From a virus (lineage: Duplodnaviria; Caudoviricetes), in the IMG/VR virus record IMGVR_UViG_3300045243_000060, positions 1 to 61,888 of that record: DNA of 61,888 bases. One strand, written 5' to 3'. The notes below the pieces were generated by a model, which was given only the letters and a program-made list of their open reading frames with translations, was not told where the DNA came from and made no database searches. Positions within the stretch are counted from its first letter, which is position 1. Each line of letters starts with the position of its first letter. Of the stretch, positions 1 through 61,888 are shown in pieces. Both the position numbers and the translations under genes were made by a program.

Positions 1-396
1 GCCGCCGAGTGCGCCGTGGAGCGGTGGCAGGACGCGCTCCATACGTTGCTCGTGCCGCAATGGCGCGCGTTCGCTGGCGCTCCGCCGCAACCTTGCCAGC
101 ACGACCGCGAGGGCATGCGCCGGGTCAGCAAGCTCGGCGCCGAGTTGGGCGTCAAGGTTCGGTACCACTGGTGCCACGCGGCGACCGGCGCGGAGGCGGA
201 CGGGTACATGACCCGCAACGACCAACTCGCGCTCAACTGCTCGCACCTCATCGCGTTCCCGGCCGGTCCGGACGAGGTACAGCGGAGCGGCGTTTGGGCG
301 ACCGTCCGGCGCGCAGCGCAGCGCCAGCGGCCCGTCAAGATCGTCCCGCTGGACGGTTCGGACGCGTACATCTACAGCCCGTCAGTGGGGCTGTGA
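1..396 (+). CDS. SLOG/DUF2493-like nucleotide-binding protein, 5' part outside the left edge
   Basis: Frame open from base 1; RNDQL...LIAFP...SGVWATVRRA resembles the RN..m / liAF / S.GT..t...A C-terminal motifs of SLOG proteins; N-terminus probably 61783..61888. Confidence 0.55.
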   Translation, partial: AAECAVERWQDALHTLLVPQWRAFAGAPPQPCQHDREGMRRVSKLGAELGVKVRYHWCHAATGAEADGYMTRNDQLALNCSHLIAFPAGPDEVQRSGVWATVRRAAQRQRPVKIVPLDGSDAYIYSPSVGL

Positions 397-551
397 TGGG
401 GCGCGTGAGCCTGACGACCGTGGACCGGCAGACGTTCTGCATCTACTGCCAGCAGGACTTCAAGCGGCCGTCCGACCTGGCGTGGCACATTCTCAAGAAG
501 CACCCTGGAACGTACGCAGCGCACCACGTCGTCCGGCGCGTAACGCGCTAG
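396..551 (+). CDS. Small C2H2 zinc-finger protein (51 aa)
   Basis: ATG overlaps upstream TGA; CIYCQQDFKRPSDLAWHILKKH fits C-x2-C-x3-F-x5-L-x2-H-x4-H. Confidence 0.65.
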   Translation: MGRVSLTTVDRQTFCIYCQQDFKRPSDLAWHILKKHPGTYAAHHVVRRVTR

Positions 552-586
552 CGCACCCACCGGCGGAAGGTGCCAAAACCGCCAAG

Positions 587-615
587 CATCCGTCCGCCGG
601 ATGGCCTATAGTTCC
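587..615 (+). promoter_or_regulatory. Conserved phage promoter-like element
   Basis: catccgtccgccggatggcctatagttcc; related copies at 19392, 22171, 22890 and 60202, each intergenic and upstream of an RBS; TATAGT -10-like box. Confidence 0.6.
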
Positions 616-657
616 TAGTTGATGTTGGCTACTCAATCAACAAAGGAGTCGGATCAG

Positions 658-2670
658 ATGAGCGCAGCGAAGAACAGCACCCACCCCGTCGTCGCAGAGC
701 TTTCCCGCGACGGCGACCGGATCAACGTGACGTTCGATTACAGCCCGCAGCGGGTCAAGCTCGCCAAGCGGGTCAGCGGCTACACGTTCGTGAACAAGGA
801 GAAGGCTCGCGCAGCGGGTCTGACCGACGCGTTCTGGCGCTACCCGCTAGACCTAGTAACCGGCCGTCGACTCCGCGAGGTATTCGGCGACGAGCTAGGG
901 ATCGGCCCCAAGCTCCGCGCGTGGGGCAACAAGGAAGTCACCAAGGAGCAGAAGCTCGCGACCCTCAGTGACGCGGACGACGCCGACCTGAGCAGCGACG
1001 CGCTCCGCAAGCTCGTCAAGGGCACCAAGAACGAGAACGGCGACCCGTTCAAGCTCCGCCCCTATCAGAAGGCGGACATCAGGTTCGCCAGCGAGGGCAA
1101 GGCGGTCATCATCGCCAATCAGCCCCGGACGGGTAAGACCATCACGGCCATCGGCACGGTCATCGAGTCCGGTCTGGAGTACGGCTGGCACCTGGTGTTC
1201 GCGCCGGTCGCTAGCCTCCGGACCGTCTGGGAGGCTGGCATCAAGGACGCGTACCGGATGGCCGGTCTGGAAGAGCCGGTCGTGCTGACGGGCGACACGC
1301 CGAACGAGCGCAAGAAGGCGATCCAGAGGGCAGCCGAGATGGCTGACGCTGGCGAGTCGTTCTACCTCGTTCTGAACCCTTACCACGCGCGGCTCAAGCG
1401 AGTCAGCCACGGCAAGGGCGACCAGATCACGTTCACCCAGGAGCCGGTCAGCCCTGAGCTGATGGAGATCGACTGGGACAGCATGATCATTGACGAGTAC
1501 CACCTCATGGGCCTGTCGAATCCGATCACGCTCGGCGCGAAGGGTGTGAACGAGATCGCGACGACGACACAGCCTGAGCTAAGGCTCGCGCTGTCCGGTA
1601 CGCCCATGGGTGGCAAGCCCATCAAGCTCTGGGGCGCGCTGCACTTCCTCAACCCGGAGGAGTTCACGAGTCGCTGGAATTGGGCCAAGCACTGGCTGGT
1701 CGTCAAGTCGGAGTCGCATCCGGGCGGCAGCCACTCGGTCATCGAGGGCATCATGCCCGGCCGTGAGGTGGACTTCTACGATCACCTGAAGCCCTACCTC
1801 GTTCGACGGACTCAGCGCGAGGCGCTGCCGGGTCTGCCTGAGATGCCGAGGGTCAACGTCTGGTGCGACATGACGCCGCGTCAGTCGGATCAGTACCAGA
1901 CCTTCCTCACCGAGGCGGAGTGGCGGATGGACGACGCCGAGGAAGCCGGTCGCTTGACCGCGACGAACGTACTCGCGGAGTACACCCGCCTCAAGCAGTT
2001 CGCGGACGGGTTCTGCGAAGTCCACAAGACGGGCAAGGTGCTCGAGAACGGTCTGGACCAGCTGCGGGTCAGCCAGACGCCGGACAGCGGCAAGCTCATC
2101 CAGCTGGTCGAGAAGCTCCGCGAGGAGAACGTCATCACCGAGTCCGACGACGACGACGAGCCACGCTGCGCGCTGATCGCCAGCCAGTTCAACGACATGG
2201 TGAAGATGGTCGCCGGTGAACTGACCCGGATGGGCGTTCCGAACGCGATCATCGGGAAGTACGGCGCGAAGGGCGCGGAGCGCGACGCGCTGGTGAAGGC
2301 GTTCCAGGAGCAGACCGAGGGTGCGCCTCGCGTTCTGCTGATGAACACCCTGGCCGGTACCGCGTTGACCCTGGACCGGGCTAGCAGCGTCCACATGCTG
2401 GACGAGACCTGGGTGCCCGACAATCAGGAGCAGATGGAGAACCGGGCGACCGCTACCACGCAGGAAGCGATTGACCGGGGCTGCGGCGTCTACTACTACC
2501 GGACCCGCAACACCGTCGAGTCGGCCATCCAGAAGAAGGTCGCTGGTAAGGCGATGAACAATCACACCATCCTGGACCTGCGACGCGAGATGAAGCGTCA
2601 AGCGGAGCAGGAAGAGCGTCGGCTGGCGGGCGAGCGCGCCGACGACGGCAAGGCGATGCTGGCAGAGTAG
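658..2670 (+). CDS. SNF2/SF2 DNA helicase
   Basis: LRPYQ, NQPRTGKT (motif I), IIDEYH (II), LSGTP (III), C-terminal helicase domain; RBS aaggag upstream. Confidence 0.85.
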   Translation: MSAAKNSTHPVVAELSRDGDRINVTFDYSPQRVKLAKRVSGYTFVNKEKARAAGLTDAFWRYPLDLVTGRRLREVFGDELGIGPKLRAWGNKEVTKEQKLATLSDADDADLSSDALRKLVKGTKNENGDPFKLRPYQKADIRFASEGKAVIIANQPRTGKTITAIGTVIESGLEYGWHLVFAPVASLRTVWEAGIKDAYRMAGLEEPVVLTGDTPNERKKAIQRAAEMADAGESFYLVLNPYHARLKRVSHGKGDQITFTQEPVSPELMEIDWDSMIIDEYHLMGLSNPITLGAKGVNEIATTTQPELRLALSGTPMGGKPIKLWGALHFLNPEEFTSRWNWAKHWLVVKSESHPGGSHSVIEGIMPGREVDFYDHLKPYLVRRTQREALPGLPEMPRVNVWCDMTPRQSDQYQTFLTEAEWRMDDAEEAGRLTATNVLAEYTRLKQFADGFCEVHKTGKVLENGLDQLRVSQTPDSGKLIQLVEKLREENVITESDDDDEPRCALIASQFNDMVKMVAGELTRMGVPNAIIGKYGAKGAERDALVKAFQEQTEGAPRVLLMNTLAGTALTLDRASSVHMLDETWVPDNQEQMENRATATTQEAIDRGCGVYYYRTRNTVESAIQKKVAGKAMNNHTILDLRREMKRQAEQEERRLAGERADDGKAMLAE

Positions 2671-2694
2671 CCAACCTAGTCAGCATCGGAGCGC

Positions 2695-2720
2695 AGCGGC
2701 CCGCTACGGCGGGCCGTTTG
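2695..2720 (+). terminator. Intrinsic terminator-like hairpin
   Basis: gcggcccgc-tacg-gcgggccgt followed by tt, just after the helicase stop. Confidence 0.6.
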
Positions 2721-2778
2721 CGTTCCAGGGTAGCTACCCACGCGACCTTCTCACAGCCCACTAGACGGGCGGAGGTAG

Positions 2779-2965
2779 CACCTGGTGCCCTCCGAGTCGT
2801 TCACAGCAGCGGAGCTTAAGCGGTTGGGCTCTGAGTAGCCAGCCCTCTGTCCCTCCAGATCGGACGCCGATGCGCGACACGGCGCTCCGACCCGGACAGC
2901 CGGACCTGCGACTGCCCTCCATGCGTCGAGGTTCGGACCGCTCACCTGGTGCCGCCGAGTCGTTC
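2779..2965 (+). ncRNA. Candidate structured non-coding RNA or leader bounded by direct repeats
   Basis: Intergenic; several nested stems; flanked by cacctggtgcc(ct/g)ccgagtcgttc at 2779 and 2943; three ccctcc motifs. Confidence 0.35.
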
Positions 2966-3012
2966 GCTATAGTCCACGACCCCATCGGCTACGATCTCGC
3001 AGGAGGGCGAAG

Positions 3013-4197
3013 GTGACACCGGCTACTCGGACCCGTCGCAAGGGCGCGACGAAGAAGCGGACAGCGACAACGCAGCGCGAGCGCAAGGGCAAGCCCAAGG
3101 CGTCGGCGCAGGTCGCTCAGGTCCGCACCAGCGAGCGCGCGAGTTGGAACGCTTGCCGCCAGCAGTGGGAGTGGGGGTGGGTCAAACACCTCAAGCCTCG
3201 CGAGACCAAGCCCGCGCTCCGGTTCGGCTCGCTGATCCACGAGGCTCTCGAGATGCGGTACCCGCCGGGCATCAAGCGTGGGCCGCTACCGGCGGAGTCG
3301 TTCGAGAAGCTGTACATCGAAGACCTGGCAGAGGCGGAGCAGACCTGGGGCTTCAGGGCGGACGACCAATGGGAGGACGCGCTTGACGTCGGCGTGGACA
3401 TGATGGAGCGGTACATCGACGAGTACGGCAAGGACGAGGACTGGAAGGTGATCGCCAGCGAGATGACATTCCAGGTGCCGGTGTTCGCGGTCGAGGCGGA
3501 GCCAGGGCTATGGGTTCCGGCGCAGCACGACACGGAGGGCGCCAAGCACCTGTTTGACTACGTCGGAACGATGGACGGCGTTTGGGAGAACCGGATGGAC
3601 GGCGGCATCCGGGTGAACGACTACAAGACTTGCAGCGGCGACCCGGTGAAGGAAGCAGCGTCCAAGTTCACGCTGGACGAGCAGACGACCGCCTACTGGA
3701 CCTGGGGTGTGGAGTGGCTTGAGGCGACGCGGATTCTCAGCCGCCAGCAGATGCAGAAGCTTGACGGGATGTTGTTCACGTTCATGCGCAAGGCGAAGTC
3801 GGACCCGCGACCGCAGGACGCGTTCGGCCGCTACCTCAACAAGCCAACGAAAGCTCAGGAGGAAGCGGGCGAACCCGGCGATGTCAGCAAGAGCCAGCCG
3901 CCACCGTACTTCCATCGTGAGGTGATGTACCGTTCCGACGCGGACCGGAGCAAAGCGCGCCAGCGGGCCATCCGCCAGTTCATCGAGATGGACGCCGCCA
4001 AGCGCCATCCGGAGCGGCTGGTGTACAAGCAGCCCGGTACCGGCTTCCCCCGGCAGGTCTGCGTGGGCTGTGAGTTTCGCGACATGTGCGAGCTACACGA
4101 GATTGACGCCGACTGGGAGAGCCAGCGCGACGCGACGATGACGACCTGGGACCCGTACGACGCCCACGAGGTAGAGCAGGAAGGGAAGTCCAAGTGA
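3013..4197 (+). CDS. PD-(D/E)XK (RecB/Cas4-like) exonuclease
   Basis: SERASWNACRQQW, FGSLIHEALE, GTMDG...VNDYKT, C-terminal CVGCEFRDMC cluster. Confidence 0.8.
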   Translation: MTPATRTRRKGATKKRTATTQRERKGKPKASAQVAQVRTSERASWNACRQQWEWGWVKHLKPRETKPALRFGSLIHEALEMRYPPGIKRGPLPAESFEKLYIEDLAEAEQTWGFRADDQWEDALDVGVDMMERYIDEYGKDEDWKVIASEMTFQVPVFAVEAEPGLWVPAQHDTEGAKHLFDYVGTMDGVWENRMDGGIRVNDYKTCSGDPVKEAASKFTLDEQTTAYWTWGVEWLEATRILSRQQMQKLDGMLFTFMRKAKSDPRPQDAFGRYLNKPTKAQEEAGEPGDVSKSQPPPYFHREVMYRSDADRSKARQRAIRQFIEMDAAKRHPERLVYKQPGTGFPRQVCVGCEFRDMCELHEIDADWESQRDATMTTWDPYDAHEVEQEGKSK

Positions 4198-4490
4198 GCG
4201 GCGAAGCTACTACTAACTTGAGCAGCGGTCGGACGCTGCCGGTACACGAGAGGACAGATACAGTGATTGACCAACGGACAGCATTGGTGTTGGGGTGGCT
4301 CCGCCCGGAGCGCGAGCTACCAACCGCGACGATTGAGGCGGCATTCGCGCAGTCGCGCAGCCTCAGCCGGTCGCGCAGGTACATCAGTCGCCACGAGCGC
4401 GCGGCGACGCTTCAAACCTTTGGCATGATAGCTTGCTGCCTCGCGGTGCTAGCTATCTCGCTGACGTTCGCGCTAGCTGGCGTCCACTAG
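4194..4490 (+). CDS. Hypothetical membrane protein
   Basis: Fills the gap between coupled genes; C-terminal hydrophobic helix. Confidence 0.4.
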   Translation: MSGEATTNLSSGRTLPVHERTDTVIDQRTALVLGWLRPERELPTATIEAAFAQSRSLSRSRRYISRHERAATLQTFGMIACCLAVLAISLTFALAGVH

Positions 4491-4491
4491 A

Positions 4492-5283
4492 GTGGCTAGC
4501 GCAACACCGCCCGCAAGCCTCCGCCCGGTCGGAGGAGAGGGGAAGCTGCGGCTTCTCGTGTTCGGCGTCGCTGGCGCCGGCAAGACGCGGCTAGCAGGCA
4601 CCGGGGCCAACTCGCTCATCATCCACCCGCCGACGGACAGCACGGCGAGCATCCACGAGTCCGACAACGTAGACGAGTTGGTCGTGGAGCACCACGTTGA
4701 TATGGCGGACGCGTTCGCGTACTGCCAGCAGGGTGGCGCCGACGAGTACGACTGGGTATGGCTGGACGGCATCACGCTCTGGGAGGACCACGGTCTGGAC
4801 GACGTGTTCCAGCAGGTCGTGGACCTGAAGCCTCAGCGCGAGGCGCACGGCCCGGACAAGGGCGAGTACGGCGTCAATCGGCGCCGCATCATGAAGTGGA
4901 TCAGGGACATGGTCGGGCTGGCGCAAGCTGGTCACTTCAACCTTGGAGTGACGGCGCTGCCCTGGAACGTCTATGACCCGGTCCGCGAGGACGACATCTG
5001 GATGCCGTCAGTCGGACCGCGCGACGGTAGCCTGAGCCACAAGCTCTGCGGCTACATGAACGTGGTCGCGTATCTCCGCATCGTGGAGCGCGACGACAAG
5101 CCCGCGACCCGCAAGCTGTACACGCAGGCACCGGGCTTCTACGGCAAGGATCAGATCAGTCCGGACGGCGAGTCGCTGAACGGGCTACCGGACCCAACGA
5201 TGACTAGCATCACGGCAGCATTGAACGGCGGCACCCAGACGGGTCGTCGCCGGACCAAACGACCGGCGCGCAAGCGTCGATAG
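4492..5283 (+). CDS. AAA_24/Sak4-like ATPase (recombination)
   Basis: Walker A GVAGAGKT, Walker B WVWLDG; lies between nuclease and SSB. Confidence 0.75.
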   Translation: MASATPPASLRPVGGEGKLRLLVFGVAGAGKTRLAGTGANSLIIHPPTDSTASIHESDNVDELVVEHHVDMADAFAYCQQGGADEYDWVWLDGITLWEDHGLDDVFQQVVDLKPQREAHGPDKGEYGVNRRRIMKWIRDMVGLAQAGHFNLGVTALPWNVYDPVREDDIWMPSVGPRDGSLSHKLCGYMNVVAYLRIVERDDKPATRKLYTQAPGFYGKDQISPDGESLNGLPDPTMTSITAALNGGTQTGRRRTKRPARKRR

Positions 5284-5302
5284 ATAAGGAGGCCACCACA
5301 AG

Positions 5303-6094
5303 GTGACCAAGCTCAGCTATGACATGACCGATGTCGAGGACAGCGGAGGCGACTTCACGCCGCTGCCGGTCGGCGTGTACAACTGCACCATCGACAGCCT
5401 GGAGCTAACCGAGTCGCAGGCTGGCAACGAGATGATCAAGGTGACCTACAAGGTCAAGGACGGCGAGCACGCCGGTCGCCTGATCTGGGACAACGTCGTC
5501 TTGTCCGTGGACTGGAAGTACCTCCAGTTCCTCAAGGCGGTCGGCGTCGTCACCCCGAACGGCAAGAAGCGCAAGGGCGAGTTCACCCTGGAGAGCTTCC
5601 AGGGCGACAAGGTCCAGGTCCGCGTCAAGCACGAGGCGGACAACCGCCCGGAGCAGAAGCAGGCGGACGGTACCTTCCCGCAGCGCCACCGCGTCCAGTC
5701 GGTGAACCCGATGCCCGACGACATCGACGACGATGACGACGAGCCAGACGCGACAGCGGACGACGGCGGCGACGAGGTATGGTCGTGGGCCGATCTGGAG
5801 GACGCGACGCTGGACGAGCTAACGGAGATCAACGAGGACGAGGAGTTGGGCGTCCGGATCACCAGCAAGTCCAAGGTCGAGACCGTCCGTGGCAAGGTCG
5901 CGGAGGCGTTGGGCGTCCTGGAGACGGAGACGGACGACGACGATGACGACGACGACGACGGGTACGACGACATGGACAAGGCGGCTCTGAAGGCAGAGGC
6001 CAAGGAGCGCAGCCTGTCCACGGCCGGTTCGGAGCGGACGCTCATCAGGCGTCTGCGGAAGGACGACGAGGGCGACGGTGGCGAACCTTTCTGA
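5303..6094 (+). CDS. DUF669-like ssDNA-binding protein with acidic linker and SAP-like tail
   Basis: FTPLPVGVYNCTI...SQAGNEMIKVTYKV...GRLIWD; acidic tracts; ends EPF. Confidence 0.7.
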   Translation: MTKLSYDMTDVEDSGGDFTPLPVGVYNCTIDSLELTESQAGNEMIKVTYKVKDGEHAGRLIWDNVVLSVDWKYLQFLKAVGVVTPNGKKRKGEFTLESFQGDKVQVRVKHEADNRPEQKQADGTFPQRHRVQSVNPMPDDIDDDDDEPDATADDGGDEVWSWADLEDATLDELTEINEDEELGVRITSKSKVETVRGKVAEALGVLETETDDDDDDDDDGYDDMDKAALKAEAKERSLSTAGSERTLIRRLRKDDEGDGGEPF

Positions 6095-6347
6095 GCCATC
6101 GTCCTTCCGGACGCGCAACATGCTGCTAGCGACGTACCTCAGGCAACTGGGGTACGCCGCGCAGCTTGCGCGCGACGGCGACAACACGACGGGTGCCCCG
6201 GTCGGCGCTTGGGTGTTTGAGTCGTCACCGGAGCTTCTCGAGCAGGTGAAGGTGTTCCAGAAGGACGACGCGCGAGTTGAGCCAAGGTCGTTCTATCGGC
6301 TCGCCAAAGAGGTCCGGACCGGCATGCTCAAGTACCTGGGGTTATGA
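6078..6347 (+). CDS. Small hypothetical protein (DUF5659-like)
   Basis: FRTRNMLLATYL...WVFE...VEPRSFY pattern; coupled to primase. Confidence 0.45.
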   Translation: MANLSEPSSFRTRNMLLATYLRQLGYAAQLARDGDNTTGAPVGAWVFESSPELLEQVKVFQKDDARVEPRSFYRLAKEVRTGMLKYLGL

Positions 6348-7307
6348 ATGAATCATCCGGCAGCAACCGATGAGCAACTGGACGCGCTGGCGCCGTATGC
6401 CGGCGTGCCGGGCTCAGCGGAGATGAGGGCTATCGCGGAGCGTACGGGTGGCGAGATTGACCTGTACTGTCCGGTCCATCCGGACACCCGGCGCTCCGCG
6501 CAACTCAACCCCGCCAAGGGCGCGTTCTACTGCCACGCCGAGGGCAAGGGCCACTCGGTCCGCGTCCTCATTGAGCGACGTGACGAGTGGATCCCCGCGA
6601 CCGGCCGGGTGAAGCGGGTCCGGGTCAGCGACTTCAAGCCTCATAACGGCCACGACCCGCGCGCAGCACTCAGCCCGGACGACTGCGCCCGCTGGCATCG
6701 CGGGCTGTTGATGAATGAGGAGGCGCTGGACTGGCTCTGGTCGGAGCGCGGCATTGGCCTTCTCACAGCCAAGCGCGCGGGGCTAGGGCTGGACGGGCGG
6801 ATGCTCAAGATCCCGGTGTACGACCCGGACCGGAGCTTGGCGAACATCCGGACGTACGACCCGTCGCCACGAGCGGACCGGCGGAAGATTTGGAGCGTGA
6901 AGGGCTGCGGGTCGCCGCCACAGCTATACCCGGTCGGGGTATTGACCAGGCTGACGCGACCCGGCGCCAGCATCTTGTTCTGCGAGGGCGAGTGGGACGC
7001 GCTGTTAGCCCTACAGTCAGGTGTCATGGCTGTGACCAGGACGGCAGCCGCTCGGTCGCTCTGGCGCGAGGCGTGGAGTGACCTGTTCGTCGGGCGCCAT
7101 GTCTACGTCTGCCACGACGCGGACACACCGGGGCAGATGGGCAACGAGATCGTCGCCGAGTCGTTGCGAAGCTCAGCGGCCAGCGTCCACTACTGCCGGT
7201 TGCCCTACCCGGTACAGCCCAAGCACGGTAAGGACGTCAGCGACTTGATAATGGATCACGGGCCGATGGCCCTAGCTAGCGTCATGATTGACGCGGAGAG
7301 GATGTAA
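6348..7307 (+). CDS. DNA primase (zinc-binding + TOPRIM)
   Basis: CPVHPD...FYCH zinc motif; FCEGEWDAL, CHDADTPG, KDVSD. Confidence 0.85.
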   Translation: MNHPAATDEQLDALAPYAGVPGSAEMRAIAERTGGEIDLYCPVHPDTRRSAQLNPAKGAFYCHAEGKGHSVRVLIERRDEWIPATGRVKRVRVSDFKPHNGHDPRAALSPDDCARWHRGLLMNEEALDWLWSERGIGLLTAKRAGLGLDGRMLKIPVYDPDRSLANIRTYDPSPRADRRKIWSVKGCGSPPQLYPVGVLTRLTRPGASILFCEGEWDALLALQSGVMAVTRTAAARSLWREAWSDLFVGRHVYVCHDADTPGQMGNEIVAESLRSSAASVHYCRLPYPVQPKHGKDVSDLIMDHGPMALASVMIDAERM

Positions 7308-7310
7308 ACA

Positions 7311-7526
7311 TTGGATGTACAGGTCAGCATACATGTAAGATCGGCCGCCGCCAACCGGAGCGCCATCGTCAGCGCGGGGCCAACTAAGGAAGTTGACGTG
7401 AACGTCGAGATCGGCAATGAGCACACGGACTCATATGCGGCTGGACGAGTCAAGGAGATCACGCAAGCGGCGACGGACTGCGCCAGCAAGATCGAGTTCA
7501 TGCTCAGAGAGGAGACGAGCCAATGA
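7311..7526 (+). CDS. Hypothetical protein
   Basis: RBS ggagagg upstream; overlaps the next start. Confidence 0.4.
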   Translation: MDVQVSIHVRSAAANRSAIVSAGPTKEVDVNVEIGNEHTDSYAAGRVKEITQAATDCASKIEFMLREETSQ

Positions 7527-8341
7527 GGGTAGCGGTACTAGGATGCGGGCCAAGCGGATTGCTTGCGGCCCACGCAGCGGAGGAGTGGGGCCATGACGTC
7601 GTCGTCTACTCCAGGCGCCAGCGGAGCGACATCCATGGCGCCCAGTACATCCATGAGTCGATCCCAAGGCTCTGCGAGGAGGCGGACGCGCAGCCGGTCA
7701 GCTACGGCAAGATCGGCGAGGCATCGGGCTACGCAGCGAAGGTGTACTTGGACCCAGAGCATCCGACGAGTTGGGACAAGTTCCCGGTCGGCGTCGTGCC
7801 GGCGTGGCCGATGACCGGGGTGTACGCAACCCTTTGGTCGCGGTGGGAGTCGAGGATCGTCCCGACCGTCATCACGCCGGACTGGATCAGGAACGTGATG
7901 CTGTCGGACGGCGGCCGACTGGCGCCGGACGTGATGTTCAACTCGCTGCCGCGTAACCTGCTGTGCGAGCAGACCGTCGCCGGACCGGACGAGTTGGCCC
8001 ACCAGTTCCAGTCGGCGCCGGTCGTGTTTGAGCCAGACGCGAAGCTCGGCGGCGAGAACTACATCCTGTACAACGGCAAGACGGACGACGACTGGTACAG
8101 GACAAGCCGGTTGTTCGGCCACTCGTGGACGGAATACAGCGCGAGTCTGTTCGTCGGCGAGGCGCTGCGACCCGGATGGCTGGTCGGCATCAAGCCCACG
8201 CACACGGACTGCGACTGCCTCAACGACGAGCGGATGATCCGCATCGGCCGGTTCGGTCGGTGGGAGAAGGCGACGCTGGTGACGGACGCGTACCGCCAGG
8301 CTGTCGCTCGCTTTGAGCGCGAGAAGGTGTTGGCTCGATGA
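7523..8341 (+). CDS. FAD/NAD-dependent oxidoreductase (UDP-galactopyranose mutase-like fold)
   Basis: Rossmann VAVLGCGPSGLLAA, GAQYIH, C-terminal IGRFGRW. Confidence 0.7.
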   Translation: MRVAVLGCGPSGLLAAHAAEEWGHDVVVYSRRQRSDIHGAQYIHESIPRLCEEADAQPVSYGKIGEASGYAAKVYLDPEHPTSWDKFPVGVVPAWPMTGVYATLWSRWESRIVPTVITPDWIRNVMLSDGGRLAPDVMFNSLPRNLLCEQTVAGPDELAHQFQSAPVVFEPDAKLGGENYILYNGKTDDDWYRTSRLFGHSWTEYSASLFVGEALRPGWLVGIKPTHTDCDCLNDERMIRIGRFGRWEKATLVTDAYRQAVARFEREKVLAR

Positions 8342-8646
8342 CTGTCATTTGGAAGTACCCGTTGGACATCCAGTATCAGCAAGGTGTTGCCATGCCACGC
8401 GGCGCGAAGATCCTGCGCACCGGCCTGATGCAGTACGACGACGACACCGGCACGCCGCTGATCTCCATCTGGGCGATGGTCGAGCCAAACGTGGAAAGGG
8501 TCAACCGCCGAATCTACATCCGTGGCACGGGCGGTGAACTGCCGTTGGAGTTGAACGGCGAGACCCAGTTCCATATCGCGACCGTGCCGATGGTCGTCAG
8601 CGGGCGAACGCTGATCTGGCATGTATTCGACGGAGGTGAACGATGA
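8338..8646 (+). CDS. Conserved phage hypothetical protein
   Basis: IWKYPL...MPRGAKIL...GTG...WHVF pattern common in phages; ATGA coupling. Confidence 0.6.
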   Translation: MTVIWKYPLDIQYQQGVAMPRGAKILRTGLMQYDDDTGTPLISIWAMVEPNVERVNRRIYIRGTGGELPLELNGETQFHIATVPMVVSGRTLIWHVFDGGER

Positions 8647-8825
8647 AGGCGACTGATATCGCAGACACGCTGGACGACATCGCCGAGATGATCCGGCAGA
8701 AAGGGCGCGCGAATCCGAACCTGTTTGTGTCGGCGACGATCCAACTCAACGAGGAGAGTCGGCTCGCGGTCCGGACGACGACGACCAAGAACGTCTGGCA
8801 TATGCAGTCGGGGATGGAACGATGA
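8643..8825 (+). CDS. Hypothetical protein
   Basis: ATGA-coupled on both sides. Confidence 0.5.
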   Translation: MKATDIADTLDDIAEMIRQKGRANPNLFVSATIQLNEESRLAVRTTTTKNVWHMQSGMER

Positions 8826-9499
8826 GGTGCTCGGAGTGCAGCCGCGAGATCAAGCCGGTCGTCGCCATCGACATCGACGGTACGCTCGGCGACTTCCATA
8901 GCTATTTCCTCGCGTTCTCGCAGGCGTACATCGGCCAGCGGTTCGTCTTTGACTATGACGGGTCTGAGTCGTTCCGCGACTGGTGGTGCGAGGCGACGGG
9001 GTGCAGCGAGGAGGACTGGCGTGATGTCAAGCTCGCGTACCGCCAGGGCGGCATGAAGCGTTCGATGCCGATATACGACGACGCGGCGAAGCTCTGCCAC
9101 ACCGTCCAATGGGCTGGCGCGGAGCTTTGGCTCACCACCACCCGGCCGTACCTCCGGTTGGACAACATCGACCCGGATACACGCGCCTGGCTCAGCCGGT
9201 ACGGCATCCGATACGACGGGCTGTTGTACGATGAGTGGAAGTATGCGCGGTTGGCGAAGCTGATCGACCATGACCGTGTCGTCGCGGTGCTGGACGACCT
9301 GCCGGAGATGATGAGGCATGCAGCCGATCACTTTGGAACGACGGCGCCGATCTGGAGGCGGACGCAATGGAACGTCGGTGGTCAGTTGGTGAACACCATC
9401 GCGCGTACCAACGACCTATCGTCGGCGACGGCGATGATCCTGAACAGGCTACAGACATGGAAGGAACGACATGCCGAACAACACGCAGAGTCCGTCTGA
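8822..9499 (+). CDS. HAD-family phosphatase (5'-deoxyribonucleotidase-like)
   Basis: DIDGTL motif I, LTTTRP motif II, K, LDD motif IV. Confidence 0.75.
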   Translation: MRCSECSREIKPVVAIDIDGTLGDFHSYFLAFSQAYIGQRFVFDYDGSESFRDWWCEATGCSEEDWRDVKLAYRQGGMKRSMPIYDDAAKLCHTVQWAGAELWLTTTRPYLRLDNIDPDTRAWLSRYGIRYDGLLYDEWKYARLAKLIDHDRVVAVLDDLPEMMRHAADHFGTTAPIWRRTQWNVGGQLVNTIARTNDLSSATAMILNRLQTWKERHAEQHAESV

Positions 9500-18867: not shown

Positions 18868-19383
18868 ATGAGCGGCGCAGCGGTACCGGAGGGCGTTCAC
18901 GCGGTGTTCACCGTCGATCCCGGAGGCACCACCGGCGTATTCGCTGGATGGGTGGAGTTGAAGTCCACGCGACGCGAGACGCTGACGGACGGGCTACTGA
19001 AGTCCAAGTCCACGGAGGTAACGGGCGACTACATCAAGCAAGCACGGACGCTGCTTGCCCTCTTGTACAGGTTCAACTTCGCGTGCAACGAGGCGAATCT
19101 CCCGCTGCAACGCCGGCACGTCGTCGTCGAGGACTTCCAAGCTCGGCCGGATCAGTTCACCCATCACCTGACGTCGTGTTGGGTCGGCGGAGCGTTCGCT
19201 ATGGCCTATGAGATGAGCGGGCTTGGCAAGGCAGCTGACATCACCTGGCAACAGCCGAGTGACGCCAAGCGGCTGGCGACGAACGAGCGGTTGCGGTCAT
19301 GGGGGCTGTGGCAAGTCGGCTCGGACCACAAGCGCGACGCTGCCCGTCACTTTGTACTGAAGGTGGACAAGCTGGTCGGCTAG
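18868..19383 (+). CDS. RuvC-like Holliday junction resolvase
   Basis: TVDPGGTTG, VVVEDF, QQPSDAK, HKRDAARH. Confidence 0.7.
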   Translation: MSGAAVPEGVHAVFTVDPGGTTGVFAGWVELKSTRRETLTDGLLKSKSTEVTGDYIKQARTLLALLYRFNFACNEANLPLQRRHVVVEDFQARPDQFTHHLTSCWVGGAFAMAYEMSGLGKAADITWQQPSDAKRLATNERLRSWGLWQVGSDHKRDAARHFVLKVDKLVG

Positions 19384-19391
19384 CGCAACAA

Positions 19392-19420
19392 CATCCGTCC
19401 GCTGGATGCGCTAGGGTTCC
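19392..19420 (+). promoter_or_regulatory. Conserved phage promoter-like element
   Basis: catccgtccgctggatgcgctagggttcc, close match to the 587 element. Confidence 0.55.
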
Positions 19421-19454
19421 CGCTACTCCACCCACCAACACGGAGGACGCTAAG

Positions 19455-20222
19455 ATGAGTCGGACCGATCTACACGAGCTTGACAAGGTCGCTGAGGCGA
19501 TCAAGAACGAGCTTGGCGAGTACCACGTCACGTACGACAAGCCCCAGTCCACCTGGGACCACGAGACGACCCGGACGCTCACGCACATGGTCGGCTCAAG
19601 CCCAAGGTCGCTCGACATCCGCGTGGACCGCTACAGCTACCGCGAGGGCTTCACGTGGACGCTGACGGGCGACGACCCGGACGGGTCCAACCCCGCTCAC
19701 TTCCGGTACGACGCCGACCTTTACAACGCGGCGGCTGCGCTGGCGGACGCCTTCAACAAGCACATGGCAGCGACCCGCGCGGAGCGCGAGCGCAAGGAGG
19801 CGGAAGCACGCGAGCGGTACGCCGAGGAAGAGCGCAAGCGGCGCGAGGCAGCGGCGGCAGCGCGCGAGGCTCGCGCCAAGGTCGTGGCGGAGCGCGAGGA
19901 ACGCCTGTTGACCGAGTTCATGGGCGAGAACGTCCGCGTCCGCGTCGGCGGCTACCGGAGCGCGGTCAAGGCGACCGTAGACGCTCGGCCCGTCCAGGAG
20001 TACAAGGCTGGCGAGGGCTACGTGGACACCGGCAAGTTCAAGGTCGTCATCGAGTACGTGAACGAGAACGACTGGAACCGGCCCAACCGCGTCGGCGACA
20101 TCGAACGACTTGAGGTCAAGGTCGGCTCGCGCTATGAGCTGGTCTGGGACGACAACCCTGACGCAATCGGGTCCGGAGCGCGCGACGTGAAGGCGTATGA
20201 CGGCGCGCTGGACAACGACTAG
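19455..20222 (+). CDS. Hypothetical protein with central coiled coil
   Basis: RBS ggagg, promoter element upstream, strong GC3. Confidence 0.65.
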   Translation: MSRTDLHELDKVAEAIKNELGEYHVTYDKPQSTWDHETTRTLTHMVGSSPRSLDIRVDRYSYREGFTWTLTGDDPDGSNPAHFRYDADLYNAAAALADAFNKHMAATRAERERKEAEARERYAEEERKRREAAAAAREARAKVVAEREERLLTEFMGENVRVRVGGYRSAVKATVDARPVQEYKAGEGYVDTGKFKVVIEYVNENDWNRPNRVGDIERLEVKVGSRYELVWDDNPDAIGSGARDVKAYDGALDND

Positions 20223-20243
20223 ACGACAACCGGAGGTACTACC

Positions 20244-20780
20244 ATGAAGAAGCGAACGTATCACTACAGCGGACAGCGGTTCGGGCGGATGAGCTACCTT
20301 GTCAGCCCCGGCCACTTCAGTCGCTCGGAGCGGCAGCGGACCTGCATCGGCATCATCGACGGCGGCCGCAATCACTACGTCGCGAGGGCAATGGGCAGCG
20401 ATGGCTCATTCACGTGGTGCCGGAGGCTCGGACCCTTCGCGACGCGCGACAAGGCAGCCGACGCCATCGTTGACTACCTCAGCGGCTACAAGTACGGGCG
20501 CGAGCTTCTCGAGCGCATCGGCTGGATGCCGACGCGTGACATGAAGCGGCGCTGGTCGCTGCCGCCGGGTTGGCCCCATGTCCACCAGGCTGCGCTCAGC
20601 CGCCTGCTCCACCGGCGTGAGCCGACGAGCTATGAGGTACTGGCGGAGGCGGAGGACTGGTGGGAGGTCCGGCTGGACTTCGCGTTTGACGGCGCGCTGG
20701 CGAACGCTGGCGGGACGTCGGAGATCTGGCTGTGGCGGTTCGGCGCCGGCACGCAGATGCTGAGTCTGGACGCGGGCTGA
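20244..20780 (+). CDS. Hypothetical protein
   Basis: RBS ggaggt in leader acaaccggaggtac, also found at 21177. Confidence 0.55.
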   Translation: MKKRTYHYSGQRFGRMSYLVSPGHFSRSERQRTCIGIIDGGRNHYVARAMGSDGSFTWCRRLGPFATRDKAADAIVDYLSGYKYGRELLERIGWMPTRDMKRRWSLPPGWPHVHQAALSRLLHRREPTSYEVLAEAEDWWEVRLDFAFDGALANAGGTSEIWLWRFGAGTQMLSLDAG

Positions 20781-21172
20781 TGGACAAGCACATGCCAATG
20801 GAAGGTCCCACTGTGCTGCCGGACAGCGAGGCGCAGTGGGACGCGTACCGGGAGATCGGCGGTCGCGTTCGCGGCGTCGAGTTCAAGACAACACGACACA
20901 AGGAGGACCCGATGTACCCGTTCGTGTACTACCGATACAGCGGCAGCGACCGATGGACGCCGTTCAACTACCTGTCGGCCGGTTACGACGCGCCATGGGA
21001 GGGCAACTGGCACGGTTGGGTCGCCGACCTAGCGCGCCGAGGCAGCCTGAGCGCAGCCGGTCGGACGTTCCACATGTTCATCGGCACCAACAAGATGGCA
21101 TATGAGTACATGGCCACCGTTGAGCCAGCGCAGCCGGTGGAGCCAATCGTCCATGTGGAGCGGGTACTGTGA
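20780..21172 (+). CDS. Hypothetical protein
   Basis: TGATG coupling; alternative start 20912 with RBS aaggagg. Confidence 0.5.
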   Translation: MDKHMPMEGPTVLPDSEAQWDAYREIGGRVRGVEFKTTRHKEDPMYPFVYYRYSGSDRWTPFNYLSAGYDAPWEGNWHGWVADLARRGSLSAAGRTFHMFIGTNKMAYEYMATVEPAQPVEPIVHVERVL

Positions 21173-21192
21173 GCAACAACCGGAGGTACATC

Positions 21193-21351
21193 ATGAGGAA
21201 GCTCAACATCATCGCGGTCATCGTCGGGCTGGCGCTGCCATCGGCAGCGTCGGCGGCGACTCCGCCGCAGCCCAGTCCACCACGGCCGCACGCCGTCCGG
21301 GTACCAAGCGTCCCGAACACGTGTCCGTGCTACTACCCGCCACGGCCATGA
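21193..21351 (+). CDS. Small secreted Pro-rich peptide
   Basis: MRKLNIIAVIVGLALPSAASA signal-peptide-like; RBS ggaggt. Confidence 0.5.
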   Translation: MRKLNIIAVIVGLALPSAASAATPPQPSPPRPHAVRVPSVPNTCPCYYPPRP

Positions 21352-21584
21352 AGCGGTTCATTGTCGAGATCGACACGCGCGACCCGGCAGCCGGTCGGAT
21401 CACGCCGGGGCTGATCGGCGATGCCGTCCGCGAAGTCCTTGACGCTGAGGACGTCGCGTACGGCCGGGTGGCCGTCGATACAGCGGACGACCGGGTCAAG
21501 CCCATCAGCGACGACATCGCTAAGGCGGTCGCTGGCGACGAGCGCGACCTTGGCCCCGACCTGGGAGGGTCGCCGAATCGGTAG
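21348..21584 (+). CDS. Hypothetical protein
   Basis: ATGA coupling; MKRFIVEIDT... Confidence 0.5.
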   Translation: MKRFIVEIDTRDPAAGRITPGLIGDAVREVLDAEDVAYGRVAVDTADDRVKPISDDIAKAVAGDERDLGPDLGGSPNR

Positions 21585-21739
21585 CCTTCTCACAGCGCAG
21601 CCTACACGCGCAGCCGCGTCCTACTGGTGGGTTGGAGCGGCAAGGCGGCCCGGTAGCGGGGTATCTGATCCGACTCCCCCGCTCCGGGCCGTCGCTTTGG
21701 CTGTGACCTGGCCAAGCCGGTCTAGGCGCACGGTTTCAA

Positions 21740-21758
21740 GCGTTCTAAGCGTGTCTAA
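21740..21758 (+). promoter_or_regulatory. TCTAA-GCGYG-TCTAA operator-like motif (copy 2)
   Basis: gcgttctaagcgtgtctaa abutting RBS ggaggg; 18/19 identical to 58951. Confidence 0.45.
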
Positions 21759-21767
21759 GGGGAGGGC

Positions 21768-22151
21768 GTGGTCGTGATCATCCTGGAGATGGACTATGAG
21801 CGCGACGCTGCGCGCGGACCGATGGTGCGCCTGTTGACGGTAGACGGCGCCGAGTGGGTCTACCTCAGCGACGTTGAGCGCGAGTGCGACCCGGAGTTGG
21901 CCCGGAGCCATTACAAGGTCGTCGGCGAAGTCCAGGAGGCGCTCAGCGACAACGTGGTGTTGGTCCGCGACGTTCGGACCGGCGGCGAGTACCGGCTATG
22001 GACGGAACGCGAGCATCAGTTGCTCCACACGGACCGTCCGGCGCAGACGTGGCCGGACCTTGCCCCCGGCGACATCGTCGAGTTCAACACCAACGCTGGC
22101 GAGCAAGCGGAGTACCGGGGCGAGCAAGGTTCCGGCGCCGCCGGACAGTAG
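21768..22151 (+). CDS. Hypothetical protein
   Basis: RBS ggaggg; high GC3. Confidence 0.55.
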   Translation: MVVIILEMDYERDAARGPMVRLLTVDGAEWVYLSDVERECDPELARSHYKVVGEVQEALSDNVVLVRDVRTGGEYRLWTEREHQLLHTDRPAQTWPDLAPGDIVEFNTNAGEQAEYRGEQGSGAAGQ

Positions 22152-22262
22152 CGCGGGCTGTGACCAACTCAACCGTCTGACGAGCGCGCTATAGTTCCTG
22201 ACGAGTTGAACGACCAACCCACTACCCGGAGCCGAACGGCCCGGACTGGAGGAATCAATAAG

Positions 22263-22757
22263 ATGGCAAAGCGGAAGGGCATGAAGGGTCAGAACGACCC
22301 GCCCAACGACAAGGTCAGGCGCGAGGACACGCGCTCCACCGACACCTGTCAACGCTGCGGCGCGAAGCACGCGCTCAAGGACCAGTACGTCGTCCAGCTG
22401 CGTGGCGAGGGTCACGGCAGCCCCGGCAAGGCGCGGGTCGAGAAGTCCAAGGGCGCGAAGCCCGGCAAGTCGCACTACTGCGGCGACTGCGGCGACACCC
22501 GGAAGGGCGAGCTACAGCGGCAGCTGGACGCCGAGGTCAAGGGCACGCGCGGCAAGGGCAAGGCGAAGCCCAAGCCCAAGGCCAAGGCGAAGTCGGCGAA
22601 GGGCGCCGGCAAGTCCAAGGCCAAGCCCAAGGCGAAGTCGCCCAAGGCCAAGGCCAAGCCTCGCGCCAAGGCGACCAAGCGGACCGCTGGCGTCAAGCGG
22701 ACCGGCGGAGCCAAGGCAGCCCGCAAGGAGACCACCGCGTCGGCGGACCCGTTCTAG
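22263..22757 (+). CDS. Zinc-binding, histone H1-like Lys/Ala/Pro-rich DNA-binding protein
   Basis: CQRC...YCGDC followed by KAKPKPKAKAKS-type repeats; own promoter (ctatagttcc near 22189) and RBS ggagg. Confidence 0.7.
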   Translation: MAKRKGMKGQNDPPNDKVRREDTRSTDTCQRCGAKHALKDQYVVQLRGEGHGSPGKARVEKSKGAKPGKSHYCGDCGDTRKGELQRQLDAEVKGTRGKGKAKPKPKAKAKSAKGAGKSKAKPKAKSPKAKAKPRAKATKRTAGVKRTGGAKAARKETTASADPF

Positions 22758-22845
22758 GGTCGCCGCTCCGGTAGCGGGAGACTCACCGAGCAGAGGCGAT
22801 ATTCGCTCGACAACAAGTCGCCAGTCAGACGCGCAAGGCGCGCAG

Positions 22846-22876
22846 CGAGCACCCCGGAACGCCACCGGGGTGTTCG
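22846..22876 (+). terminator. Hairpin terminator candidate
   Basis: gagcaccccgg-aacgcca-ccggggtgttc. Confidence 0.45.
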
Positions 22877-22950
22877 TCGTTCTAGGGGCGCATCCGTCCG
22901 TCAAATGTAGTAGTATTGACAGCGTCAATCGGCTACTACGGAGGAACGGA

Positions 22951-23082
22951 ATGACCAACGCGGAGATCACCAGGAAGCTCGAGAAGGCAGCGGAGCGCGA
23001 GGCGAAGGTGCTCGCGTACCGGACGCGTACCGGCTCCACCATCGCAGCCGCGCGGGTCGCGATCCAGGCGGAGGGCGAGTGA
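22951..23082 (+). CDS. Hypothetical protein (43 aa)
   Basis: RBS ggagg after promoter-like gtagtattgac element. Confidence 0.5.
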   Translation: MTNAEITRKLEKAAEREAKVLAYRTRTGSTIAAARVAIQAEGE

Positions 23083-23083
23083 C

Positions 23084-23362
23084 ATGACGATCACCCCCGT
23101 CGAGAACGGCCGGAAGTTCAAGCTCACGCAGCGCGAAGTCAACTCGTTCGTCGGCGTCATCGACTTCCACAAGGGTCCGCGCGGCGGCCGGTTCCGGTCG
23201 ATTCGGACCGAGCTTTGCCGGACGCTGGACGAGGCGATTGAGGCGACCGAGAAGCTCGCGTCGCGCACGTGGGGTCGGCGCAGCGGCCAGGTCGTCGCCG
23301 TCCGCGACACCGACGTTTGCCAGGTCGATTCGCTCGGCCGGGAGGTCGTCGTCAGCGAGTAG
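23084..23362 (+). CDS. Hypothetical protein
   Basis: RBS ggaggg; high GC3. Confidence 0.55.
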   Translation: MTITPVENGRKFKLTQREVNSFVGVIDFHKGPRGGRFRSIRTELCRTLDEAIEATEKLASRTWGRRSGQVVAVRDTDVCQVDSLGREVVVSE

Positions 23363-23375
23363 CCCAGACTTGACG

Positions 23376-23457
23376 GGTGTTCGTCCGAGATACGGAACGG
23401 CCCGACAGCGCCAAGCCCCGGTGTTCGTCCCGAGACACGGAACGGCCGGGGCTTTTC
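23376..23457 (+). terminator. Twin repeated hairpins, the second embedded in an intrinsic terminator
   Basis: ggtgttcgtcc(c)gaga(t/c)acggaacggcc twice; aagccccgg...ccggggcttttc. Confidence 0.6.
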
Positions 23458-23480
23458 GCTGCCCAAGGTACACTCCGCCC

Positions 23481-23726
23481 ATGGCGAGGGTACATACGCG
23501 GCAGCTAGTCAGCCGGTCCAAGGACATGGTGACGTACTACGTCGGCTCATTCGGCTGCTACCGGATAGACAGGGTCGTCAAGTTCAGGGTAGCGAACCGC
23601 CAGGCGTACAACGTCAAGGTCGCGCTCAACTGCCCCTGCGGAGCGATACACGCCGTCGAGAACCCGCAATGGCGTCCGCTGCGCGAGGGCGAGGAGGTGG
23701 ACGTAGTTGTCCACGAGGCGGACTGA
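23481..23726 (+). CDS. Hypothetical protein (CPCG...H motif)
   Basis: Ends immediately before the HNH start. Confidence 0.45.
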   Translation: MARVHTRQLVSRSKDMVTYYVGSFGCYRIDRVVKFRVANRQAYNVKVALNCPCGAIHAVENPQWRPLREGEEVDVVVHEAD

Positions 23727-24071
23727 ATGCCCAGGGCGAAGCAAGCCTGCTCCGACCCGCGCTGTCCTAACGTCAAGCCCTGTCCAGACCACCCTGATGT
23801 ACCTGGCTGGACTCGCGATGGGCCTGGCCCGCGTCGGCGTCGTCGCCGCCTATCTGGTTGGGCCGAACAGAAGCGGTCCAAGCGGGTCATCGAGAGGGAC
23901 GAGGGCATCTGCTACCTCTGCGGGCTACCCGGAGCGGACGAGGCTGACCACGTTGACCCGAACGGGCCGGACGACGAGACGAACCTGAGAGCGGTACACG
24001 AGTCATGCCACAAGACAAAGACGCAACGCGAGGCAGCGACAGCGAGGCAGCGGACGAGGCAGAGCGGTTAG
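23727..24071 (+). CDS. HNH endonuclease (terminase-associated type)
   Basis: MPRAKQAC...RDEGICYLCG...ADHVD...NLRAVHESCHKTKT; upstream of terminase. Confidence 0.85.
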   Translation: MPRAKQACSDPRCPNVKPCPDHPDVPGWTRDGPGPRRRRRRLSGWAEQKRSKRVIERDEGICYLCGLPGADEADHVDPNGPDDETNLRAVHESCHKTKTQREAATARQRTRQSG

Positions 24072-24203
24072 TCCGGGTAGCGAGGGCTGACCAAGCAGCG
24101 GACTTCTATGTGCGCCTAGTCGAACGAGGGGTGTACCAAGACCACGCAAGGGATATCACCGTAACCTACCTGGAGCACGAGCTATCAAAGGAGGACGAGT
24201 CGA

Positions 24204-24395
24204 GTGAGTGACAATCAGACCATCCACGTCTACAAGGCGGCCGATGGATACCGTTGGCGCAAGGTGACGTCGAGCGACGTCACGGCGGACAGCGGCGAGG
24301 CGTACGACGAGAAGGCAGACGCTGTTGAGGCTGCCGAGTCGGAGGCGGAGGGGACGCCGTACACGGTAGTGATCGACCCGTCAGCGGTGGAGTAG
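24204..24395 (+). CDS. DUF1508/YegP-like small protein
   Basis: VYKAADGYRWR...ADSGEAYDEKADA. Confidence 0.55.
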   Translation: MSDNQTIHVYKAADGYRWRKVTSSDVTADSGEAYDEKADAVEAAESEAEGTPYTVVIDPSAVE

Positions 24396-24647
24396 CCTAT
24401 CAGGTCGCTAGCTAGCTCAGCGACCGAGGAGGTCTCAACAGCGGATGACCTGGACAACGCACAACGAGGGCGTTTGCCTGGCTGACACGAGTGACGTCAG
24501 CGCAGGGGACGCCAAGCTGGACGCCGCACACGGACGCGATCAGAGGCCAGGCAGCCTGGCTTACTCCGCGTCGGCGCTGTCAGCGTCCACGAACACCGGC
24601 ACGATCCATCACAAGGGCGTGCTCAGGTCCCAGCCAAGCAAGGTGTC

Positions 24648-25061
24648 GTGACCGAGGGTCCGATCACCGTAGGGCTTCGCTTTGAGCGTCGCGACGCCAC
24701 CCGGCTCGCGGCGCTCGGCGGAGTTCCTGGGGCCAACCCGGTACTGGCCAGGAGGGTGGCGGAGGACGCCGCTAAGGGAGAGCCTACCATCATCACGGCA
24801 GCGAACATCGATGAGGTGAAGCAGGTCGCGGCGTCGTTCGCTGTTGTCGGCGTGAACCCTCCCAGCATTGAGGTGCTGTCCGGCGGCGAGGCTGTGATGA
24901 AGCGGGAGGACCCGCTTGGGCAATCGGTTGTCGGCAAGCGAGGCGCGTTGTACCTGCCAGCGTCGGCGGAGGTAGCGGCGGAGGATGCACGTCGCGCTGA
25001 GGTTGAGCCTGCCGACGACGGCGCGCAGCGTTCGGAGTCCGACAAGGGGGAGGGGGAGTGA
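24648..25061 (+). CDS. Hypothetical protein
   Basis: 137-aa ORF with protein-like composition before terS. Confidence 0.5.
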   Translation: MTEGPITVGLRFERRDATRLAALGGVPGANPVLARRVAEDAAKGEPTIITAANIDEVKQVAASFAVVGVNPPSIEVLSGGEAVMKREDPLGQSVVGKRGALYLPASAEVAAEDARRAEVEPADDGAQRSESDKGEGE

Positions 25062-25227
25062 CCCCCGGAGGCGGAAATGCAGGGCCGGTGGGCCAGTCGC
25101 TTCGCCACGTGTACGGGTTGGACGCAACGCTGCTTGATAAGGTCAAGTACAACGTCGGGGTACGGGCGGTCAGGCGCCGGATTCTCACAGCCACGGCGTC
25201 GGGGCGGCGACCGCGAGGCGAGGGCTA

Positions 25228-25692
25228 GTGTCCGGTCCGGCGCCCAAGCCTGTCAACGAACGGAGGCGGACGAACGAGCCACGGCGCGGCGAGTGGGTGG
25301 ACTTGCCGGAGGAGGGTTCGTTCAAGCTCGTGCTGCCCGCGCTGACGGCGAAGATGCCGGACGGTTCGACGTGGCCTGCGGCGACCAAGCGAGCGTACAA
25401 GGCGTGGCGGGCGGACCCGGCGTCGAGTCAGCTGTCGGTCGCCGACATCGACTATGTCCTGGAGACGGCCGTCATCCACGCGTACTGGGTAGACGAGCCA
25501 TACAAGTATGAGAAGCACCTGACGGCCCGGTTGGACAAGCTCGGATTCACCCCCAAGGGCAAGCGCGACTTGCGCTACAGGCTGCCCGTCTACGCTCAGG
25601 CCCAGGAAGCGGGCGAGCGCAAGCGGACGCAGCGGAAGACAGCGACCGAACGGCGCGCGAGACTCAGCGTCGTTGAAGGAGGCGCGGAGTGA
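25228..25692 (+). CDS. terS: Terminase small subunit
   Basis: MSGPAPKP..RRRTN, W...T...W, LGFTPKGKRDLR typical of actinophage small terminases; position. Confidence 0.75.
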   Translation: MSGPAPKPVNERRRTNEPRRGEWVDLPEEGSFKLVLPALTAKMPDGSTWPAATKRAYKAWRADPASSQLSVADIDYVLETAVIHAYWVDEPYKYEKHLTARLDKLGFTPKGKRDLRYRLPVYAQAQEAGERKRTQRKTATERRARLSVVEGGAE

Positions 25693-26876
25693 TCACCATC
25701 GAGGCAGCCGACGCGAAGGGCGCGAGCGGCACGACGAGTCGGACCAAGAAGTTCTCGGTCAAGCTGAACAAGAACGGCGTGACGCTACTCAGCGTCGCCG
25801 CCTGGCCCTCCGCTGGCAAGTGGGCTGTGACGTGGCCAAAGGCGCTGGCGGCCGGCACCTACAACGTCGTGGCCGGTACCGGCTCCAAGGTGTTCACGGT
25901 CGCGGAGGCGCCGCCACCACCGAGCAAGCTGTTCCCCGACAGCCCATTCTGGGTTCCGGTCGGCGGCAGCCCCAAGATCGACCCTAACTCGGCGGCGTAC
26001 GTCGCCCATCTGCTCGGCCAGGGTCCGTGGGGCAACGGCGTCCGGGGTACCGAGTTGACCAAGGCGGACTGGACGCGACCCTACTATGAGGCGACCGCGA
26101 GCGACCCAACGCACGTCGTGGACGGCGGCATGGGCGGCTCGTGGACGGAGCCACCGCCGATTGAGGGCGCGACGATCCACGTACCCGCTGGCGCGCGACC
26201 TGCTGGTGGTCAGTACGCGTTGGCGAACGACGGCGGCGTGTTCATCCTCCAACCGGACCGCAAGCTGTTCTCGGCGTGGCGCTCGGTAGACCCGGTGGAC
26301 GGACGCGCGTACCAGTGGAACATGATCAACGGCAACGGCAGCGGCGTACCCGGCGGAGGCGAGGGCGGCATCGGCCAGGCGAAGCTCGGCCCGCGCATCG
26401 GCCAGGTGACGTACGACGACCTGGTGGTGTCGAAGGAGATACCGCACGCGCTCGTCTTTGAAGTGAATCAGTGGCACGGCCGCCGGTGGCCCGGTTGGCC
26501 GGGCGACGCGAAGGACCCGGACCGGGGCGGCTACACCAGCAACACGAACGCTCCGCCGATGGGCGCCCACTTCTGGCTGTCGATGTCGCCGACCGAGATC
26601 GACGCGCTGCCCGTCAAGGACTGGAAGAAGGTCATCCTCCGGGCGATGGCGGTCTATGGCATGTACACGTACGACAACGGCGGGGCTGCGCGCTCGCTGG
26701 ACTGGGAGTCGGCGATCCCCCAGATGGGCGGTGACCCGAACGGACCCAACAGGTGGGTCGAGTGGTGCCAGAGCATCGGCGCCCCAAGCCACTTCGACGG
26801 CAACGCCGGCAAGACCGTCTGGTCGCTGGACATCCAGAGCGACGTTCCCTGGGATCGGCTCAAGGTCGTCGTCTAG
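25689..26876 (+). CDS. Ig-like domain plus uncharacterised Gly/Pro/Trp-rich domain; paralogue of a domain in 50867..53557
   Basis: Shared blocks SPF, PAGA.PAGG, IPHA, WHGR.WP, NAPPMGA, YG.Y..DNGG. Confidence 0.7.
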   Translation: MITIEAADAKGASGTTSRTKKFSVKLNKNGVTLLSVAAWPSAGKWAVTWPKALAAGTYNVVAGTGSKVFTVAEAPPPPSKLFPDSPFWVPVGGSPKIDPNSAAYVAHLLGQGPWGNGVRGTELTKADWTRPYYEATASDPTHVVDGGMGGSWTEPPPIEGATIHVPAGARPAGGQYALANDGGVFILQPDRKLFSAWRSVDPVDGRAYQWNMINGNGSGVPGGGEGGIGQAKLGPRIGQVTYDDLVVSKEIPHALVFEVNQWHGRRWPGWPGDAKDPDRGGYTSNTNAPPMGAHFWLSMSPTEIDALPVKDWKKVILRAMAVYGMYTYDNGGAARSLDWESAIPQMGGDPNGPNRWVEWCQSIGAPSHFDGNAGKTVWSLDIQSDVPWDRLKVVV

Positions 26877-26882
26877 CGCGCC

Positions 26883-28511
26883 GTGACGCTGCCGCCGATC
26901 CACTTCCCGACGTTGGGTTGGCAGGTCATCGACTGGATTGAGGAGTACCTGCCCCACGGACCGGGCGATGTCCAGGGCGACCCCATCGCGATAGACGACG
27001 AGATCGCGGCGCACCTGTGTTGGCTGTACCGCGTGTGGCCGCAGGGGCACCAGCTAGAGGGCAGGAGGCTTGTTCAGCGGGGAGTTCTCAGTCGGCCCAA
27101 GGGTAGGGCCAAGTCCGAGACCGCCGGGGAGCTAGTGTGTGCGGAGCTAGTCGGGCCAGTTCGGTGCGACGGGTTTGACGCGAACGGCGAGCCAGTCGGC
27201 GTCCCGGTCAAGCGGCCGTTCATCCGCTGTCTGGCGACCGAGGAGGACCAGGCGGGCAACACGTATGACAACGTCGTCTACATGCTCCAGGAGGGCAAGG
27301 TCGCGGACGAGTACCCGCTTGACGTCGGGCTGACGCGGACGTTCCTCAAGGGCGGCGACGGCGGCGAGGTACGACCGAGCACCGCTGCTAGCGCCAGCAA
27401 GGACGGCGGTCTCGAGAGCTTTGCGGTCGCGGACGAGACCCACCTGTACATCCAACGCAGCCACCGCCAGATGTACCGGACGGTCGCGCGCAACACCGGC
27501 AAGCGGAAGCTCGCGCAGCCCTGGATGTACGATACAACGACGGCGTGGGAACCCGGCGAGAACTCCATCGCCGAGCAGACGGCGGACCGCCACGCTCACC
27601 TGCCCGCTGATGAGGCTGTGACCAAGCACGGCGTTCTGTATGATCACCGACAGGGCGACGAGCCAAAGATGTTCGGCTCGGACGCGAGCTTGATCAAGGC
27701 GATGAAGGTCGGCTATGGTCCGGCCGCCGAGTGGATGGACTTCCACCGCATCGTCCGGATCATCCGCGACTCGGAGGACCCAGAGGCGGAGGCGTACCGC
27801 TACTTCCTCAACCGGGCCAAGGCGCCGGCATCGCATTGGCTGGCGCCGGACGACATCCAGGAGGCGCTGGTCCACGAGTCGATATGGGACAAGGGCATCC
27901 CGGTTGCTGCGGGCTTTGACGGGTCGCTGACGGACGACCATACGGCGCTATGGGTCTGCAACAAGCAGGGCATCATCCGGCCGGTCGGCATCTGGGCGCC
28001 GCAGGAGGGCCACGAGGAGGGTTGGGAGGTAGACGACGACGACGTGAGCCGAGCGGTCGATTGGATGTTTGAGCAGTTCCGCGTCGTCCGGTTCAACTGC
28101 GACCCGGCGTGGTGGCAGGCTGCTATCGGTAGTTGGGCGGAGCGTCACGGTTCACCGCCGGTCGTCGAGTGGTGGACCAACAAGGAGTCGCGGATGGCGG
28201 TCGCGACGGGCGCGCTCCGGACCGACATCCGGAAGGGCGACGTCAAGATTGATCCGATGCCGATGCTCACGGACCCGCAGACGCGAGCGAACAAGCCGCT
28301 GGCGGTCTGGCACTTTGAGAACGCGAGGGTGAAGAAGGTCGTCATCAGGCTTGACGACAAGGCGGAGGAAGCCTACATCACCCGCAAGGAACGGAAGGGC
28401 AGCCCGCTCAAGATCGACAGCGTGCCGGCGGCTGTCCTTGCGTACCGGGCGAGGCTGGACGGGCTGTCGGAGTTTGATGAACCGGAGTACACGAGCGTGT
28501 CCTGGCAATGA
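26883..28511 (+). CDS. terL: Terminase large subunit
   Basis: RPKGRAKSE Walker A, ATEEDQA, FAVADETH Walker B, nuclease GFDGS..DD and KIDS. Confidence 0.9.
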   Translation: MTLPPIHFPTLGWQVIDWIEEYLPHGPGDVQGDPIAIDDEIAAHLCWLYRVWPQGHQLEGRRLVQRGVLSRPKGRAKSETAGELVCAELVGPVRCDGFDANGEPVGVPVKRPFIRCLATEEDQAGNTYDNVVYMLQEGKVADEYPLDVGLTRTFLKGGDGGEVRPSTAASASKDGGLESFAVADETHLYIQRSHRQMYRTVARNTGKRKLAQPWMYDTTTAWEPGENSIAEQTADRHAHLPADEAVTKHGVLYDHRQGDEPKMFGSDASLIKAMKVGYGPAAEWMDFHRIVRIIRDSEDPEAEAYRYFLNRAKAPASHWLAPDDIQEALVHESIWDKGIPVAAGFDGSLTDDHTALWVCNKQGIIRPVGIWAPQEGHEEGWEVDDDDVSRAVDWMFEQFRVVRFNCDPAWWQAAIGSWAERHGSPPVVEWWTNKESRMAVATGALRTDIRKGDVKIDPMPMLTDPQTRANKPLAVWHFENARVKKVVIRLDDKAEEAYITRKERKGSPLKIDSVPAAVLAYRARLDGLSEFDEPEYTSVSWQ

Positions 28512-28593
28512 GCAAGCATCCGACGGCGGGCCTCTTTTTCGTGGCGTATCCAGTAGTATTGACGGCAGTTGGCTACTATACTAGGAGGGCACT

Positions 28594-28801
28594 ATGGATC
28601 AGAACGAGATCGACCGCATTCGTCGGCATCCGCTTGGAGCCGGCACCGGCGCCCGACAGCCTGACCGACCCGGTCTTGGTCGTCGAGTTCTCGGTGGAGG
28701 CGCCGACGTTCGCGGAGGCAGCGAACGTCGCCGAGGGCGAGGCGGACCGGCAGGGGCGCGGACCCGTCGAGTTTGTGAATGTGAAGCTCCGCGCGCTGTA
28801 G
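28594..28801 (+). pseudogene. Moron-like small gene with apparent 1-nt frameshift
   Basis: Promoter-like gtagtattgac and RBS ggaggg precede ATG 28594, but the high-GC3 frame (AFVGIRLEP...KLRAL) is +1 relative to it. Confidence 0.4.
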
Positions 28802-28891
28802 ACTCGGCGACGGGCGCGCATCTGATGGACAGACGGACGGCCCGCCATCCGGCGGGTCGTTCGCGTTCCGGGGTATAAGCTAGGAGGCAGC

Positions 28892-30355
28892 GTGGCAATA
28901 AAGGGCGTTCCCGACGACATCTCCGCCATCCTCGCGCGGCTCGGCGGCCACCTTGACCGGAGGCGCAAGGAGCACGTCAGTCTGCTGCGCTACCGCGACG
29001 GCGGCAGCCCGATCCCGGCGGCCGTCTCGCGAGCGCGAGTGACCAAGGCGTACCGGATGCTCATGCCGATGGCGGAGGCGCCGTGGGCCGACCTAGTGGT
29101 TGGGTCTACGATGGACCGGCTTGAGATCAACGGCGTGAACGACCCGGACAACAAGCAGCTAGCGGACAAGGCGTGGGGGCTGTGGCAAGAGAACGCGATG
29201 GACAACGAGTCCAAGATCGCGCACGACACGATCCTCACGGACGGTCGCGCTTGCGCGCTGGTCTGGAAGGAACCCGGCGAGGACTCGGCGGAGATCTACC
29301 TTGACAGCATGGCGACGACCATCGTGGAGTACGCGCCAGGCTCGCGGCGGAGGCGGACGGCAGCGATGCGCTACTGGATCGACGGTACGACGCCGTACGC
29401 GAACATCTACACGGACACCGGCATCTACAAGTTCAAGGGACCGCCCAACAGCGCCAGCCCGCTTGGCACCCAGTGGGAGCGGTACCAACCGGAGGGCGAT
29501 CAGGAATGGCCGGTGACCCATGAGCTTGGCGAGGTTCCGGTTGTCGAGATCGGGATCAACCGGCGCCTGAAGCCGGGACGCTACCCGTTCGCTCGCGGCG
29601 AGTATGAACACTGTCTGGGGCTGATCGACCGCATCAACTTGCTGACGTTCCTGGGGCTGGTCGTCGCGTTCTGGATGGGGTTCCCGCTGCGGGGCGTGAT
29701 CGGCCAGCGAGTCCTCAAGGACGACAACGGTGACGTCATCCCACCGTTCGATTCGACGGCGGGCGGCATCTTCCAGTTGGAGAACCCGGAGGCGAAGCTT
29801 GGCGAGTTTGCGGCCGCCGACCGGAGCAACCTGAGCGTGTTCAGCGAGCTTGCTCAGCTGGCCATGATCACCAAGACGCCGCGCCACTACTTCCCGATGG
29901 AGGGCGGACTGGTCAACCTCTCCGCCGACGCCATCCGCGCCAGCGAGGGCGCGCTACACGCGAAGGTCGCCAACTACCAACCGCAACTCGGTGAGGGTTG
30001 GATCGACGTGATGCGGCTCCAGACCAAGTGGGAGGGCGACGGCGTACTGTCGCCACGAGCGTCCATCCAGTGGGCCGACAAGGAGTCGCGTTCGCTGGCG
30101 GAGCGCGCCGACGCCGCGAGCAAGCTCAAGGACATCCTCCCCGGCGTCGCCATCGCGGAGCGCATCATGGGCTTCAGTCGCGACGACTGGCGCGGCTGGC
30201 AGTCCGAGACGAGCGGCAACGCGATCACCAACCTCATGCAGCAAGTCGCGAACGGCAGCCAGCCCGTGACCATCCAAGTTGGTCACAGCCAGCCGAACGG
30301 CAAGGGCGCTCCGGGCCTGCCAACTGGTCAGCCCGATGGCAAGCCAACTAGCTGA
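28892..30355 (+). CDS. Portal protein (SPP1 gp6-like)
   Basis: 487 aa after terL; W..LVV....DRL..G, WQEN.MD, IDRIN, SADAIRA, ADAASKL. Confidence 0.85.
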   Translation: MAIKGVPDDISAILARLGGHLDRRRKEHVSLLRYRDGGSPIPAAVSRARVTKAYRMLMPMAEAPWADLVVGSTMDRLEINGVNDPDNKQLADKAWGLWQENAMDNESKIAHDTILTDGRACALVWKEPGEDSAEIYLDSMATTIVEYAPGSRRRRTAAMRYWIDGTTPYANIYTDTGIYKFKGPPNSASPLGTQWERYQPEGDQEWPVTHELGEVPVVEIGINRRLKPGRYPFARGEYEHCLGLIDRINLLTFLGLVVAFWMGFPLRGVIGQRVLKDDNGDVIPPFDSTAGGIFQLENPEAKLGEFAAADRSNLSVFSELAQLAMITKTPRHYFPMEGGLVNLSADAIRASEGALHAKVANYQPQLGEGWIDVMRLQTKWEGDGVLSPRASIQWADKESRSLAERADAASKLKDILPGVAIAERIMGFSRDDWRGWQSETSGNAITNLMQQVANGSQPVTIQVGHSQPNGKGAPGLPTGQPDGKPTS

Positions 30356-32213
30356 CGCGCACGCCAAAGAACAGCGGCTGTTGCGACAGACCATCGCCGA
30401 CGAGGTTGTCAGGCTTTGGAACGGGCTGCCGGATCACAGCGACGCGGGCCTGGCGGAGTTCATGCGGGTCGCGCTGCCGCTCATCGACGCTGGACAGCGC
30501 CACGCCATCAGCCTGACGGACGCGTACTACGCCCAAGAGATGGAGCGGCGGCCGTACGGCATCGACGCTGACGCGATCATCGCCGGCATCAGGGGTGACG
30601 TCCGACCGGAGGAGGTCTACAGGCGAGGGTTCGTCACCCTCTGGACGGTGTTCAAGAACCGGGCCGGAACGTACGACACGGTCAACCCCGGAGTCGTCCG
30701 TGACATCGTCGCGCGGGTCAAGTTGGACCTGCTGCTAGCGGCGACCCACACAAGCCGGTACATCGCGACTCGCGACCCACACATCTATGGCACCTGGCGG
30801 GTCGTCAGCGGGACTTGCGACCTATGCATCGACGCGTTGTCTAACGCGACTCCTCAGACGGGCCTGCAGCCCGTACACCCTGGCTGTGAGTGTGCGTTTG
30901 AGCCCATTACGTCGTCGCGTACGGCGCGACAGGTGCTTCCTACGTCGCGAGCGATGGCGCAACAGAACCTCCGGGTGACGTCGATCAAGCAGCACGGCGA
31001 GTACGGCCCGGAGCTAGTCGATGACGCCAAGCTCAAGAAGGGCAAGGGCTTTGAGGGCAATCTGGACGATGAGCCAGCGAGTAGCATGTCAGCGGTCGGG
31101 CGCATCCAGGTCAAGCCTCCGACGACGACAGCGCGCCACGCCATCAGCGATGTCAACTCTGTCCATCGGCTACCGGAGGGCGCGCACCGGCTGACGGTTG
31201 GCACCGAGACGCGGGGCGGTCGGTCGCTGTCGAGTAATGCCGGCGCGTACTATGCCCCGGACGCTTGGGTGGCTCGGCTCGCCAAGGGCGGACTCCGGAT
31301 GGGCGTCGACTATCAAGAGGCTGCTATGCAGCACGAGTTTGGGCACTACCTGGACAACGTGTTCGCCAAGATGCTGCGCGACGAGCTTGGCATGGACGCG
31401 CAGCATCTCCGGTGGACCTATCCGGGCGGACGGATGTTCTACCTGTCCACGATGCGGACGGACTTGGAGCGGATGGCAGGAACAAGCGCGAGCATGGACG
31501 CGAAGTTGTCAGCCGAGATGCGCCAGCTAGCAGCCGACTCGCAAGAGATCATGTCGGCGCTCCGGGCGAGCAAGGAGTGGAACGGCCCGCTGGACGCCTA
31601 CTGCGGCAACAGTAGTGCCAAGATCGCGCACTACAAGAGCGACTTTGAGACCTGGGCGCGAGCTTACAACGAGTACATCTCCCTGAAGCGCGGCGACGAC
31701 TTGGTGACCGCTGCGCTCGGCGCGGACCCTATTGAGATCGGCAAGGGCATCCAGTGGGACCCGGTTTGGTTTGAGAAGAACATCAGCCCGTTGTTTGACA
31801 AGCTGCTACGGAACATGGGCCTGCTCAAGGAGGCTGCCGAGGAAACGCTCAAGGGCGGCCCCAAGCCGGTCGTCGGCGGAGGGCGCGCGGCAGCGGCCGT
31901 CGATGTAGACGAGATCGTTGTCAAGGCGGCGCGGCTCCGGAAGGAAGGGCGGACCTGGGATGAGGTTCGGAGTCAGCTTGGGGTGACGTGGACCGATACC
32001 AAGTTTCGGAACGGCATGCGCAAGGTCGGCTATGACACGAGCGGAGCGTTTGGCGGCACAGCGGAGCAAGCAGCCGGCATCATGGCAACGCTACGTCGCG
32101 CCGGGTCCACCTGGCAGTACGTCCGCGACGCGTTCGGCGAGTCGTGGACCGACACCAAGATGCGGAAGATGTTGAAGGACTGGGGCTACAACAGCAACGG
32201 CGAAAGGGGTTGA
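30336..32213 (+). CDS. MuF-like minor head protein fused to a zincin-like metallopeptidase and tandem C-terminal repeats
   Basis: CDLC...HPGCEC MuF-type motif; HEFGH..D and ETWARAY; two WTDTK repeats. Confidence 0.7.
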   Translation: MASQLADAHAKEQRLLRQTIADEVVRLWNGLPDHSDAGLAEFMRVALPLIDAGQRHAISLTDAYYAQEMERRPYGIDADAIIAGIRGDVRPEEVYRRGFVTLWTVFKNRAGTYDTVNPGVVRDIVARVKLDLLLAATHTSRYIATRDPHIYGTWRVVSGTCDLCIDALSNATPQTGLQPVHPGCECAFEPITSSRTARQVLPTSRAMAQQNLRVTSIKQHGEYGPELVDDAKLKKGKGFEGNLDDEPASSMSAVGRIQVKPPTTTARHAISDVNSVHRLPEGAHRLTVGTETRGGRSLSSNAGAYYAPDAWVARLAKGGLRMGVDYQEAAMQHEFGHYLDNVFAKMLRDELGMDAQHLRWTYPGGRMFYLSTMRTDLERMAGTSASMDAKLSAEMRQLAADSQEIMSALRASKEWNGPLDAYCGNSSAKIAHYKSDFETWARAYNEYISLKRGDDLVTAALGADPIEIGKGIQWDPVWFEKNISPLFDKLLRNMGLLKEAAEETLKGGPKPVVGGGRAAAAVDVDEIVVKAARLRKEGRTWDEVRSQLGVTWTDTKFRNGMRKVGYDTSGAFGGTAEQAAGIMATLRRAGSTWQYVRDAFGESWTDTKMRKMLKDWGYNSNGERG

Positions 32214-32214
32214 C

Positions 32215-32394
32215 GTGGCAGACGAGTTGACGCAGCGAGAAGCGATCCTGCTCAAGCGGCTGGACGCCGCGAAGAACGACGACGCGGCAGCGGACAAGAT
32301 CATCGAGGAGTACGCGAAGTCGGAGGGCATCAGCGTCGGAGCGGCCCGGATGTTCATTGGGCATCTCCAGGCGCCGCCTGAAATAACGGTGTAA
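32215..32394 (+). CDS. Small helical protein, possible MuF-extension partner
   Basis: GTG start 1 nt after the MuF stop; 59 aa, high GC3. Confidence 0.5.
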   Translation: MADELTQREAILLKRLDAAKNDDAAADKIIEEYAKSEGISVGAARMFIGHLQAPPEITV

Positions 32395-32462
32395 TGACTT
32401 GGCTTGCTGCGGCGTCGCGGTAGGCTATTCCGCGTGAACCCACTACAACGAGCTACCGAACG

Positions 32463-33329
32463 GTGCTCAAGGAGGTCGGCCGAACGGTGACCCGATTCAT
32501 GGAGGCTGTGAGAAGGCGACTCCGGTACATCTGGCTAGGGCTGACGCTCAAGCCAATGTCCGGCGCCGACGACGCCGAGGGCGAAGGCAAGCCCGACGAC
32601 GGCGACGGCAAGCCCGACGACAAGGGCGGCGAAGGCAAGCCCGCTGAGGGCGACGGCGAGGACAAGCCATTTGACCGCGAGTCAGAGGGCGACGACGACG
32701 ACGCCAGGCATTGGAAGTCGATGTCACGCCGGAACGAGAACGAGGCGAAGCGGCTCAAGAAGGAGAACGAGCGTCTCGCAAAGGAAGCGAAGGAACGCGC
32801 CGACAAGGACAAGTCGGAGCAAGAGAAGGCGATTGAGGCGGCACGCGCCGAGGGCGAGCAAAAGGCGTCCAAGGCAGCGGAGTCCTCAAGGCGTCAGGAC
32901 CGGCTCGAGAACGCCGTGATCCGCTCGGCCGCAAAGGGCGTGAAGGTCACGGAGGGAAAGGGCGATGACGCGAAGGAAGTCACCGTCCGGTTCCGCGACC
33001 CGGAGGACGCGTTGCTCCATTTGCAGCGAGCCATCCGGAACGGTGACGTCAACGAGGACGACATCTTCAACAGCGAAGGGCGAGTGAACGACAGCGAAGT
33101 GCAGAGCGCGCTAGCTGAGTTGCTCTCCGACAAGACGTACCTCCGCGCTGGCGGCGAGGAAGGCGGAAAGCCATCCAAGCCAGAGCCGAAAGGCAGCGGC
33201 GACGGCGGCAAGGGCGGTGAAGGGTCCGATGAGAAGACTCTGGACAACATGACTCCGGAGGAACACTTCAATCGGATTCGGAAGCACGGCCCGCAAACCG
33301 GCGAGACCGTAAGGTCTGTCGGCCCGTAG
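32463..33329 (+). CDS. Capsid scaffolding protein
   Basis: Acidic/Gly N-terminus, WKSMSRRNE, coiled coil, directly before the MCP; exact start uncertain. Confidence 0.8.
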   Translation: MLKEVGRTVTRFMEAVRRRLRYIWLGLTLKPMSGADDAEGEGKPDDGDGKPDDKGGEGKPAEGDGEDKPFDRESEGDDDDARHWKSMSRRNENEAKRLKKENERLAKEAKERADKDKSEQEKAIEAARAEGEQKASKAAESSRRQDRLENAVIRSAAKGVKVTEGKGDDAKEVTVRFRDPEDALLHLQRAIRNGDVNEDDIFNSEGRVNDSEVQSALAELLSDKTYLRAGGEEGGKPSKPEPKGSGDGGKGGEGSDEKTLDNMTPEEHFNRIRKHGPQTGETVRSVGP

Positions 33330-33397
33330 TAGCGCAGCGGGCTTCACCGAACGGTGGCCTACACCCTGACAAACGACGGAAAGGAATCGTAGGTCAC

Positions 33398-34300
33398 ATG
33401 GCCAATACGTTCATCACACCGACAGTCATCAGCGCAACTGGGCTGGCGACTCTGTACAACACGATGGTCCTCGCACCGCTTGTCTGGAGGGACTTCGAGT
33501 CCGACTTCAACAACAAGCAGGGCGACACCATCAACGTCCGCAAGCCCGCGACGTTCACTGCTGAGGTATTCAACCGCAGCAACGGGATCGACCTGCAGGA
33601 CGCGACGGAAGACACCATCGCGCTGACGCTGGACACGATTGCCAACGTCAGCTTCGCGGTCACCGACGAGCAGATGACGCTGGAGATCCAGGACTTCTCC
33701 AATCAGCTGCTCACCCCGGCGATGGAGGCAATCGCGCAGAAGATCGACGGCGACCTGGCAGACGAGTTGGTCGCTGCCGCTGTCGCTGCCGGTCAAGTCG
33801 CCCACGCAACGGAGAGCCTTGCCAACAAGGCGTTCCGGGCGGCACGCGCGGCGCTGTCCCGCAACAAGCACCCGATCACCGACCGTTACGCGGTGCTCTC
33901 CCCGGAGGGCACGAGCGCGGCGCTCGGCGACGACCTGCTCATCTCCGCCAACCGCGCCGGCACCACCGACGCGCTGCGCGAGGCGAACATCGGTCGTCTG
34001 CTCGGATTCGACACCTATGAGACACAGGTGCTCGGAGTCGGGCCTGGCGCCAAGGGGATGGCGGACGGCGTGGCGTTCCACCGCACGGCGGTGACGCTGG
34101 CGGTTCGTCCGCTCGACACCCCCAAGGGGCTGGCCGCATCACAGGCGAGCGTCCAGTCCTACAAGGGCGTCTCCATGCGAACGGTCTACGCGTACAACAA
34201 CACCTACAAGCAGGACGAGGTCAGCATCGACGTCCTGTACGGGGTGGACACCACGCGTCAGAACGCAGCGGTGGAGATCGATCTGGGCCAGGGTAGCTAA
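33398..34300 (+). CDS. Major capsid protein (HK97 fold)
   Basis: MANTFITP, RDF..DF...GDTINVRKP, AFHRTA, DVLYGV. Confidence 0.85.
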   Translation: MANTFITPTVISATGLATLYNTMVLAPLVWRDFESDFNNKQGDTINVRKPATFTAEVFNRSNGIDLQDATEDTIALTLDTIANVSFAVTDEQMTLEIQDFSNQLLTPAMEAIAQKIDGDLADELVAAAVAAGQVAHATESLANKAFRAARAALSRNKHPITDRYAVLSPEGTSAALGDDLLISANRAGTTDALREANIGRLLGFDTYETQVLGVGPGAKGMADGVAFHRTAVTLAVRPLDTPKGLAASQASVQSYKGVSMRTVYAYNNTYKQDEVSIDVLYGVDTTRQNAAVEIDLGQGS

Positions 34301-34319
34301 CCCGGCTCACCGACACCAG

Positions 34320-34372
34320 TTGAGCTAGCGACCCGCTCCGGTTCCTCGATGGCCGGGGCGGGTCCGGCTCAG
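34320..34372 (+). terminator. Long hairpin after the capsid gene
   Basis: gacccgctccggtt...ggccggggcgggtc with outer tgagc/gctca pairing. Confidence 0.45.
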
Positions 34373-34389
34373 CGGAAGGAGACGACACC

Positions 34390-34896
34390 TTGTCAATCGT
34401 TGCATCGGACATCAAGTACCGGCTCAGCGGAGGATCGGGCAACACCACCCCCGATGCTTCGCTCGGCGGAGCGAAGTCCTCCACCGCGATCACGGACAAC
34501 ACCGACAACAACCTGTTCGATGACGTCAGCGGCAACGAGCACACCGCAGGCGACACCGAGTACCGCTGCATCTACATCCACAACAATCACGGTTCGCTGA
34601 CGCTGACGAGCGCGGTCGTCTGGGTTCAGTCGCCAACGTCCGGCGCTGACGACGAGATCGCCATTGGCGTCGGAACGGCGGCCGTGAACGGCACCGAGCA
34701 GACGGTGGCCGACGATAGCAGCGCGCCAAGCGGCGTGTCGTTCTCGGCGCCCGCCAGTCGGGCGGCCGGTCTGGCGCTCGGCGACATCCCCGCCGGTCAG
34801 CACAAGGCCGTGTGGATTCGGCGGATTGTCAGCGCGGGTTCAACGCCACAGTCGGCGGACACCTGTCAGATTCAGGCTGGCGGCGACACACTCTAG
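34390..34896 (+). CDS. Virion structural protein (head decoration-like)
   Basis: NNLFDDVSG.E...GDTEYRCIYIHN...AVWIRR; follows the MCP. Confidence 0.6.
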   Translation: MSIVASDIKYRLSGGSGNTTPDASLGGAKSSTAITDNTDNNLFDDVSGNEHTAGDTEYRCIYIHNNHGSLTLTSAVVWVQSPTSGADDEIAIGVGTAAVNGTEQTVADDSSAPSGVSFSAPASRAAGLALGDIPAGQHKAVWIRRIVSAGSTPQSADTCQIQAGGDTL

Positions 34897-34915
34897 CCAG
34901 CGGAGATAACGGGCT

Positions 34916-36766
34916 ATGGCCCGTATGCTGACAGACGGGGCGGAGCACCAGAAGGCTCCATCCACGACAGCGGGCGAGGACGGTTCCGGCGAGTTCATCT
35001 CTTGCGCCGGAACGGTCGGCATCAACACCACGAACCCGCGCAGCGGAGCGGCGTGCTACTCGTGCGCGCCATCCGCCGCCAACTACTGGCAGAAGCCAAC
35101 TCTGTTGGTGGCGCTCGCCAACAGCTACTTCCTGCGCTTCGCGTTCCGGTTCGACGCGACGCCATCGCAGGCGTGTACCATCGCGGGGCTACACAACGGG
35201 ACGGCGTTCTGCTTTCAGGTCCACCTGAACACCAGCAAGCAGCTAGGTCTGCTTGATACATCGGGCGCGCTGATCGGCTCGAGAACGTCGGCGCTGACGG
35301 TCAACAACTGGTACGTGGTCGAGGTATCGTGGCAGCAAAAGGCGTCAGGGAACGGCATCGTAGCGTGGAGGATCGCGGACACCGTGACAAACCTCCTCAC
35401 CGACGTCATCACCCTGGCGAACGCTGACATCAACAACACCGTCGCCGACCGGATGAGGATCGGCCACATCACGGCGGGGGAGACAGCGATGACGGTCCTC
35501 CTAGACGACATCGCGATCAACGACACGAGCACTTCTGACCAGAACAGCTGGTGCGACTGGCGCGGCAAGATCCTTCACGCGCTGCCGGTTAGCGACAACT
35601 CGGTTGGCACCGGGTGGCTAACGGCAGCGGGTGGCAGCACCAACCTCTTCAACGACGTTGACAACGTACCGCCGACCGGCGTGGCAGCGACGCCGACGAC
35701 CGGACAGACGCAGATCAAGAACGCAGACGCGACAGCGGGACAGTTGAACTACGTCGCGAACGTCCAGAGCTACACGACCGTTGGCGTACCGTCCGGCGCC
35801 ACCATCGCTTGGGTTCGTTCCGGCTGGCGCTGCGCTGGAAGCTCAATCACCGGCACCAACAACGCGCTTCTCACGCTACTGTCGAACCCGGCCGATGCGG
35901 GAGCCAGCACGTTCACCGATGGCTTTGACCCGGTGGCATCGGCGGAGTCGGCGGGTGCCGGCTCCAACACCTGGCGCACCGGGCTGACGCCATACAACTA
36001 CAGCCCATCGGTCACGCGTGGGACACAGCCCACCATCCGGCTAGGCAAGAACTCCGCCAGCACTCGTGTCGCGATGGCGGACCAGGCGTGGGTCCAGATT
36101 GAGTACGTCCCGACGAACGTAGACGCGACGGCGGCGACCCTCAAGTGGGACCTGCCAGCGGCGGTGAACGCGTCGGCGGACTCGCTGCTATGGGACTTGA
36201 GGACGGCCGTCAACTCTGCGGCGGAGTCGCTGTTGTGGGATCTCCGGTCGCAGGTGGACTCGGCCGCCGAGTCGCTGCTATGGGACCTGCGGTCGCTTGT
36301 CAACGCAGCGGCGGACTCGCTGCTATGGGACCTGCGTGGAGCGGTCGGCCAGACGCTGACGCTGGACTGGGACTTGGGCGAGGCTATCAACGGTCTGACG
36401 TCGATGCTCAAGTGGGACCTGGCCGCCGAGGTAGACCAGACGCAAACGTTCCTCTGGGACATGATCGCGCAGGTCAACGCCGACGCGGAGCGGCTGCTAT
36501 GGGACTTGCCGATCCCGGTCAACTCGCTGGCGGAGTCGTTCGTTTGGGACATCCCTGGCGTCGCCAACGCGGACCCGCTACGGATTCTCTGGGACCTTCG
36601 CGGGGCTGTGAGCAACCCGGCGACGTTCCAATGGGGCCTGGCGAGTACGCTGGACGCCGAGGCGCTGACGCTGCTATGGAGGCTGTGGGGCTTTGAGCAT
36701 CGCACCCGTCCGTTCATGACGTCGGCTCTGGACCTAGAGTCGGCGATACACTTGAGGAGGACTTAG
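34916..36766 (+). CDS. Head fibre-like protein: lectin/LamG-like head plus repeat shaft
   Basis: Beta-rich N-terminus (WYVVEV, LLDDIAIND); about 13 C-terminal repeats of 14-15 aa. Confidence 0.6.
   Translation: MARMLTDGAEHQKAPSTTAGEDGSGEFISCAGTVGINTTNPRSGAACYSCAPSAANYWQKPTLLVALANSYFLRFAFRFDATPSQACTIAGLHNGTAFCFQVHLNTSKQLGLLDTSGALIGSRTSALTVNNWYVVEVSWQQKASGNGIVAWRIADTVTNLLTDVITLANADINNTVADRMRIGHITAGETAMTVLLDDIAINDTSTSDQNSWCDWRGKILHALPVSDNSVGTGWLTAAGGSTNLFNDVDNVPPTGVAATPTTGQTQIKNADATAGQLNYVANVQSYTTVGVPSGATIAWVRSGWRCAGSSITGTNNALLTLLSNPADAGASTFTDGFDPVASAESAGAGSNTWRTGLTPYNYSPSVTRGTQPTIRLGKNSASTRVAMADQAWVQIEYVPTNVDATAATLKWDLPAAVNASADSLLWDLRTAVNSAAESLLWDLRSQVDSAAESLLWDLRSLVNAAADSLLWDLRGAVGQTLTLDWDLGEAINGLTSMLKWDLAAEVDQTQTFLWDMIAQVNADAERLLWDLPIPVNSLAESFVWDIPGVANADPLRILWDLRGAVSNPATFQWGLASTLDAEALTLLWRLWGFEHRTRPFMTSALDLESAIHLRRT
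36118..36690 (+). repeat. Coding tandem repeat of about 45 bp (VNxxAxSLLWDLRxx)
   Basis: Recurring tcgctgctatgggac core, in frame in 34916..36766. Confidence 0.8.
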
Positions 36767-37243
36767 ATGGCATTCGCGACCGTACCAGACATCGCCAACC
36801 GGCTCGGCCGGGAGTTGACGGACTCGGAGCAAGCGTATGCGACGGACGCGCTGATCACCGCTGCGAGCATCATCGGCGAGGCAGCGGGCAAGGACGACGC
36901 CTGGGCCGACGCTCTGGACCCGGTACCTCGCGTCCTCCGCGAGCTAAGCATTGACATGGTCGTCCGCGCCGGACAGAACCCGGAAGGGCTACAGTCAACG
37001 ACGGAGACGCTCGGACAGTACAGTGTCACGGAGCGGTTCAACGTCGGGGACTCCGCCGGTCCGGGTACGTTGTTCCTCAGCGACGAGGAAAGCCGGATGT
37101 GTCGCCGGGTCATCAACGGTCCGGGTAGCAGCACGGCGCTGCTACCGGGTCTGATTGATGCCATCCCGGAGCAACCGCTTCCTCCCCAGATGATGCCGCC
37201 GCTGATCGACACTCTGTCTGGGGCGGATGACTCCGACTGTTAG
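36767..37243 (+). CDS. Head-to-tail adaptor
   Basis: FATVPDIANRLGRELT...NPEG..STTETLGQYS...LFLSDEE. Confidence 0.75.
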   Translation: MAFATVPDIANRLGRELTDSEQAYATDALITAASIIGEAAGKDDAWADALDPVPRVLRELSIDMVVRAGQNPEGLQSTTETLGQYSVTERFNVGDSAGPGTLFLSDEESRMCRRVINGPGSSTALLPGLIDAIPEQPLPPQMMPPLIDTLSGADDSDC

Positions 37244-37916
37244 CATCATCGTTCCGACCCTCCGCCGTGCGCAAGGGCTAATCCCTTTTGTTGACAGCAT
37301 CCGGAGGACGTCGCCGCTCGGCGAGTACCGGATTGTGTTCGTCACCGACCCGGACGATGACCAGACGCTCGGCGTCATCCAGACGATGGTGTCGGGGCTG
37401 GACGTGGACCGGATTGACAAGGGCGGCACCTTCCCGGTCAAGGTCAACGCAGCGGTAGCGGCGACCGACACGCCGCTCATGCTGGTCTGCGGCGACGACA
37501 CCGTGTTCAAGCCGGGGTGGTACGACGCGATGATGGCGGCTCGCGGACCCGGCGTGATCGGAACAAACGACCTGACGCCGAGGACCAAGGACAAGAATCA
37601 CGCGACGGCCCAGGTGTTGGAGCGCGAGTATGTCGATGATCCGGGCGCAGCGTGGAACGAACCGGGCCACGCGTTCCACGAGGGCTACCATCACAACTAC
37701 GCCGACGACGAGCTTTGCCGGCTGGCGATCTATCGGGGCGAGTTTGTCTTTGCGGACGACTGCGTCATTGAACACCATCACCCGATCTGGGGCACCAAGG
37801 AGTGGGATGATGTCTATGCGATTGGCGAGCGGAACGCGAAGCGCGACCGCGCGTTGTATTCGGAGCGGAGGCGAGCATGGGTGATCGGCACCCGGCGGAA
37901 GATGCGTTCACGGTAG
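37227..37916 (+). CDS. Glycosyltransferase family 2
   Basis: VSIIVPT, KVNAAV, GDD (DxD-like), YADDEL, IEHHHP. Confidence 0.8.
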   Translation: MTPTVSIIVPTLRRAQGLIPFVDSIRRTSPLGEYRIVFVTDPDDDQTLGVIQTMVSGLDVDRIDKGGTFPVKVNAAVAATDTPLMLVCGDDTVFKPGWYDAMMAARGPGVIGTNDLTPRTKDKNHATAQVLEREYVDDPGAAWNEPGHAFHEGYHHNYADDELCRLAIYRGEFVFADDCVIEHHHPIWGTKEWDDVYAIGERNAKRDRALYSERRRAWVIGTRRKMRSR

Positions 37917-38521
37917 TTGTCGGAACATTCGGCGAGGACGTCTGGCGCAAGCTCGCTGTCCGACGTGCGATCCCGTCAGCGCGTGAGCAAGGCGCTCGCG
38001 TCATTCACAAACACGCCGGCACGCTGGCGGAGGCGCGCAACGCTGGTCTGGCGGAGGTTGAGACCGAGTTCACCATCCACCTGGACGCTGACGACGCGCT
38101 CGCTCCGGGGTATCTCACAGCCATGGCGAACGGGTCCGGCGATCTGCGCCCGCCGATGGTCAAGATGCACTACAGCAACTTCAGGGCCACGGACCCGTAC
38201 TGGCCCCACGTCTATGCTCACGACGATCACGATTGCGTCGGCGACTGCCTCCGGTACGGCAACTGGATGGTCATCGGCACCGCCGTCCGGACCGAGTTGG
38301 CGCGCAGCGTCGGCGGTTGGGAGGAGTGGGGCTGGTCGGAGGACTGGGCGCTATGGGCGCGCTGTTGGCGTGCCGGCGCGACGATTGAGCGGGTACCGGA
38401 CGCGGTGTACACGGCGTACAGACGACCCGGCTCGCGCAACCGGCAGGCGAACAAGGTCACCGTCGATTGGCACCGCCAGATTGAAGCGGCCGTCTGGCCG
38501 GATGAGGCGAGCGTCCTATGA
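37877..38521 (+). CDS. Glycosyltransferase family 2
   Basis: ARNAGL, HLDADD, VGGW, EDWALW. Confidence 0.85.
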   Translation: MGDRHPAEDAFTVVVGTFGEDVWRKLAVRRAIPSAREQGARVIHKHAGTLAEARNAGLAEVETEFTIHLDADDALAPGYLTAMANGSGDLRPPMVKMHYSNFRATDPYWPHVYAHDDHDCVGDCLRYGNWMVIGTAVRTELARSVGGWEEWGWSEDWALWARCWRAGATIERVPDAVYTAYRRPGSRNRQANKVTVDWHRQIEAAVWPDEASVL

Positions 38522-38742
38522 TGGCCGACGAGGGCGAGCGACTTGCCCGGATGGAAGAGAGGCAACGTAACATGGAGTACGACATACGTGAGATCAGAGC
38601 GGACATCAAGAGCATCGAGGCGTCGGCCAACGCGAGGGTCGCGGGGCTATCGCGACCGGAGAAGATCGCGCTATGGGCCAGCGGCTCGGCGGTCGTCGGG
38701 GCGATCCTCGGCATCGTGACGCTATTGAGCGGAGGTCACTGA
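38518..38742 (+). CDS. Small membrane protein (coiled coil plus C-terminal TM, XhlA-like)
   Basis: ERLARMEE coiled coil, terminal hydrophobic helix. Confidence 0.55.
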   Translation: MMADEGERLARMEERQRNMEYDIREIRADIKSIEASANARVAGLSRPEKIALWASGSAVVGAILGIVTLLSGGH

Positions 38743-39179
38743 TGGAGGGCCGCAAACGGAGCATGTTTGACAACTGGGTGGAGAAGATCTTTCGCGACTG
38801 GAAGGTGCCGATGGCGATGACGGCGGCTCTGGTGTTCGTCGCGCTGTTCCTGAGCGTGTTCCTGTACGTCCGGGCGCTCAATCAGGCGAGCGACATCCGC
38901 GACTCGCAAGTGGAGACCTGCCAGACGGTCGCGGCGAAGATCGAGAACATCATCACCACGCTGTCGGAGCGCCAGCTGCGGCGGGCGGAGGCGGCCATTG
39001 CCGTCAGTCGCGCGCTCCGCACGGAGCTTCGCGGGCTGTCCATCGGCCCGCTGCCGCCGGACCTGATCATTGCTATGCACAACTCGGTCGAGGCGGCCAA
39101 GGCGCAGCTTGCCGACAAGTCGATCATCGAGGACCTGCGTGATCTGCCGCCGTGCGCCGAAAGGTTCCCGGCGCCGTGA
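38742..39179 (+). CDS. Membrane-anchored coiled-coil protein
   Basis: N-terminal TM helix, two Cys flanking a helical ectodomain. Confidence 0.55.
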   Translation: MEGRKRSMFDNWVEKIFRDWKVPMAMTAALVFVALFLSVFLYVRALNQASDIRDSQVETCQTVAAKIENIITTLSERQLRRAEAAIAVSRALRTELRGLSIGPLPPDLIIAMHNSVEAAKAQLADKSIIEDLRDLPPCAERFPAP

Positions 39180-39787
39180 TCGTCGTCAGCACCCATCTGG
39201 ATGACGCCGTCTGGAGCGCAGCGGGGCTGTGTGAAGGCTCAACCGTCGTCACCATCTGCGCCGGGGTACCTCCGGAGGGTGCGGCGCCGAGTACGTTCGA
39301 CGTAGCGAGCGGGTTCGAGACTGGCGCCGACGCCATGCTCCAGAGGCGCGTAGAAGATCGCTACGCCGCGCGCCTGCTTAGGGCCACCCCGCTACACTGC
39401 GACGTGTTAGACGGCGCGTACGGGCGCGAGAACGGCGCGGTGTGCGAGGCGGTCGAGAAGGCGTTGTTCAGCGTCCGGAGTGAGGAGGTCGCCGGACCGC
39501 TCGGCATCGGCCACCCGGACCACCGCGAGGTAGCGTCGGCGTTCATCGGCATCAGCCGCGAGCGCGGGTTGGACGCCTGGCTGTACGCGGACCTGCCGTA
39601 CACCCGGATGGCGGAGCACCAGCATGAGTTCAGGGCGAAGCTCAGCGAGCTTGGCATCACCCGGTCGCGGGGCAACCGCATCCCGGAGGAGTTGAAGCGG
39701 GCAGCGGTGACGGCGTACAAGTCGCAGATACGACCGAGTACCCATCTGCGTGAGATCCTCGGTAGCGAGTTGTACCTGAAGCTATGA
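39176..39787 (+). CDS. PIG-L/LmbE-family deacetylase
   Basis: STHLDDA, RRVED, HPDH, YADLPY, YKSQ. Confidence 0.8.
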   Translation: MIVVSTHLDDAVWSAAGLCEGSTVVTICAGVPPEGAAPSTFDVASGFETGADAMLQRRVEDRYAARLLRATPLHCDVLDGAYGRENGAVCEAVEKALFSVRSEEVAGPLGIGHPDHREVASAFIGISRERGLDAWLYADLPYTRMAEHQHEFRAKLSELGITRSRGNRIPEELKRAAVTAYKSQIRPSTHLREILGSELYLKL

Positions 39788-40344
39788 GCGACGAGACCAT
39801 CTACACGGACCCGGAGTTGTATGAGCGGCAGCGGTTGCCGGACAACTACTACATGCGGACCCTGAACGAGATCATCGTCAAGTACGACGTGAAGACGGCG
39901 CTGGACTTGGGGTGCGGACTCGGCGTAGACGTAGCGATGATGTTGGAGGCGGACTTGGACGTGTACGGGGTAGACGGCGCGGAGTTGCTGCGCGAGGCGG
40001 TGTTGTTCCCTCCGGAGCGGTACATCGTCCGCGACCTGACGCACAACCTGTCGCTGTCGGCCGATCTGATCTGGTGCCGCGAGGTAGCGGAGCACATCGA
40101 ACCGCGACACGCATCGACGCTGGTGACCAACATCACCAACTCGGCCGCCAAGGTGATCTACTTCACGGCAGCCCATCCGGGCCAGGTCGGACACCGGCAT
40201 GTGAACCTCCGCCCACGGAAGTATTGGACCCGGCGGTTCAACAACCGGGGCTGGCGCGTGGACACGGAGCTAACCGAGTTGAACCGCGAGCACCCCAACG
40301 AGGACGACCGGCTGAACGGAATGGTGCTATGCCCCGTGACGTAG
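39784..40344 (+). CDS. Class I SAM-dependent methyltransferase
   Basis: LDLGCGLG, GVD, EVAEH, AHPGQ.G..HVN. Confidence 0.85.
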   Translation: MSDETIYTDPELYERQRLPDNYYMRTLNEIIVKYDVKTALDLGCGLGVDVAMMLEADLDVYGVDGAELLREAVLFPPERYIVRDLTHNLSLSADLIWCREVAEHIEPRHASTLVTNITNSAAKVIYFTAAHPGQVGHRHVNLRPRKYWTRRFNNRGWRVDTELTELNREHPNEDDRLNGMVLCPVT

Positions 40345-41087
40345 TTGCCATCACCCTCGTCAAGGACGAGGCGGACATCATCGAGCGGACGATCACCTGG
40401 ATGGCGGGCCAGGTGGACTGCGTCATCGCCATCGACAACGGTTCGACGGACGGCACGCGCGAGCTTCTCGAGGACTTGCCCTGTTGGGTCGGCGACGACC
40501 CGGACCCGGCCCACTGGCAGGCGCGGAAGATCACAGCCCTGGCGCGCGAGGTTGGCGGAGGGTTCATCGTGCCGTTCGACGCGGATGAGATTTGGTACGC
40601 GACGGACCGCGACCTGACCGTGGCGGACGCGATCAGGGCGAACCCACGCGGATGGATATGGACGGCGGAGTTGATCACTCACGTTCCGACCGATCATCCG
40701 GGGGACCATCCGTTCGACAGGCTCGCGTACCGGCAGCGGACCGCAAGCCCGCTGTCCAAGGTCGCTGCGCGTTGGGCGGAGAACATGACCTTCACGGAGG
40801 GCGCTCACTCGGTCCATTACGACGGCGAGTATCCATCGACGCTCAACTACAAGTTGGAGATACGGCACTTCCCCTATCGGTCGCCGAGTCAGTTCATCAG
40901 CAAGGCGCTGAACGGGTACCGAGGGCGGATGCTCACGACGCTGCCGGACGACATCAGCCCGCACCTGCGACAGTTCGGAGCGATCCACGCGGAGGGCGGC
41001 GACGAGGCGCTCCAAGACTTCTACTGGACCAACTTGTACAAGGAGACGTCGGACCCGGAGTTGATCAAGGACCCATGCCCCGCGTAG
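40329..41087 (+). CDS. Glycosyltransferase (Glyco_tranf_2_4-like)
   Basis: VKDEADII, DNGSTDGT, FDADE, IRHFPYRS. Confidence 0.8.
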   Translation: MPRDVVAITLVKDEADIIERTITWMAGQVDCVIAIDNGSTDGTRELLEDLPCWVGDDPDPAHWQARKITALAREVGGGFIVPFDADEIWYATDRDLTVADAIRANPRGWIWTAELITHVPTDHPGDHPFDRLAYRQRTASPLSKVAARWAENMTFTEGAHSVHYDGEYPSTLNYKLEIRHFPYRSPSQFISKALNGYRGRMLTTLPDDISPHLRQFGAIHAEGGDEALQDFYWTNLYKETSDPELIKDPCPA

Positions 41088-41746
41088 TCATCCCCTGGAG
41101 CGCCAACAACGGCCCGGAGCGGAGGCGGGCGCTGCGTTGGATCGTGAAGCAGTATGAGCGTTGGCACCCGGACTGGTCCATCGACATCCGGACCGGCGAC
41201 GAGGGCGAGTGGCGCAAGGGTGCCATCGTCAACGCCGGCATCGCCGACGCTCCACCCGGAGTCGTCATCGTCGCGGACGCGGATTGCTGGACGACGGGCT
41301 TGGCCCGGTCGGTGATGGCTGTGACCTGCGGCGCAGCGGAGTGGGCCATTCCTCACTTCAACGTCTATCGGCTGTCGCCCAAGGGCACCGAGGTACTGAT
41401 AGCCAGCGGAGTGTTCAAGGCGGAGGACGCGGCTCGGAAGTATGAGGGGCTTGCTGGCGGAGGGTTCGTCGTCGCGGAGCGGCAGACGCTGTTGGATGTA
41501 CCGATGGATGAGCGGTTCGTCGGATGGGGCCAGGAGGACGAGTCGTGGGGCTTTGCTCTAAGGACGCTAGCGGGCAGCCCGGAGCGCGGACAGGCCAACC
41601 TACTGCACCTGTGGCATCCGTCCCCGGAGCGACAGGATAGGCGCGTAGGGAACCCGGACGGATGGCGCCTGATGAAGAGCTACGGTATGCTTGCCAAGGC
41701 GAACGACGCGGACGGCATGAAGGAGCTAGTAAGTGGCGCTCATTGA
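41075..41746 (+). CDS. Glycosyltransferase (GT2/GT7 galactosyltransferase-like)
   Basis: VVIPW, ADAD, DERFVGWGQED, HLWH. Confidence 0.8.
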   Translation: MPRVVIPWSANNGPERRRALRWIVKQYERWHPDWSIDIRTGDEGEWRKGAIVNAGIADAPPGVVIVADADCWTTGLARSVMAVTCGAAEWAIPHFNVYRLSPKGTEVLIASGVFKAEDAARKYEGLAGGGFVVAERQTLLDVPMDERFVGWGQEDESWGFALRTLAGSPERGQANLLHLWHPSPERQDRRVGNPDGWRLMKSYGMLAKANDADGMKELVSGAH

Positions 41747-42110
41747 TCACCTGACCAAGACCGCGACCCTCATCCAGCGCGACGGGTCCGGCGAGGTAGA
41801 CGAGCTTGGCAACGAGATCAAGGTGCCAACAGCGATCACCGTCCACTGCGAGGTACAGCAACAACAGCGGGAGGAGCCGGTAGCAGCGGGCGAGGCGAGC
41901 ATCACGACCTGGCTCGTCATCTTCTCGCCGGGTACCGTCGTCCGGACCGGCGACGCGCTCCGGGGCGTCTTCAACGAGCGGACCGGAACGGACATGGGCG
42001 ACTTTGAGTTCGTCGGCGACTCGTGGCAAGCAGAGTCCGGCGGCGAACAGGTCTGGCACGTTGAGGCGACCGCCAAGCAGACGCGGGTGCCCGGAACGGA
42101 GGCGAGTTGA
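41733..42110 (+). CDS. Head-to-tail stopper
   Basis: DELGN, FEFVGD...HVEA; size and position. Confidence 0.65.
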   Translation: MALIDHLTKTATLIQRDGSGEVDELGNEIKVPTAITVHCEVQQQQREEPVAAGEASITTWLVIFSPGTVVRTGDALRGVFNERTGTDMGDFEFVGDSWQAESGGEQVWHVEATAKQTRVPGTEAS

Positions 42111-42307
42111 GCGCGTACGCGGACTTGGCGGAGTTGAAGGCGTCGGACGAGTACCAAGCGGCCGGGGTCATCGGGCGGGAGAACCTCGTGCGGCTCTACT
42201 TTCCGGACGAGTTTGCCACCTGGAGCAGCGACTCGCGGCAGCACCTGATGGACGTGGCATACGACGAGGAGGACGTTGGCGCTCCGATTGAGGAGGAGGA
42301 AGCATGA
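42107..42307 (+). CDS. Hypothetical protein
   Basis: Coupled ORF in the neck region. Confidence 0.45.
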   Translation: MSAYADLAELKASDEYQAAGVIGRENLVRLYFPDEFATWSSDSRQHLMDVAYDEEDVGAPIEEEEA

Positions 42308-42753
42308 GCGATCTGACGCTTGACCCGTACATGATGAAGGTCGTCAGCGACTTCCTGCGCTCCAACCTGGACGGCATCCGGGTCGTCAGCGACCCGCCAC
42401 CGGAGGACCGGCGGACCGAGGCTTGGGTTGAGGTCGTCCAACTCAACGTCGCCAGCAACACGAGCGATCCGGCAGACAGGGTCAAGGAGTACCTGATGCA
42501 GTTCAACTGCTACGCTGGCGCCGAGGGCGGCAAACCGGAGGCGGAGCGGCTGTCGCGAACGGTCTATGCGCTACTGCGAACGGACTTCCCCGGTGAGGTG
42601 TACGACGCGCCGACCGACGAGGACGACGACGTGGCTGTGAGCTACGTGTCACGCGGTACCGGCCCGATGTCTATGCCGGATAGCGATGGTTTCGAGCCAT
42701 CACGAGATCGGTTCGTGCTGGACGCGGTAATCTATGCCTACACTATCACCTGA
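42304..42753 (+). CDS. Tail terminator-like protein
   Basis: Size, position, QFNCYA...AERLS pattern. Confidence 0.6.
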   Translation: MSDLTLDPYMMKVVSDFLRSNLDGIRVVSDPPPEDRRTEAWVEVVQLNVASNTSDPADRVKEYLMQFNCYAGAEGGKPEAERLSRTVYALLRTDFPGEVYDAPTDEDDDVAVSYVSRGTGPMSMPDSDGFEPSRDRFVLDAVIYAYTIT

Positions 42754-43052
42754 TGGCCTTCTCATTCAACATGCTCAACGTCGAGGCGATTGCCAAGGGC
42801 ATCGCCGGGGAAGCAGCGTTCCAGGCGTTCGCGGGATCGACGGCCAAGGACGTCGCGGACCACGCCAAGGAGATCGCGCCGGGTGATGAGGATCAGTACA
42901 TCCGTTCGGAGGGCGACCGGGTCTTGTACCAGAACCCACGAGGCGTCTGGCACATCGTAGAGTTTGGATCGGTCAACAATCCAGCTTACAGTCCGCTGAG
43001 GCGGGCTGTGGTAGCGGCCGGGCTGCGGCTCGAGAACGCTCCCAAACCGTAA
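42753..43052 (+). CDS. HK97 gp10-like neck protein
   Basis: AKEIAP...WHIVEFGS.NNPA..PLRRA. Confidence 0.65.
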   Translation: MAFSFNMLNVEAIAKGIAGEAAFQAFAGSTAKDVADHAKEIAPGDEDQYIRSEGDRVLYQNPRGVWHIVEFGSVNNPAYSPLRRAVVAAGLRLENAPKP

Positions 43053-43121
43053 CACGATAGCGCGCCTGCGGGCCAAGCATAGACATCAACAAAGCCCTGC
43101 GGGGCGATTGGAGAAGGCGAC

Positions 43122-43706
43122 TTGGCCTTTGACTCTGAGGAGCTAGTCGTCGCGATCTCCGGCAATGTCCGGCTCGCGAACCTAGCAGACAACCCGACCA
43201 TGCCCACGAACGCAGGCGGCCCGACAGCGACCCTGTCGGACTTCTCGGACCTGGGCTACACGACCGAGGACGGCGTCACCTTCACGGCGACTCCGACCGT
43301 GGACGACATCATGGCCTGGCAGAAGGCGACGCCGGTTCGTCGTCTGGTGACTGCCAGGCAGCTCACCGCTGCGTTCCAACTGGAGCAGTGGAATCAGGAC
43401 AACTTCGCGCTCGCCTTTGGCGGCGGGGAGTGGTCCGAACCGGCAGCTGGGGTCTTCCGGTACGACCCGCCAGCGGACACCGCTGCCCTCGCGGACTATG
43501 CCCTGGTCATCGACTTTGTCGATGGCGACCGGCATTGCCGCATCGTCGTCTACCGTGGCAACGTCACGGAGGCGGTCGAGACCACCCTGGTCCGGACCGG
43601 CATCGCCGTCCTGCCCATCACGTTCGGCGCGCTGTCGCCGGACAACAAGGACCGCAGCTGGTACTTCGTCGGCGACGACGAGCTTGCTTTCGGGAACTTC
43701 TCCTGA
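43122..43706 (+). CDS. Major tail protein
   Basis: DLGYTTEDGVT, DIMAWQ, ALVIDFVDG. Confidence 0.85.
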   Translation: MAFDSEELVVAISGNVRLANLADNPTMPTNAGGPTATLSDFSDLGYTTEDGVTFTATPTVDDIMAWQKATPVRRLVTARQLTAAFQLEQWNQDNFALAFGGGEWSEPAAGVFRYDPPADTAALADYALVIDFVDGDRHCRIVVYRGNVTEAVETTLVRTGIAVLPITFGALSPDNKDRSWYFVGDDELAFGNFS

Positions 43707-44086
43707 TGGCAACCGCCAGCAAGGCAAAGGCTGCCGCGCCAAGCAACGGCGCGGCGGCCAACGCCGCCCAAGAGGAAGGCTCCGATCAGGAGCACATCAT
43801 CGAGTGGATGGGGCTGGAGATCGTTCTGCCCCCAAAGCTCCGCGAGTCGGTCATCTGGAGGTTCGGCATCCTCCGCGACAACGACTTCCAGGGGCAGGCT
43901 CGTCTCATCGAGTCGGTCATCGGCGCCGAGCAGTTCGCGAAGGTGCTGGACCATCTCGATGAGGAGGACGTCTACGCGGACCCGGAAAACGAGGACAGCA
44001 AGTCGCCGATGGCGGAGCTAATCGACGACGCGCTCGGAGCGTACGGGTTGATCACGGGGGAATCTGGAGCCTCAACGGACTCCTAG
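43706..44086 (+). CDS. Tail assembly chaperone (G)
   Basis: Between major tail and TMP; slippery GGGGGAA near the 3' end. Confidence 0.8.
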   Translation: MATASKAKAAAPSNGAAANAAQEEGSDQEHIIEWMGLEIVLPPKLRESVIWRFGILRDNDFQGQARLIESVIGAEQFAKVLDHLDEEDVYADPENEDSKSPMAELIDDALGAYGLITGESGASTDS

Positions 44087-44487
44087 CAGACCGATGGAAT
44101 CTGCTTGAGGCTTCCTTCCAACAGTTCTATGGCATCAACCTCGCAGACGAGTGGGGCAAGCTCGGCGTCCGACGCATCTGGGCGCTGGTCCAAGGGCTGC
44201 CCGCTGAGGCACCGTTGTGGCGCGAGGAGTACGACGATGCTCAGTCGTGGACGAACGCGAACGAGTTGGCAGCGATCCAATGCGAGCTTACGGATGCGTG
44301 GAGCCGACTCATCTTCACCGCGCTCGGAGGTAAGCCCAAGGGCAAGCCTCTCACGATCCAACGACCGGAACACTTCACAGCCAAGGCGGCTGCGGAGTCG
44401 GAACAACGTACCCGGAACAAAGTGACATCGCTGTCTGACATGTCGGCGCTGGCATCGTTCTTTGGACGGACGGGTGAGGTGCTCTAG
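44056..44487 (+). CDS. Tail assembly chaperone -1 frameshift extension (T)
   Basis: GGGGGAA at 44056-44062; -1 frame open: GIWSL...LEASFQQFYGINL...LVQGLP...RP. Confidence 0.8.
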   Translation, partial: GGIWSLNGLLADRWNLLEASFQQFYGINLADEWGKLGVRRIWALVQGLPAEAPLWREEYDDAQSWTNANELAAIQCELTDAWSRLIFTALGGKPKGKPLTIQRPEHFTAKAAAESEQRTRNKVTSLSDMSALASFFGRTGEVL

Positions 44488-44490
44488 CTC

Positions 44491-47400
44491 GTGGCACTGA
44501 CCAAGGTCGGCACCGGCTATGTAGACATCATCGGCAACTTCGCTCCGCTGATGAAGCAGGCGAAGTCCTCAACGCTGCGGTCGCGACTCGCTGCCGTCGG
44601 AAAGGTCGGCGCGGTCGCGGTCGCTGCGATTGGCGTTGCGGCTGTGAAGAGCGCAGCCGAGTTTCAACACTCCATGCAGCAGATCAGTACCCAGGCGGGC
44701 GCGAGCAAGTCGGAGGTCAACAAGCTCAGCGGCGCCGTACTAGACCTGTCGCGCAAGTCCACCTTCTCGCCGAACGATCTAGCCAACGCTCTGTTCCACA
44801 TCGAGTCGGCTGGACAGCACGGCGCCAAGGCGATGAAGACCCTCAACGCGGCGCAAAAGCTCGCGACGGTCGGCCAGTCCGACCTAGAGTCCACGACGTA
44901 CGCGTTGGTGTCCGCCATCGAGACCGGCATCAAGGGCACCGGCAACCTTGACAAGACCATCGGTACTCTGAACGCGACGGTCGGCCACGGCGACCTGCGG
45001 ATGGAGGACCTGACGTCGGCGCTGTCTACCGGCATCCTGCCCTCCGCAAAGGCGGCCGGACTCAGCCTACACGACGTGGGCGCTGCGCTGGACGTCATGA
45101 CCGCTCGCGGCGTTCCGGCGCAGCAGGCAGCTACCCGCCTGCGAATGACCTTCTCGCTGCTAGGGGCGCAGACGGATAAGGCCAAGGCTGCTCTCGAGAC
45201 CATCGGTATCAAGCAAGGGCAGCTGGGCGAGATGATGCAGCACAAGGGGCTGGTGCCGTCCGTCCAGTTGCTCGCGGACCACCTCAAGGAAGCGGGCGAT
45301 AAGGCGCAGCAGTTCCAGTTGATCAATGACGCGTTCGGTGGCGGCCGTACGTCGTCCGGCATCCTGACCCTGATCCAGAACGTCGGCGACCTGAAGACGA
45401 GGTATGACGAGGTTGGCAAGACGGCGGGCGACTTCAACGAGAAGCTCAAGGAGGCTCGCGCCGACCCAATCAATCAGCTACACAACGCGCTGGCGAACGT
45501 CGATGCGATGCTCATCACCCTTGGCACCGACGCGGCGCCGGCATTGGCGGGCGCGCTACAGGACGTCACCAAGGTCGTCACCGATCCACACATGGGCTTC
45601 GCGGAGAAGATCACCAAGCTGTCCGACATGATCGCAGGCGCCGTCGCGAACGCTGGGCCAAAGGTCGCGGAGGCAGCGGTGAAGATCGGCGCGACGGCGA
45701 CGAGCGGATTCATCAAGGGCTTCATCGACGCGGACCCGCTCGGCAAGCTCGCCATCAGCGCGGCGCTCATCAAGCTGTTTGCACCGGCCGGCACCTTCAG
45801 GCGGATGGGTGCATCGATGGGCAACACCATCGGCAAGGCGATACCTCCGGCAATCAGCAAGGAGGTCACGAGTCCGGCAGCGGTGAAGAGCACCAGCACC
45901 GCGATCCAGAAGTCCGTTGGGGCCAAGGTCGCTGCGACGACGGCGGCCCAGACGTTCGGCGGGCGCTTCACCCAGACGCTCCAGACGAGCATCGGCAAGG
46001 CGCGCGGCGCGATGTCGAGTTACTTCGCTGGTGTCGGCAATCGGATGGGCGGCGCGATGATGATCGCGTTGGGCGGGCAGATCGCGGCGTCGGTGCTACC
46101 GGGCGGACGGATCTCTCAGGACATCAGCGACTTCAGTTCGTCGGCGGCGCTCGGATTCCTCATCAAGAGGGGATGGGGCGCGCTCGGCGGCGTAGCAATC
46201 CAAGGGTTCGCTGAGGGCATTAGCAGTGCGATCAACGGACGTGACATCGCCGGTGAGAGCGGGGTCGCGACGGGCCTGCGGGACTTCTACTCAAGCCTGC
46301 CGATAGTCGGCGGCCCGTTCGCTCAGCTAGCGGGCGGCGACTCGGCCGACATATTCAAGAAGCAGTTCGCCGATCAGATGAAGACCGGACTCGCTCACGG
46401 CGGCACCGCGCTGACGGAGGTCTTGGGCGGCGAGGGTCTGGGCCAGGTGGATATCAAGACAGCGGCAGCGATCACGCGCAAGGCCAAGTTCATGGCCCAC
46501 GACACCTGGGTCGCGTTCCACCGCGCGACAGCGGACGAGAACTTTGGTGACGTCTGGCAGGGCATGACGCCGGACGAGAAGAAGCTAGGTCGGCAGGTCA
46601 ACGCGGCGGCCAACGTAGCGGCTCGGCTCGCGGCGAAGCAGGGCGTGGTCATTCCGGGCAACATGTTCACGGTCGATCCCAAGACGTCCGAGAAGCTCGG
46701 TCGCCAGCTGAACGCAGCCCTGGTGAAGCTCCGGTCCGGCGTGCTCGTGAACATGTCGGACATCAAGCACGTGTTCAGCGACGCGCTGAAGACCATCGAC
46801 CAACTCTTCCCCAATCACGGCAAGCGGTGGCGCGAGGCCACAGCCCAGTCGATGCGGGCTATGGCGGAGGCAATCGGTCGGGGCATGAAGTCCGGCGCCA
46901 TTCCGGAGACCAAGGCGAATCTGCAGAAGGTACAGCAGCTGATCCATGACGCCGATCTGCGCGACCCGTCCGCTCACTTCGCTGCCGGGTTCGGCAAGTC
47001 GCTCGCTGCCGGAATGAAGAACGGCAGGAACATCACCAAGGACGGCGTGTCCAACGTGTTGAAGGAACTCGGCAAGATGCCGGACGGCGCGCGCCAGATC
47101 GCGGTCAAGACGCTGCTAGGCCAGGTGAAGGAAACGGCCCAGGGCAACAAGAAGCTGATGGGCGAGTACCGCGACTTGCGCTCCAACATCTTTGGTACGT
47201 TCGATGACATCGGGCTAGGGTCGCAGAAGAAGGCAGCGTTCATGGCGGGCGGCATGGCCAACATTTGGAAGTCGATGGTGGACGTCATATCGGGCAGCGG
47301 CGGGATGGGGACGCTCGGTAAGAACGTCAACTCGGCGCTCAAGGCGTTCGGCGTCAGCAAGAACATCAGCTTCAAGATCGCCAAGGCGGCTGTCGGGGCG

Positions 47401-50124
47401 CTCGCGCAGCCCAAGACCGGCAAGGGTCAGACGGGCGGCTTCCTAGTACCGGGCCACGGTACCGGCGACACGTTCGAGACGATGTTGCCGCACGGCAGCG
47501 TCGTTGTCAACAAGAAGGCGGCTCCGATGGTCCCGGTCGCGTTGGAGCCTGGTGAGCTAGCGGTGCTGCCGGACGCGGTGCAGAAGATCGGTCCCAAGAA
47601 GCTACTCGGCATCAACAAGATGCGCAAGCGGTTCGCTGGCGGAGGTACGGTCGGCGGCAGCGGATTGGACTTCGCGCTCGGACCCTACACCGTTCCGCCG
47701 ATCACGTACGACCCGGACCACGCGGGCGCTAACTCACACGTCCACATCTCGGCGTTCTCGATCCCGTGGCTCATCAACATCGGCCATCAGCTACAGCAGA
47801 TGGGCAACAGCGTCGGCGAGTTTCAGACGACGAGCTTTGGCAACCCGTTCCACTTTGGCCCGGTCACGACAAGCTCGCACGCGCACTATCCGACTGATCA
47901 CTATTCGGGCCACGCGGTCGATGTCAACTCGCTGTCGTCCCCGGAGAACAAGGCCTGGGTCGCGTCGATTGCCAGGGTACTCGGCGGCGCGGGAGTCGGC
48001 GGCGCGATGGCCGAGAAGATCGCGCGCCTGATCTTGCAGGGTCCGGACGGTCCGATCAAGGATACTGGCCAGGGCGCGCTCGACAAGGTCCGCAACGCGG
48101 CCAACTCGTTCCTGTCCAAGTTTGCGCCGATGGATCCCGGCGTCGGCTCCGGTACCTTCCCCGCCGAACCGGGCGGATGGTTCCGCGTCGGAGCGACGGC
48201 GGAGGGTCTGGACGGTCAGCAGGGCGCGTACGGCACCGTTGGCGGGATGGGCTTCGCGGAGTTGCTGCTTGCCGGCGCCAACGCCGGTATGCATCCGAAC
48301 CTTGAGGACGTACTCGGTACGCGTATCCCGCCGATGGGCAAGGTTCAGTTCAAGATGCCCAACTCCAACCGGGCTGCGCTGGCGGTGAAGAATGACATCG
48401 GCTCCGGACAGGCTGGCGACGGCCACTACCTCGTGGATATCCAGACCGGACTCGCGAACGCGATTGGCTGGCATCCGAACGAGGATGTGGACGTCAAGAA
48501 GGCGATGGAAGGCGGGCTGATCGGACTGAAGAAGGGCGGCAAGGTTCACGGTGGCGCCGGACCGCCGGGCGGACACGGCCACGGACAGGGCGAGGGCGGC
48601 AGCCCCGGAGCGGGACGCCATAGCCACCACGGTCACCCGCCGATCAAGTTGCCCGACCCGTTCCCCGCCGGCAAGCACGCGAAGAAGCGGATCAAGAAGA
48701 TCCAGAAGCACATCGGCAAGCTCGGTAAGAACCTGTTGCTCAGCGACAAGACGGAGAAGGCTCTGAAGGACGGACAGTTCGCCATCGACCTAGACGACGA
48801 GCTTGCGGGGCGCGCGGAGTCGCTGACACCGGACTTCACGATGGGTATCTTCAAGGACATGACGCCGGGTAACGCGACGCCGTATGAAGTCCGCGACGAG
48901 GACGACAAGCTCATCGGCGCGTACGCGACCGAGAAGGAAGCGCAGGCGAAGTGGACGGAGCTATTCACCGCCAACCTGGTGGCTGTGAGAGGTAAGACAG
49001 AGCCAGGTTGGCTCGGCTCGGAGCTAGCAGAGTTGGGCAGCTACCGCAACGTGGTGCTCGGCGCTGGCGAGGAGGCGGACCATAAGCGGAAGAAGGGCGA
49101 GAAGCTCGAGAAGCGCGTGGCCGCCGAGGTCAAGAAATGGCAGAAGTACATCAAGCGAATCGGCGGCCAGGAAGACGACCTGAAGGCGAAGAAGCGCCAC
49201 CTTGACTCCCAGCTGGACGACGCGAAGAAGGCAGCCGGAAAGATCCCTAAGACCAAGGGCGGCGCCGTGAAGAAGTTCATGGACCAACTCGCGAGCGCCA
49301 ATGATCAGTTCGGTAGGGCGAAGGACAACAAGGACCGTAAGCTTGCGACGACCCGGCTCCGCAACATCATGGACGACCTGCGGGGCTACGGCGGACCCGG
49401 AGCGGCGACGTTGCGCGACCTGGCGCGAGTCTACATCGCCGAGGCTGACAACTCGTTGCGGATGGGCGAGCTTGGCGACGAGAAGGGCGGGCTGTCCAAG
49501 CTGCTGCCCAAGCTCAAGGATCAGGACGGCAAGATCAAGGGGCGTATCAGCGGACTCAAGCAGCGGTACCAAGACTTGGTCGGCAAGAACGGTTCGACGC
49601 TCGTGGACATCCAGGGGCTGGATGGACCGATGGGGCACAAGACGGTGCTGCCGCCGTACGGGTTCCTTGGTGGCGAGATATTCGACGTACAACAGCGGCT
49701 CAAGGACATCCAGGCGGAGCTACCGAAAACTGAGATCAAGGACTACAATGCACCGGCTGCGCTGGACATCGCGGGGCTGGTGGACTTCGCGAATCTGGTC
49801 CGCGCCGGGGCGTTCCGCGTGGACCCGTTCGGCACGCTACCCGGCGGCCCTCCGATCCCCGTAGCGCACGCTGGCGGGACGTATCGTGCTCCGATCCCCG
49901 GCGGGGAGGGTCCGGTCTTGCTAGCGGACCGGGAGACTGTACTCCCGGCGGAGGGCGGCAGCATCGAACCGCTCGGCAGCGGCAGCGGCGGCGACGTAGT
50001 GCTCAACGGTCCGCTGTACCTGAACGGCGATAAGATCGGCGACATCATGGACGCCAGGCTGGAAGTCCGCGACCGCAAGCAGCACCTTCAGTTGAAGCGT
50101 AACTTGAGGTTCCCGCGCTCTTGA
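44491..50124 (+). CDS. Tape measure protein with internal putative muralytic domains
   Basis: 1877 aa, Ala/Gly-rich, TP901-type N-terminal domain, follows the chaperones. Confidence 0.9.
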   Translation: MALTKVGTGYVDIIGNFAPLMKQAKSSTLRSRLAAVGKVGAVAVAAIGVAAVKSAAEFQHSMQQISTQAGASKSEVNKLSGAVLDLSRKSTFSPNDLANALFHIESAGQHGAKAMKTLNAAQKLATVGQSDLESTTYALVSAIETGIKGTGNLDKTIGTLNATVGHGDLRMEDLTSALSTGILPSAKAAGLSLHDVGAALDVMTARGVPAQQAATRLRMTFSLLGAQTDKAKAALETIGIKQGQLGEMMQHKGLVPSVQLLADHLKEAGDKAQQFQLINDAFGGGRTSSGILTLIQNVGDLKTRYDEVGKTAGDFNEKLKEARADPINQLHNALANVDAMLITLGTDAAPALAGALQDVTKVVTDPHMGFAEKITKLSDMIAGAVANAGPKVAEAAVKIGATATSGFIKGFIDADPLGKLAISAALIKLFAPAGTFRRMGASMGNTIGKAIPPAISKEVTSPAAVKSTSTAIQKSVGAKVAATTAAQTFGGRFTQTLQTSIGKARGAMSSYFAGVGNRMGGAMMIALGGQIAASVLPGGRISQDISDFSSSAALGFLIKRGWGALGGVAIQGFAEGISSAINGRDIAGESGVATGLRDFYSSLPIVGGPFAQLAGGDSADIFKKQFADQMKTGLAHGGTALTEVLGGEGLGQVDIKTAAAITRKAKFMAHDTWVAFHRATADENFGDVWQGMTPDEKKLGRQVNAAANVAARLAAKQGVVIPGNMFTVDPKTSEKLGRQLNAALVKLRSGVLVNMSDIKHVFSDALKTIDQLFPNHGKRWREATAQSMRAMAEAIGRGMKSGAIPETKANLQKVQQLIHDADLRDPSAHFAAGFGKSLAAGMKNGRNITKDGVSNVLKELGKMPDGARQIAVKTLLGQVKETAQGNKKLMGEYRDLRSNIFGTFDDIGLGSQKKAAFMAGGMANIWKSMVDVISGSGGMGTLGKNVNSALKAFGVSKNISFKIAKAAVGALAQPKTGKGQTGGFLVPGHGTGDTFETMLPHGSVVVNKKAAPMVPVALEPGELAVLPDAVQKIGPKKLLGINKMRKRFAGGGTVGGSGLDFALGPYTVPPITYDPDHAGANSHVHISAFSIPWLINIGHQLQQMGNSVGEFQTTSFGNPFHFGPVTTSSHAHYPTDHYSGHAVDVNSLSSPENKAWVASIARVLGGAGVGGAMAEKIARLILQGPDGPIKDTGQGALDKVRNAANSFLSKFAPMDPGVGSGTFPAEPGGWFRVGATAEGLDGQQGAYGTVGGMGFAELLLAGANAGMHPNLEDVLGTRIPPMGKVQFKMPNSNRAALAVKNDIGSGQAGDGHYLVDIQTGLANAIGWHPNEDVDVKKAMEGGLIGLKKGGKVHGGAGPPGGHGHGQGEGGSPGAGRHSHHGHPPIKLPDPFPAGKHAKKRIKKIQKHIGKLGKNLLLSDKTEKALKDGQFAIDLDDELAGRAESLTPDFTMGIFKDMTPGNATPYEVRDEDDKLIGAYATEKEAQAKWTELFTANLVAVRGKTEPGWLGSELAELGSYRNVVLGAGEEADHKRKKGEKLEKRVAAEVKKWQKYIKRIGGQEDDLKAKKRHLDSQLDDAKKAAGKIPKTKGGAVKKFMDQLASANDQFGRAKDNKDRKLATTRLRNIMDDLRGYGGPGAATLRDLARVYIAEADNSLRMGELGDEKGGLSKLLPKLKDQDGKIKGRISGLKQRYQDLVGKNGSTLVDIQGLDGPMGHKTVLPPYGFLGGEIFDVQQRLKDIQAELPKTEIKDYNAPAALDIAGLVDFANLVRAGAFRVDPFGTLPGGPPIPVAHAGGTYRAPIPGGEGPVLLADRETVLPAEGGSIEPLGSGSGGDVVLNGPLYLNGDKIGDIMDARLEVRDRKQHLQLKRNLRFPRS

Positions 50125-50867
50125 CCGTCATCACGACAAGGCCATCGGCGACGAGGTACATCAGCCAGGGCGCTCACGGGTTCACCGTCGTCGGCGGAGG
50201 CGGGGGCGCCCAGGGCGCGCTGAACGACGACAGCGACGCTAGCTATCTGAGTCTGGGTGGCGGCGACGAGGGTTGGCTGGTCGTGAGATTCGGCGTCCCG
50301 GCCGTTCCGACCGGAGCAATCATCACCCAAGACCTCATCGCTATGCGGCTGGCGTCCGTCTCCCCGCCGGATATCCCGCCGGACCCGGACGGCGCGCCAG
50401 GCATTCACTATGAGCCTTTCCCATTCCGACTTGTCAACATGTGGATGTATCCATCGGGCGACGGCGGCGCGGACCCGGCGTCAACTAGTCCACCGGAGGA
50501 CGCGCAGCACCTTGAGAAGAAGATTGCGCGCATCGACTATTTGAACACGGCGCCCAAGACCCTGTACGCTGCGGTGGCGTCGAGTCGCAGTGACAAGTAC
50601 CCGCTCGGATTCCCACACACCAACCCGGAGCTTTGGATGCATTGGCGGATGTTCGGCAACTACACGGACGGGTACCGAGGGCGCTTGTACGAGATCGTCT
50701 GGGGTACGCAATACGTCCGGCAGCCCACCCTGACGGTCAACGACCCTACAGGCTCGGTCACGGACGACGACACCCCGCCGATCCATTGGGACAACGACTT
50801 GGACGAGGCGGGCGGCGGACAGACTAGCTTCAGGTGGAAGGCGTTTGACTCCGGAGCGTTCAGCTAA
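50121..50867 (+). CDS. Minor tail protein, N-terminal part
   Basis: Follows TMP; ends part-way through an FN3/Ig-like domain. Confidence 0.65.
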   Translation: MTVITTRPSATRYISQGAHGFTVVGGGGGAQGALNDDSDASYLSLGGGDEGWLVVRFGVPAVPTGAIITQDLIAMRLASVSPPDIPPDPDGAPGIHYEPFPFRLVNMWMYPSGDGGADPASTSPPEDAQHLEKKIARIDYLNTAPKTLYAAVASSRSDKYPLGFPHTNPELWMHWRMFGNYTDGYRGRLYEIVWGTQYVRQPTLTVNDPTGSVTDDDTPPIHWDNDLDEAGGGQTSFRWKAFDSGAFS

Positions 50868-53557
50868 TGGCAGCCCCGGCCGTCCTGACCAACCTGGGCA
50901 TCTCCAAGGGCAAGCGCGACCCGGCGACCGGAGGCTTCTTCACCGCCGATCCGATTAGCGTTGGGTCGAGTGGTACGCCGAAAGCTCTTCTCCTGGCTGT
51001 GTCCGTCCGGATGCCGTACAACGGGCTTGGCGACATCACGTCGAACATGGTCATCGCGGACAGCGAGGGCAACAGCTACACCCAAGCCATCGGCATGTGG
51101 TGGAGTCCGGCTGGCACCGCCGTCGGCGAGGCAGCGTCCATCTGGTACTGCAACGACCCGAATCCAATCACGACTGGAACGGTTTGGGGCATTACCTCCG
51201 GAATGGCCGGTGTTCCGGTACTCGGTTCTTACGTCATGCGCGTTCTCGAGCTTGATATGGAAGTCGCGCCGGTTCCATTCAGCGAGCGAAAGCAAAACCT
51301 CAACTTTGATACGGCGCCGACGGAGATCTCCGGCACCCCCGCTGGCGCGACTGACATGCTCTGGGTCGGGCTGCATACGCTACTCGGACCGGACACCGAC
51401 ACCGACACGATCACGTCCACCGGGTTCACGCTGTTGCCAGCGGGTACGGCGGTGTACGGAACGGCCGGTGACACGGCGGCATCGAACGTGACGCAGAAGC
51501 TCGGTTACAAACAGGTCACAGCCAGCGCAGCGCAGCAGACCTTCAATGGCACGCTCGGAGTGGCACGCTCGTGGAACGCTGTCATCATCGCGTTCAAGTC
51601 GAATCCTCCGCCACCGAGCACCCCAACTGCCTGGTACCCAAGCAGTCCGTTCAACGACACCGTCGCGTCGAGTTCCCCGGCGGACCGCGCCGACTCGGAC
51701 CAGATCATCACCAGCATGTTCAGTCGCGGCAACGGGCTGGTGTCCGCGCTGACGGTCGGCCAGGAAGACTCAGTCAAGGACTTCAAGCACCCCATCTACT
51801 TCGCGAGCGGAGGCGACCCGCAGTTCACGCTGTCCGGCGGATGGGACCCGACTTTCACTATTGCCGGCGCCCAGTGGGACAACCCGGACATCGCGGGCGA
51901 CGTGATCCGGATTCCGGCCGGGGCTGTACCGGCTGGTGGCTCGGACTCATCGATGTTCGTCGTCCAACCGGACGGCACCGAGTACGACCTGTGGGATTGC
52001 CAGCACACCAGGCCTGGTGGCGTCCAGAAGTTTGGGTTTGGTACCAAGGGCGTGTTCACCGGGTCCGGCGACGACGGGCTTGGCGTCACGGTCGGCACTA
52101 ACCGACGCGGGGGCATTACGGCAGCGGGCTTCCTCGGCGGACTCGGCGTTATCCGGTACGCGGAGCTTGCCAGCGGTAACATCCCGCACGCCATGTTCGC
52201 GGCGATCAACGGTTGGCACGGTCGCGTCTGGCCGTCGATGCTCAGCGGCGGAGGTACCGGCGACATCGGCGCCGGTCACAACGCTCCGCCGATGGGTGCC
52301 TGGCTCCAGTACGACCGGCCCGTCTCGGAGATCAACGCGCTGGCGGTACCGGACTGGATCAAGACGATCCTGAAGTGTCTGCAGAAGTACGGCGCCTACA
52401 TCGGCGACAACGGCGGCAGCACCCTCGCGTTCCAGTTTGAGTCCGGCGACGACTACACCTACAACGGTGGCACCAACCCTTGGATTCAGTACGCGCAAGC
52501 TCAGGGCATCTATTCGGAGATCGACGCGGACACCGGCTTCCTGACCTACTACTTTGGCTTGGACACGCCGACGCTCGGCCCGATCATCGACTGGAAGAAC
52601 TACCTGAAGGTCTTGGACCCGTCGGCCATCGCTCCGCCACCACCGGACGACTTCGATCCCGACACCGCCGATCCAATCGACAGCGGCAGCGGCAACGGCG
52701 CGGCGACGACCGACAACATCCACGTGAACCTCCCGGACGACGACTACAGGGTGTATGTGAAGACGGCGCAGAACGTCGGCGGCACCAAGTATGAGTCGGA
52801 TTGGGCGTACAGTGCATTCACGATCCAGACGTTGCGGCCGTCGATACCGAACCTTGCGGCCGATCCGAACGACACCGAGGCTCGGATTGAGATCGACGTC
52901 ACGCACGGCAGCGGCGGCGACGTCAATACGACCTACATCCAGATACAGCGGTCCACCGACGACGGCGACACCTGGGTGGACATCCGGACGCTACTCGGCG
53001 GTGGCCTGGTCCTCGCGCCGGACCCGCTGGACTACGACTATGATGTCGGCAACGGCGAGCTTGCGCTGTACCGGGCGCGCGGCGTCCACCAGTTTGTATC
53101 AGGCACGCTGTCGCACTCCGATTGGCAGGTGACTCCGGACCCGGTGGCCTGGGAGTCGGACAGCGCGTGGATCAAGCACGCGACCGAACCGGGCTTGAAC
53201 ATGGCGGTCGGCGTCATCTCACAGCCAGGCAATACGCGGGCAGCGCGGGAGTCCGCTGTGCGGGTCATGGAGCGCGAGCACCCGGTGTTCAGCGGCGACG
53301 TACGCGACGGGCCAACCGGCGAGATCACGTTCGACGTACCAAAGGGCAGCCTGGCGGAGTTCAACGACCTGATCAGCGGCGTTGGCCCGTTCCTGATCCA
53401 GATGCCCCGGACCTGGGAGTGGGCCGACCGTTGGGTGGTGTTCGGCGACCTGGACAGCCAGCGGCCAGCGGACCGGGCTTGGGTGCCGGTGAACTTCAAG
53501 AACCTGACGTGGACCGAGGTTGACACCCCGACCGCAAACCTGTTGGCGTGGACGTAG
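50867..53557 (+). CDS. Minor tail protein: inserted domains plus distal-tail-like C-terminus
   Basis: TAATG coupling; contains paralogue of the 25689 domain; C-terminal WIKH...WTEVD region. Confidence 0.7.
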   Translation: MAAPAVLTNLGISKGKRDPATGGFFTADPISVGSSGTPKALLLAVSVRMPYNGLGDITSNMVIADSEGNSYTQAIGMWWSPAGTAVGEAASIWYCNDPNPITTGTVWGITSGMAGVPVLGSYVMRVLELDMEVAPVPFSERKQNLNFDTAPTEISGTPAGATDMLWVGLHTLLGPDTDTDTITSTGFTLLPAGTAVYGTAGDTAASNVTQKLGYKQVTASAAQQTFNGTLGVARSWNAVIIAFKSNPPPPSTPTAWYPSSPFNDTVASSSPADRADSDQIITSMFSRGNGLVSALTVGQEDSVKDFKHPIYFASGGDPQFTLSGGWDPTFTIAGAQWDNPDIAGDVIRIPAGAVPAGGSDSSMFVVQPDGTEYDLWDCQHTRPGGVQKFGFGTKGVFTGSGDDGLGVTVGTNRRGGITAAGFLGGLGVIRYAELASGNIPHAMFAAINGWHGRVWPSMLSGGGTGDIGAGHNAPPMGAWLQYDRPVSEINALAVPDWIKTILKCLQKYGAYIGDNGGSTLAFQFESGDDYTYNGGTNPWIQYAQAQGIYSEIDADTGFLTYYFGLDTPTLGPIIDWKNYLKVLDPSAIAPPPPDDFDPDTADPIDSGSGNGAATTDNIHVNLPDDDYRVYVKTAQNVGGTKYESDWAYSAFTIQTLRPSIPNLAADPNDTEARIEIDVTHGSGGDVNTTYIQIQRSTDDGDTWVDIRTLLGGGLVLAPDPLDYDYDVGNGELALYRARGVHQFVSGTLSHSDWQVTPDPVAWESDSAWIKHATEPGLNMAVGVISQPGNTRAARESAVRVMEREHPVFSGDVRDGPTGEITFDVPKGSLAEFNDLISGVGPFLIQMPRTWEWADRWVVFGDLDSQRPADRAWVPVNFKNLTWTEVDTPTANLLAWT

Positions 53558-54690
53558 CGGAACGCGAGCGGCTGTTCTCCTCCCCGGACGCGGTGTCGGA
53601 GCGGTTCGTGGACGCCGTGAATAACGTCCACCGGGTCGCGAGCTACTTTGAGGTGATGGACGGCGACGACGTACTGGCGACCATCGAGGCCATCGACGGC
53701 AGCGTTACGTACGACGCGCAGGCGGAGGTTCGGTCGTCGCTAGACTTGCAGGTGGCTGTGACCAACGATGACATCATCCCGGTCGATGCCGACTCGCTGC
53801 TTGTGCCTTATGGCAACGACATCCGGGCCTGGAGCGGCATCCGGTTCGACGACTTGGACGAGTTGATCCCGATGGGACGATACCGCATCCAGACGGCATC
53901 GGTCAGCGATACCGGCAGCGACCTGACACTCCAGGTATCGGGCCAGGATCGTTCGTGTCGAATCATCGAGGCAGCGTTTGAGCAGGACATGACCTGGCTG
54001 GCCGGGTCGCAGACGGCTCTCGAGATCGTACGTGGCATCATCTCCGGCATCTACCCAGACGCGGACATGGACACCTTCTTCACCATCGACGACTTCGCTA
54101 CGCCATCCATCCAGGCGTCCGCTGGCGACGACCCTTGGGCCTTTGTCCAGGGCATCGCTACGTCCGTTGGGGCGGAGGCGTACTTCAACGATGACGGCGT
54201 GCCGGTCATGACGCCGACGCCGACAGCGACCGGCGACCCGGACCGGCACTTCAACGAGGGTGAGGTCTTGACGGCGGCTGGCAAGGAGTGGACCCGCGAG
54301 GGAATCGCAAACAAGGTGTTGGTGACCGGCGATAGCGGCTCGCTGACGACGCCGATCACCGGGACGGCGCTGGACAACAACCCCAACTCGCCCACTTACT
54401 ACTACGGCAAGTTTGGCAAGGTGCCGTTCTTCTACTCGTCTCAGTTCATCACGACCGACATCCAGGCGGGCGACGCAACGAGCGGGATCCTCCAGACGAA
54501 GATCGGACTGGACCAACAGATCGACTTTGGCTCGCTGATCGACCCGCGAGCGCGGGCGCTTGACATCATCGGCATCAGCCGCGAGCGTATCGGCGTCGAT
54601 GAGACGCACGTACTAGACGCCGTATCCATCCCCCTAATGGGCGACGGTACGATGACCGGGCAGACGCGCAAGACCCAGGTGTTCTCATGA
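53548..54690 (+). CDS. Minor tail/baseplate hub protein (DUF5047-like)
   Basis: GSVTYDA...VR, PYGN, DRS, SPTYYYGKFGKVPFFYSS. Confidence 0.75.
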   Translation: MDVAERERLFSSPDAVSERFVDAVNNVHRVASYFEVMDGDDVLATIEAIDGSVTYDAQAEVRSSLDLQVAVTNDDIIPVDADSLLVPYGNDIRAWSGIRFDDLDELIPMGRYRIQTASVSDTGSDLTLQVSGQDRSCRIIEAAFEQDMTWLAGSQTALEIVRGIISGIYPDADMDTFFTIDDFATPSIQASAGDDPWAFVQGIATSVGAEAYFNDDGVPVMTPTPTATGDPDRHFNEGEVLTAAGKEWTREGIANKVLVTGDSGSLTTPITGTALDNNPNSPTYYYGKFGKVPFFYSSQFITTDIQAGDATSGILQTKIGLDQQIDFGSLIDPRARALDIIGISRERIGVDETHVLDAVSIPLMGDGTMTGQTRKTQVFS

Positions 54691-57131
54691 CAGCGGGTAC
54701 GGCAGCGATGGAGAACGTCGGGCGCCGACTCGCTGCGCTTGAGCAGCAGGTCACCAAGCTCAAGTTGACTTCTCGCGCTGGTGGCGGCGACCCGCATAGC
54801 AAGAACACCGATCCCCGGCGGAGGAACTTCGTCGTGGACTTTGGCGGCGAGGGCATCATCGGCGCCGATAACCTGGGCGCCTGGAACAAAGCCATCGATA
54901 GCTACAACGCTGGCGAGTACGACGAGCTTTGGTGTCCGGCCGGACGGTACGTCCAGAGCGGCATACCAAAAGCTTGGCTGGCGACGGGTGACCCTCCGAT
55001 CCAAGGCGTACAGCAACAGGCATTGCGCGGTTGGATTCACGGCGCGGGCCAGGCGACGGAGCTTGTCATGTCGGGCGGCGCCGGTACGTTCTTCACGGTG
55101 GGGTCTGGTAAGGAAACGTTCTTGGACTTCGCGCTCACCCAAAAGGACCCGCCGTTCCGGGGCATGTCATACTTCTCCATCAGCGACTTCAAGCTCACCT
55201 GTACCGATGAGAACAGCGTCGAGGGCGAAGTGTCGGCGATAGTAACTGGTACCAATCGGGTCTACCTGAGCAGCGTCGCGGGCTTGCACGTCGGAGACCC
55301 CATCAAGTTCTACGGACCCGGCTTCGCCGTCGATAACACGGGCGCGATCTCGTCGCCGACCGGGATCGCATCGGAATACTTCGACAGCACTCAGCACAAC
55401 GCGACGACGTACTACATCGCGGGGATCTTGCCCGCGAGCGATCCGACCGACCCCAACTCGATCACGCTCAGCACAGCCCCGCCCCCCGGCGGAGCGACGG
55501 TCACGATCTCGCGGTCGATCATCACCGGCGCCGGCAATGGCGCTGCGGTCGGATCGTTCGTCCGGCTGAACACAGCCACCACGCCGTCGGGCGGGCAGAA
55601 CCCCATCGTGTTGAACAAGGGCGGCCACCTGACCGTCGAGAACATCACCTGCAACAAGACGAGCGGCATCGTCTCGGTCGGCACCGGCGACCTGAACGAC
55701 GTCAACGAACCGTACGGCGTCAACCCCAGTCGCGCGATGGACAATCCAATAGCGACAGCGGCCCGGACGATCACGGCCGTGGACACCGGGTTGGAGAAGC
55801 TGACCACCGGCGCCGCGCATGGCCTGGCTGTGAACGACCCGGTGGTCTTCACCGATGACCACCCGCTGCCGGGGAACATCGTAGACGGGCTGGACGGCGG
55901 CTATGCGCCGTACTTGGTCGAGACGGTACCAAGTCCGACGACCTTCACCCTCAAGAACCGCCAGGACAACGTCGGCGCGGCTCGCGGAGCGCAGCACAAC
56001 ATCAGTACTGCTGTGACCGGAGGTACGTTCTACACCGGCAGCTATGACGCGCGGGTCCAGAGGTACTGGGTCAGCAACGTCATCGGCTCGCTGAACGGCG
56101 GCACTCCGACGGCGAACCGGATTGACATCGAGAATGGTACGTCCGGACACTATGACAACGTCCAGTGCGCGACGAGCGACCTTGGCGGAGGGCGAGTCAT
56201 CTACTGTCACCCGCCAGGCAGCCCTGGAGCTTCCAACAACGACCAACATTGGTTCACCGACGTGTTCGTTCAGGGCGGCGAGTCGTTCTGGATTGACATC
56301 GACGTAACGTACGGCGACTGCTTCAACTGGAACCTGAAGGGCTGCGTCATGGACGGCGCGACGAACGGCACCGTGTACGCTCACGCTAGCAGCGGCGGCA
56401 CCGGCAACACGATCACCGACCTATGGCTTGACCATTGCCACTGTAGCTCGCGGGCTGGCGTGACGCTCCACTTTGACAAGAGCGATACGACCGGCATCTG
56501 GCGCAACATCGAGATCAACGGAGGGCGCTACAAGTTCCAGGACAACTTGGGGTTGTACATGCACGGCGCCGGACTCAGCGGCGTCCAGACGTTCCTTGCG
56601 CATGACGTCGCCTTCCTCCAGGATCAGATCACGATCATCGACAGCATCGCCAACTCCAACGAGCTAGTTTCGACAGCGGGCAACGACGGTACGGGCCACG
56701 ACCTACAGGTTGGCGATCTCATTCGGTTCTCTACGGTGAGCCATACCTTTGGGGCGAACGTAACCGCCGGTCCGACGTATTGCGTGAAGGAGGTCACCAG
56801 CAAGACGCGCTTCACCGTGACGACCAATCAGACGGGCGGAGGCGTCGGCCCACGAGCGGACATCACCGCCAACGGCGGCGCCGGGGTGCTGCGGGGTAAG
56901 CTGGACGCGGCAGCGATCCTCAACGGCGCCGCGAATGATGTCCGGATTCACGACTGCGAGTTCAACGGGTTCAACTCAGCGTACATGGAGTGCGGCAACG
57001 CGATCCAAGCTACGTCGCTGGCGAGCTACAACGTCCATGACAACAACGCGACCGGGCTTAGGACGGCGACGTTCGCGACCGGACTCACGGACACCGCCGC
57101 GCATCCGTTCCACCACAACAGTCTCAACTAG
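54687..57131 (+). CDS. Tailspike/receptor-binding protein with pectin-lyase-like beta-helix
   Basis: NFVVDFGGEG...D...A...AID, PAGRY, IHGAG..T; Asn/Gly/Thr-rich coils. Confidence 0.7.
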   Translation: MTAGTAAMENVGRRLAALEQQVTKLKLTSRAGGGDPHSKNTDPRRRNFVVDFGGEGIIGADNLGAWNKAIDSYNAGEYDELWCPAGRYVQSGIPKAWLATGDPPIQGVQQQALRGWIHGAGQATELVMSGGAGTFFTVGSGKETFLDFALTQKDPPFRGMSYFSISDFKLTCTDENSVEGEVSAIVTGTNRVYLSSVAGLHVGDPIKFYGPGFAVDNTGAISSPTGIASEYFDSTQHNATTYYIAGILPASDPTDPNSITLSTAPPPGGATVTISRSIITGAGNGAAVGSFVRLNTATTPSGGQNPIVLNKGGHLTVENITCNKTSGIVSVGTGDLNDVNEPYGVNPSRAMDNPIATAARTITAVDTGLEKLTTGAAHGLAVNDPVVFTDDHPLPGNIVDGLDGGYAPYLVETVPSPTTFTLKNRQDNVGAARGAQHNISTAVTGGTFYTGSYDARVQRYWVSNVIGSLNGGTPTANRIDIENGTSGHYDNVQCATSDLGGGRVIYCHPPGSPGASNNDQHWFTDVFVQGGESFWIDIDVTYGDCFNWNLKGCVMDGATNGTVYAHASSGGTGNTITDLWLDHCHCSSRAGVTLHFDKSDTTGIWRNIEINGGRYKFQDNLGLYMHGAGLSGVQTFLAHDVAFLQDQITIIDSIANSNELVSTAGNDGTGHDLQVGDLIRFSTVSHTFGANVTAGPTYCVKEVTSKTRFTVTTNQTGGGVGPRADITANGGAGVLRGKLDAAAILNGAANDVRIHDCEFNGFNSAYMECGNAIQATSLASYNVHDNNATGLRTATFATGLTDTAAHPFHHNSLN

Positions 57132-57139
57132 GAGGCGAC

Positions 57140-57754
57140 ATGCCCAAGGGTAAGCATCAGCACGACGGCGCTGACGGTCCGCAACAGCGGTACAAATGGG
57201 GCGGCTACGGGTCCGTCTGGCGGTGGGCGCTAGGCCACGGCATCCACCGATGGATCAAGGCTCGCAACTGGGCGCGCCGTCGAGCGAAGCAGGCGAAGAA
57301 TCCCGCCGGGTTCAAGAAGGCGGACGAGGCGTACACCAAGCGCATCAAGTGGATTCGCGAACACAACGACCCCAAGCCTCCGCATTCGGACGGCAGCCTC
57401 ATCGTGACGGTCGATGGCAAGCCGGTCGCCGGTTGGATCGGTCGCGCTGCGCTCGCGGCTCGCGCCGCTGGCGCTTGGAGTGGCGTGATGCTGTCCGGGT
57501 TCCGGTCGCCGGAATACAGCGAGCAGCTTTGCTACGGCATCTGCGGCCAGCCCTCTTGCCCTGGGCTGTGTGCAGGCCGTGCGAGCAATCACAGTTGCCC
57601 GCCGACGGCGACCTGTAAGCCCTATGAGGGCGCTGGCGACTTCACCGACGCGGCGAGGCTCTGCGCCTGGTGTCGAGCGCACGGCATCCCGCTCCACGGC
57701 GGAGGCGAGTTCCTGCCCAACGACGTCAATCACTGTAGCTACAGTGGGAGGTAG
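57140..57754 (+). CDS. Endolysin, peptidase M15-like
   Basis: SGFRS..Q, ASNH...GAGD...D.NH zinc-peptidase motifs; after the tail genes. Confidence 0.65.
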   Translation: MPKGKHQHDGADGPQQRYKWGGYGSVWRWALGHGIHRWIKARNWARRRAKQAKNPAGFKKADEAYTKRIKWIREHNDPKPPHSDGSLIVTVDGKPVAGWIGRAALAARAAGAWSGVMLSGFRSPEYSEQLCYGICGQPSCPGLCAGRASNHSCPPTATCKPYEGAGDFTDAARLCAWCRAHGIPLHGGGEFLPNDVNHCSYSGR

Positions 57755-57758
57755 ATAG

Positions 57759-57830
57759 ATGCTCATCACCATACTGCTCATCATCGTTCTCGTGCTGTTG
57801 GTCGTCTACCTCTGGCAGCGTGTCCGATGA
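57759..57830 (+). CDS. 23-aa single-TM micro-protein
   Basis: RBS ggaggt; MLITILLIIVLVLLVVYLWQRVR; ATGA coupling. Confidence 0.5.
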   Translation: MLITILLIIVLVLLVVYLWQRVR

Positions 57831-58303
57831 GCGAGTCCCGCAATCATTACCTACACGATCTCAACGACGCGCTCGGCGTACCGCTGTCGCGCCGCAAGAC
57901 TGTCGCTCGCGCGGAGATGGCCTGGTGGCAAAGCGAGGGCGGAGCGACTAGCTCGGAGGACTTGCACGGCGCGATCCCTCCGGGCCATGAGACGGACTGG
58001 AACGCGTTCAACACGACAAAGGTCTGGGGCGCTTCTCACAGCCAACCCGGCAACTCGGTCCCGGTCCAGGTCTACGCGAACCGGGCGGACGGCATCGCCG
58101 CGACGGTGTCCACGCTGCGCGAACCGCGCTACGCCGATCTGATGAAGGCGATCATGACACCGGGCGTCCACGCCAAGACGATCTGTAAGCGCATCGTCGA
58201 GTCCGACTGGGGGACGGTCGAGCATCCGATGTACGACGTGCTGGACGACATCGTCAAGCGCGGGCTGTACGACAGCTACAACCTCCGGGTCTACCCGTCA
58301 TGA
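57827..58303 (+). CDS. Lysozyme-like cell-wall hydrolase
   Basis: AWWQSEGG...WNAFNTT...VQVY....DGIAAT..TL...Y...W pattern. Confidence 0.55.
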   Translation: MSESRNHYLHDLNDALGVPLSRRKTVARAEMAWWQSEGGATSSEDLHGAIPPGHETDWNAFNTTKVWGASHSQPGNSVPVQVYANRADGIAATVSTLREPRYADLMKAIMTPGVHAKTICKRIVESDWGTVEHPMYDVLDDIVKRGLYDSYNLRVYPS

Positions 58304-58746
58304 AGAAGGTACGACGCAACCGGCAGATAGTCGTCCACCGACCGGGCCAGGTGCTGACGCTTTGGTCGCGCCGTCCGCTCGGTCCGTGGACGCGCGTCAA
58401 GAACTACAACATCAGTACCGGAGTCGCCGGTCTCGAGACGCCAGCGGGTCGCTATGAGATCATCAACGGGTCGCGCTGTCCGGAGTACCAGTACCCGGAC
58501 TCGGACTGGGTACCCCCGGAGCTTCGCGGAGTCCGGTTCCCTTGCGGCGCGAAGGACAACCCCATCGTGGACCGATGGCTCGGACTCGGCGGTGACGAGG
58601 ACATCGCCAACATCGGCATCCACGGCACCCGGACCGTCGAGTTGATCGGCGAGCAGGCCAGTCACGGCTGCATCCGGATGAAGGGCGAGGCGGTCTGCGA
58701 CCTGTACGACCGGGTGGGCCTTCAAACAACCGTACTAATCGTCTAG
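58300..58746 (+). CDS. L,D-transpeptidase catalytic domain (YkuD)
   Basis: ETPAG, NP...RWLGL, IGIHGT...SHGCIRM, LYD.V. Confidence 0.9.
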   Translation: MKKVRRNRQIVVHRPGQVLTLWSRRPLGPWTRVKNYNISTGVAGLETPAGRYEIINGSRCPEYQYPDSDWVPPELRGVRFPCGAKDNPIVDRWLGLGGDEDIANIGIHGTRTVELIGEQASHGCIRMKGEAVCDLYDRVGLQTTVLIV

Positions 58747-58761
58747 GGGAAGGAGGTTCAA

Positions 58762-58941
58762 TTGGACGTCATCACGGAGCATCTCACGACGATCCTGACG
58801 TTGGTGCTGGCAGTCGGCGCGATCATCGCGCTGGCGAATCACAGCATCGACTTCACTCAGTTCGCGATCTCGCTCGGCGCGGGCAGCGGCGGGCTCGGCG
58901 CGCTCGGCGTCGCACGCTCGCTGCACCAGAACGGGCGCTAG
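58762..58941 (+). CDS. Holin-like two-TM protein
   Basis: RBS aaggagg; 59 aa with two hydrophobic segments; in the lysis block. Confidence 0.55.
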   Translation: MDVITEHLTTILTLVLAVGAIIALANHSIDFTQFAISLGAGSGGLGALGVARSLHQNGR

Positions 58942-58950
58942 TACCAGGAC

Positions 58951-58969
58951 GCGTTCTAAGCGCGTCTAA
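58951..58969 (+). promoter_or_regulatory. TCTAA-GCGYG-TCTAA operator-like motif (copy 3)
   Basis: gcgttctaagcgcgtctaa, immediately before hairpin 58971-59018. Confidence 0.45.
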
Positions 58970-59176
58970 CGGCCGCCGATCCTCCCGCATACGGTCTACT
59001 GCGGGTGGGTCGGCGGTCCTCTATTCGGGGGCGACGGCGCCCCTAGCGGCTAGACTTTCGTGGTGACCGTAGTAAGCGACCGGAGGTAACTCCCAGAGCC
59101 GAATCGTGCAGCCCTGAGCATCCGTACCGGACCGGCTGCGCGCGATCAATCCAACGAGAGAAAGGACAGGCCACCC

Positions 59177-59686
59177 GTGAGGATGACCCGCCCAGTTCTC
59201 GCTGCACTCGCGTTGTTCGCGGGCGCGGCGTTCATAGTGCCAAGCAGCGCGACCGCCGTTCCGATCCATCAGCACATCACCATCAATACGCCGGTCGGAC
59301 CGGACATCACGGTGACACGCGTCGTCAACGTCGCTCCAAAGGACAGCGACGACGACGGGTGCGCGGACTCGGATGACGACTACAACGGACCCGGTTGCCA
59401 TCCGCCGCCACCGCCACCGCTACCGGCGGCATTGCCGACGACGGCACCGGCGTCGAGTACCGAGTCAACAGCGACCGGCGGCTACACGATCCCCGACTAC
59501 ATCGTTCAATGCGAGTCGGGCGGCGACTACAACGCGCAGAACGCGTCCGGCGCGTATGGCGCGTACCAGATCATGCCGGACACCGCCAGCAACTATGGCT
59601 GTGACCTGTCGTCGCCAGCCGGACAGGACGCATGCGCTGCCGACATCTACGCCGACGTGGGCACGTCCGCGTGGGACTGCGGATGA
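59177..59686 (+). CDS. Secreted Rpf-like lytic transglycosylase
   Basis: Signal peptide, Pro/Thr linker, IVQCESGG...GAYGAYQIM..T...QD..A......W.CG. Confidence 0.8.
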   Translation: MRMTRPVLAALALFAGAAFIVPSSATAVPIHQHITINTPVGPDITVTRVVNVAPKDSDDDGCADSDDDYNGPGCHPPPPPPLPAALPTTAPASSTESTATGGYTIPDYIVQCESGGDYNAQNASGAYGAYQIMPDTASNYGCDLSSPAGQDACAADIYADVGTSAWDCG

Positions 59687-59846
59687 GCTAAGCTCCGCGT
59701 GCCTCGGACGCTCAGCCGGTAGTCATGACACCGGCTCTGGGGTTGGATTCCCCGGCGAGGTTGCCGAGTTGATCCGGCCGGACCTGTCGATGGAGACGAT
59801 GGTCCGGCCGGGTCGCTCATCCACCGGCTACTACCAGGAGGGGCAC

Positions 59847-60047
59847 ATGCGCAACATCGAGGCGAAGGTCAAGCGGACGGAACGCGGCGACGGTATCACT
59901 TGCGGGTACGACGACTGCGGCTCCAAGTTCATCGTCAACCTCAAGCGGCTGCGCGCGATGCAGCGCGACCCGGATGAGCCAGCGGCGTACCTGAACGGCG
60001 TCTGCTGCCCGTACTGCGCTCGCGTCAATCAGCTACCGGACTCGTGA
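59847..60047 (+). CDS. Small zinc-ribbon protein
   Basis: CGYDDC...CPYC; RBS ggagg. Confidence 0.55.
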   Translation: MRNIEAKVKRTERGDGITCGYDDCGSKFIVNLKRLRAMQRDPDEPAAYLNGVCCPYCARVNQLPDS

Positions 60048-60201
60048 TCACCCGCTGGCGAATCGGGCTAGACGATGAGCCTGACGTCGTCATCGAGAAC
60101 GAGGCAGCGGACTGGGCGACGCTGGACGCGCTCGCGTTCGACTTTGTCTATTGGCCGTGGCGTCTACCGCTACCACCGGAGGCTTGGCAAGCCTGACTAG
60201 C

Positions 60202-60262
60202 GTTCCGCCGCTGGATGCCCTATAGTTCTTGGTGTTGAGCACTACTATCAAGAAGGAGTCGG
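60202..60262 (+). promoter_or_regulatory. Conserved phage promoter-like element plus leader
   Basis: ccgctggatgccctatagttc...atcaagaaggagtcgga mirrors 587-653. Confidence 0.6.
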
Positions 60263-60263
60263 A

Positions 60264-60929
60264 ATGAGCCTCTCACCCACCACCAACGACCGCCCCGCCA
60301 GCGACAAGCAGGTCAGCTACATCCGCGACCTGTTTGACAAGGCGGACCTGTTCGCGGACTCGGAGTTCTTTGACCGGGTCAACGCGATGGACGCGACCGA
60401 GTACGCCGCCTACATCGAGCACCTCAAGGATCAGGTCGGCGACCCGGACGACATCAGCAAGCCCCGCATCGGACGCGCTCGCGCCAGCCAGATCATCGAG
60501 CGGCTCAAGGCGCTGCCGCGTAAGCGCGAGGCGCAGTCGTTCCGGAAGGGCAACCGCGACGAGGACATCGTCAACTGGCGAGTCGGCATGTACGTCCACG
60601 AGGGTCCGGACGGACTCGGTGACGTGTTCCGCGTCTACCTCGGACAGCAGAGCGGCAAGAACCTCGTCAAGCAGCTAGTCGATACCGGCCAGCCGCACCC
60701 GGAGGACGACCGCATCACCCTCCACGACTGGCAGTACGTCGGCGCGGCAGCGGGCTACAAGGGTCAGCGGGCGCTACGTGGCGCGAGGCTGATGACGCTG
60801 GCGGAGGCGAAGGAGTACGGGCGCATGACCGGCTCATGCTGCCGCTGCGGGCGGAGGCTGGACGTTCCGGAGTCCGTCGAGGCGGGTATCGGCCCGGTCT
60901 GCGCCGGCAAGGTCGAGGAGTGGGCATGA
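60264..60929 (+). CDS. DUF6011-domain protein
   Basis: ASDKQ..YI..L N-terminus; C-terminal CCRCGRRL...S...GIGPVC. Confidence 0.7.
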   Translation: MSLSPTTNDRPASDKQVSYIRDLFDKADLFADSEFFDRVNAMDATEYAAYIEHLKDQVGDPDDISKPRIGRARASQIIERLKALPRKREAQSFRKGNRDEDIVNWRVGMYVHEGPDGLGDVFRVYLGQQSGKNLVKQLVDTGQPHPEDDRITLHDWQYVGAAAGYKGQRALRGARLMTLAEAKEYGRMTGSCCRCGRRLDVPESVEAGIGPVCAGKVEEWA

Positions 60930-61093
60930 ACACCTACCGGCGACGTACCTTCAACCGGATGGTCTGCCAGCTTCGCGCCGGCACGCGACCAAGCAAGATC
61001 GTCGGCGACCGCGACATCCTCCAGTACGCGATGGAGTACGTGGAGGGCGAGCGGTACGCGGCGGAGCGGCGCAAGGCGAAGGAGGCATCATGA
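60926..61093 (+). CDS. Hypothetical protein
   Basis: ATGA coupling on both sides. Confidence 0.45.
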   Translation: MNTYRRRTFNRMVCQLRAGTRPSKIVGDRDILQYAMEYVEGERYAAERRKAKEAS

Positions 61094-61494
61094 CGCTGAC
61101 GCCGGAACAACGAGCGGCCATCTACCACGACAACATCAAGAAGGCGGACTGCGGCGTGATCGCGCTCCAGTCCGTCACCGGGCTGACGTACGCGGAGGCG
61201 GACGAGCTTCTCACAGCCCATGGCTACAAGGGCGGAGCGGCGGCGATGGAAGGCACGCCGCGAGGCACCATTGAGAAGTCGCTGCGCTCCATCGGCTACG
61301 GCGTCCAGACGGTCGCTGTCGAGGAAGGGTCCACGCCGAGCATCTTCTGGATGGAGCGGCATCCGGGCCGGTTCCTACTCTACACGCCGGGTCACGTCAG
61401 CACCATTGTGGACGGACGACCTTACAACGCAGGTATCGGCGGTAGCCCTCTCGAGAGCGTCGTCAAAATAACCCCACCCAAGGAGGACGACTAG
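61090..61494 (+). CDS. Hypothetical protein with papain-like Cys/His motifs
   Basis: DCGVIAL...TGLTY...GHVSTIVDG. Confidence 0.5.
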   Translation: MTLTPEQRAAIYHDNIKKADCGVIALQSVTGLTYAEADELLTAHGYKGGAAAMEGTPRGTIEKSLRSIGYGVQTVAVEEGSTPSIFWMERHPGRFLLYTPGHVSTIVDGRPYNAGIGGSPLESVVKITPPKEDD

Positions 61495-61495
61495 C

Positions 61496-61783
61496 ATGAG
61501 CTACAAGATCGGTAGCAGCGAGTTGGAGGCGGTCTGCGGTCCGCCACCCGGACCGGCAGCGACCAAGAAGGAGCGCGAGCGGTACCTGGAGGACCTGACG
61601 CTCGCGCGACTCGCGCGCATCCCGGAGTCCGTCTACCGGACCCTCAAGGACAACGGCGTCTGGATCAGTGACACGCCGGTCGAGGACACGCCGGTGTCCA
61701 CGCTGGCGCTCAAGCGCAAGCGGAGCGACGCGAGCAAGCGCGCCAAGGCGCGGCAAAAGGCCAAGGCGGAGGCGGCGTCCTAA
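61496..61783 (+). CDS. Hypothetical protein
   Basis: RBS aaggagg. Confidence 0.55.
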   Translation: MSYKIGSSELEAVCGPPPGPAATKKERERYLEDLTLARLARIPESVYRTLKDNGVWISDTPVEDTPVSTLALKRKRSDASKRAKARQKAKAEAAS

Positions 61784-61888
61784 TGGGCGCCGTCACCGTC
61801 AGCTTCACCGTCGAGGACAAGCTCACGCGCGAGCGGCGAGCGATCATCCACGACACCGTGGACGCGATCAAGGGCGCACCGTTCGCGT
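61783..61888 (+). CDS. Partial CDS, probable N-terminus of the SLOG-like gene at 1..396
   Basis: TAATG-coupled start, open to the window end. Confidence 0.45.
   Translation, partial: MGAVTVSFTVEDKLTRERRAIIHDTVDAIKGAPFA

What the first reader, a model, noticed from the sequence alone, without database searches (positions are those of the whole stretch)
389..61218. Genome-wide dispersed octamer GGCTGTGA/TCACAGCC, about 35 copies on both strands
Seen, counted by eye: GGCTGTGA at 389, 4066, 7028, 10809, 11580, 15171, 21699, 22156, 24890, 25823, 27614, 30882, 32504, 36604, 41317, 42633, 44640, 48981, 53754, 55826, 59597; TCACAGCC at 2751, 6763, 11035, 13201, 14987, 25185, 30283, 38115, 40531, 44375, 51516, 53219, 58036, 61211. 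A rough base-composition estimate gives only 2-3 expected. The 11-mer TTCTCACAGCC occurs 7 times exactly (2748, 6760, 14984, 25182, 58033, 61208, and reverse at 32504). Most copies lie inside genes, in different reading frames, often using codons rare here (GCT, ACA, TGT), so protein sequence does not explain them. Average spacing is about 1.8 kb in all modules, often as oppositely oriented pairs a few hundred bp apart (6763/7028 and 44375/44640 are both 265 bp). Unlike mycobacteriophage cluster A stoperators they are not oriented with transcription, and no repressor is visible. Inference: a genome-wide address system, such as binding sites for a phage DNA-organising or protective protein, programmed nick or modification sites, or Chi-like recombination signals. 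Candidate readers are the C2H2 finger (396), the zinc/H1-like protein (22263) and the MuF C-terminal repeats.
Basis: partly seen in the sequence, partly recalled or inferred. Interest (0 to 1): 0.88.

Follow-up and report, generated by a model that had tools for sequence, protein, structure and literature searches.

The report
Phage-private, evenly spaced genome word GGCTGTG(A)
This uncultured soil phage and its closest relatives write one short DNA word through all their genes at even intervals on each strand, while bacteria do not, so a phage-encoded machine, possibly a newly noticed zinc-ribbon DNA-binding protein, probably reads it.

Summary
GGCTGTGA occurs 35 times (21+, 14-) at the listed coordinates, against 2.4 expected from dinucleotide shuffles and 6.8 from codon-preserving shuffles. 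The strict core is the heptamer GGCTGTG (53 copies, about 6 expected); single-base variants sit at background.

The word lies in every usable frame and uses rare codons. On each strand it is spaced more evenly than chance.

It is not a host word. 401 Actinomycetota genomes hold at most about 0.055 copies per kb, against 0.57 here. Prophages with a related terminase lack it.

It follows a replication-module clade, not the structural genes. G002, G003 and G411 share only early genes with the window yet carry the word genome-wide. Site positions are not conserved.

Of the window's genes, only a zinc-ribbon protein with an H1-like tail and an SSB-like [DE]PF tip (22263-22757) tracks the word. This is one phylogenetic event.

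My best reading is strand-specific landing sites for the phage's own replication and recombination machinery. Host Chi, nicking and modification remain rivals.

This scan has noted similar phage words on other DNA.

The parts
389..396 (+). GGCTGTGA copy; its TGA is the stop of ORF 1-396 and overlaps the ATG of the 51-aa C2H2 ORF
2751..2758 (-). GGCTGTGA copy, intergenic (81 nt after the SNF2 gene)
4066..4073 (+). GGCTGTGA copy in the exonuclease gene (G-C-E)
6763..6770 (-). GGCTGTGA copy in the primase gene (L-T-A)
7028..7035 (+). GGCTGTGA copy in the primase gene (A-V)
10809..10816 (+). GGCTGTGA copy in DnaE at the conserved KPIFGCE; made by TGT where G002 and G003 have TGC
11035..11042 (-). 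GGCTGTGA copy in DnaE
11580..11587 (+). GGCTGTGA copy in DnaE
13201..13208 (-). GGCTGTGA copy in DnaE
14987..14994 (-). GGCTGTGA copy in the ThyX-like gene
15171..15178 (+). GGCTGTGA copy in the ThyX-like gene
21699..21706 (+). GGCTGTGA copy, intergenic
22156..22163 (+). GGCTGTGA copy, intergenic, about 100 nt upstream of the ATG of the Zn-ribbon gene
24890..24897 (+). GGCTGTGA copy
25185..25192 (-). GGCTGTGA copy
25823..25830 (+). GGCTGTGA copy
27614..27621 (+). GGCTGTGA copy in TerL
30283..30290 (-). GGCTGTGA copy at the portal/MuF overlap
30882..30889 (+). GGCTGTGA copy in the MuF-like gene
32504..32511 (+). GGCTGTGA copy
36604..36611 (+). GGCTGTGA copy
38115..38122 (-). GGCTGTGA copy
40531..40538 (-). 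GGCTGTGA copy, intergenic by my gene calls
41317..41324 (+). GGCTGTGA copy
42633..42640 (+). GGCTGTGA copy
44375..44382 (-). GGCTGTGA copy
44640..44647 (+). GGCTGTGA copy in the tape measure gene; the only site shared in position with G001
48981..48988 (+). GGCTGTGA copy in the tape measure gene
51516..51523 (-). GGCTGTGA copy
53219..53226 (-). GGCTGTGA copy
53754..53761 (+). GGCTGTGA copy
55826..55833 (+). GGCTGTGA copy
58036..58043 (-). GGCTGTGA copy
59597..59604 (+). GGCTGTGA copy in the Rpf-like gene
61211..61218 (-). GGCTGTGA copy
1568..1574 (-). core-only copy GGCTGTG (position 8 not A); shared in position with G002 and G003
11210..11216 (+). core-only copy GGCTGTG
15979..15985 (-). core-only copy GGCTGTG
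16213..16219 (+). core-only copy GGCTGTG
18462..18468 (+). core-only copy GGCTGTG
18588..18594 (-). core-only copy GGCTGTG
19304..19310 (+). core-only copy GGCTGTG
20728..20734 (+). core-only copy GGCTGTG
29178..29184 (+). core-only copy GGCTGTG
36024..36030 (-). core-only copy GGCTGTG
36681..36687 (+). core-only copy GGCTGTG
39225..39231 (+). core-only copy GGCTGTG
43004..43010 (+). core-only copy GGCTGTG
46839..46845 (-). core-only copy GGCTGTG
50995..51001 (+). core-only copy GGCTGTG
55472..55478 (-). core-only copy GGCTGTG
55571..55577 (-). core-only copy GGCTGTG
57564..57570 (+). core-only copy GGCTGTG
22263..22757 (+). Candidate reader. It has a CxxC...CxxC zinc ribbon, a K/A/P-rich H1-like tail and the C-terminal tip ...ADPF. 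The family has 49 unnamed members.
5303..6094 (+). DUF669 SSB-like protein with an acidic tail ending ...GGEPF. It is the only other called protein with the [DE]PF tip.
4492..5283 (+). AAA_24 (Sak4-like) annealase candidate; a possible partner of the [DE]PF tips by analogy only
   Evidence: PMC5928155 passages
6348..7307 (+). DnaG-type primase (zinc-binding region plus Toprim); the alternative reader
10434..13859 (+). DnaE-like polymerase; marker of the replication-module clade that carries the word

Best explanation
GGCTGTG (in this phage preferably T-GGCTGTGA-S-M-W-R) is a phage-private DNA signal. Selection keeps it at a set density and at even intervals on each strand. It is read by the phage's own replication and recombination machinery, not by the host genome's maintenance systems.

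Shown: the word is real and strict. It is independent of reading frame and is built with rare or synonymous codons. It is evenly spaced per strand. It is absent from candidate hosts. It travels with one replication-module clade whatever the structural genes. Individual sites turn over while density is kept.

Inferred: The most likely reader is the clade-specific protein at 22263-22757. I propose that its zinc ribbon recognises the word and its H1-like basic tail holds DNA. Its C-terminal [DE]PF tip is the same tip as on the phage's DUF669 SSB-like protein, and I propose it brings an SSB-partner enzyme (primase, Sak4-like annealase or polymerase) to these sites. The sites would then serve as landing or priming sites every 2-3 kb on each strand.

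Odds: about 0.5 that the word is a signal for the phage's own replication and recombination apparatus. Within that, about 0.3 overall that the Zn-ribbon protein is the direct reader, and about 0.15 that the DnaG-type primase reads it directly.
For: (1) Excess and strictness. The octamer occurs 35 times against 2.4, 1.6 and 6.8 expected under three null models. The heptamer occurs 53 times against 6.0 expected. All single-base variants at positions 1-7 are at background.

(2) DNA-level selection. The word is read in at least five amino-acid contexts on both strands and uses rare codons. At the conserved DnaE motif KPIFGCE the window has GGC TGT GAG where G002 and G003 have GGC TGC GAG.

(3) Turnover. 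Only 1 site is shared of 11 (window) and 12 (G001), 1 of 12 and 6 (G002), and 1 of 13 and 8 (G003), in aligned orthologues at about 60% nucleotide identity.

(4) Even spacing per strand. In the window the coefficient of variation is 0.61 for + sites (P=0.0014) and 0.59 for - sites (P=0.0057), against 0.75 for pooled sites (P=0.016). Fisher's combination over 12 per-strand tests in 7 contigs gives 7.5e-8. Of 200 control 6-mers in the window, 0 reached P<=0.0013.

(5) Not a host word. Five Solirubrobacterales genomes that carry the nearest TerL prophages hold 26-52 copies per 2.3-3.0 Mb. The densest of 401 Actinomycetota genomes holds about 0.055 copies per kb, similar to the reversed-word control, against 0.57 per kb here. 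TerL-related prophage loci show observed counts close to expected.

(6) The word travels with the early module. G002, G003 and G411 share only replication genes with the window, yet GGCTGTG is their top 7-mer genome-wide: 30/5.2, 38/10.2 and 31/7.0 observed/expected.

(7) Co-occurrence. The Zn-ribbon gene is present in all 8 contigs that are rich in GGCTGYG (window, G002, G003, G411, G412, G421, G422, G423; 2.0-8.9x). It is absent from 8 complete DnaE-module genomes without enrichment (G413-G420). It is the only window gene with that pattern.

(8) Shared tip. Only two called proteins end in [DE]PF in each of the window (2 of 81), G002 (2 of 62) and G003 (2 of 61): the DUF669 SSB-like protein and the Zn-ribbon protein. 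48 of 49 family members end in F, and 37 of them in [DE]PF.

(9) Precedent. The last six residues (NDYPPF) of the phage HK620 SSB are needed for Sak4 to act on SSB-coated DNA (PMC5928155, passages read). DUF669 proteins are SSBs that drive a neighbouring AAA recombinase (PMC13687109, abstract only).
Against: The co-occurrence is a single phylogenetic event. All Zn-ribbon carriers form one clade on the DnaE tree, with the word-poor G413 (L106) as sister. Any other clade-specific change, for example in primase specificity, would fit equally well.

No DNA binding, sequence specificity or partner of the Zn-ribbon protein has been shown. Its model has no convincing structural relative (no Foldseek match at E<=0.001; best VIA Z 3.2).

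Known DnaG and T7 primases read 3-5 nt (recalled), not a strict 7-8 nt word.

Orientation ratios differ among relatives (32:21, 24:6, 19:12, 19:19, 22:28, 32:41). No single replication polarity explains them.

Enrichment in the more distant carriers is modest: G423 2.0x for GGCTGTG and 3.1x for GGCTGCG, G421 about 2x.

For the relatives I used Markov-3 expectations only and ran no codon shuffles. My gene calls are a rough GC3-based method.
Confidence: 0.5

Rival explanations
1. Chi-like signal. A host helicase-nuclease (AdnAB or RecBCD type) recognises the word on one strand, which turns degradation of linear phage DNA into recombination or protection.
For: The word is asymmetric, G/T-rich and 7-8 nt long, like known Chi sites (recalled). 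It has a 3'-flank preference. It is evenly spaced per strand, as expected for a signal met by a translocating enzyme. Chi-rich phages exist (PMC12315714, abstract; PMC3784561, search listing only).
Against: The word is not over-represented in 5 candidate host genomes or in 401 Actinomycetota genomes. Prophages with a related TerL in those hosts lack it. In lambdoid phages, Chi enrichment goes with the absence of a Rec module (PMC12315714, abstract), whereas this phage encodes an exonuclease, a Sak4-like annealase and a DUF669 SSB. The word follows the replication-module clade rather than any visible host signal.
Confidence: 0.12
2. Programmed single-strand nick sites or sequence-specific base-modification sites made by a phage enzyme, as in T5, tf or phiKMV nicks, or motif-directed DNA modification.
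For: The word is strict and asymmetric on both strands, as nick-site consensus sequences are (recalled).
Against: No conserved nickase or DNA-modifying enzyme is among the genes shared by word-rich genomes. The HNH at 23727-24071 has no homologue in G002, G003 or G411. The only methyltransferase-like gene (39784-40344) sits in a glycan cassette that the relatives do not share. The oxidoreductase is missing from G003. A need for nicks or modified bases does not obviously explain even spacing. No read-level data were available.
Confidence: 0.12
3. Orientation-independent nucleation sites for a phage 'chromatin' or protective coat. The Zn-ribbon/H1-like protein binds double-stranded sites and spreads, condensing or shielding phage DNA but not host DNA.
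For: The protein has a histone-H1-like K/A/P-rich tail. The word is private to the phage. Gene and word co-occur.
Against: Spacing is more even per strand than for the pooled sites in the window, G002, G411 and G412, which an orientation-blind binder would not require. The conserved SSB-like tip, shared with the phage SSB-like protein, points to replisome or recombination contacts.
Confidence: 0.12
4. No function: a by-product of codon usage, dipeptide content or mutational bias.
For: High-GC coding DNA does produce codon-driven words. In the window AGTGGGA is one: 12 of 13 copies are on the sense strand, all 12 that lie inside called genes are in the frame xAG TGG GAx, and 1 lies between called genes.
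Against: Codon-preserving shuffles give 6.8, not 35. The word occurs on both strands and in several frames. It uses rare codons. Single-mismatch neighbours are at background. Spacing is even. Sister phages of similar composition lack it.
Confidence: 0.02

Closest known systems
Primase recognition sites of T7 gp4 and DnaG-type primases (3-nt core, up to 5 nt with primer-coding bases; recalled; flank effects in PMC8599759, search listing and abstract start only)
   Same: Short asymmetric words read on a single strand by a zinc-binding module. They are needed repeatedly along each template strand at Okazaki-fragment distances. The phage has a DnaG-type primase.
   Different: The core here is a strict 7-8 nt, far more specific than any described primase site. 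The word correlates with a separate Zn-ribbon protein rather than with presence of the primase, which word-poor relatives also have.
Chi sites and Chi-rich phages (E. coli GCTGGTGG; phage LLS, PMC12315714 abstract)
   Same: Asymmetric G/T-rich octamer, selected for density rather than position, enriched in a phage genome.
   Different: Chi is a host word and is enriched in phages that lack Rec modules. This word is absent from the sampled hosts, and the phage has a Rec module.
Stoperators of Cluster A mycobacteriophages (13-bp repressor sites dispersed in genes; recalled)
   Same: Dozens of copies of an asymmetric site for a phage-encoded protein, many inside genes of an actinophage.
   Different: Stoperators are oriented with transcription and belong to temperate phages with a repressor. 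Here the orientation is 27 sense to 21 antisense. I recognised no integrase or repressor among the 50 proteins I scanned. The core is 7-8 bp.
DNA uptake sequences (USS/DUS; recalled)
   Same: A 'self' word written through coding sequence in all frames.
   Different: USS and DUS mark the bacterial genome. This word marks only the phage clade.
Other phage-private words noted in this scan (e1-6133011 CCCCTGGA, e1-6125940, e1-5796621 TGGTTC; AI notes, unchecked)
   Same: About one copy per kb, on both strands, frame-independent, absent from hosts, evenly spaced.
   Different: The word and the phage lineage are different. Here a specific non-primase candidate reader is identified by gene co-occurrence.

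Membership tests
Chi (RecBCD/AddAB/AdnAB hotspot) | Word over-represented in the host chromosome | tested here: not met
   5 candidate host genomes hold 26-52 copies per 2.3-3.0 Mb. The densest of 401 Actinomycetota genomes holds about 0.055 per kb, close to the reversed-word control. The true host is unknown, so this applies to sampled genomes only.
Chi (RecBCD/AddAB/AdnAB hotspot) | Recognition by a host helicase-nuclease that changes its activity | not testable with these tools
   Needs biochemistry with the host enzyme.
Chi-rich phages | Phage lacks its own recombination module (association reported for lambdoid phages) | tested here: not met
   PD-(D/E)XK exonuclease, AAA_24 Sak4-like protein and DUF669 SSB-like protein are present; rule taken from the PMC12315714 abstract.
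Cluster A stoperators | Sites in one orientation relative to transcription | tested here: not met
   GGCTGTG is on the sense strand 27 times, antisense 21 times and intergenic 5 times in the window.
Cluster A stoperators | Immunity repressor and temperate lifestyle | tested here: inconclusive
   No integrase or repressor family appeared among the 50 window proteins scanned against Pfam. Not all ORFs were scanned.
Primase recognition sites | Phage encodes a primase with a zinc-binding module | tested here: met
   The protein at 6348-7307 matches Aquifex DnaG 2au3 (E 1.7e-4, residues 31-148), phrog_47 and Toprim.
Primase recognition sites | Recognition core of about 3 nt (up to 5) | tested here: not met
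   Seven positions tolerate no substitution. The length of known sites is recalled, not looked up.
Primase recognition sites | RNA primers start at the sites | not testable with these tools
   Needs primer or Okazaki 5'-end mapping.
DNA uptake sequences | Genome-wide enrichment in the bacterial genome | tested here: not met
Localized nick sites (T5, tf, phiKMV type) | Physical nicks at the consensus in virion DNA | not testable with these tools
   Only the source run is held, and only as contigs.
Localized nick sites (T5, tf, phiKMV type) | A nicking enzyme conserved with the word | tested here: not met
   The HNH at 23727-24071 is not found in G002, G003 or G411. An unrecognised nickase cannot be excluded.
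Motif-directed DNA modification (MTase, DpdA, Mom type) | A DNA-modifying enzyme conserved with the word | tested here: not met
   None is among the genes shared by word-rich genomes. The modification itself is not testable here.
Zn-ribbon / H1-like tail / [DE]PF-tip protein family (unnamed) | CxxC...CxxC about 42 residues apart, a K/A/P-rich tail, and a C-terminal F | tested here: met
   The window protein and 46 of 49 database members have two CxxC. 48 of 49 end in F.

The most novel reading that the evidence does not exclude
The Zn-ribbon protein is a detached template-recognition adaptor. It reads GGCTGTG on exposed single strands of phage DNA. Through an SSB-mimicking [DE]PF tip it hands the site to the phage primase or annealase. 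Replication and recombination initiation would then be addressed to phage DNA only, which would be a sequence-coded self/non-self rule for a viral replisome, with Okazaki-scale spacing written into the genes.
Probability: 0.2. Interest if true: 0.85.

Novelty: new variant of a known kind. Interest (0 to 1): 0.68.

Why it matters
Genome-wide selected words (Chi, uptake sequences, KOPS, stoperators) have each revealed a DNA-tracking machine. This word belongs to the phage and not to the host. It is evenly spaced on each strand and strong enough to override codon preference. It is inherited with a replication module across unrelated virion modules. That makes an open question testable: do viral replisomes or recombination systems use sequence addresses on their own DNA? 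The analysis also yields a concrete, cloneable candidate, a 164-aa zinc-ribbon protein from an unnamed 49-member family, together with its predicted site. Because this scan has met similar private words in other phage lineages, the phenomenon may be general.

Tried and rejected
1. DNA-level relatives in GenBank phages: none for the tape-measure region. The Zn-ribbon protein has no tblastn hit in 50,697 phage records (low-complexity filter on).

2. Host search with the Rpf-like protein in genome contigs found nothing. The TerL alignment then gave Solirubrobacterales and other actinobacterial prophages.

3. C2H2 ORF and MuF as readers: rejected, because word-rich relatives do not share them.

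4. The AAA_25-wHTH helicase, the DUF6011 protein and 61090-61494 are absent from the word-rich G412. The C-terminal domain of 19299-20222 is absent from the complete, word-rich G002. They are therefore weaker candidates.

5. Structure of the Zn-ribbon protein: AF2 mean pLDDT 68, core residues 11-95 at 77-94. Foldseek against PDB gave no match at E<=0.001. VIA wide gave best Z 3.2 (T4 endonuclease VII, rmsd 6.5, 67 aligned), then 3.0 (a ribosomal chain) and 2.9 (Lsr2 dimerisation domain), all in the noise range. No fold assignment is made.

6. Complex prediction of the Sak4-like protein with the last 45 residues of the Zn-ribbon protein returned no verdict (score 0.00, mark 0.32). This is not evidence either way.

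7. Widening the co-occurrence test. IMG/VR held only 6 loci with the Zn-ribbon gene. The JGI metagenome scan gave 4, three on short contigs and one a truncated 87-aa copy on a 714-kb contig without enrichment. No carrier outside the DnaE clade was found, so the gene and the replication module could not be uncoupled.

8. Read-level evidence for nicks or modification: only the probable source run is held, and only as contigs.

9. The cluster D phage PBI1 has CTGGCGGA 39 times against 5.9 expected (29+, 10-). It reads as L-A-E in preferred codons and I did not codon-shuffle it, so I do not claim it as a parallel case. The 'own words' of other DnaE-module loci have likewise not been checked against codon nulls.

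10. The five loci with a weak local excess (L117, L131, L158, L165, L173) are not enriched over the whole record (12-25 copies per 51-66 kb) and lack the Zn-ribbon gene.

11. Literature: a whole-word search for GGCTGTGA, TCACAGCC, GGCTGTG, CACAGCC, CTGGCGGA and TCCGCCAG found 11 papers, none about phages or bacteria. Searches on over-represented phage octamers, on primase recognition and on repeated motifs in actinobacteriophages found no description of this word. Supplementary files were not consulted.

Full report
**Observation.** Dinucleotide-preserving shuffles give 2.40 (sd 1.6, maximum 7). A Markov-3 model gives 1.6, and the word is the top 8-mer of the window. I called genes by third-position GC; nearly all lie on the + strand. 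I then shuffled synonymous codons within each gene 300 times. The octamer count was 6.8 (sd 1.6, maximum 13) even though the intergenic copies stay fixed in that null, and the heptamer GGCTGTG gave 14.3 against 53 observed.

**Anatomy.** The strict unit is the heptamer GGCTGTG, with 53 copies (32+, 21-) against about 6 expected. Every single-base variant at positions 1-7 is at background. Position 8 is A in 35, G in 8, T in 7 and C in 3 copies. Among the 35 octamer copies, position -1 is T (22) or G (9). The four bases after the word read S-M-W-R, giving two extended forms, GGCTGTGACCAAC-like and GGCTGTGAGAAG-like. 30 of the 35 copies lie inside genes, where the word is read as A-V, G-C-[DE], [LFV]-T-A, S-Q-P or H-S. 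It recruits ACA (7% of Thr codons; 10 of the 90 ACA codons lie in the word), GCT (14% of Ala) and TGT (26% of Cys). By contrast, another over-represented word in the window, AGTGGGA, is on the sense strand in 12 of 13 copies. All 12 copies inside called genes are in the frame xAG TGG GAx and 1 copy lies between called genes, so that word is codon-driven. This shows the tests can tell the two cases apart.

**What the window is.** It is an IMG/VR virus record estimated at 93% complete. It has no close DNA relative in GenBank phages. Its large terminase is 34-40% identical to those of Arthrobacter, Streptomyces and Gordonia phages. Its DnaE-like polymerase is 41-44% identical to those of Streptomyces phages, Arthrobacter phage Wollypog and cluster D mycobacteriophages. 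An Rpf transglycosylase domain (PF06737) fits an actinobacterial host.

The early module encodes:
- an SNF2 helicase
- a PD-(D/E)XK exonuclease
- an AAA_24 (Sak4-like) protein
- a DUF669 SSB-like protein
- a DnaG-type primase
- DnaE
- a ThyX-like protein
- two MazG proteins
- an AAA_25 helicase with a winged helix

The gene order matches phage PBI1.

**Not a host word.** The nearest terminases outside viral collections (60-62% identity) lie in Solirubrobacterales MAGs, some on megabase contigs. Five of those genomes hold 26-52 copies of the octamer in 2.3-3.0 Mb, about 0.01-0.02 per kb, against 0.57 per kb in the window. Their prophage loci show no excess of the heptamer. In 401 Actinomycetota genomes sampled across the phylum, the densest holds about 0.055 per kb, and counts resemble the reversed-word control (15 unpublished genomes are in that sample and I use only the aggregate). 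A host Chi or uptake sequence is therefore unlikely, with the caveat that the true host is unknown. In addition, Chi-rich lambdoid phages are reported to be the ones without Rec modules (PMC12315714, abstract), and this phage has a full Rec module.

**The word follows the replication module.**
- G001, a 24-kb fragment, shares only the structural module with the window (TerL 75%, capsid 77%). It holds 21 heptamers against 3.3 expected.
- G002, G003 and G411 are 47-49 kb and 98-100% complete. They share only early genes with the window (DnaE 66-67%, SNF2 54-57%, primase 44-46%) and have unrelated virion genes. GGCTGTG is nevertheless their top 7-mer genome-wide: 30/5.2, 38/10.2 and 31/7.0 observed/expected.
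- Their flanking preferences differ: C-GGCTGTG-CT in G002 and G411, and C-GGCTGTG-[CG] in G003.
- G412 and G423 favour GGCTGCG (35/13.3 and 49/15.8) along with GGCTGTG.
- Complete relatives a little further out on the DnaE tree show nothing: G413 7/5.9, G414 18/10.1 and G415 6/4.2. G416-G420 hold 12-25 copies per 51-66 kb.

**Turnover and spacing.** In codon-threaded alignments of orthologues at about 60% nucleotide identity, only 1 site is shared between the window and each of G001, G002 and G003. The counts of sites compared are 11 and 12, 12 and 6, and 13 and 8. Sites are often made by synonymous change, as at KPIFGCE in DnaE. So density is selected, not position. On each strand the sites are spaced more evenly than random placement allows. 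In the window the coefficient of variation is 0.61 for + (P=0.0014) and 0.59 for - (P=0.0057), and the pooled sites are less striking (0.75, P=0.016). Fisher's combination over the 12 per-strand sets with at least 10 sites in 7 contigs gives 7.5e-8. None of 200 control 6-mers in the window reached P<=0.0013, and their median P was 0.68. Mean spacing is 1.9 kb on + and 2.9 kb on -. Orientation relative to transcription is weak (27 sense, 21 antisense) and varies among relatives.

**A candidate reader.** I compared gene content between word-rich and word-poor genomes. Only one window gene is present in all word-rich genomes and absent from all word-poor ones: 22263-22757. The alignment lies over the zinc ribbon, not the low-complexity tail. 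A profile search with positive controls confirms presence in G002 and G003 and absence in G413-G420. Three further IMG/VR contigs with the gene (G421, G422, G423) are also enriched 2-3.6x for GGCTGYG.

The protein has three parts: a CxxC...CxxC ribbon, a K/A/P-rich histone-H1-like tail, and a conserved C-terminal [DE]PF. The family has 49 members among 5.8 billion proteins. All are unnamed or labelled only 'hypothetical protein', and none has a Pfam domain. 48 end in F and 37 in [DE]PF. In the window, G002 and G003, only one other called protein ends this way, the DUF669 SSB-like protein, whose tail is acidic. For the HK620 SSB, the last six residues are needed for Sak4 to work on SSB-coated DNA (PMC5928155, passages). 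DUF669 proteins are SSBs that drive a neighbouring AAA recombinase (PMC13687109, abstract). I therefore infer that the Zn-ribbon protein contacts the same partner as the phage SSB-like protein.

The other two readers proposed by the first stage fail the co-occurrence test. The C2H2 ORF 396-551 has no homologue in 8 relatives, and MuF is absent from G002, G003 and G411.

**Limits.** All carriers of the Zn-ribbon gene form one clade on the DnaE tree, with the word-poor G413 as sister. The association therefore rests on a single evolutionary event and cannot separate this gene from any other change on that branch, such as altered primase specificity. The protein's model has no convincing structural relative. 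No read-level data were available to test for nicks or modification. Expectations for the relatives are Markov-3 only.

**Conclusion.** The finding is real and is not explained by proteins, codons or the host genome. The best-supported reading is a phage-private, strand-specific signal kept at Okazaki-scale intervals for the phage's own replication and recombination machinery. The Zn-ribbon/H1-tail/SSB-tip protein is the leading candidate reader and the DnaG-type primase is the alternative. Host Chi, nick or modification sites and an orientation-blind coat remain possible at lower odds. Earlier notes of this scan describe similar private words in other phage lineages. I treated them as leads only, and my spacing and host tests were run on my own data.

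Noticed in passing
window 1-24000 vs 25000-50000; G001, G002, G003: The window is a clean mosaic. Its early module matches G002, G003 and G411 (47-49 kb phages with unrelated virion genes). Its virion module matches the G001 fragment.
   Followed up: yes
L025-L030, L099 (genome contigs): The nearest terminases (60-62% identity) sit in Solirubrobacterales MAGs, some on contigs of 0.5-2.5 Mb. This is a hint at the host lineage of the structural module. These prophage loci lack the word.
   Followed up: partly
window 5303-6094: The DUF669 SSB-like protein carries long poly-Asp stretches, a weak C-terminal SAP-like match (below the Pfam cut-off) and the tip ...GGEPF.
   Followed up: partly
window 396-551: A 51-aa ORF with a classical C2H2 pattern (CxxC...HxxxxH). 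Its ATG overlaps the TGA of the word copy at 389. No homologue was found in 8 relatives.
   Followed up: yes
window 3246, 14802, 27410, 45192, 54018, 58431, 61449: The palindrome TCTCGAGA occurs at 7 sites against 1.56 expected from shuffles (maximum 6). The excess is mild and unexplained.
   Followed up: no
window, 13 sites (e.g. 3164, 15604, 57743): AGTGGGA occurs 13 times against about 1.5 expected, but 12 copies are on the sense strand. The 12 copies inside called genes all read xAG TGG GAx ([KQE]-W-[DE]) and 1 (15604) lies between called genes. This is a codon or peptide effect, not a DNA signal.
   Followed up: yes
L032-L039 (Nonomuraea and Planomonospora prophage-like loci), L026: Other lineages have their own over-represented words: GTGTACA 14-18 against about 1.5-2, GTTTAAA 24/0.9 and 14/0.9, and CGACCAC 38/10. 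These were not checked against codon nulls. GTTTAAAC was noted earlier in this scan (e1-3286664).
   Followed up: no
L183+L184 (Mycobacterium phage PBI1, NC_008198.1): CTGGCGGA occurs 39 times against 5.9 expected (29+, 10-), spread over the genome. It may simply be L-A-E in preferred codons. No codon shuffle was run.
   Followed up: partly
L014:10001-13345: The DnaE reading frame of G003, as fetched, contains one in-frame stop (alignment tool error). This could be a sequencing error, a recoding event or an insertion.
   Followed up: no
L209 (714-kb metagenome contig): A truncated 87-aa homologue of the Zn-ribbon protein, without the basic tail or the F tip, sits on a large and presumably bacterial contig with no word enrichment.
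   Followed up: partly
window 61090-61494: The 134-aa protein shared with G002, G003 and G411 looks by eye like a small cysteine peptidase (Cys in ADCGVIAL, His in GHVSTIVDG). Its only family hit is phrog_3754, of unknown function.
   Followed up: no
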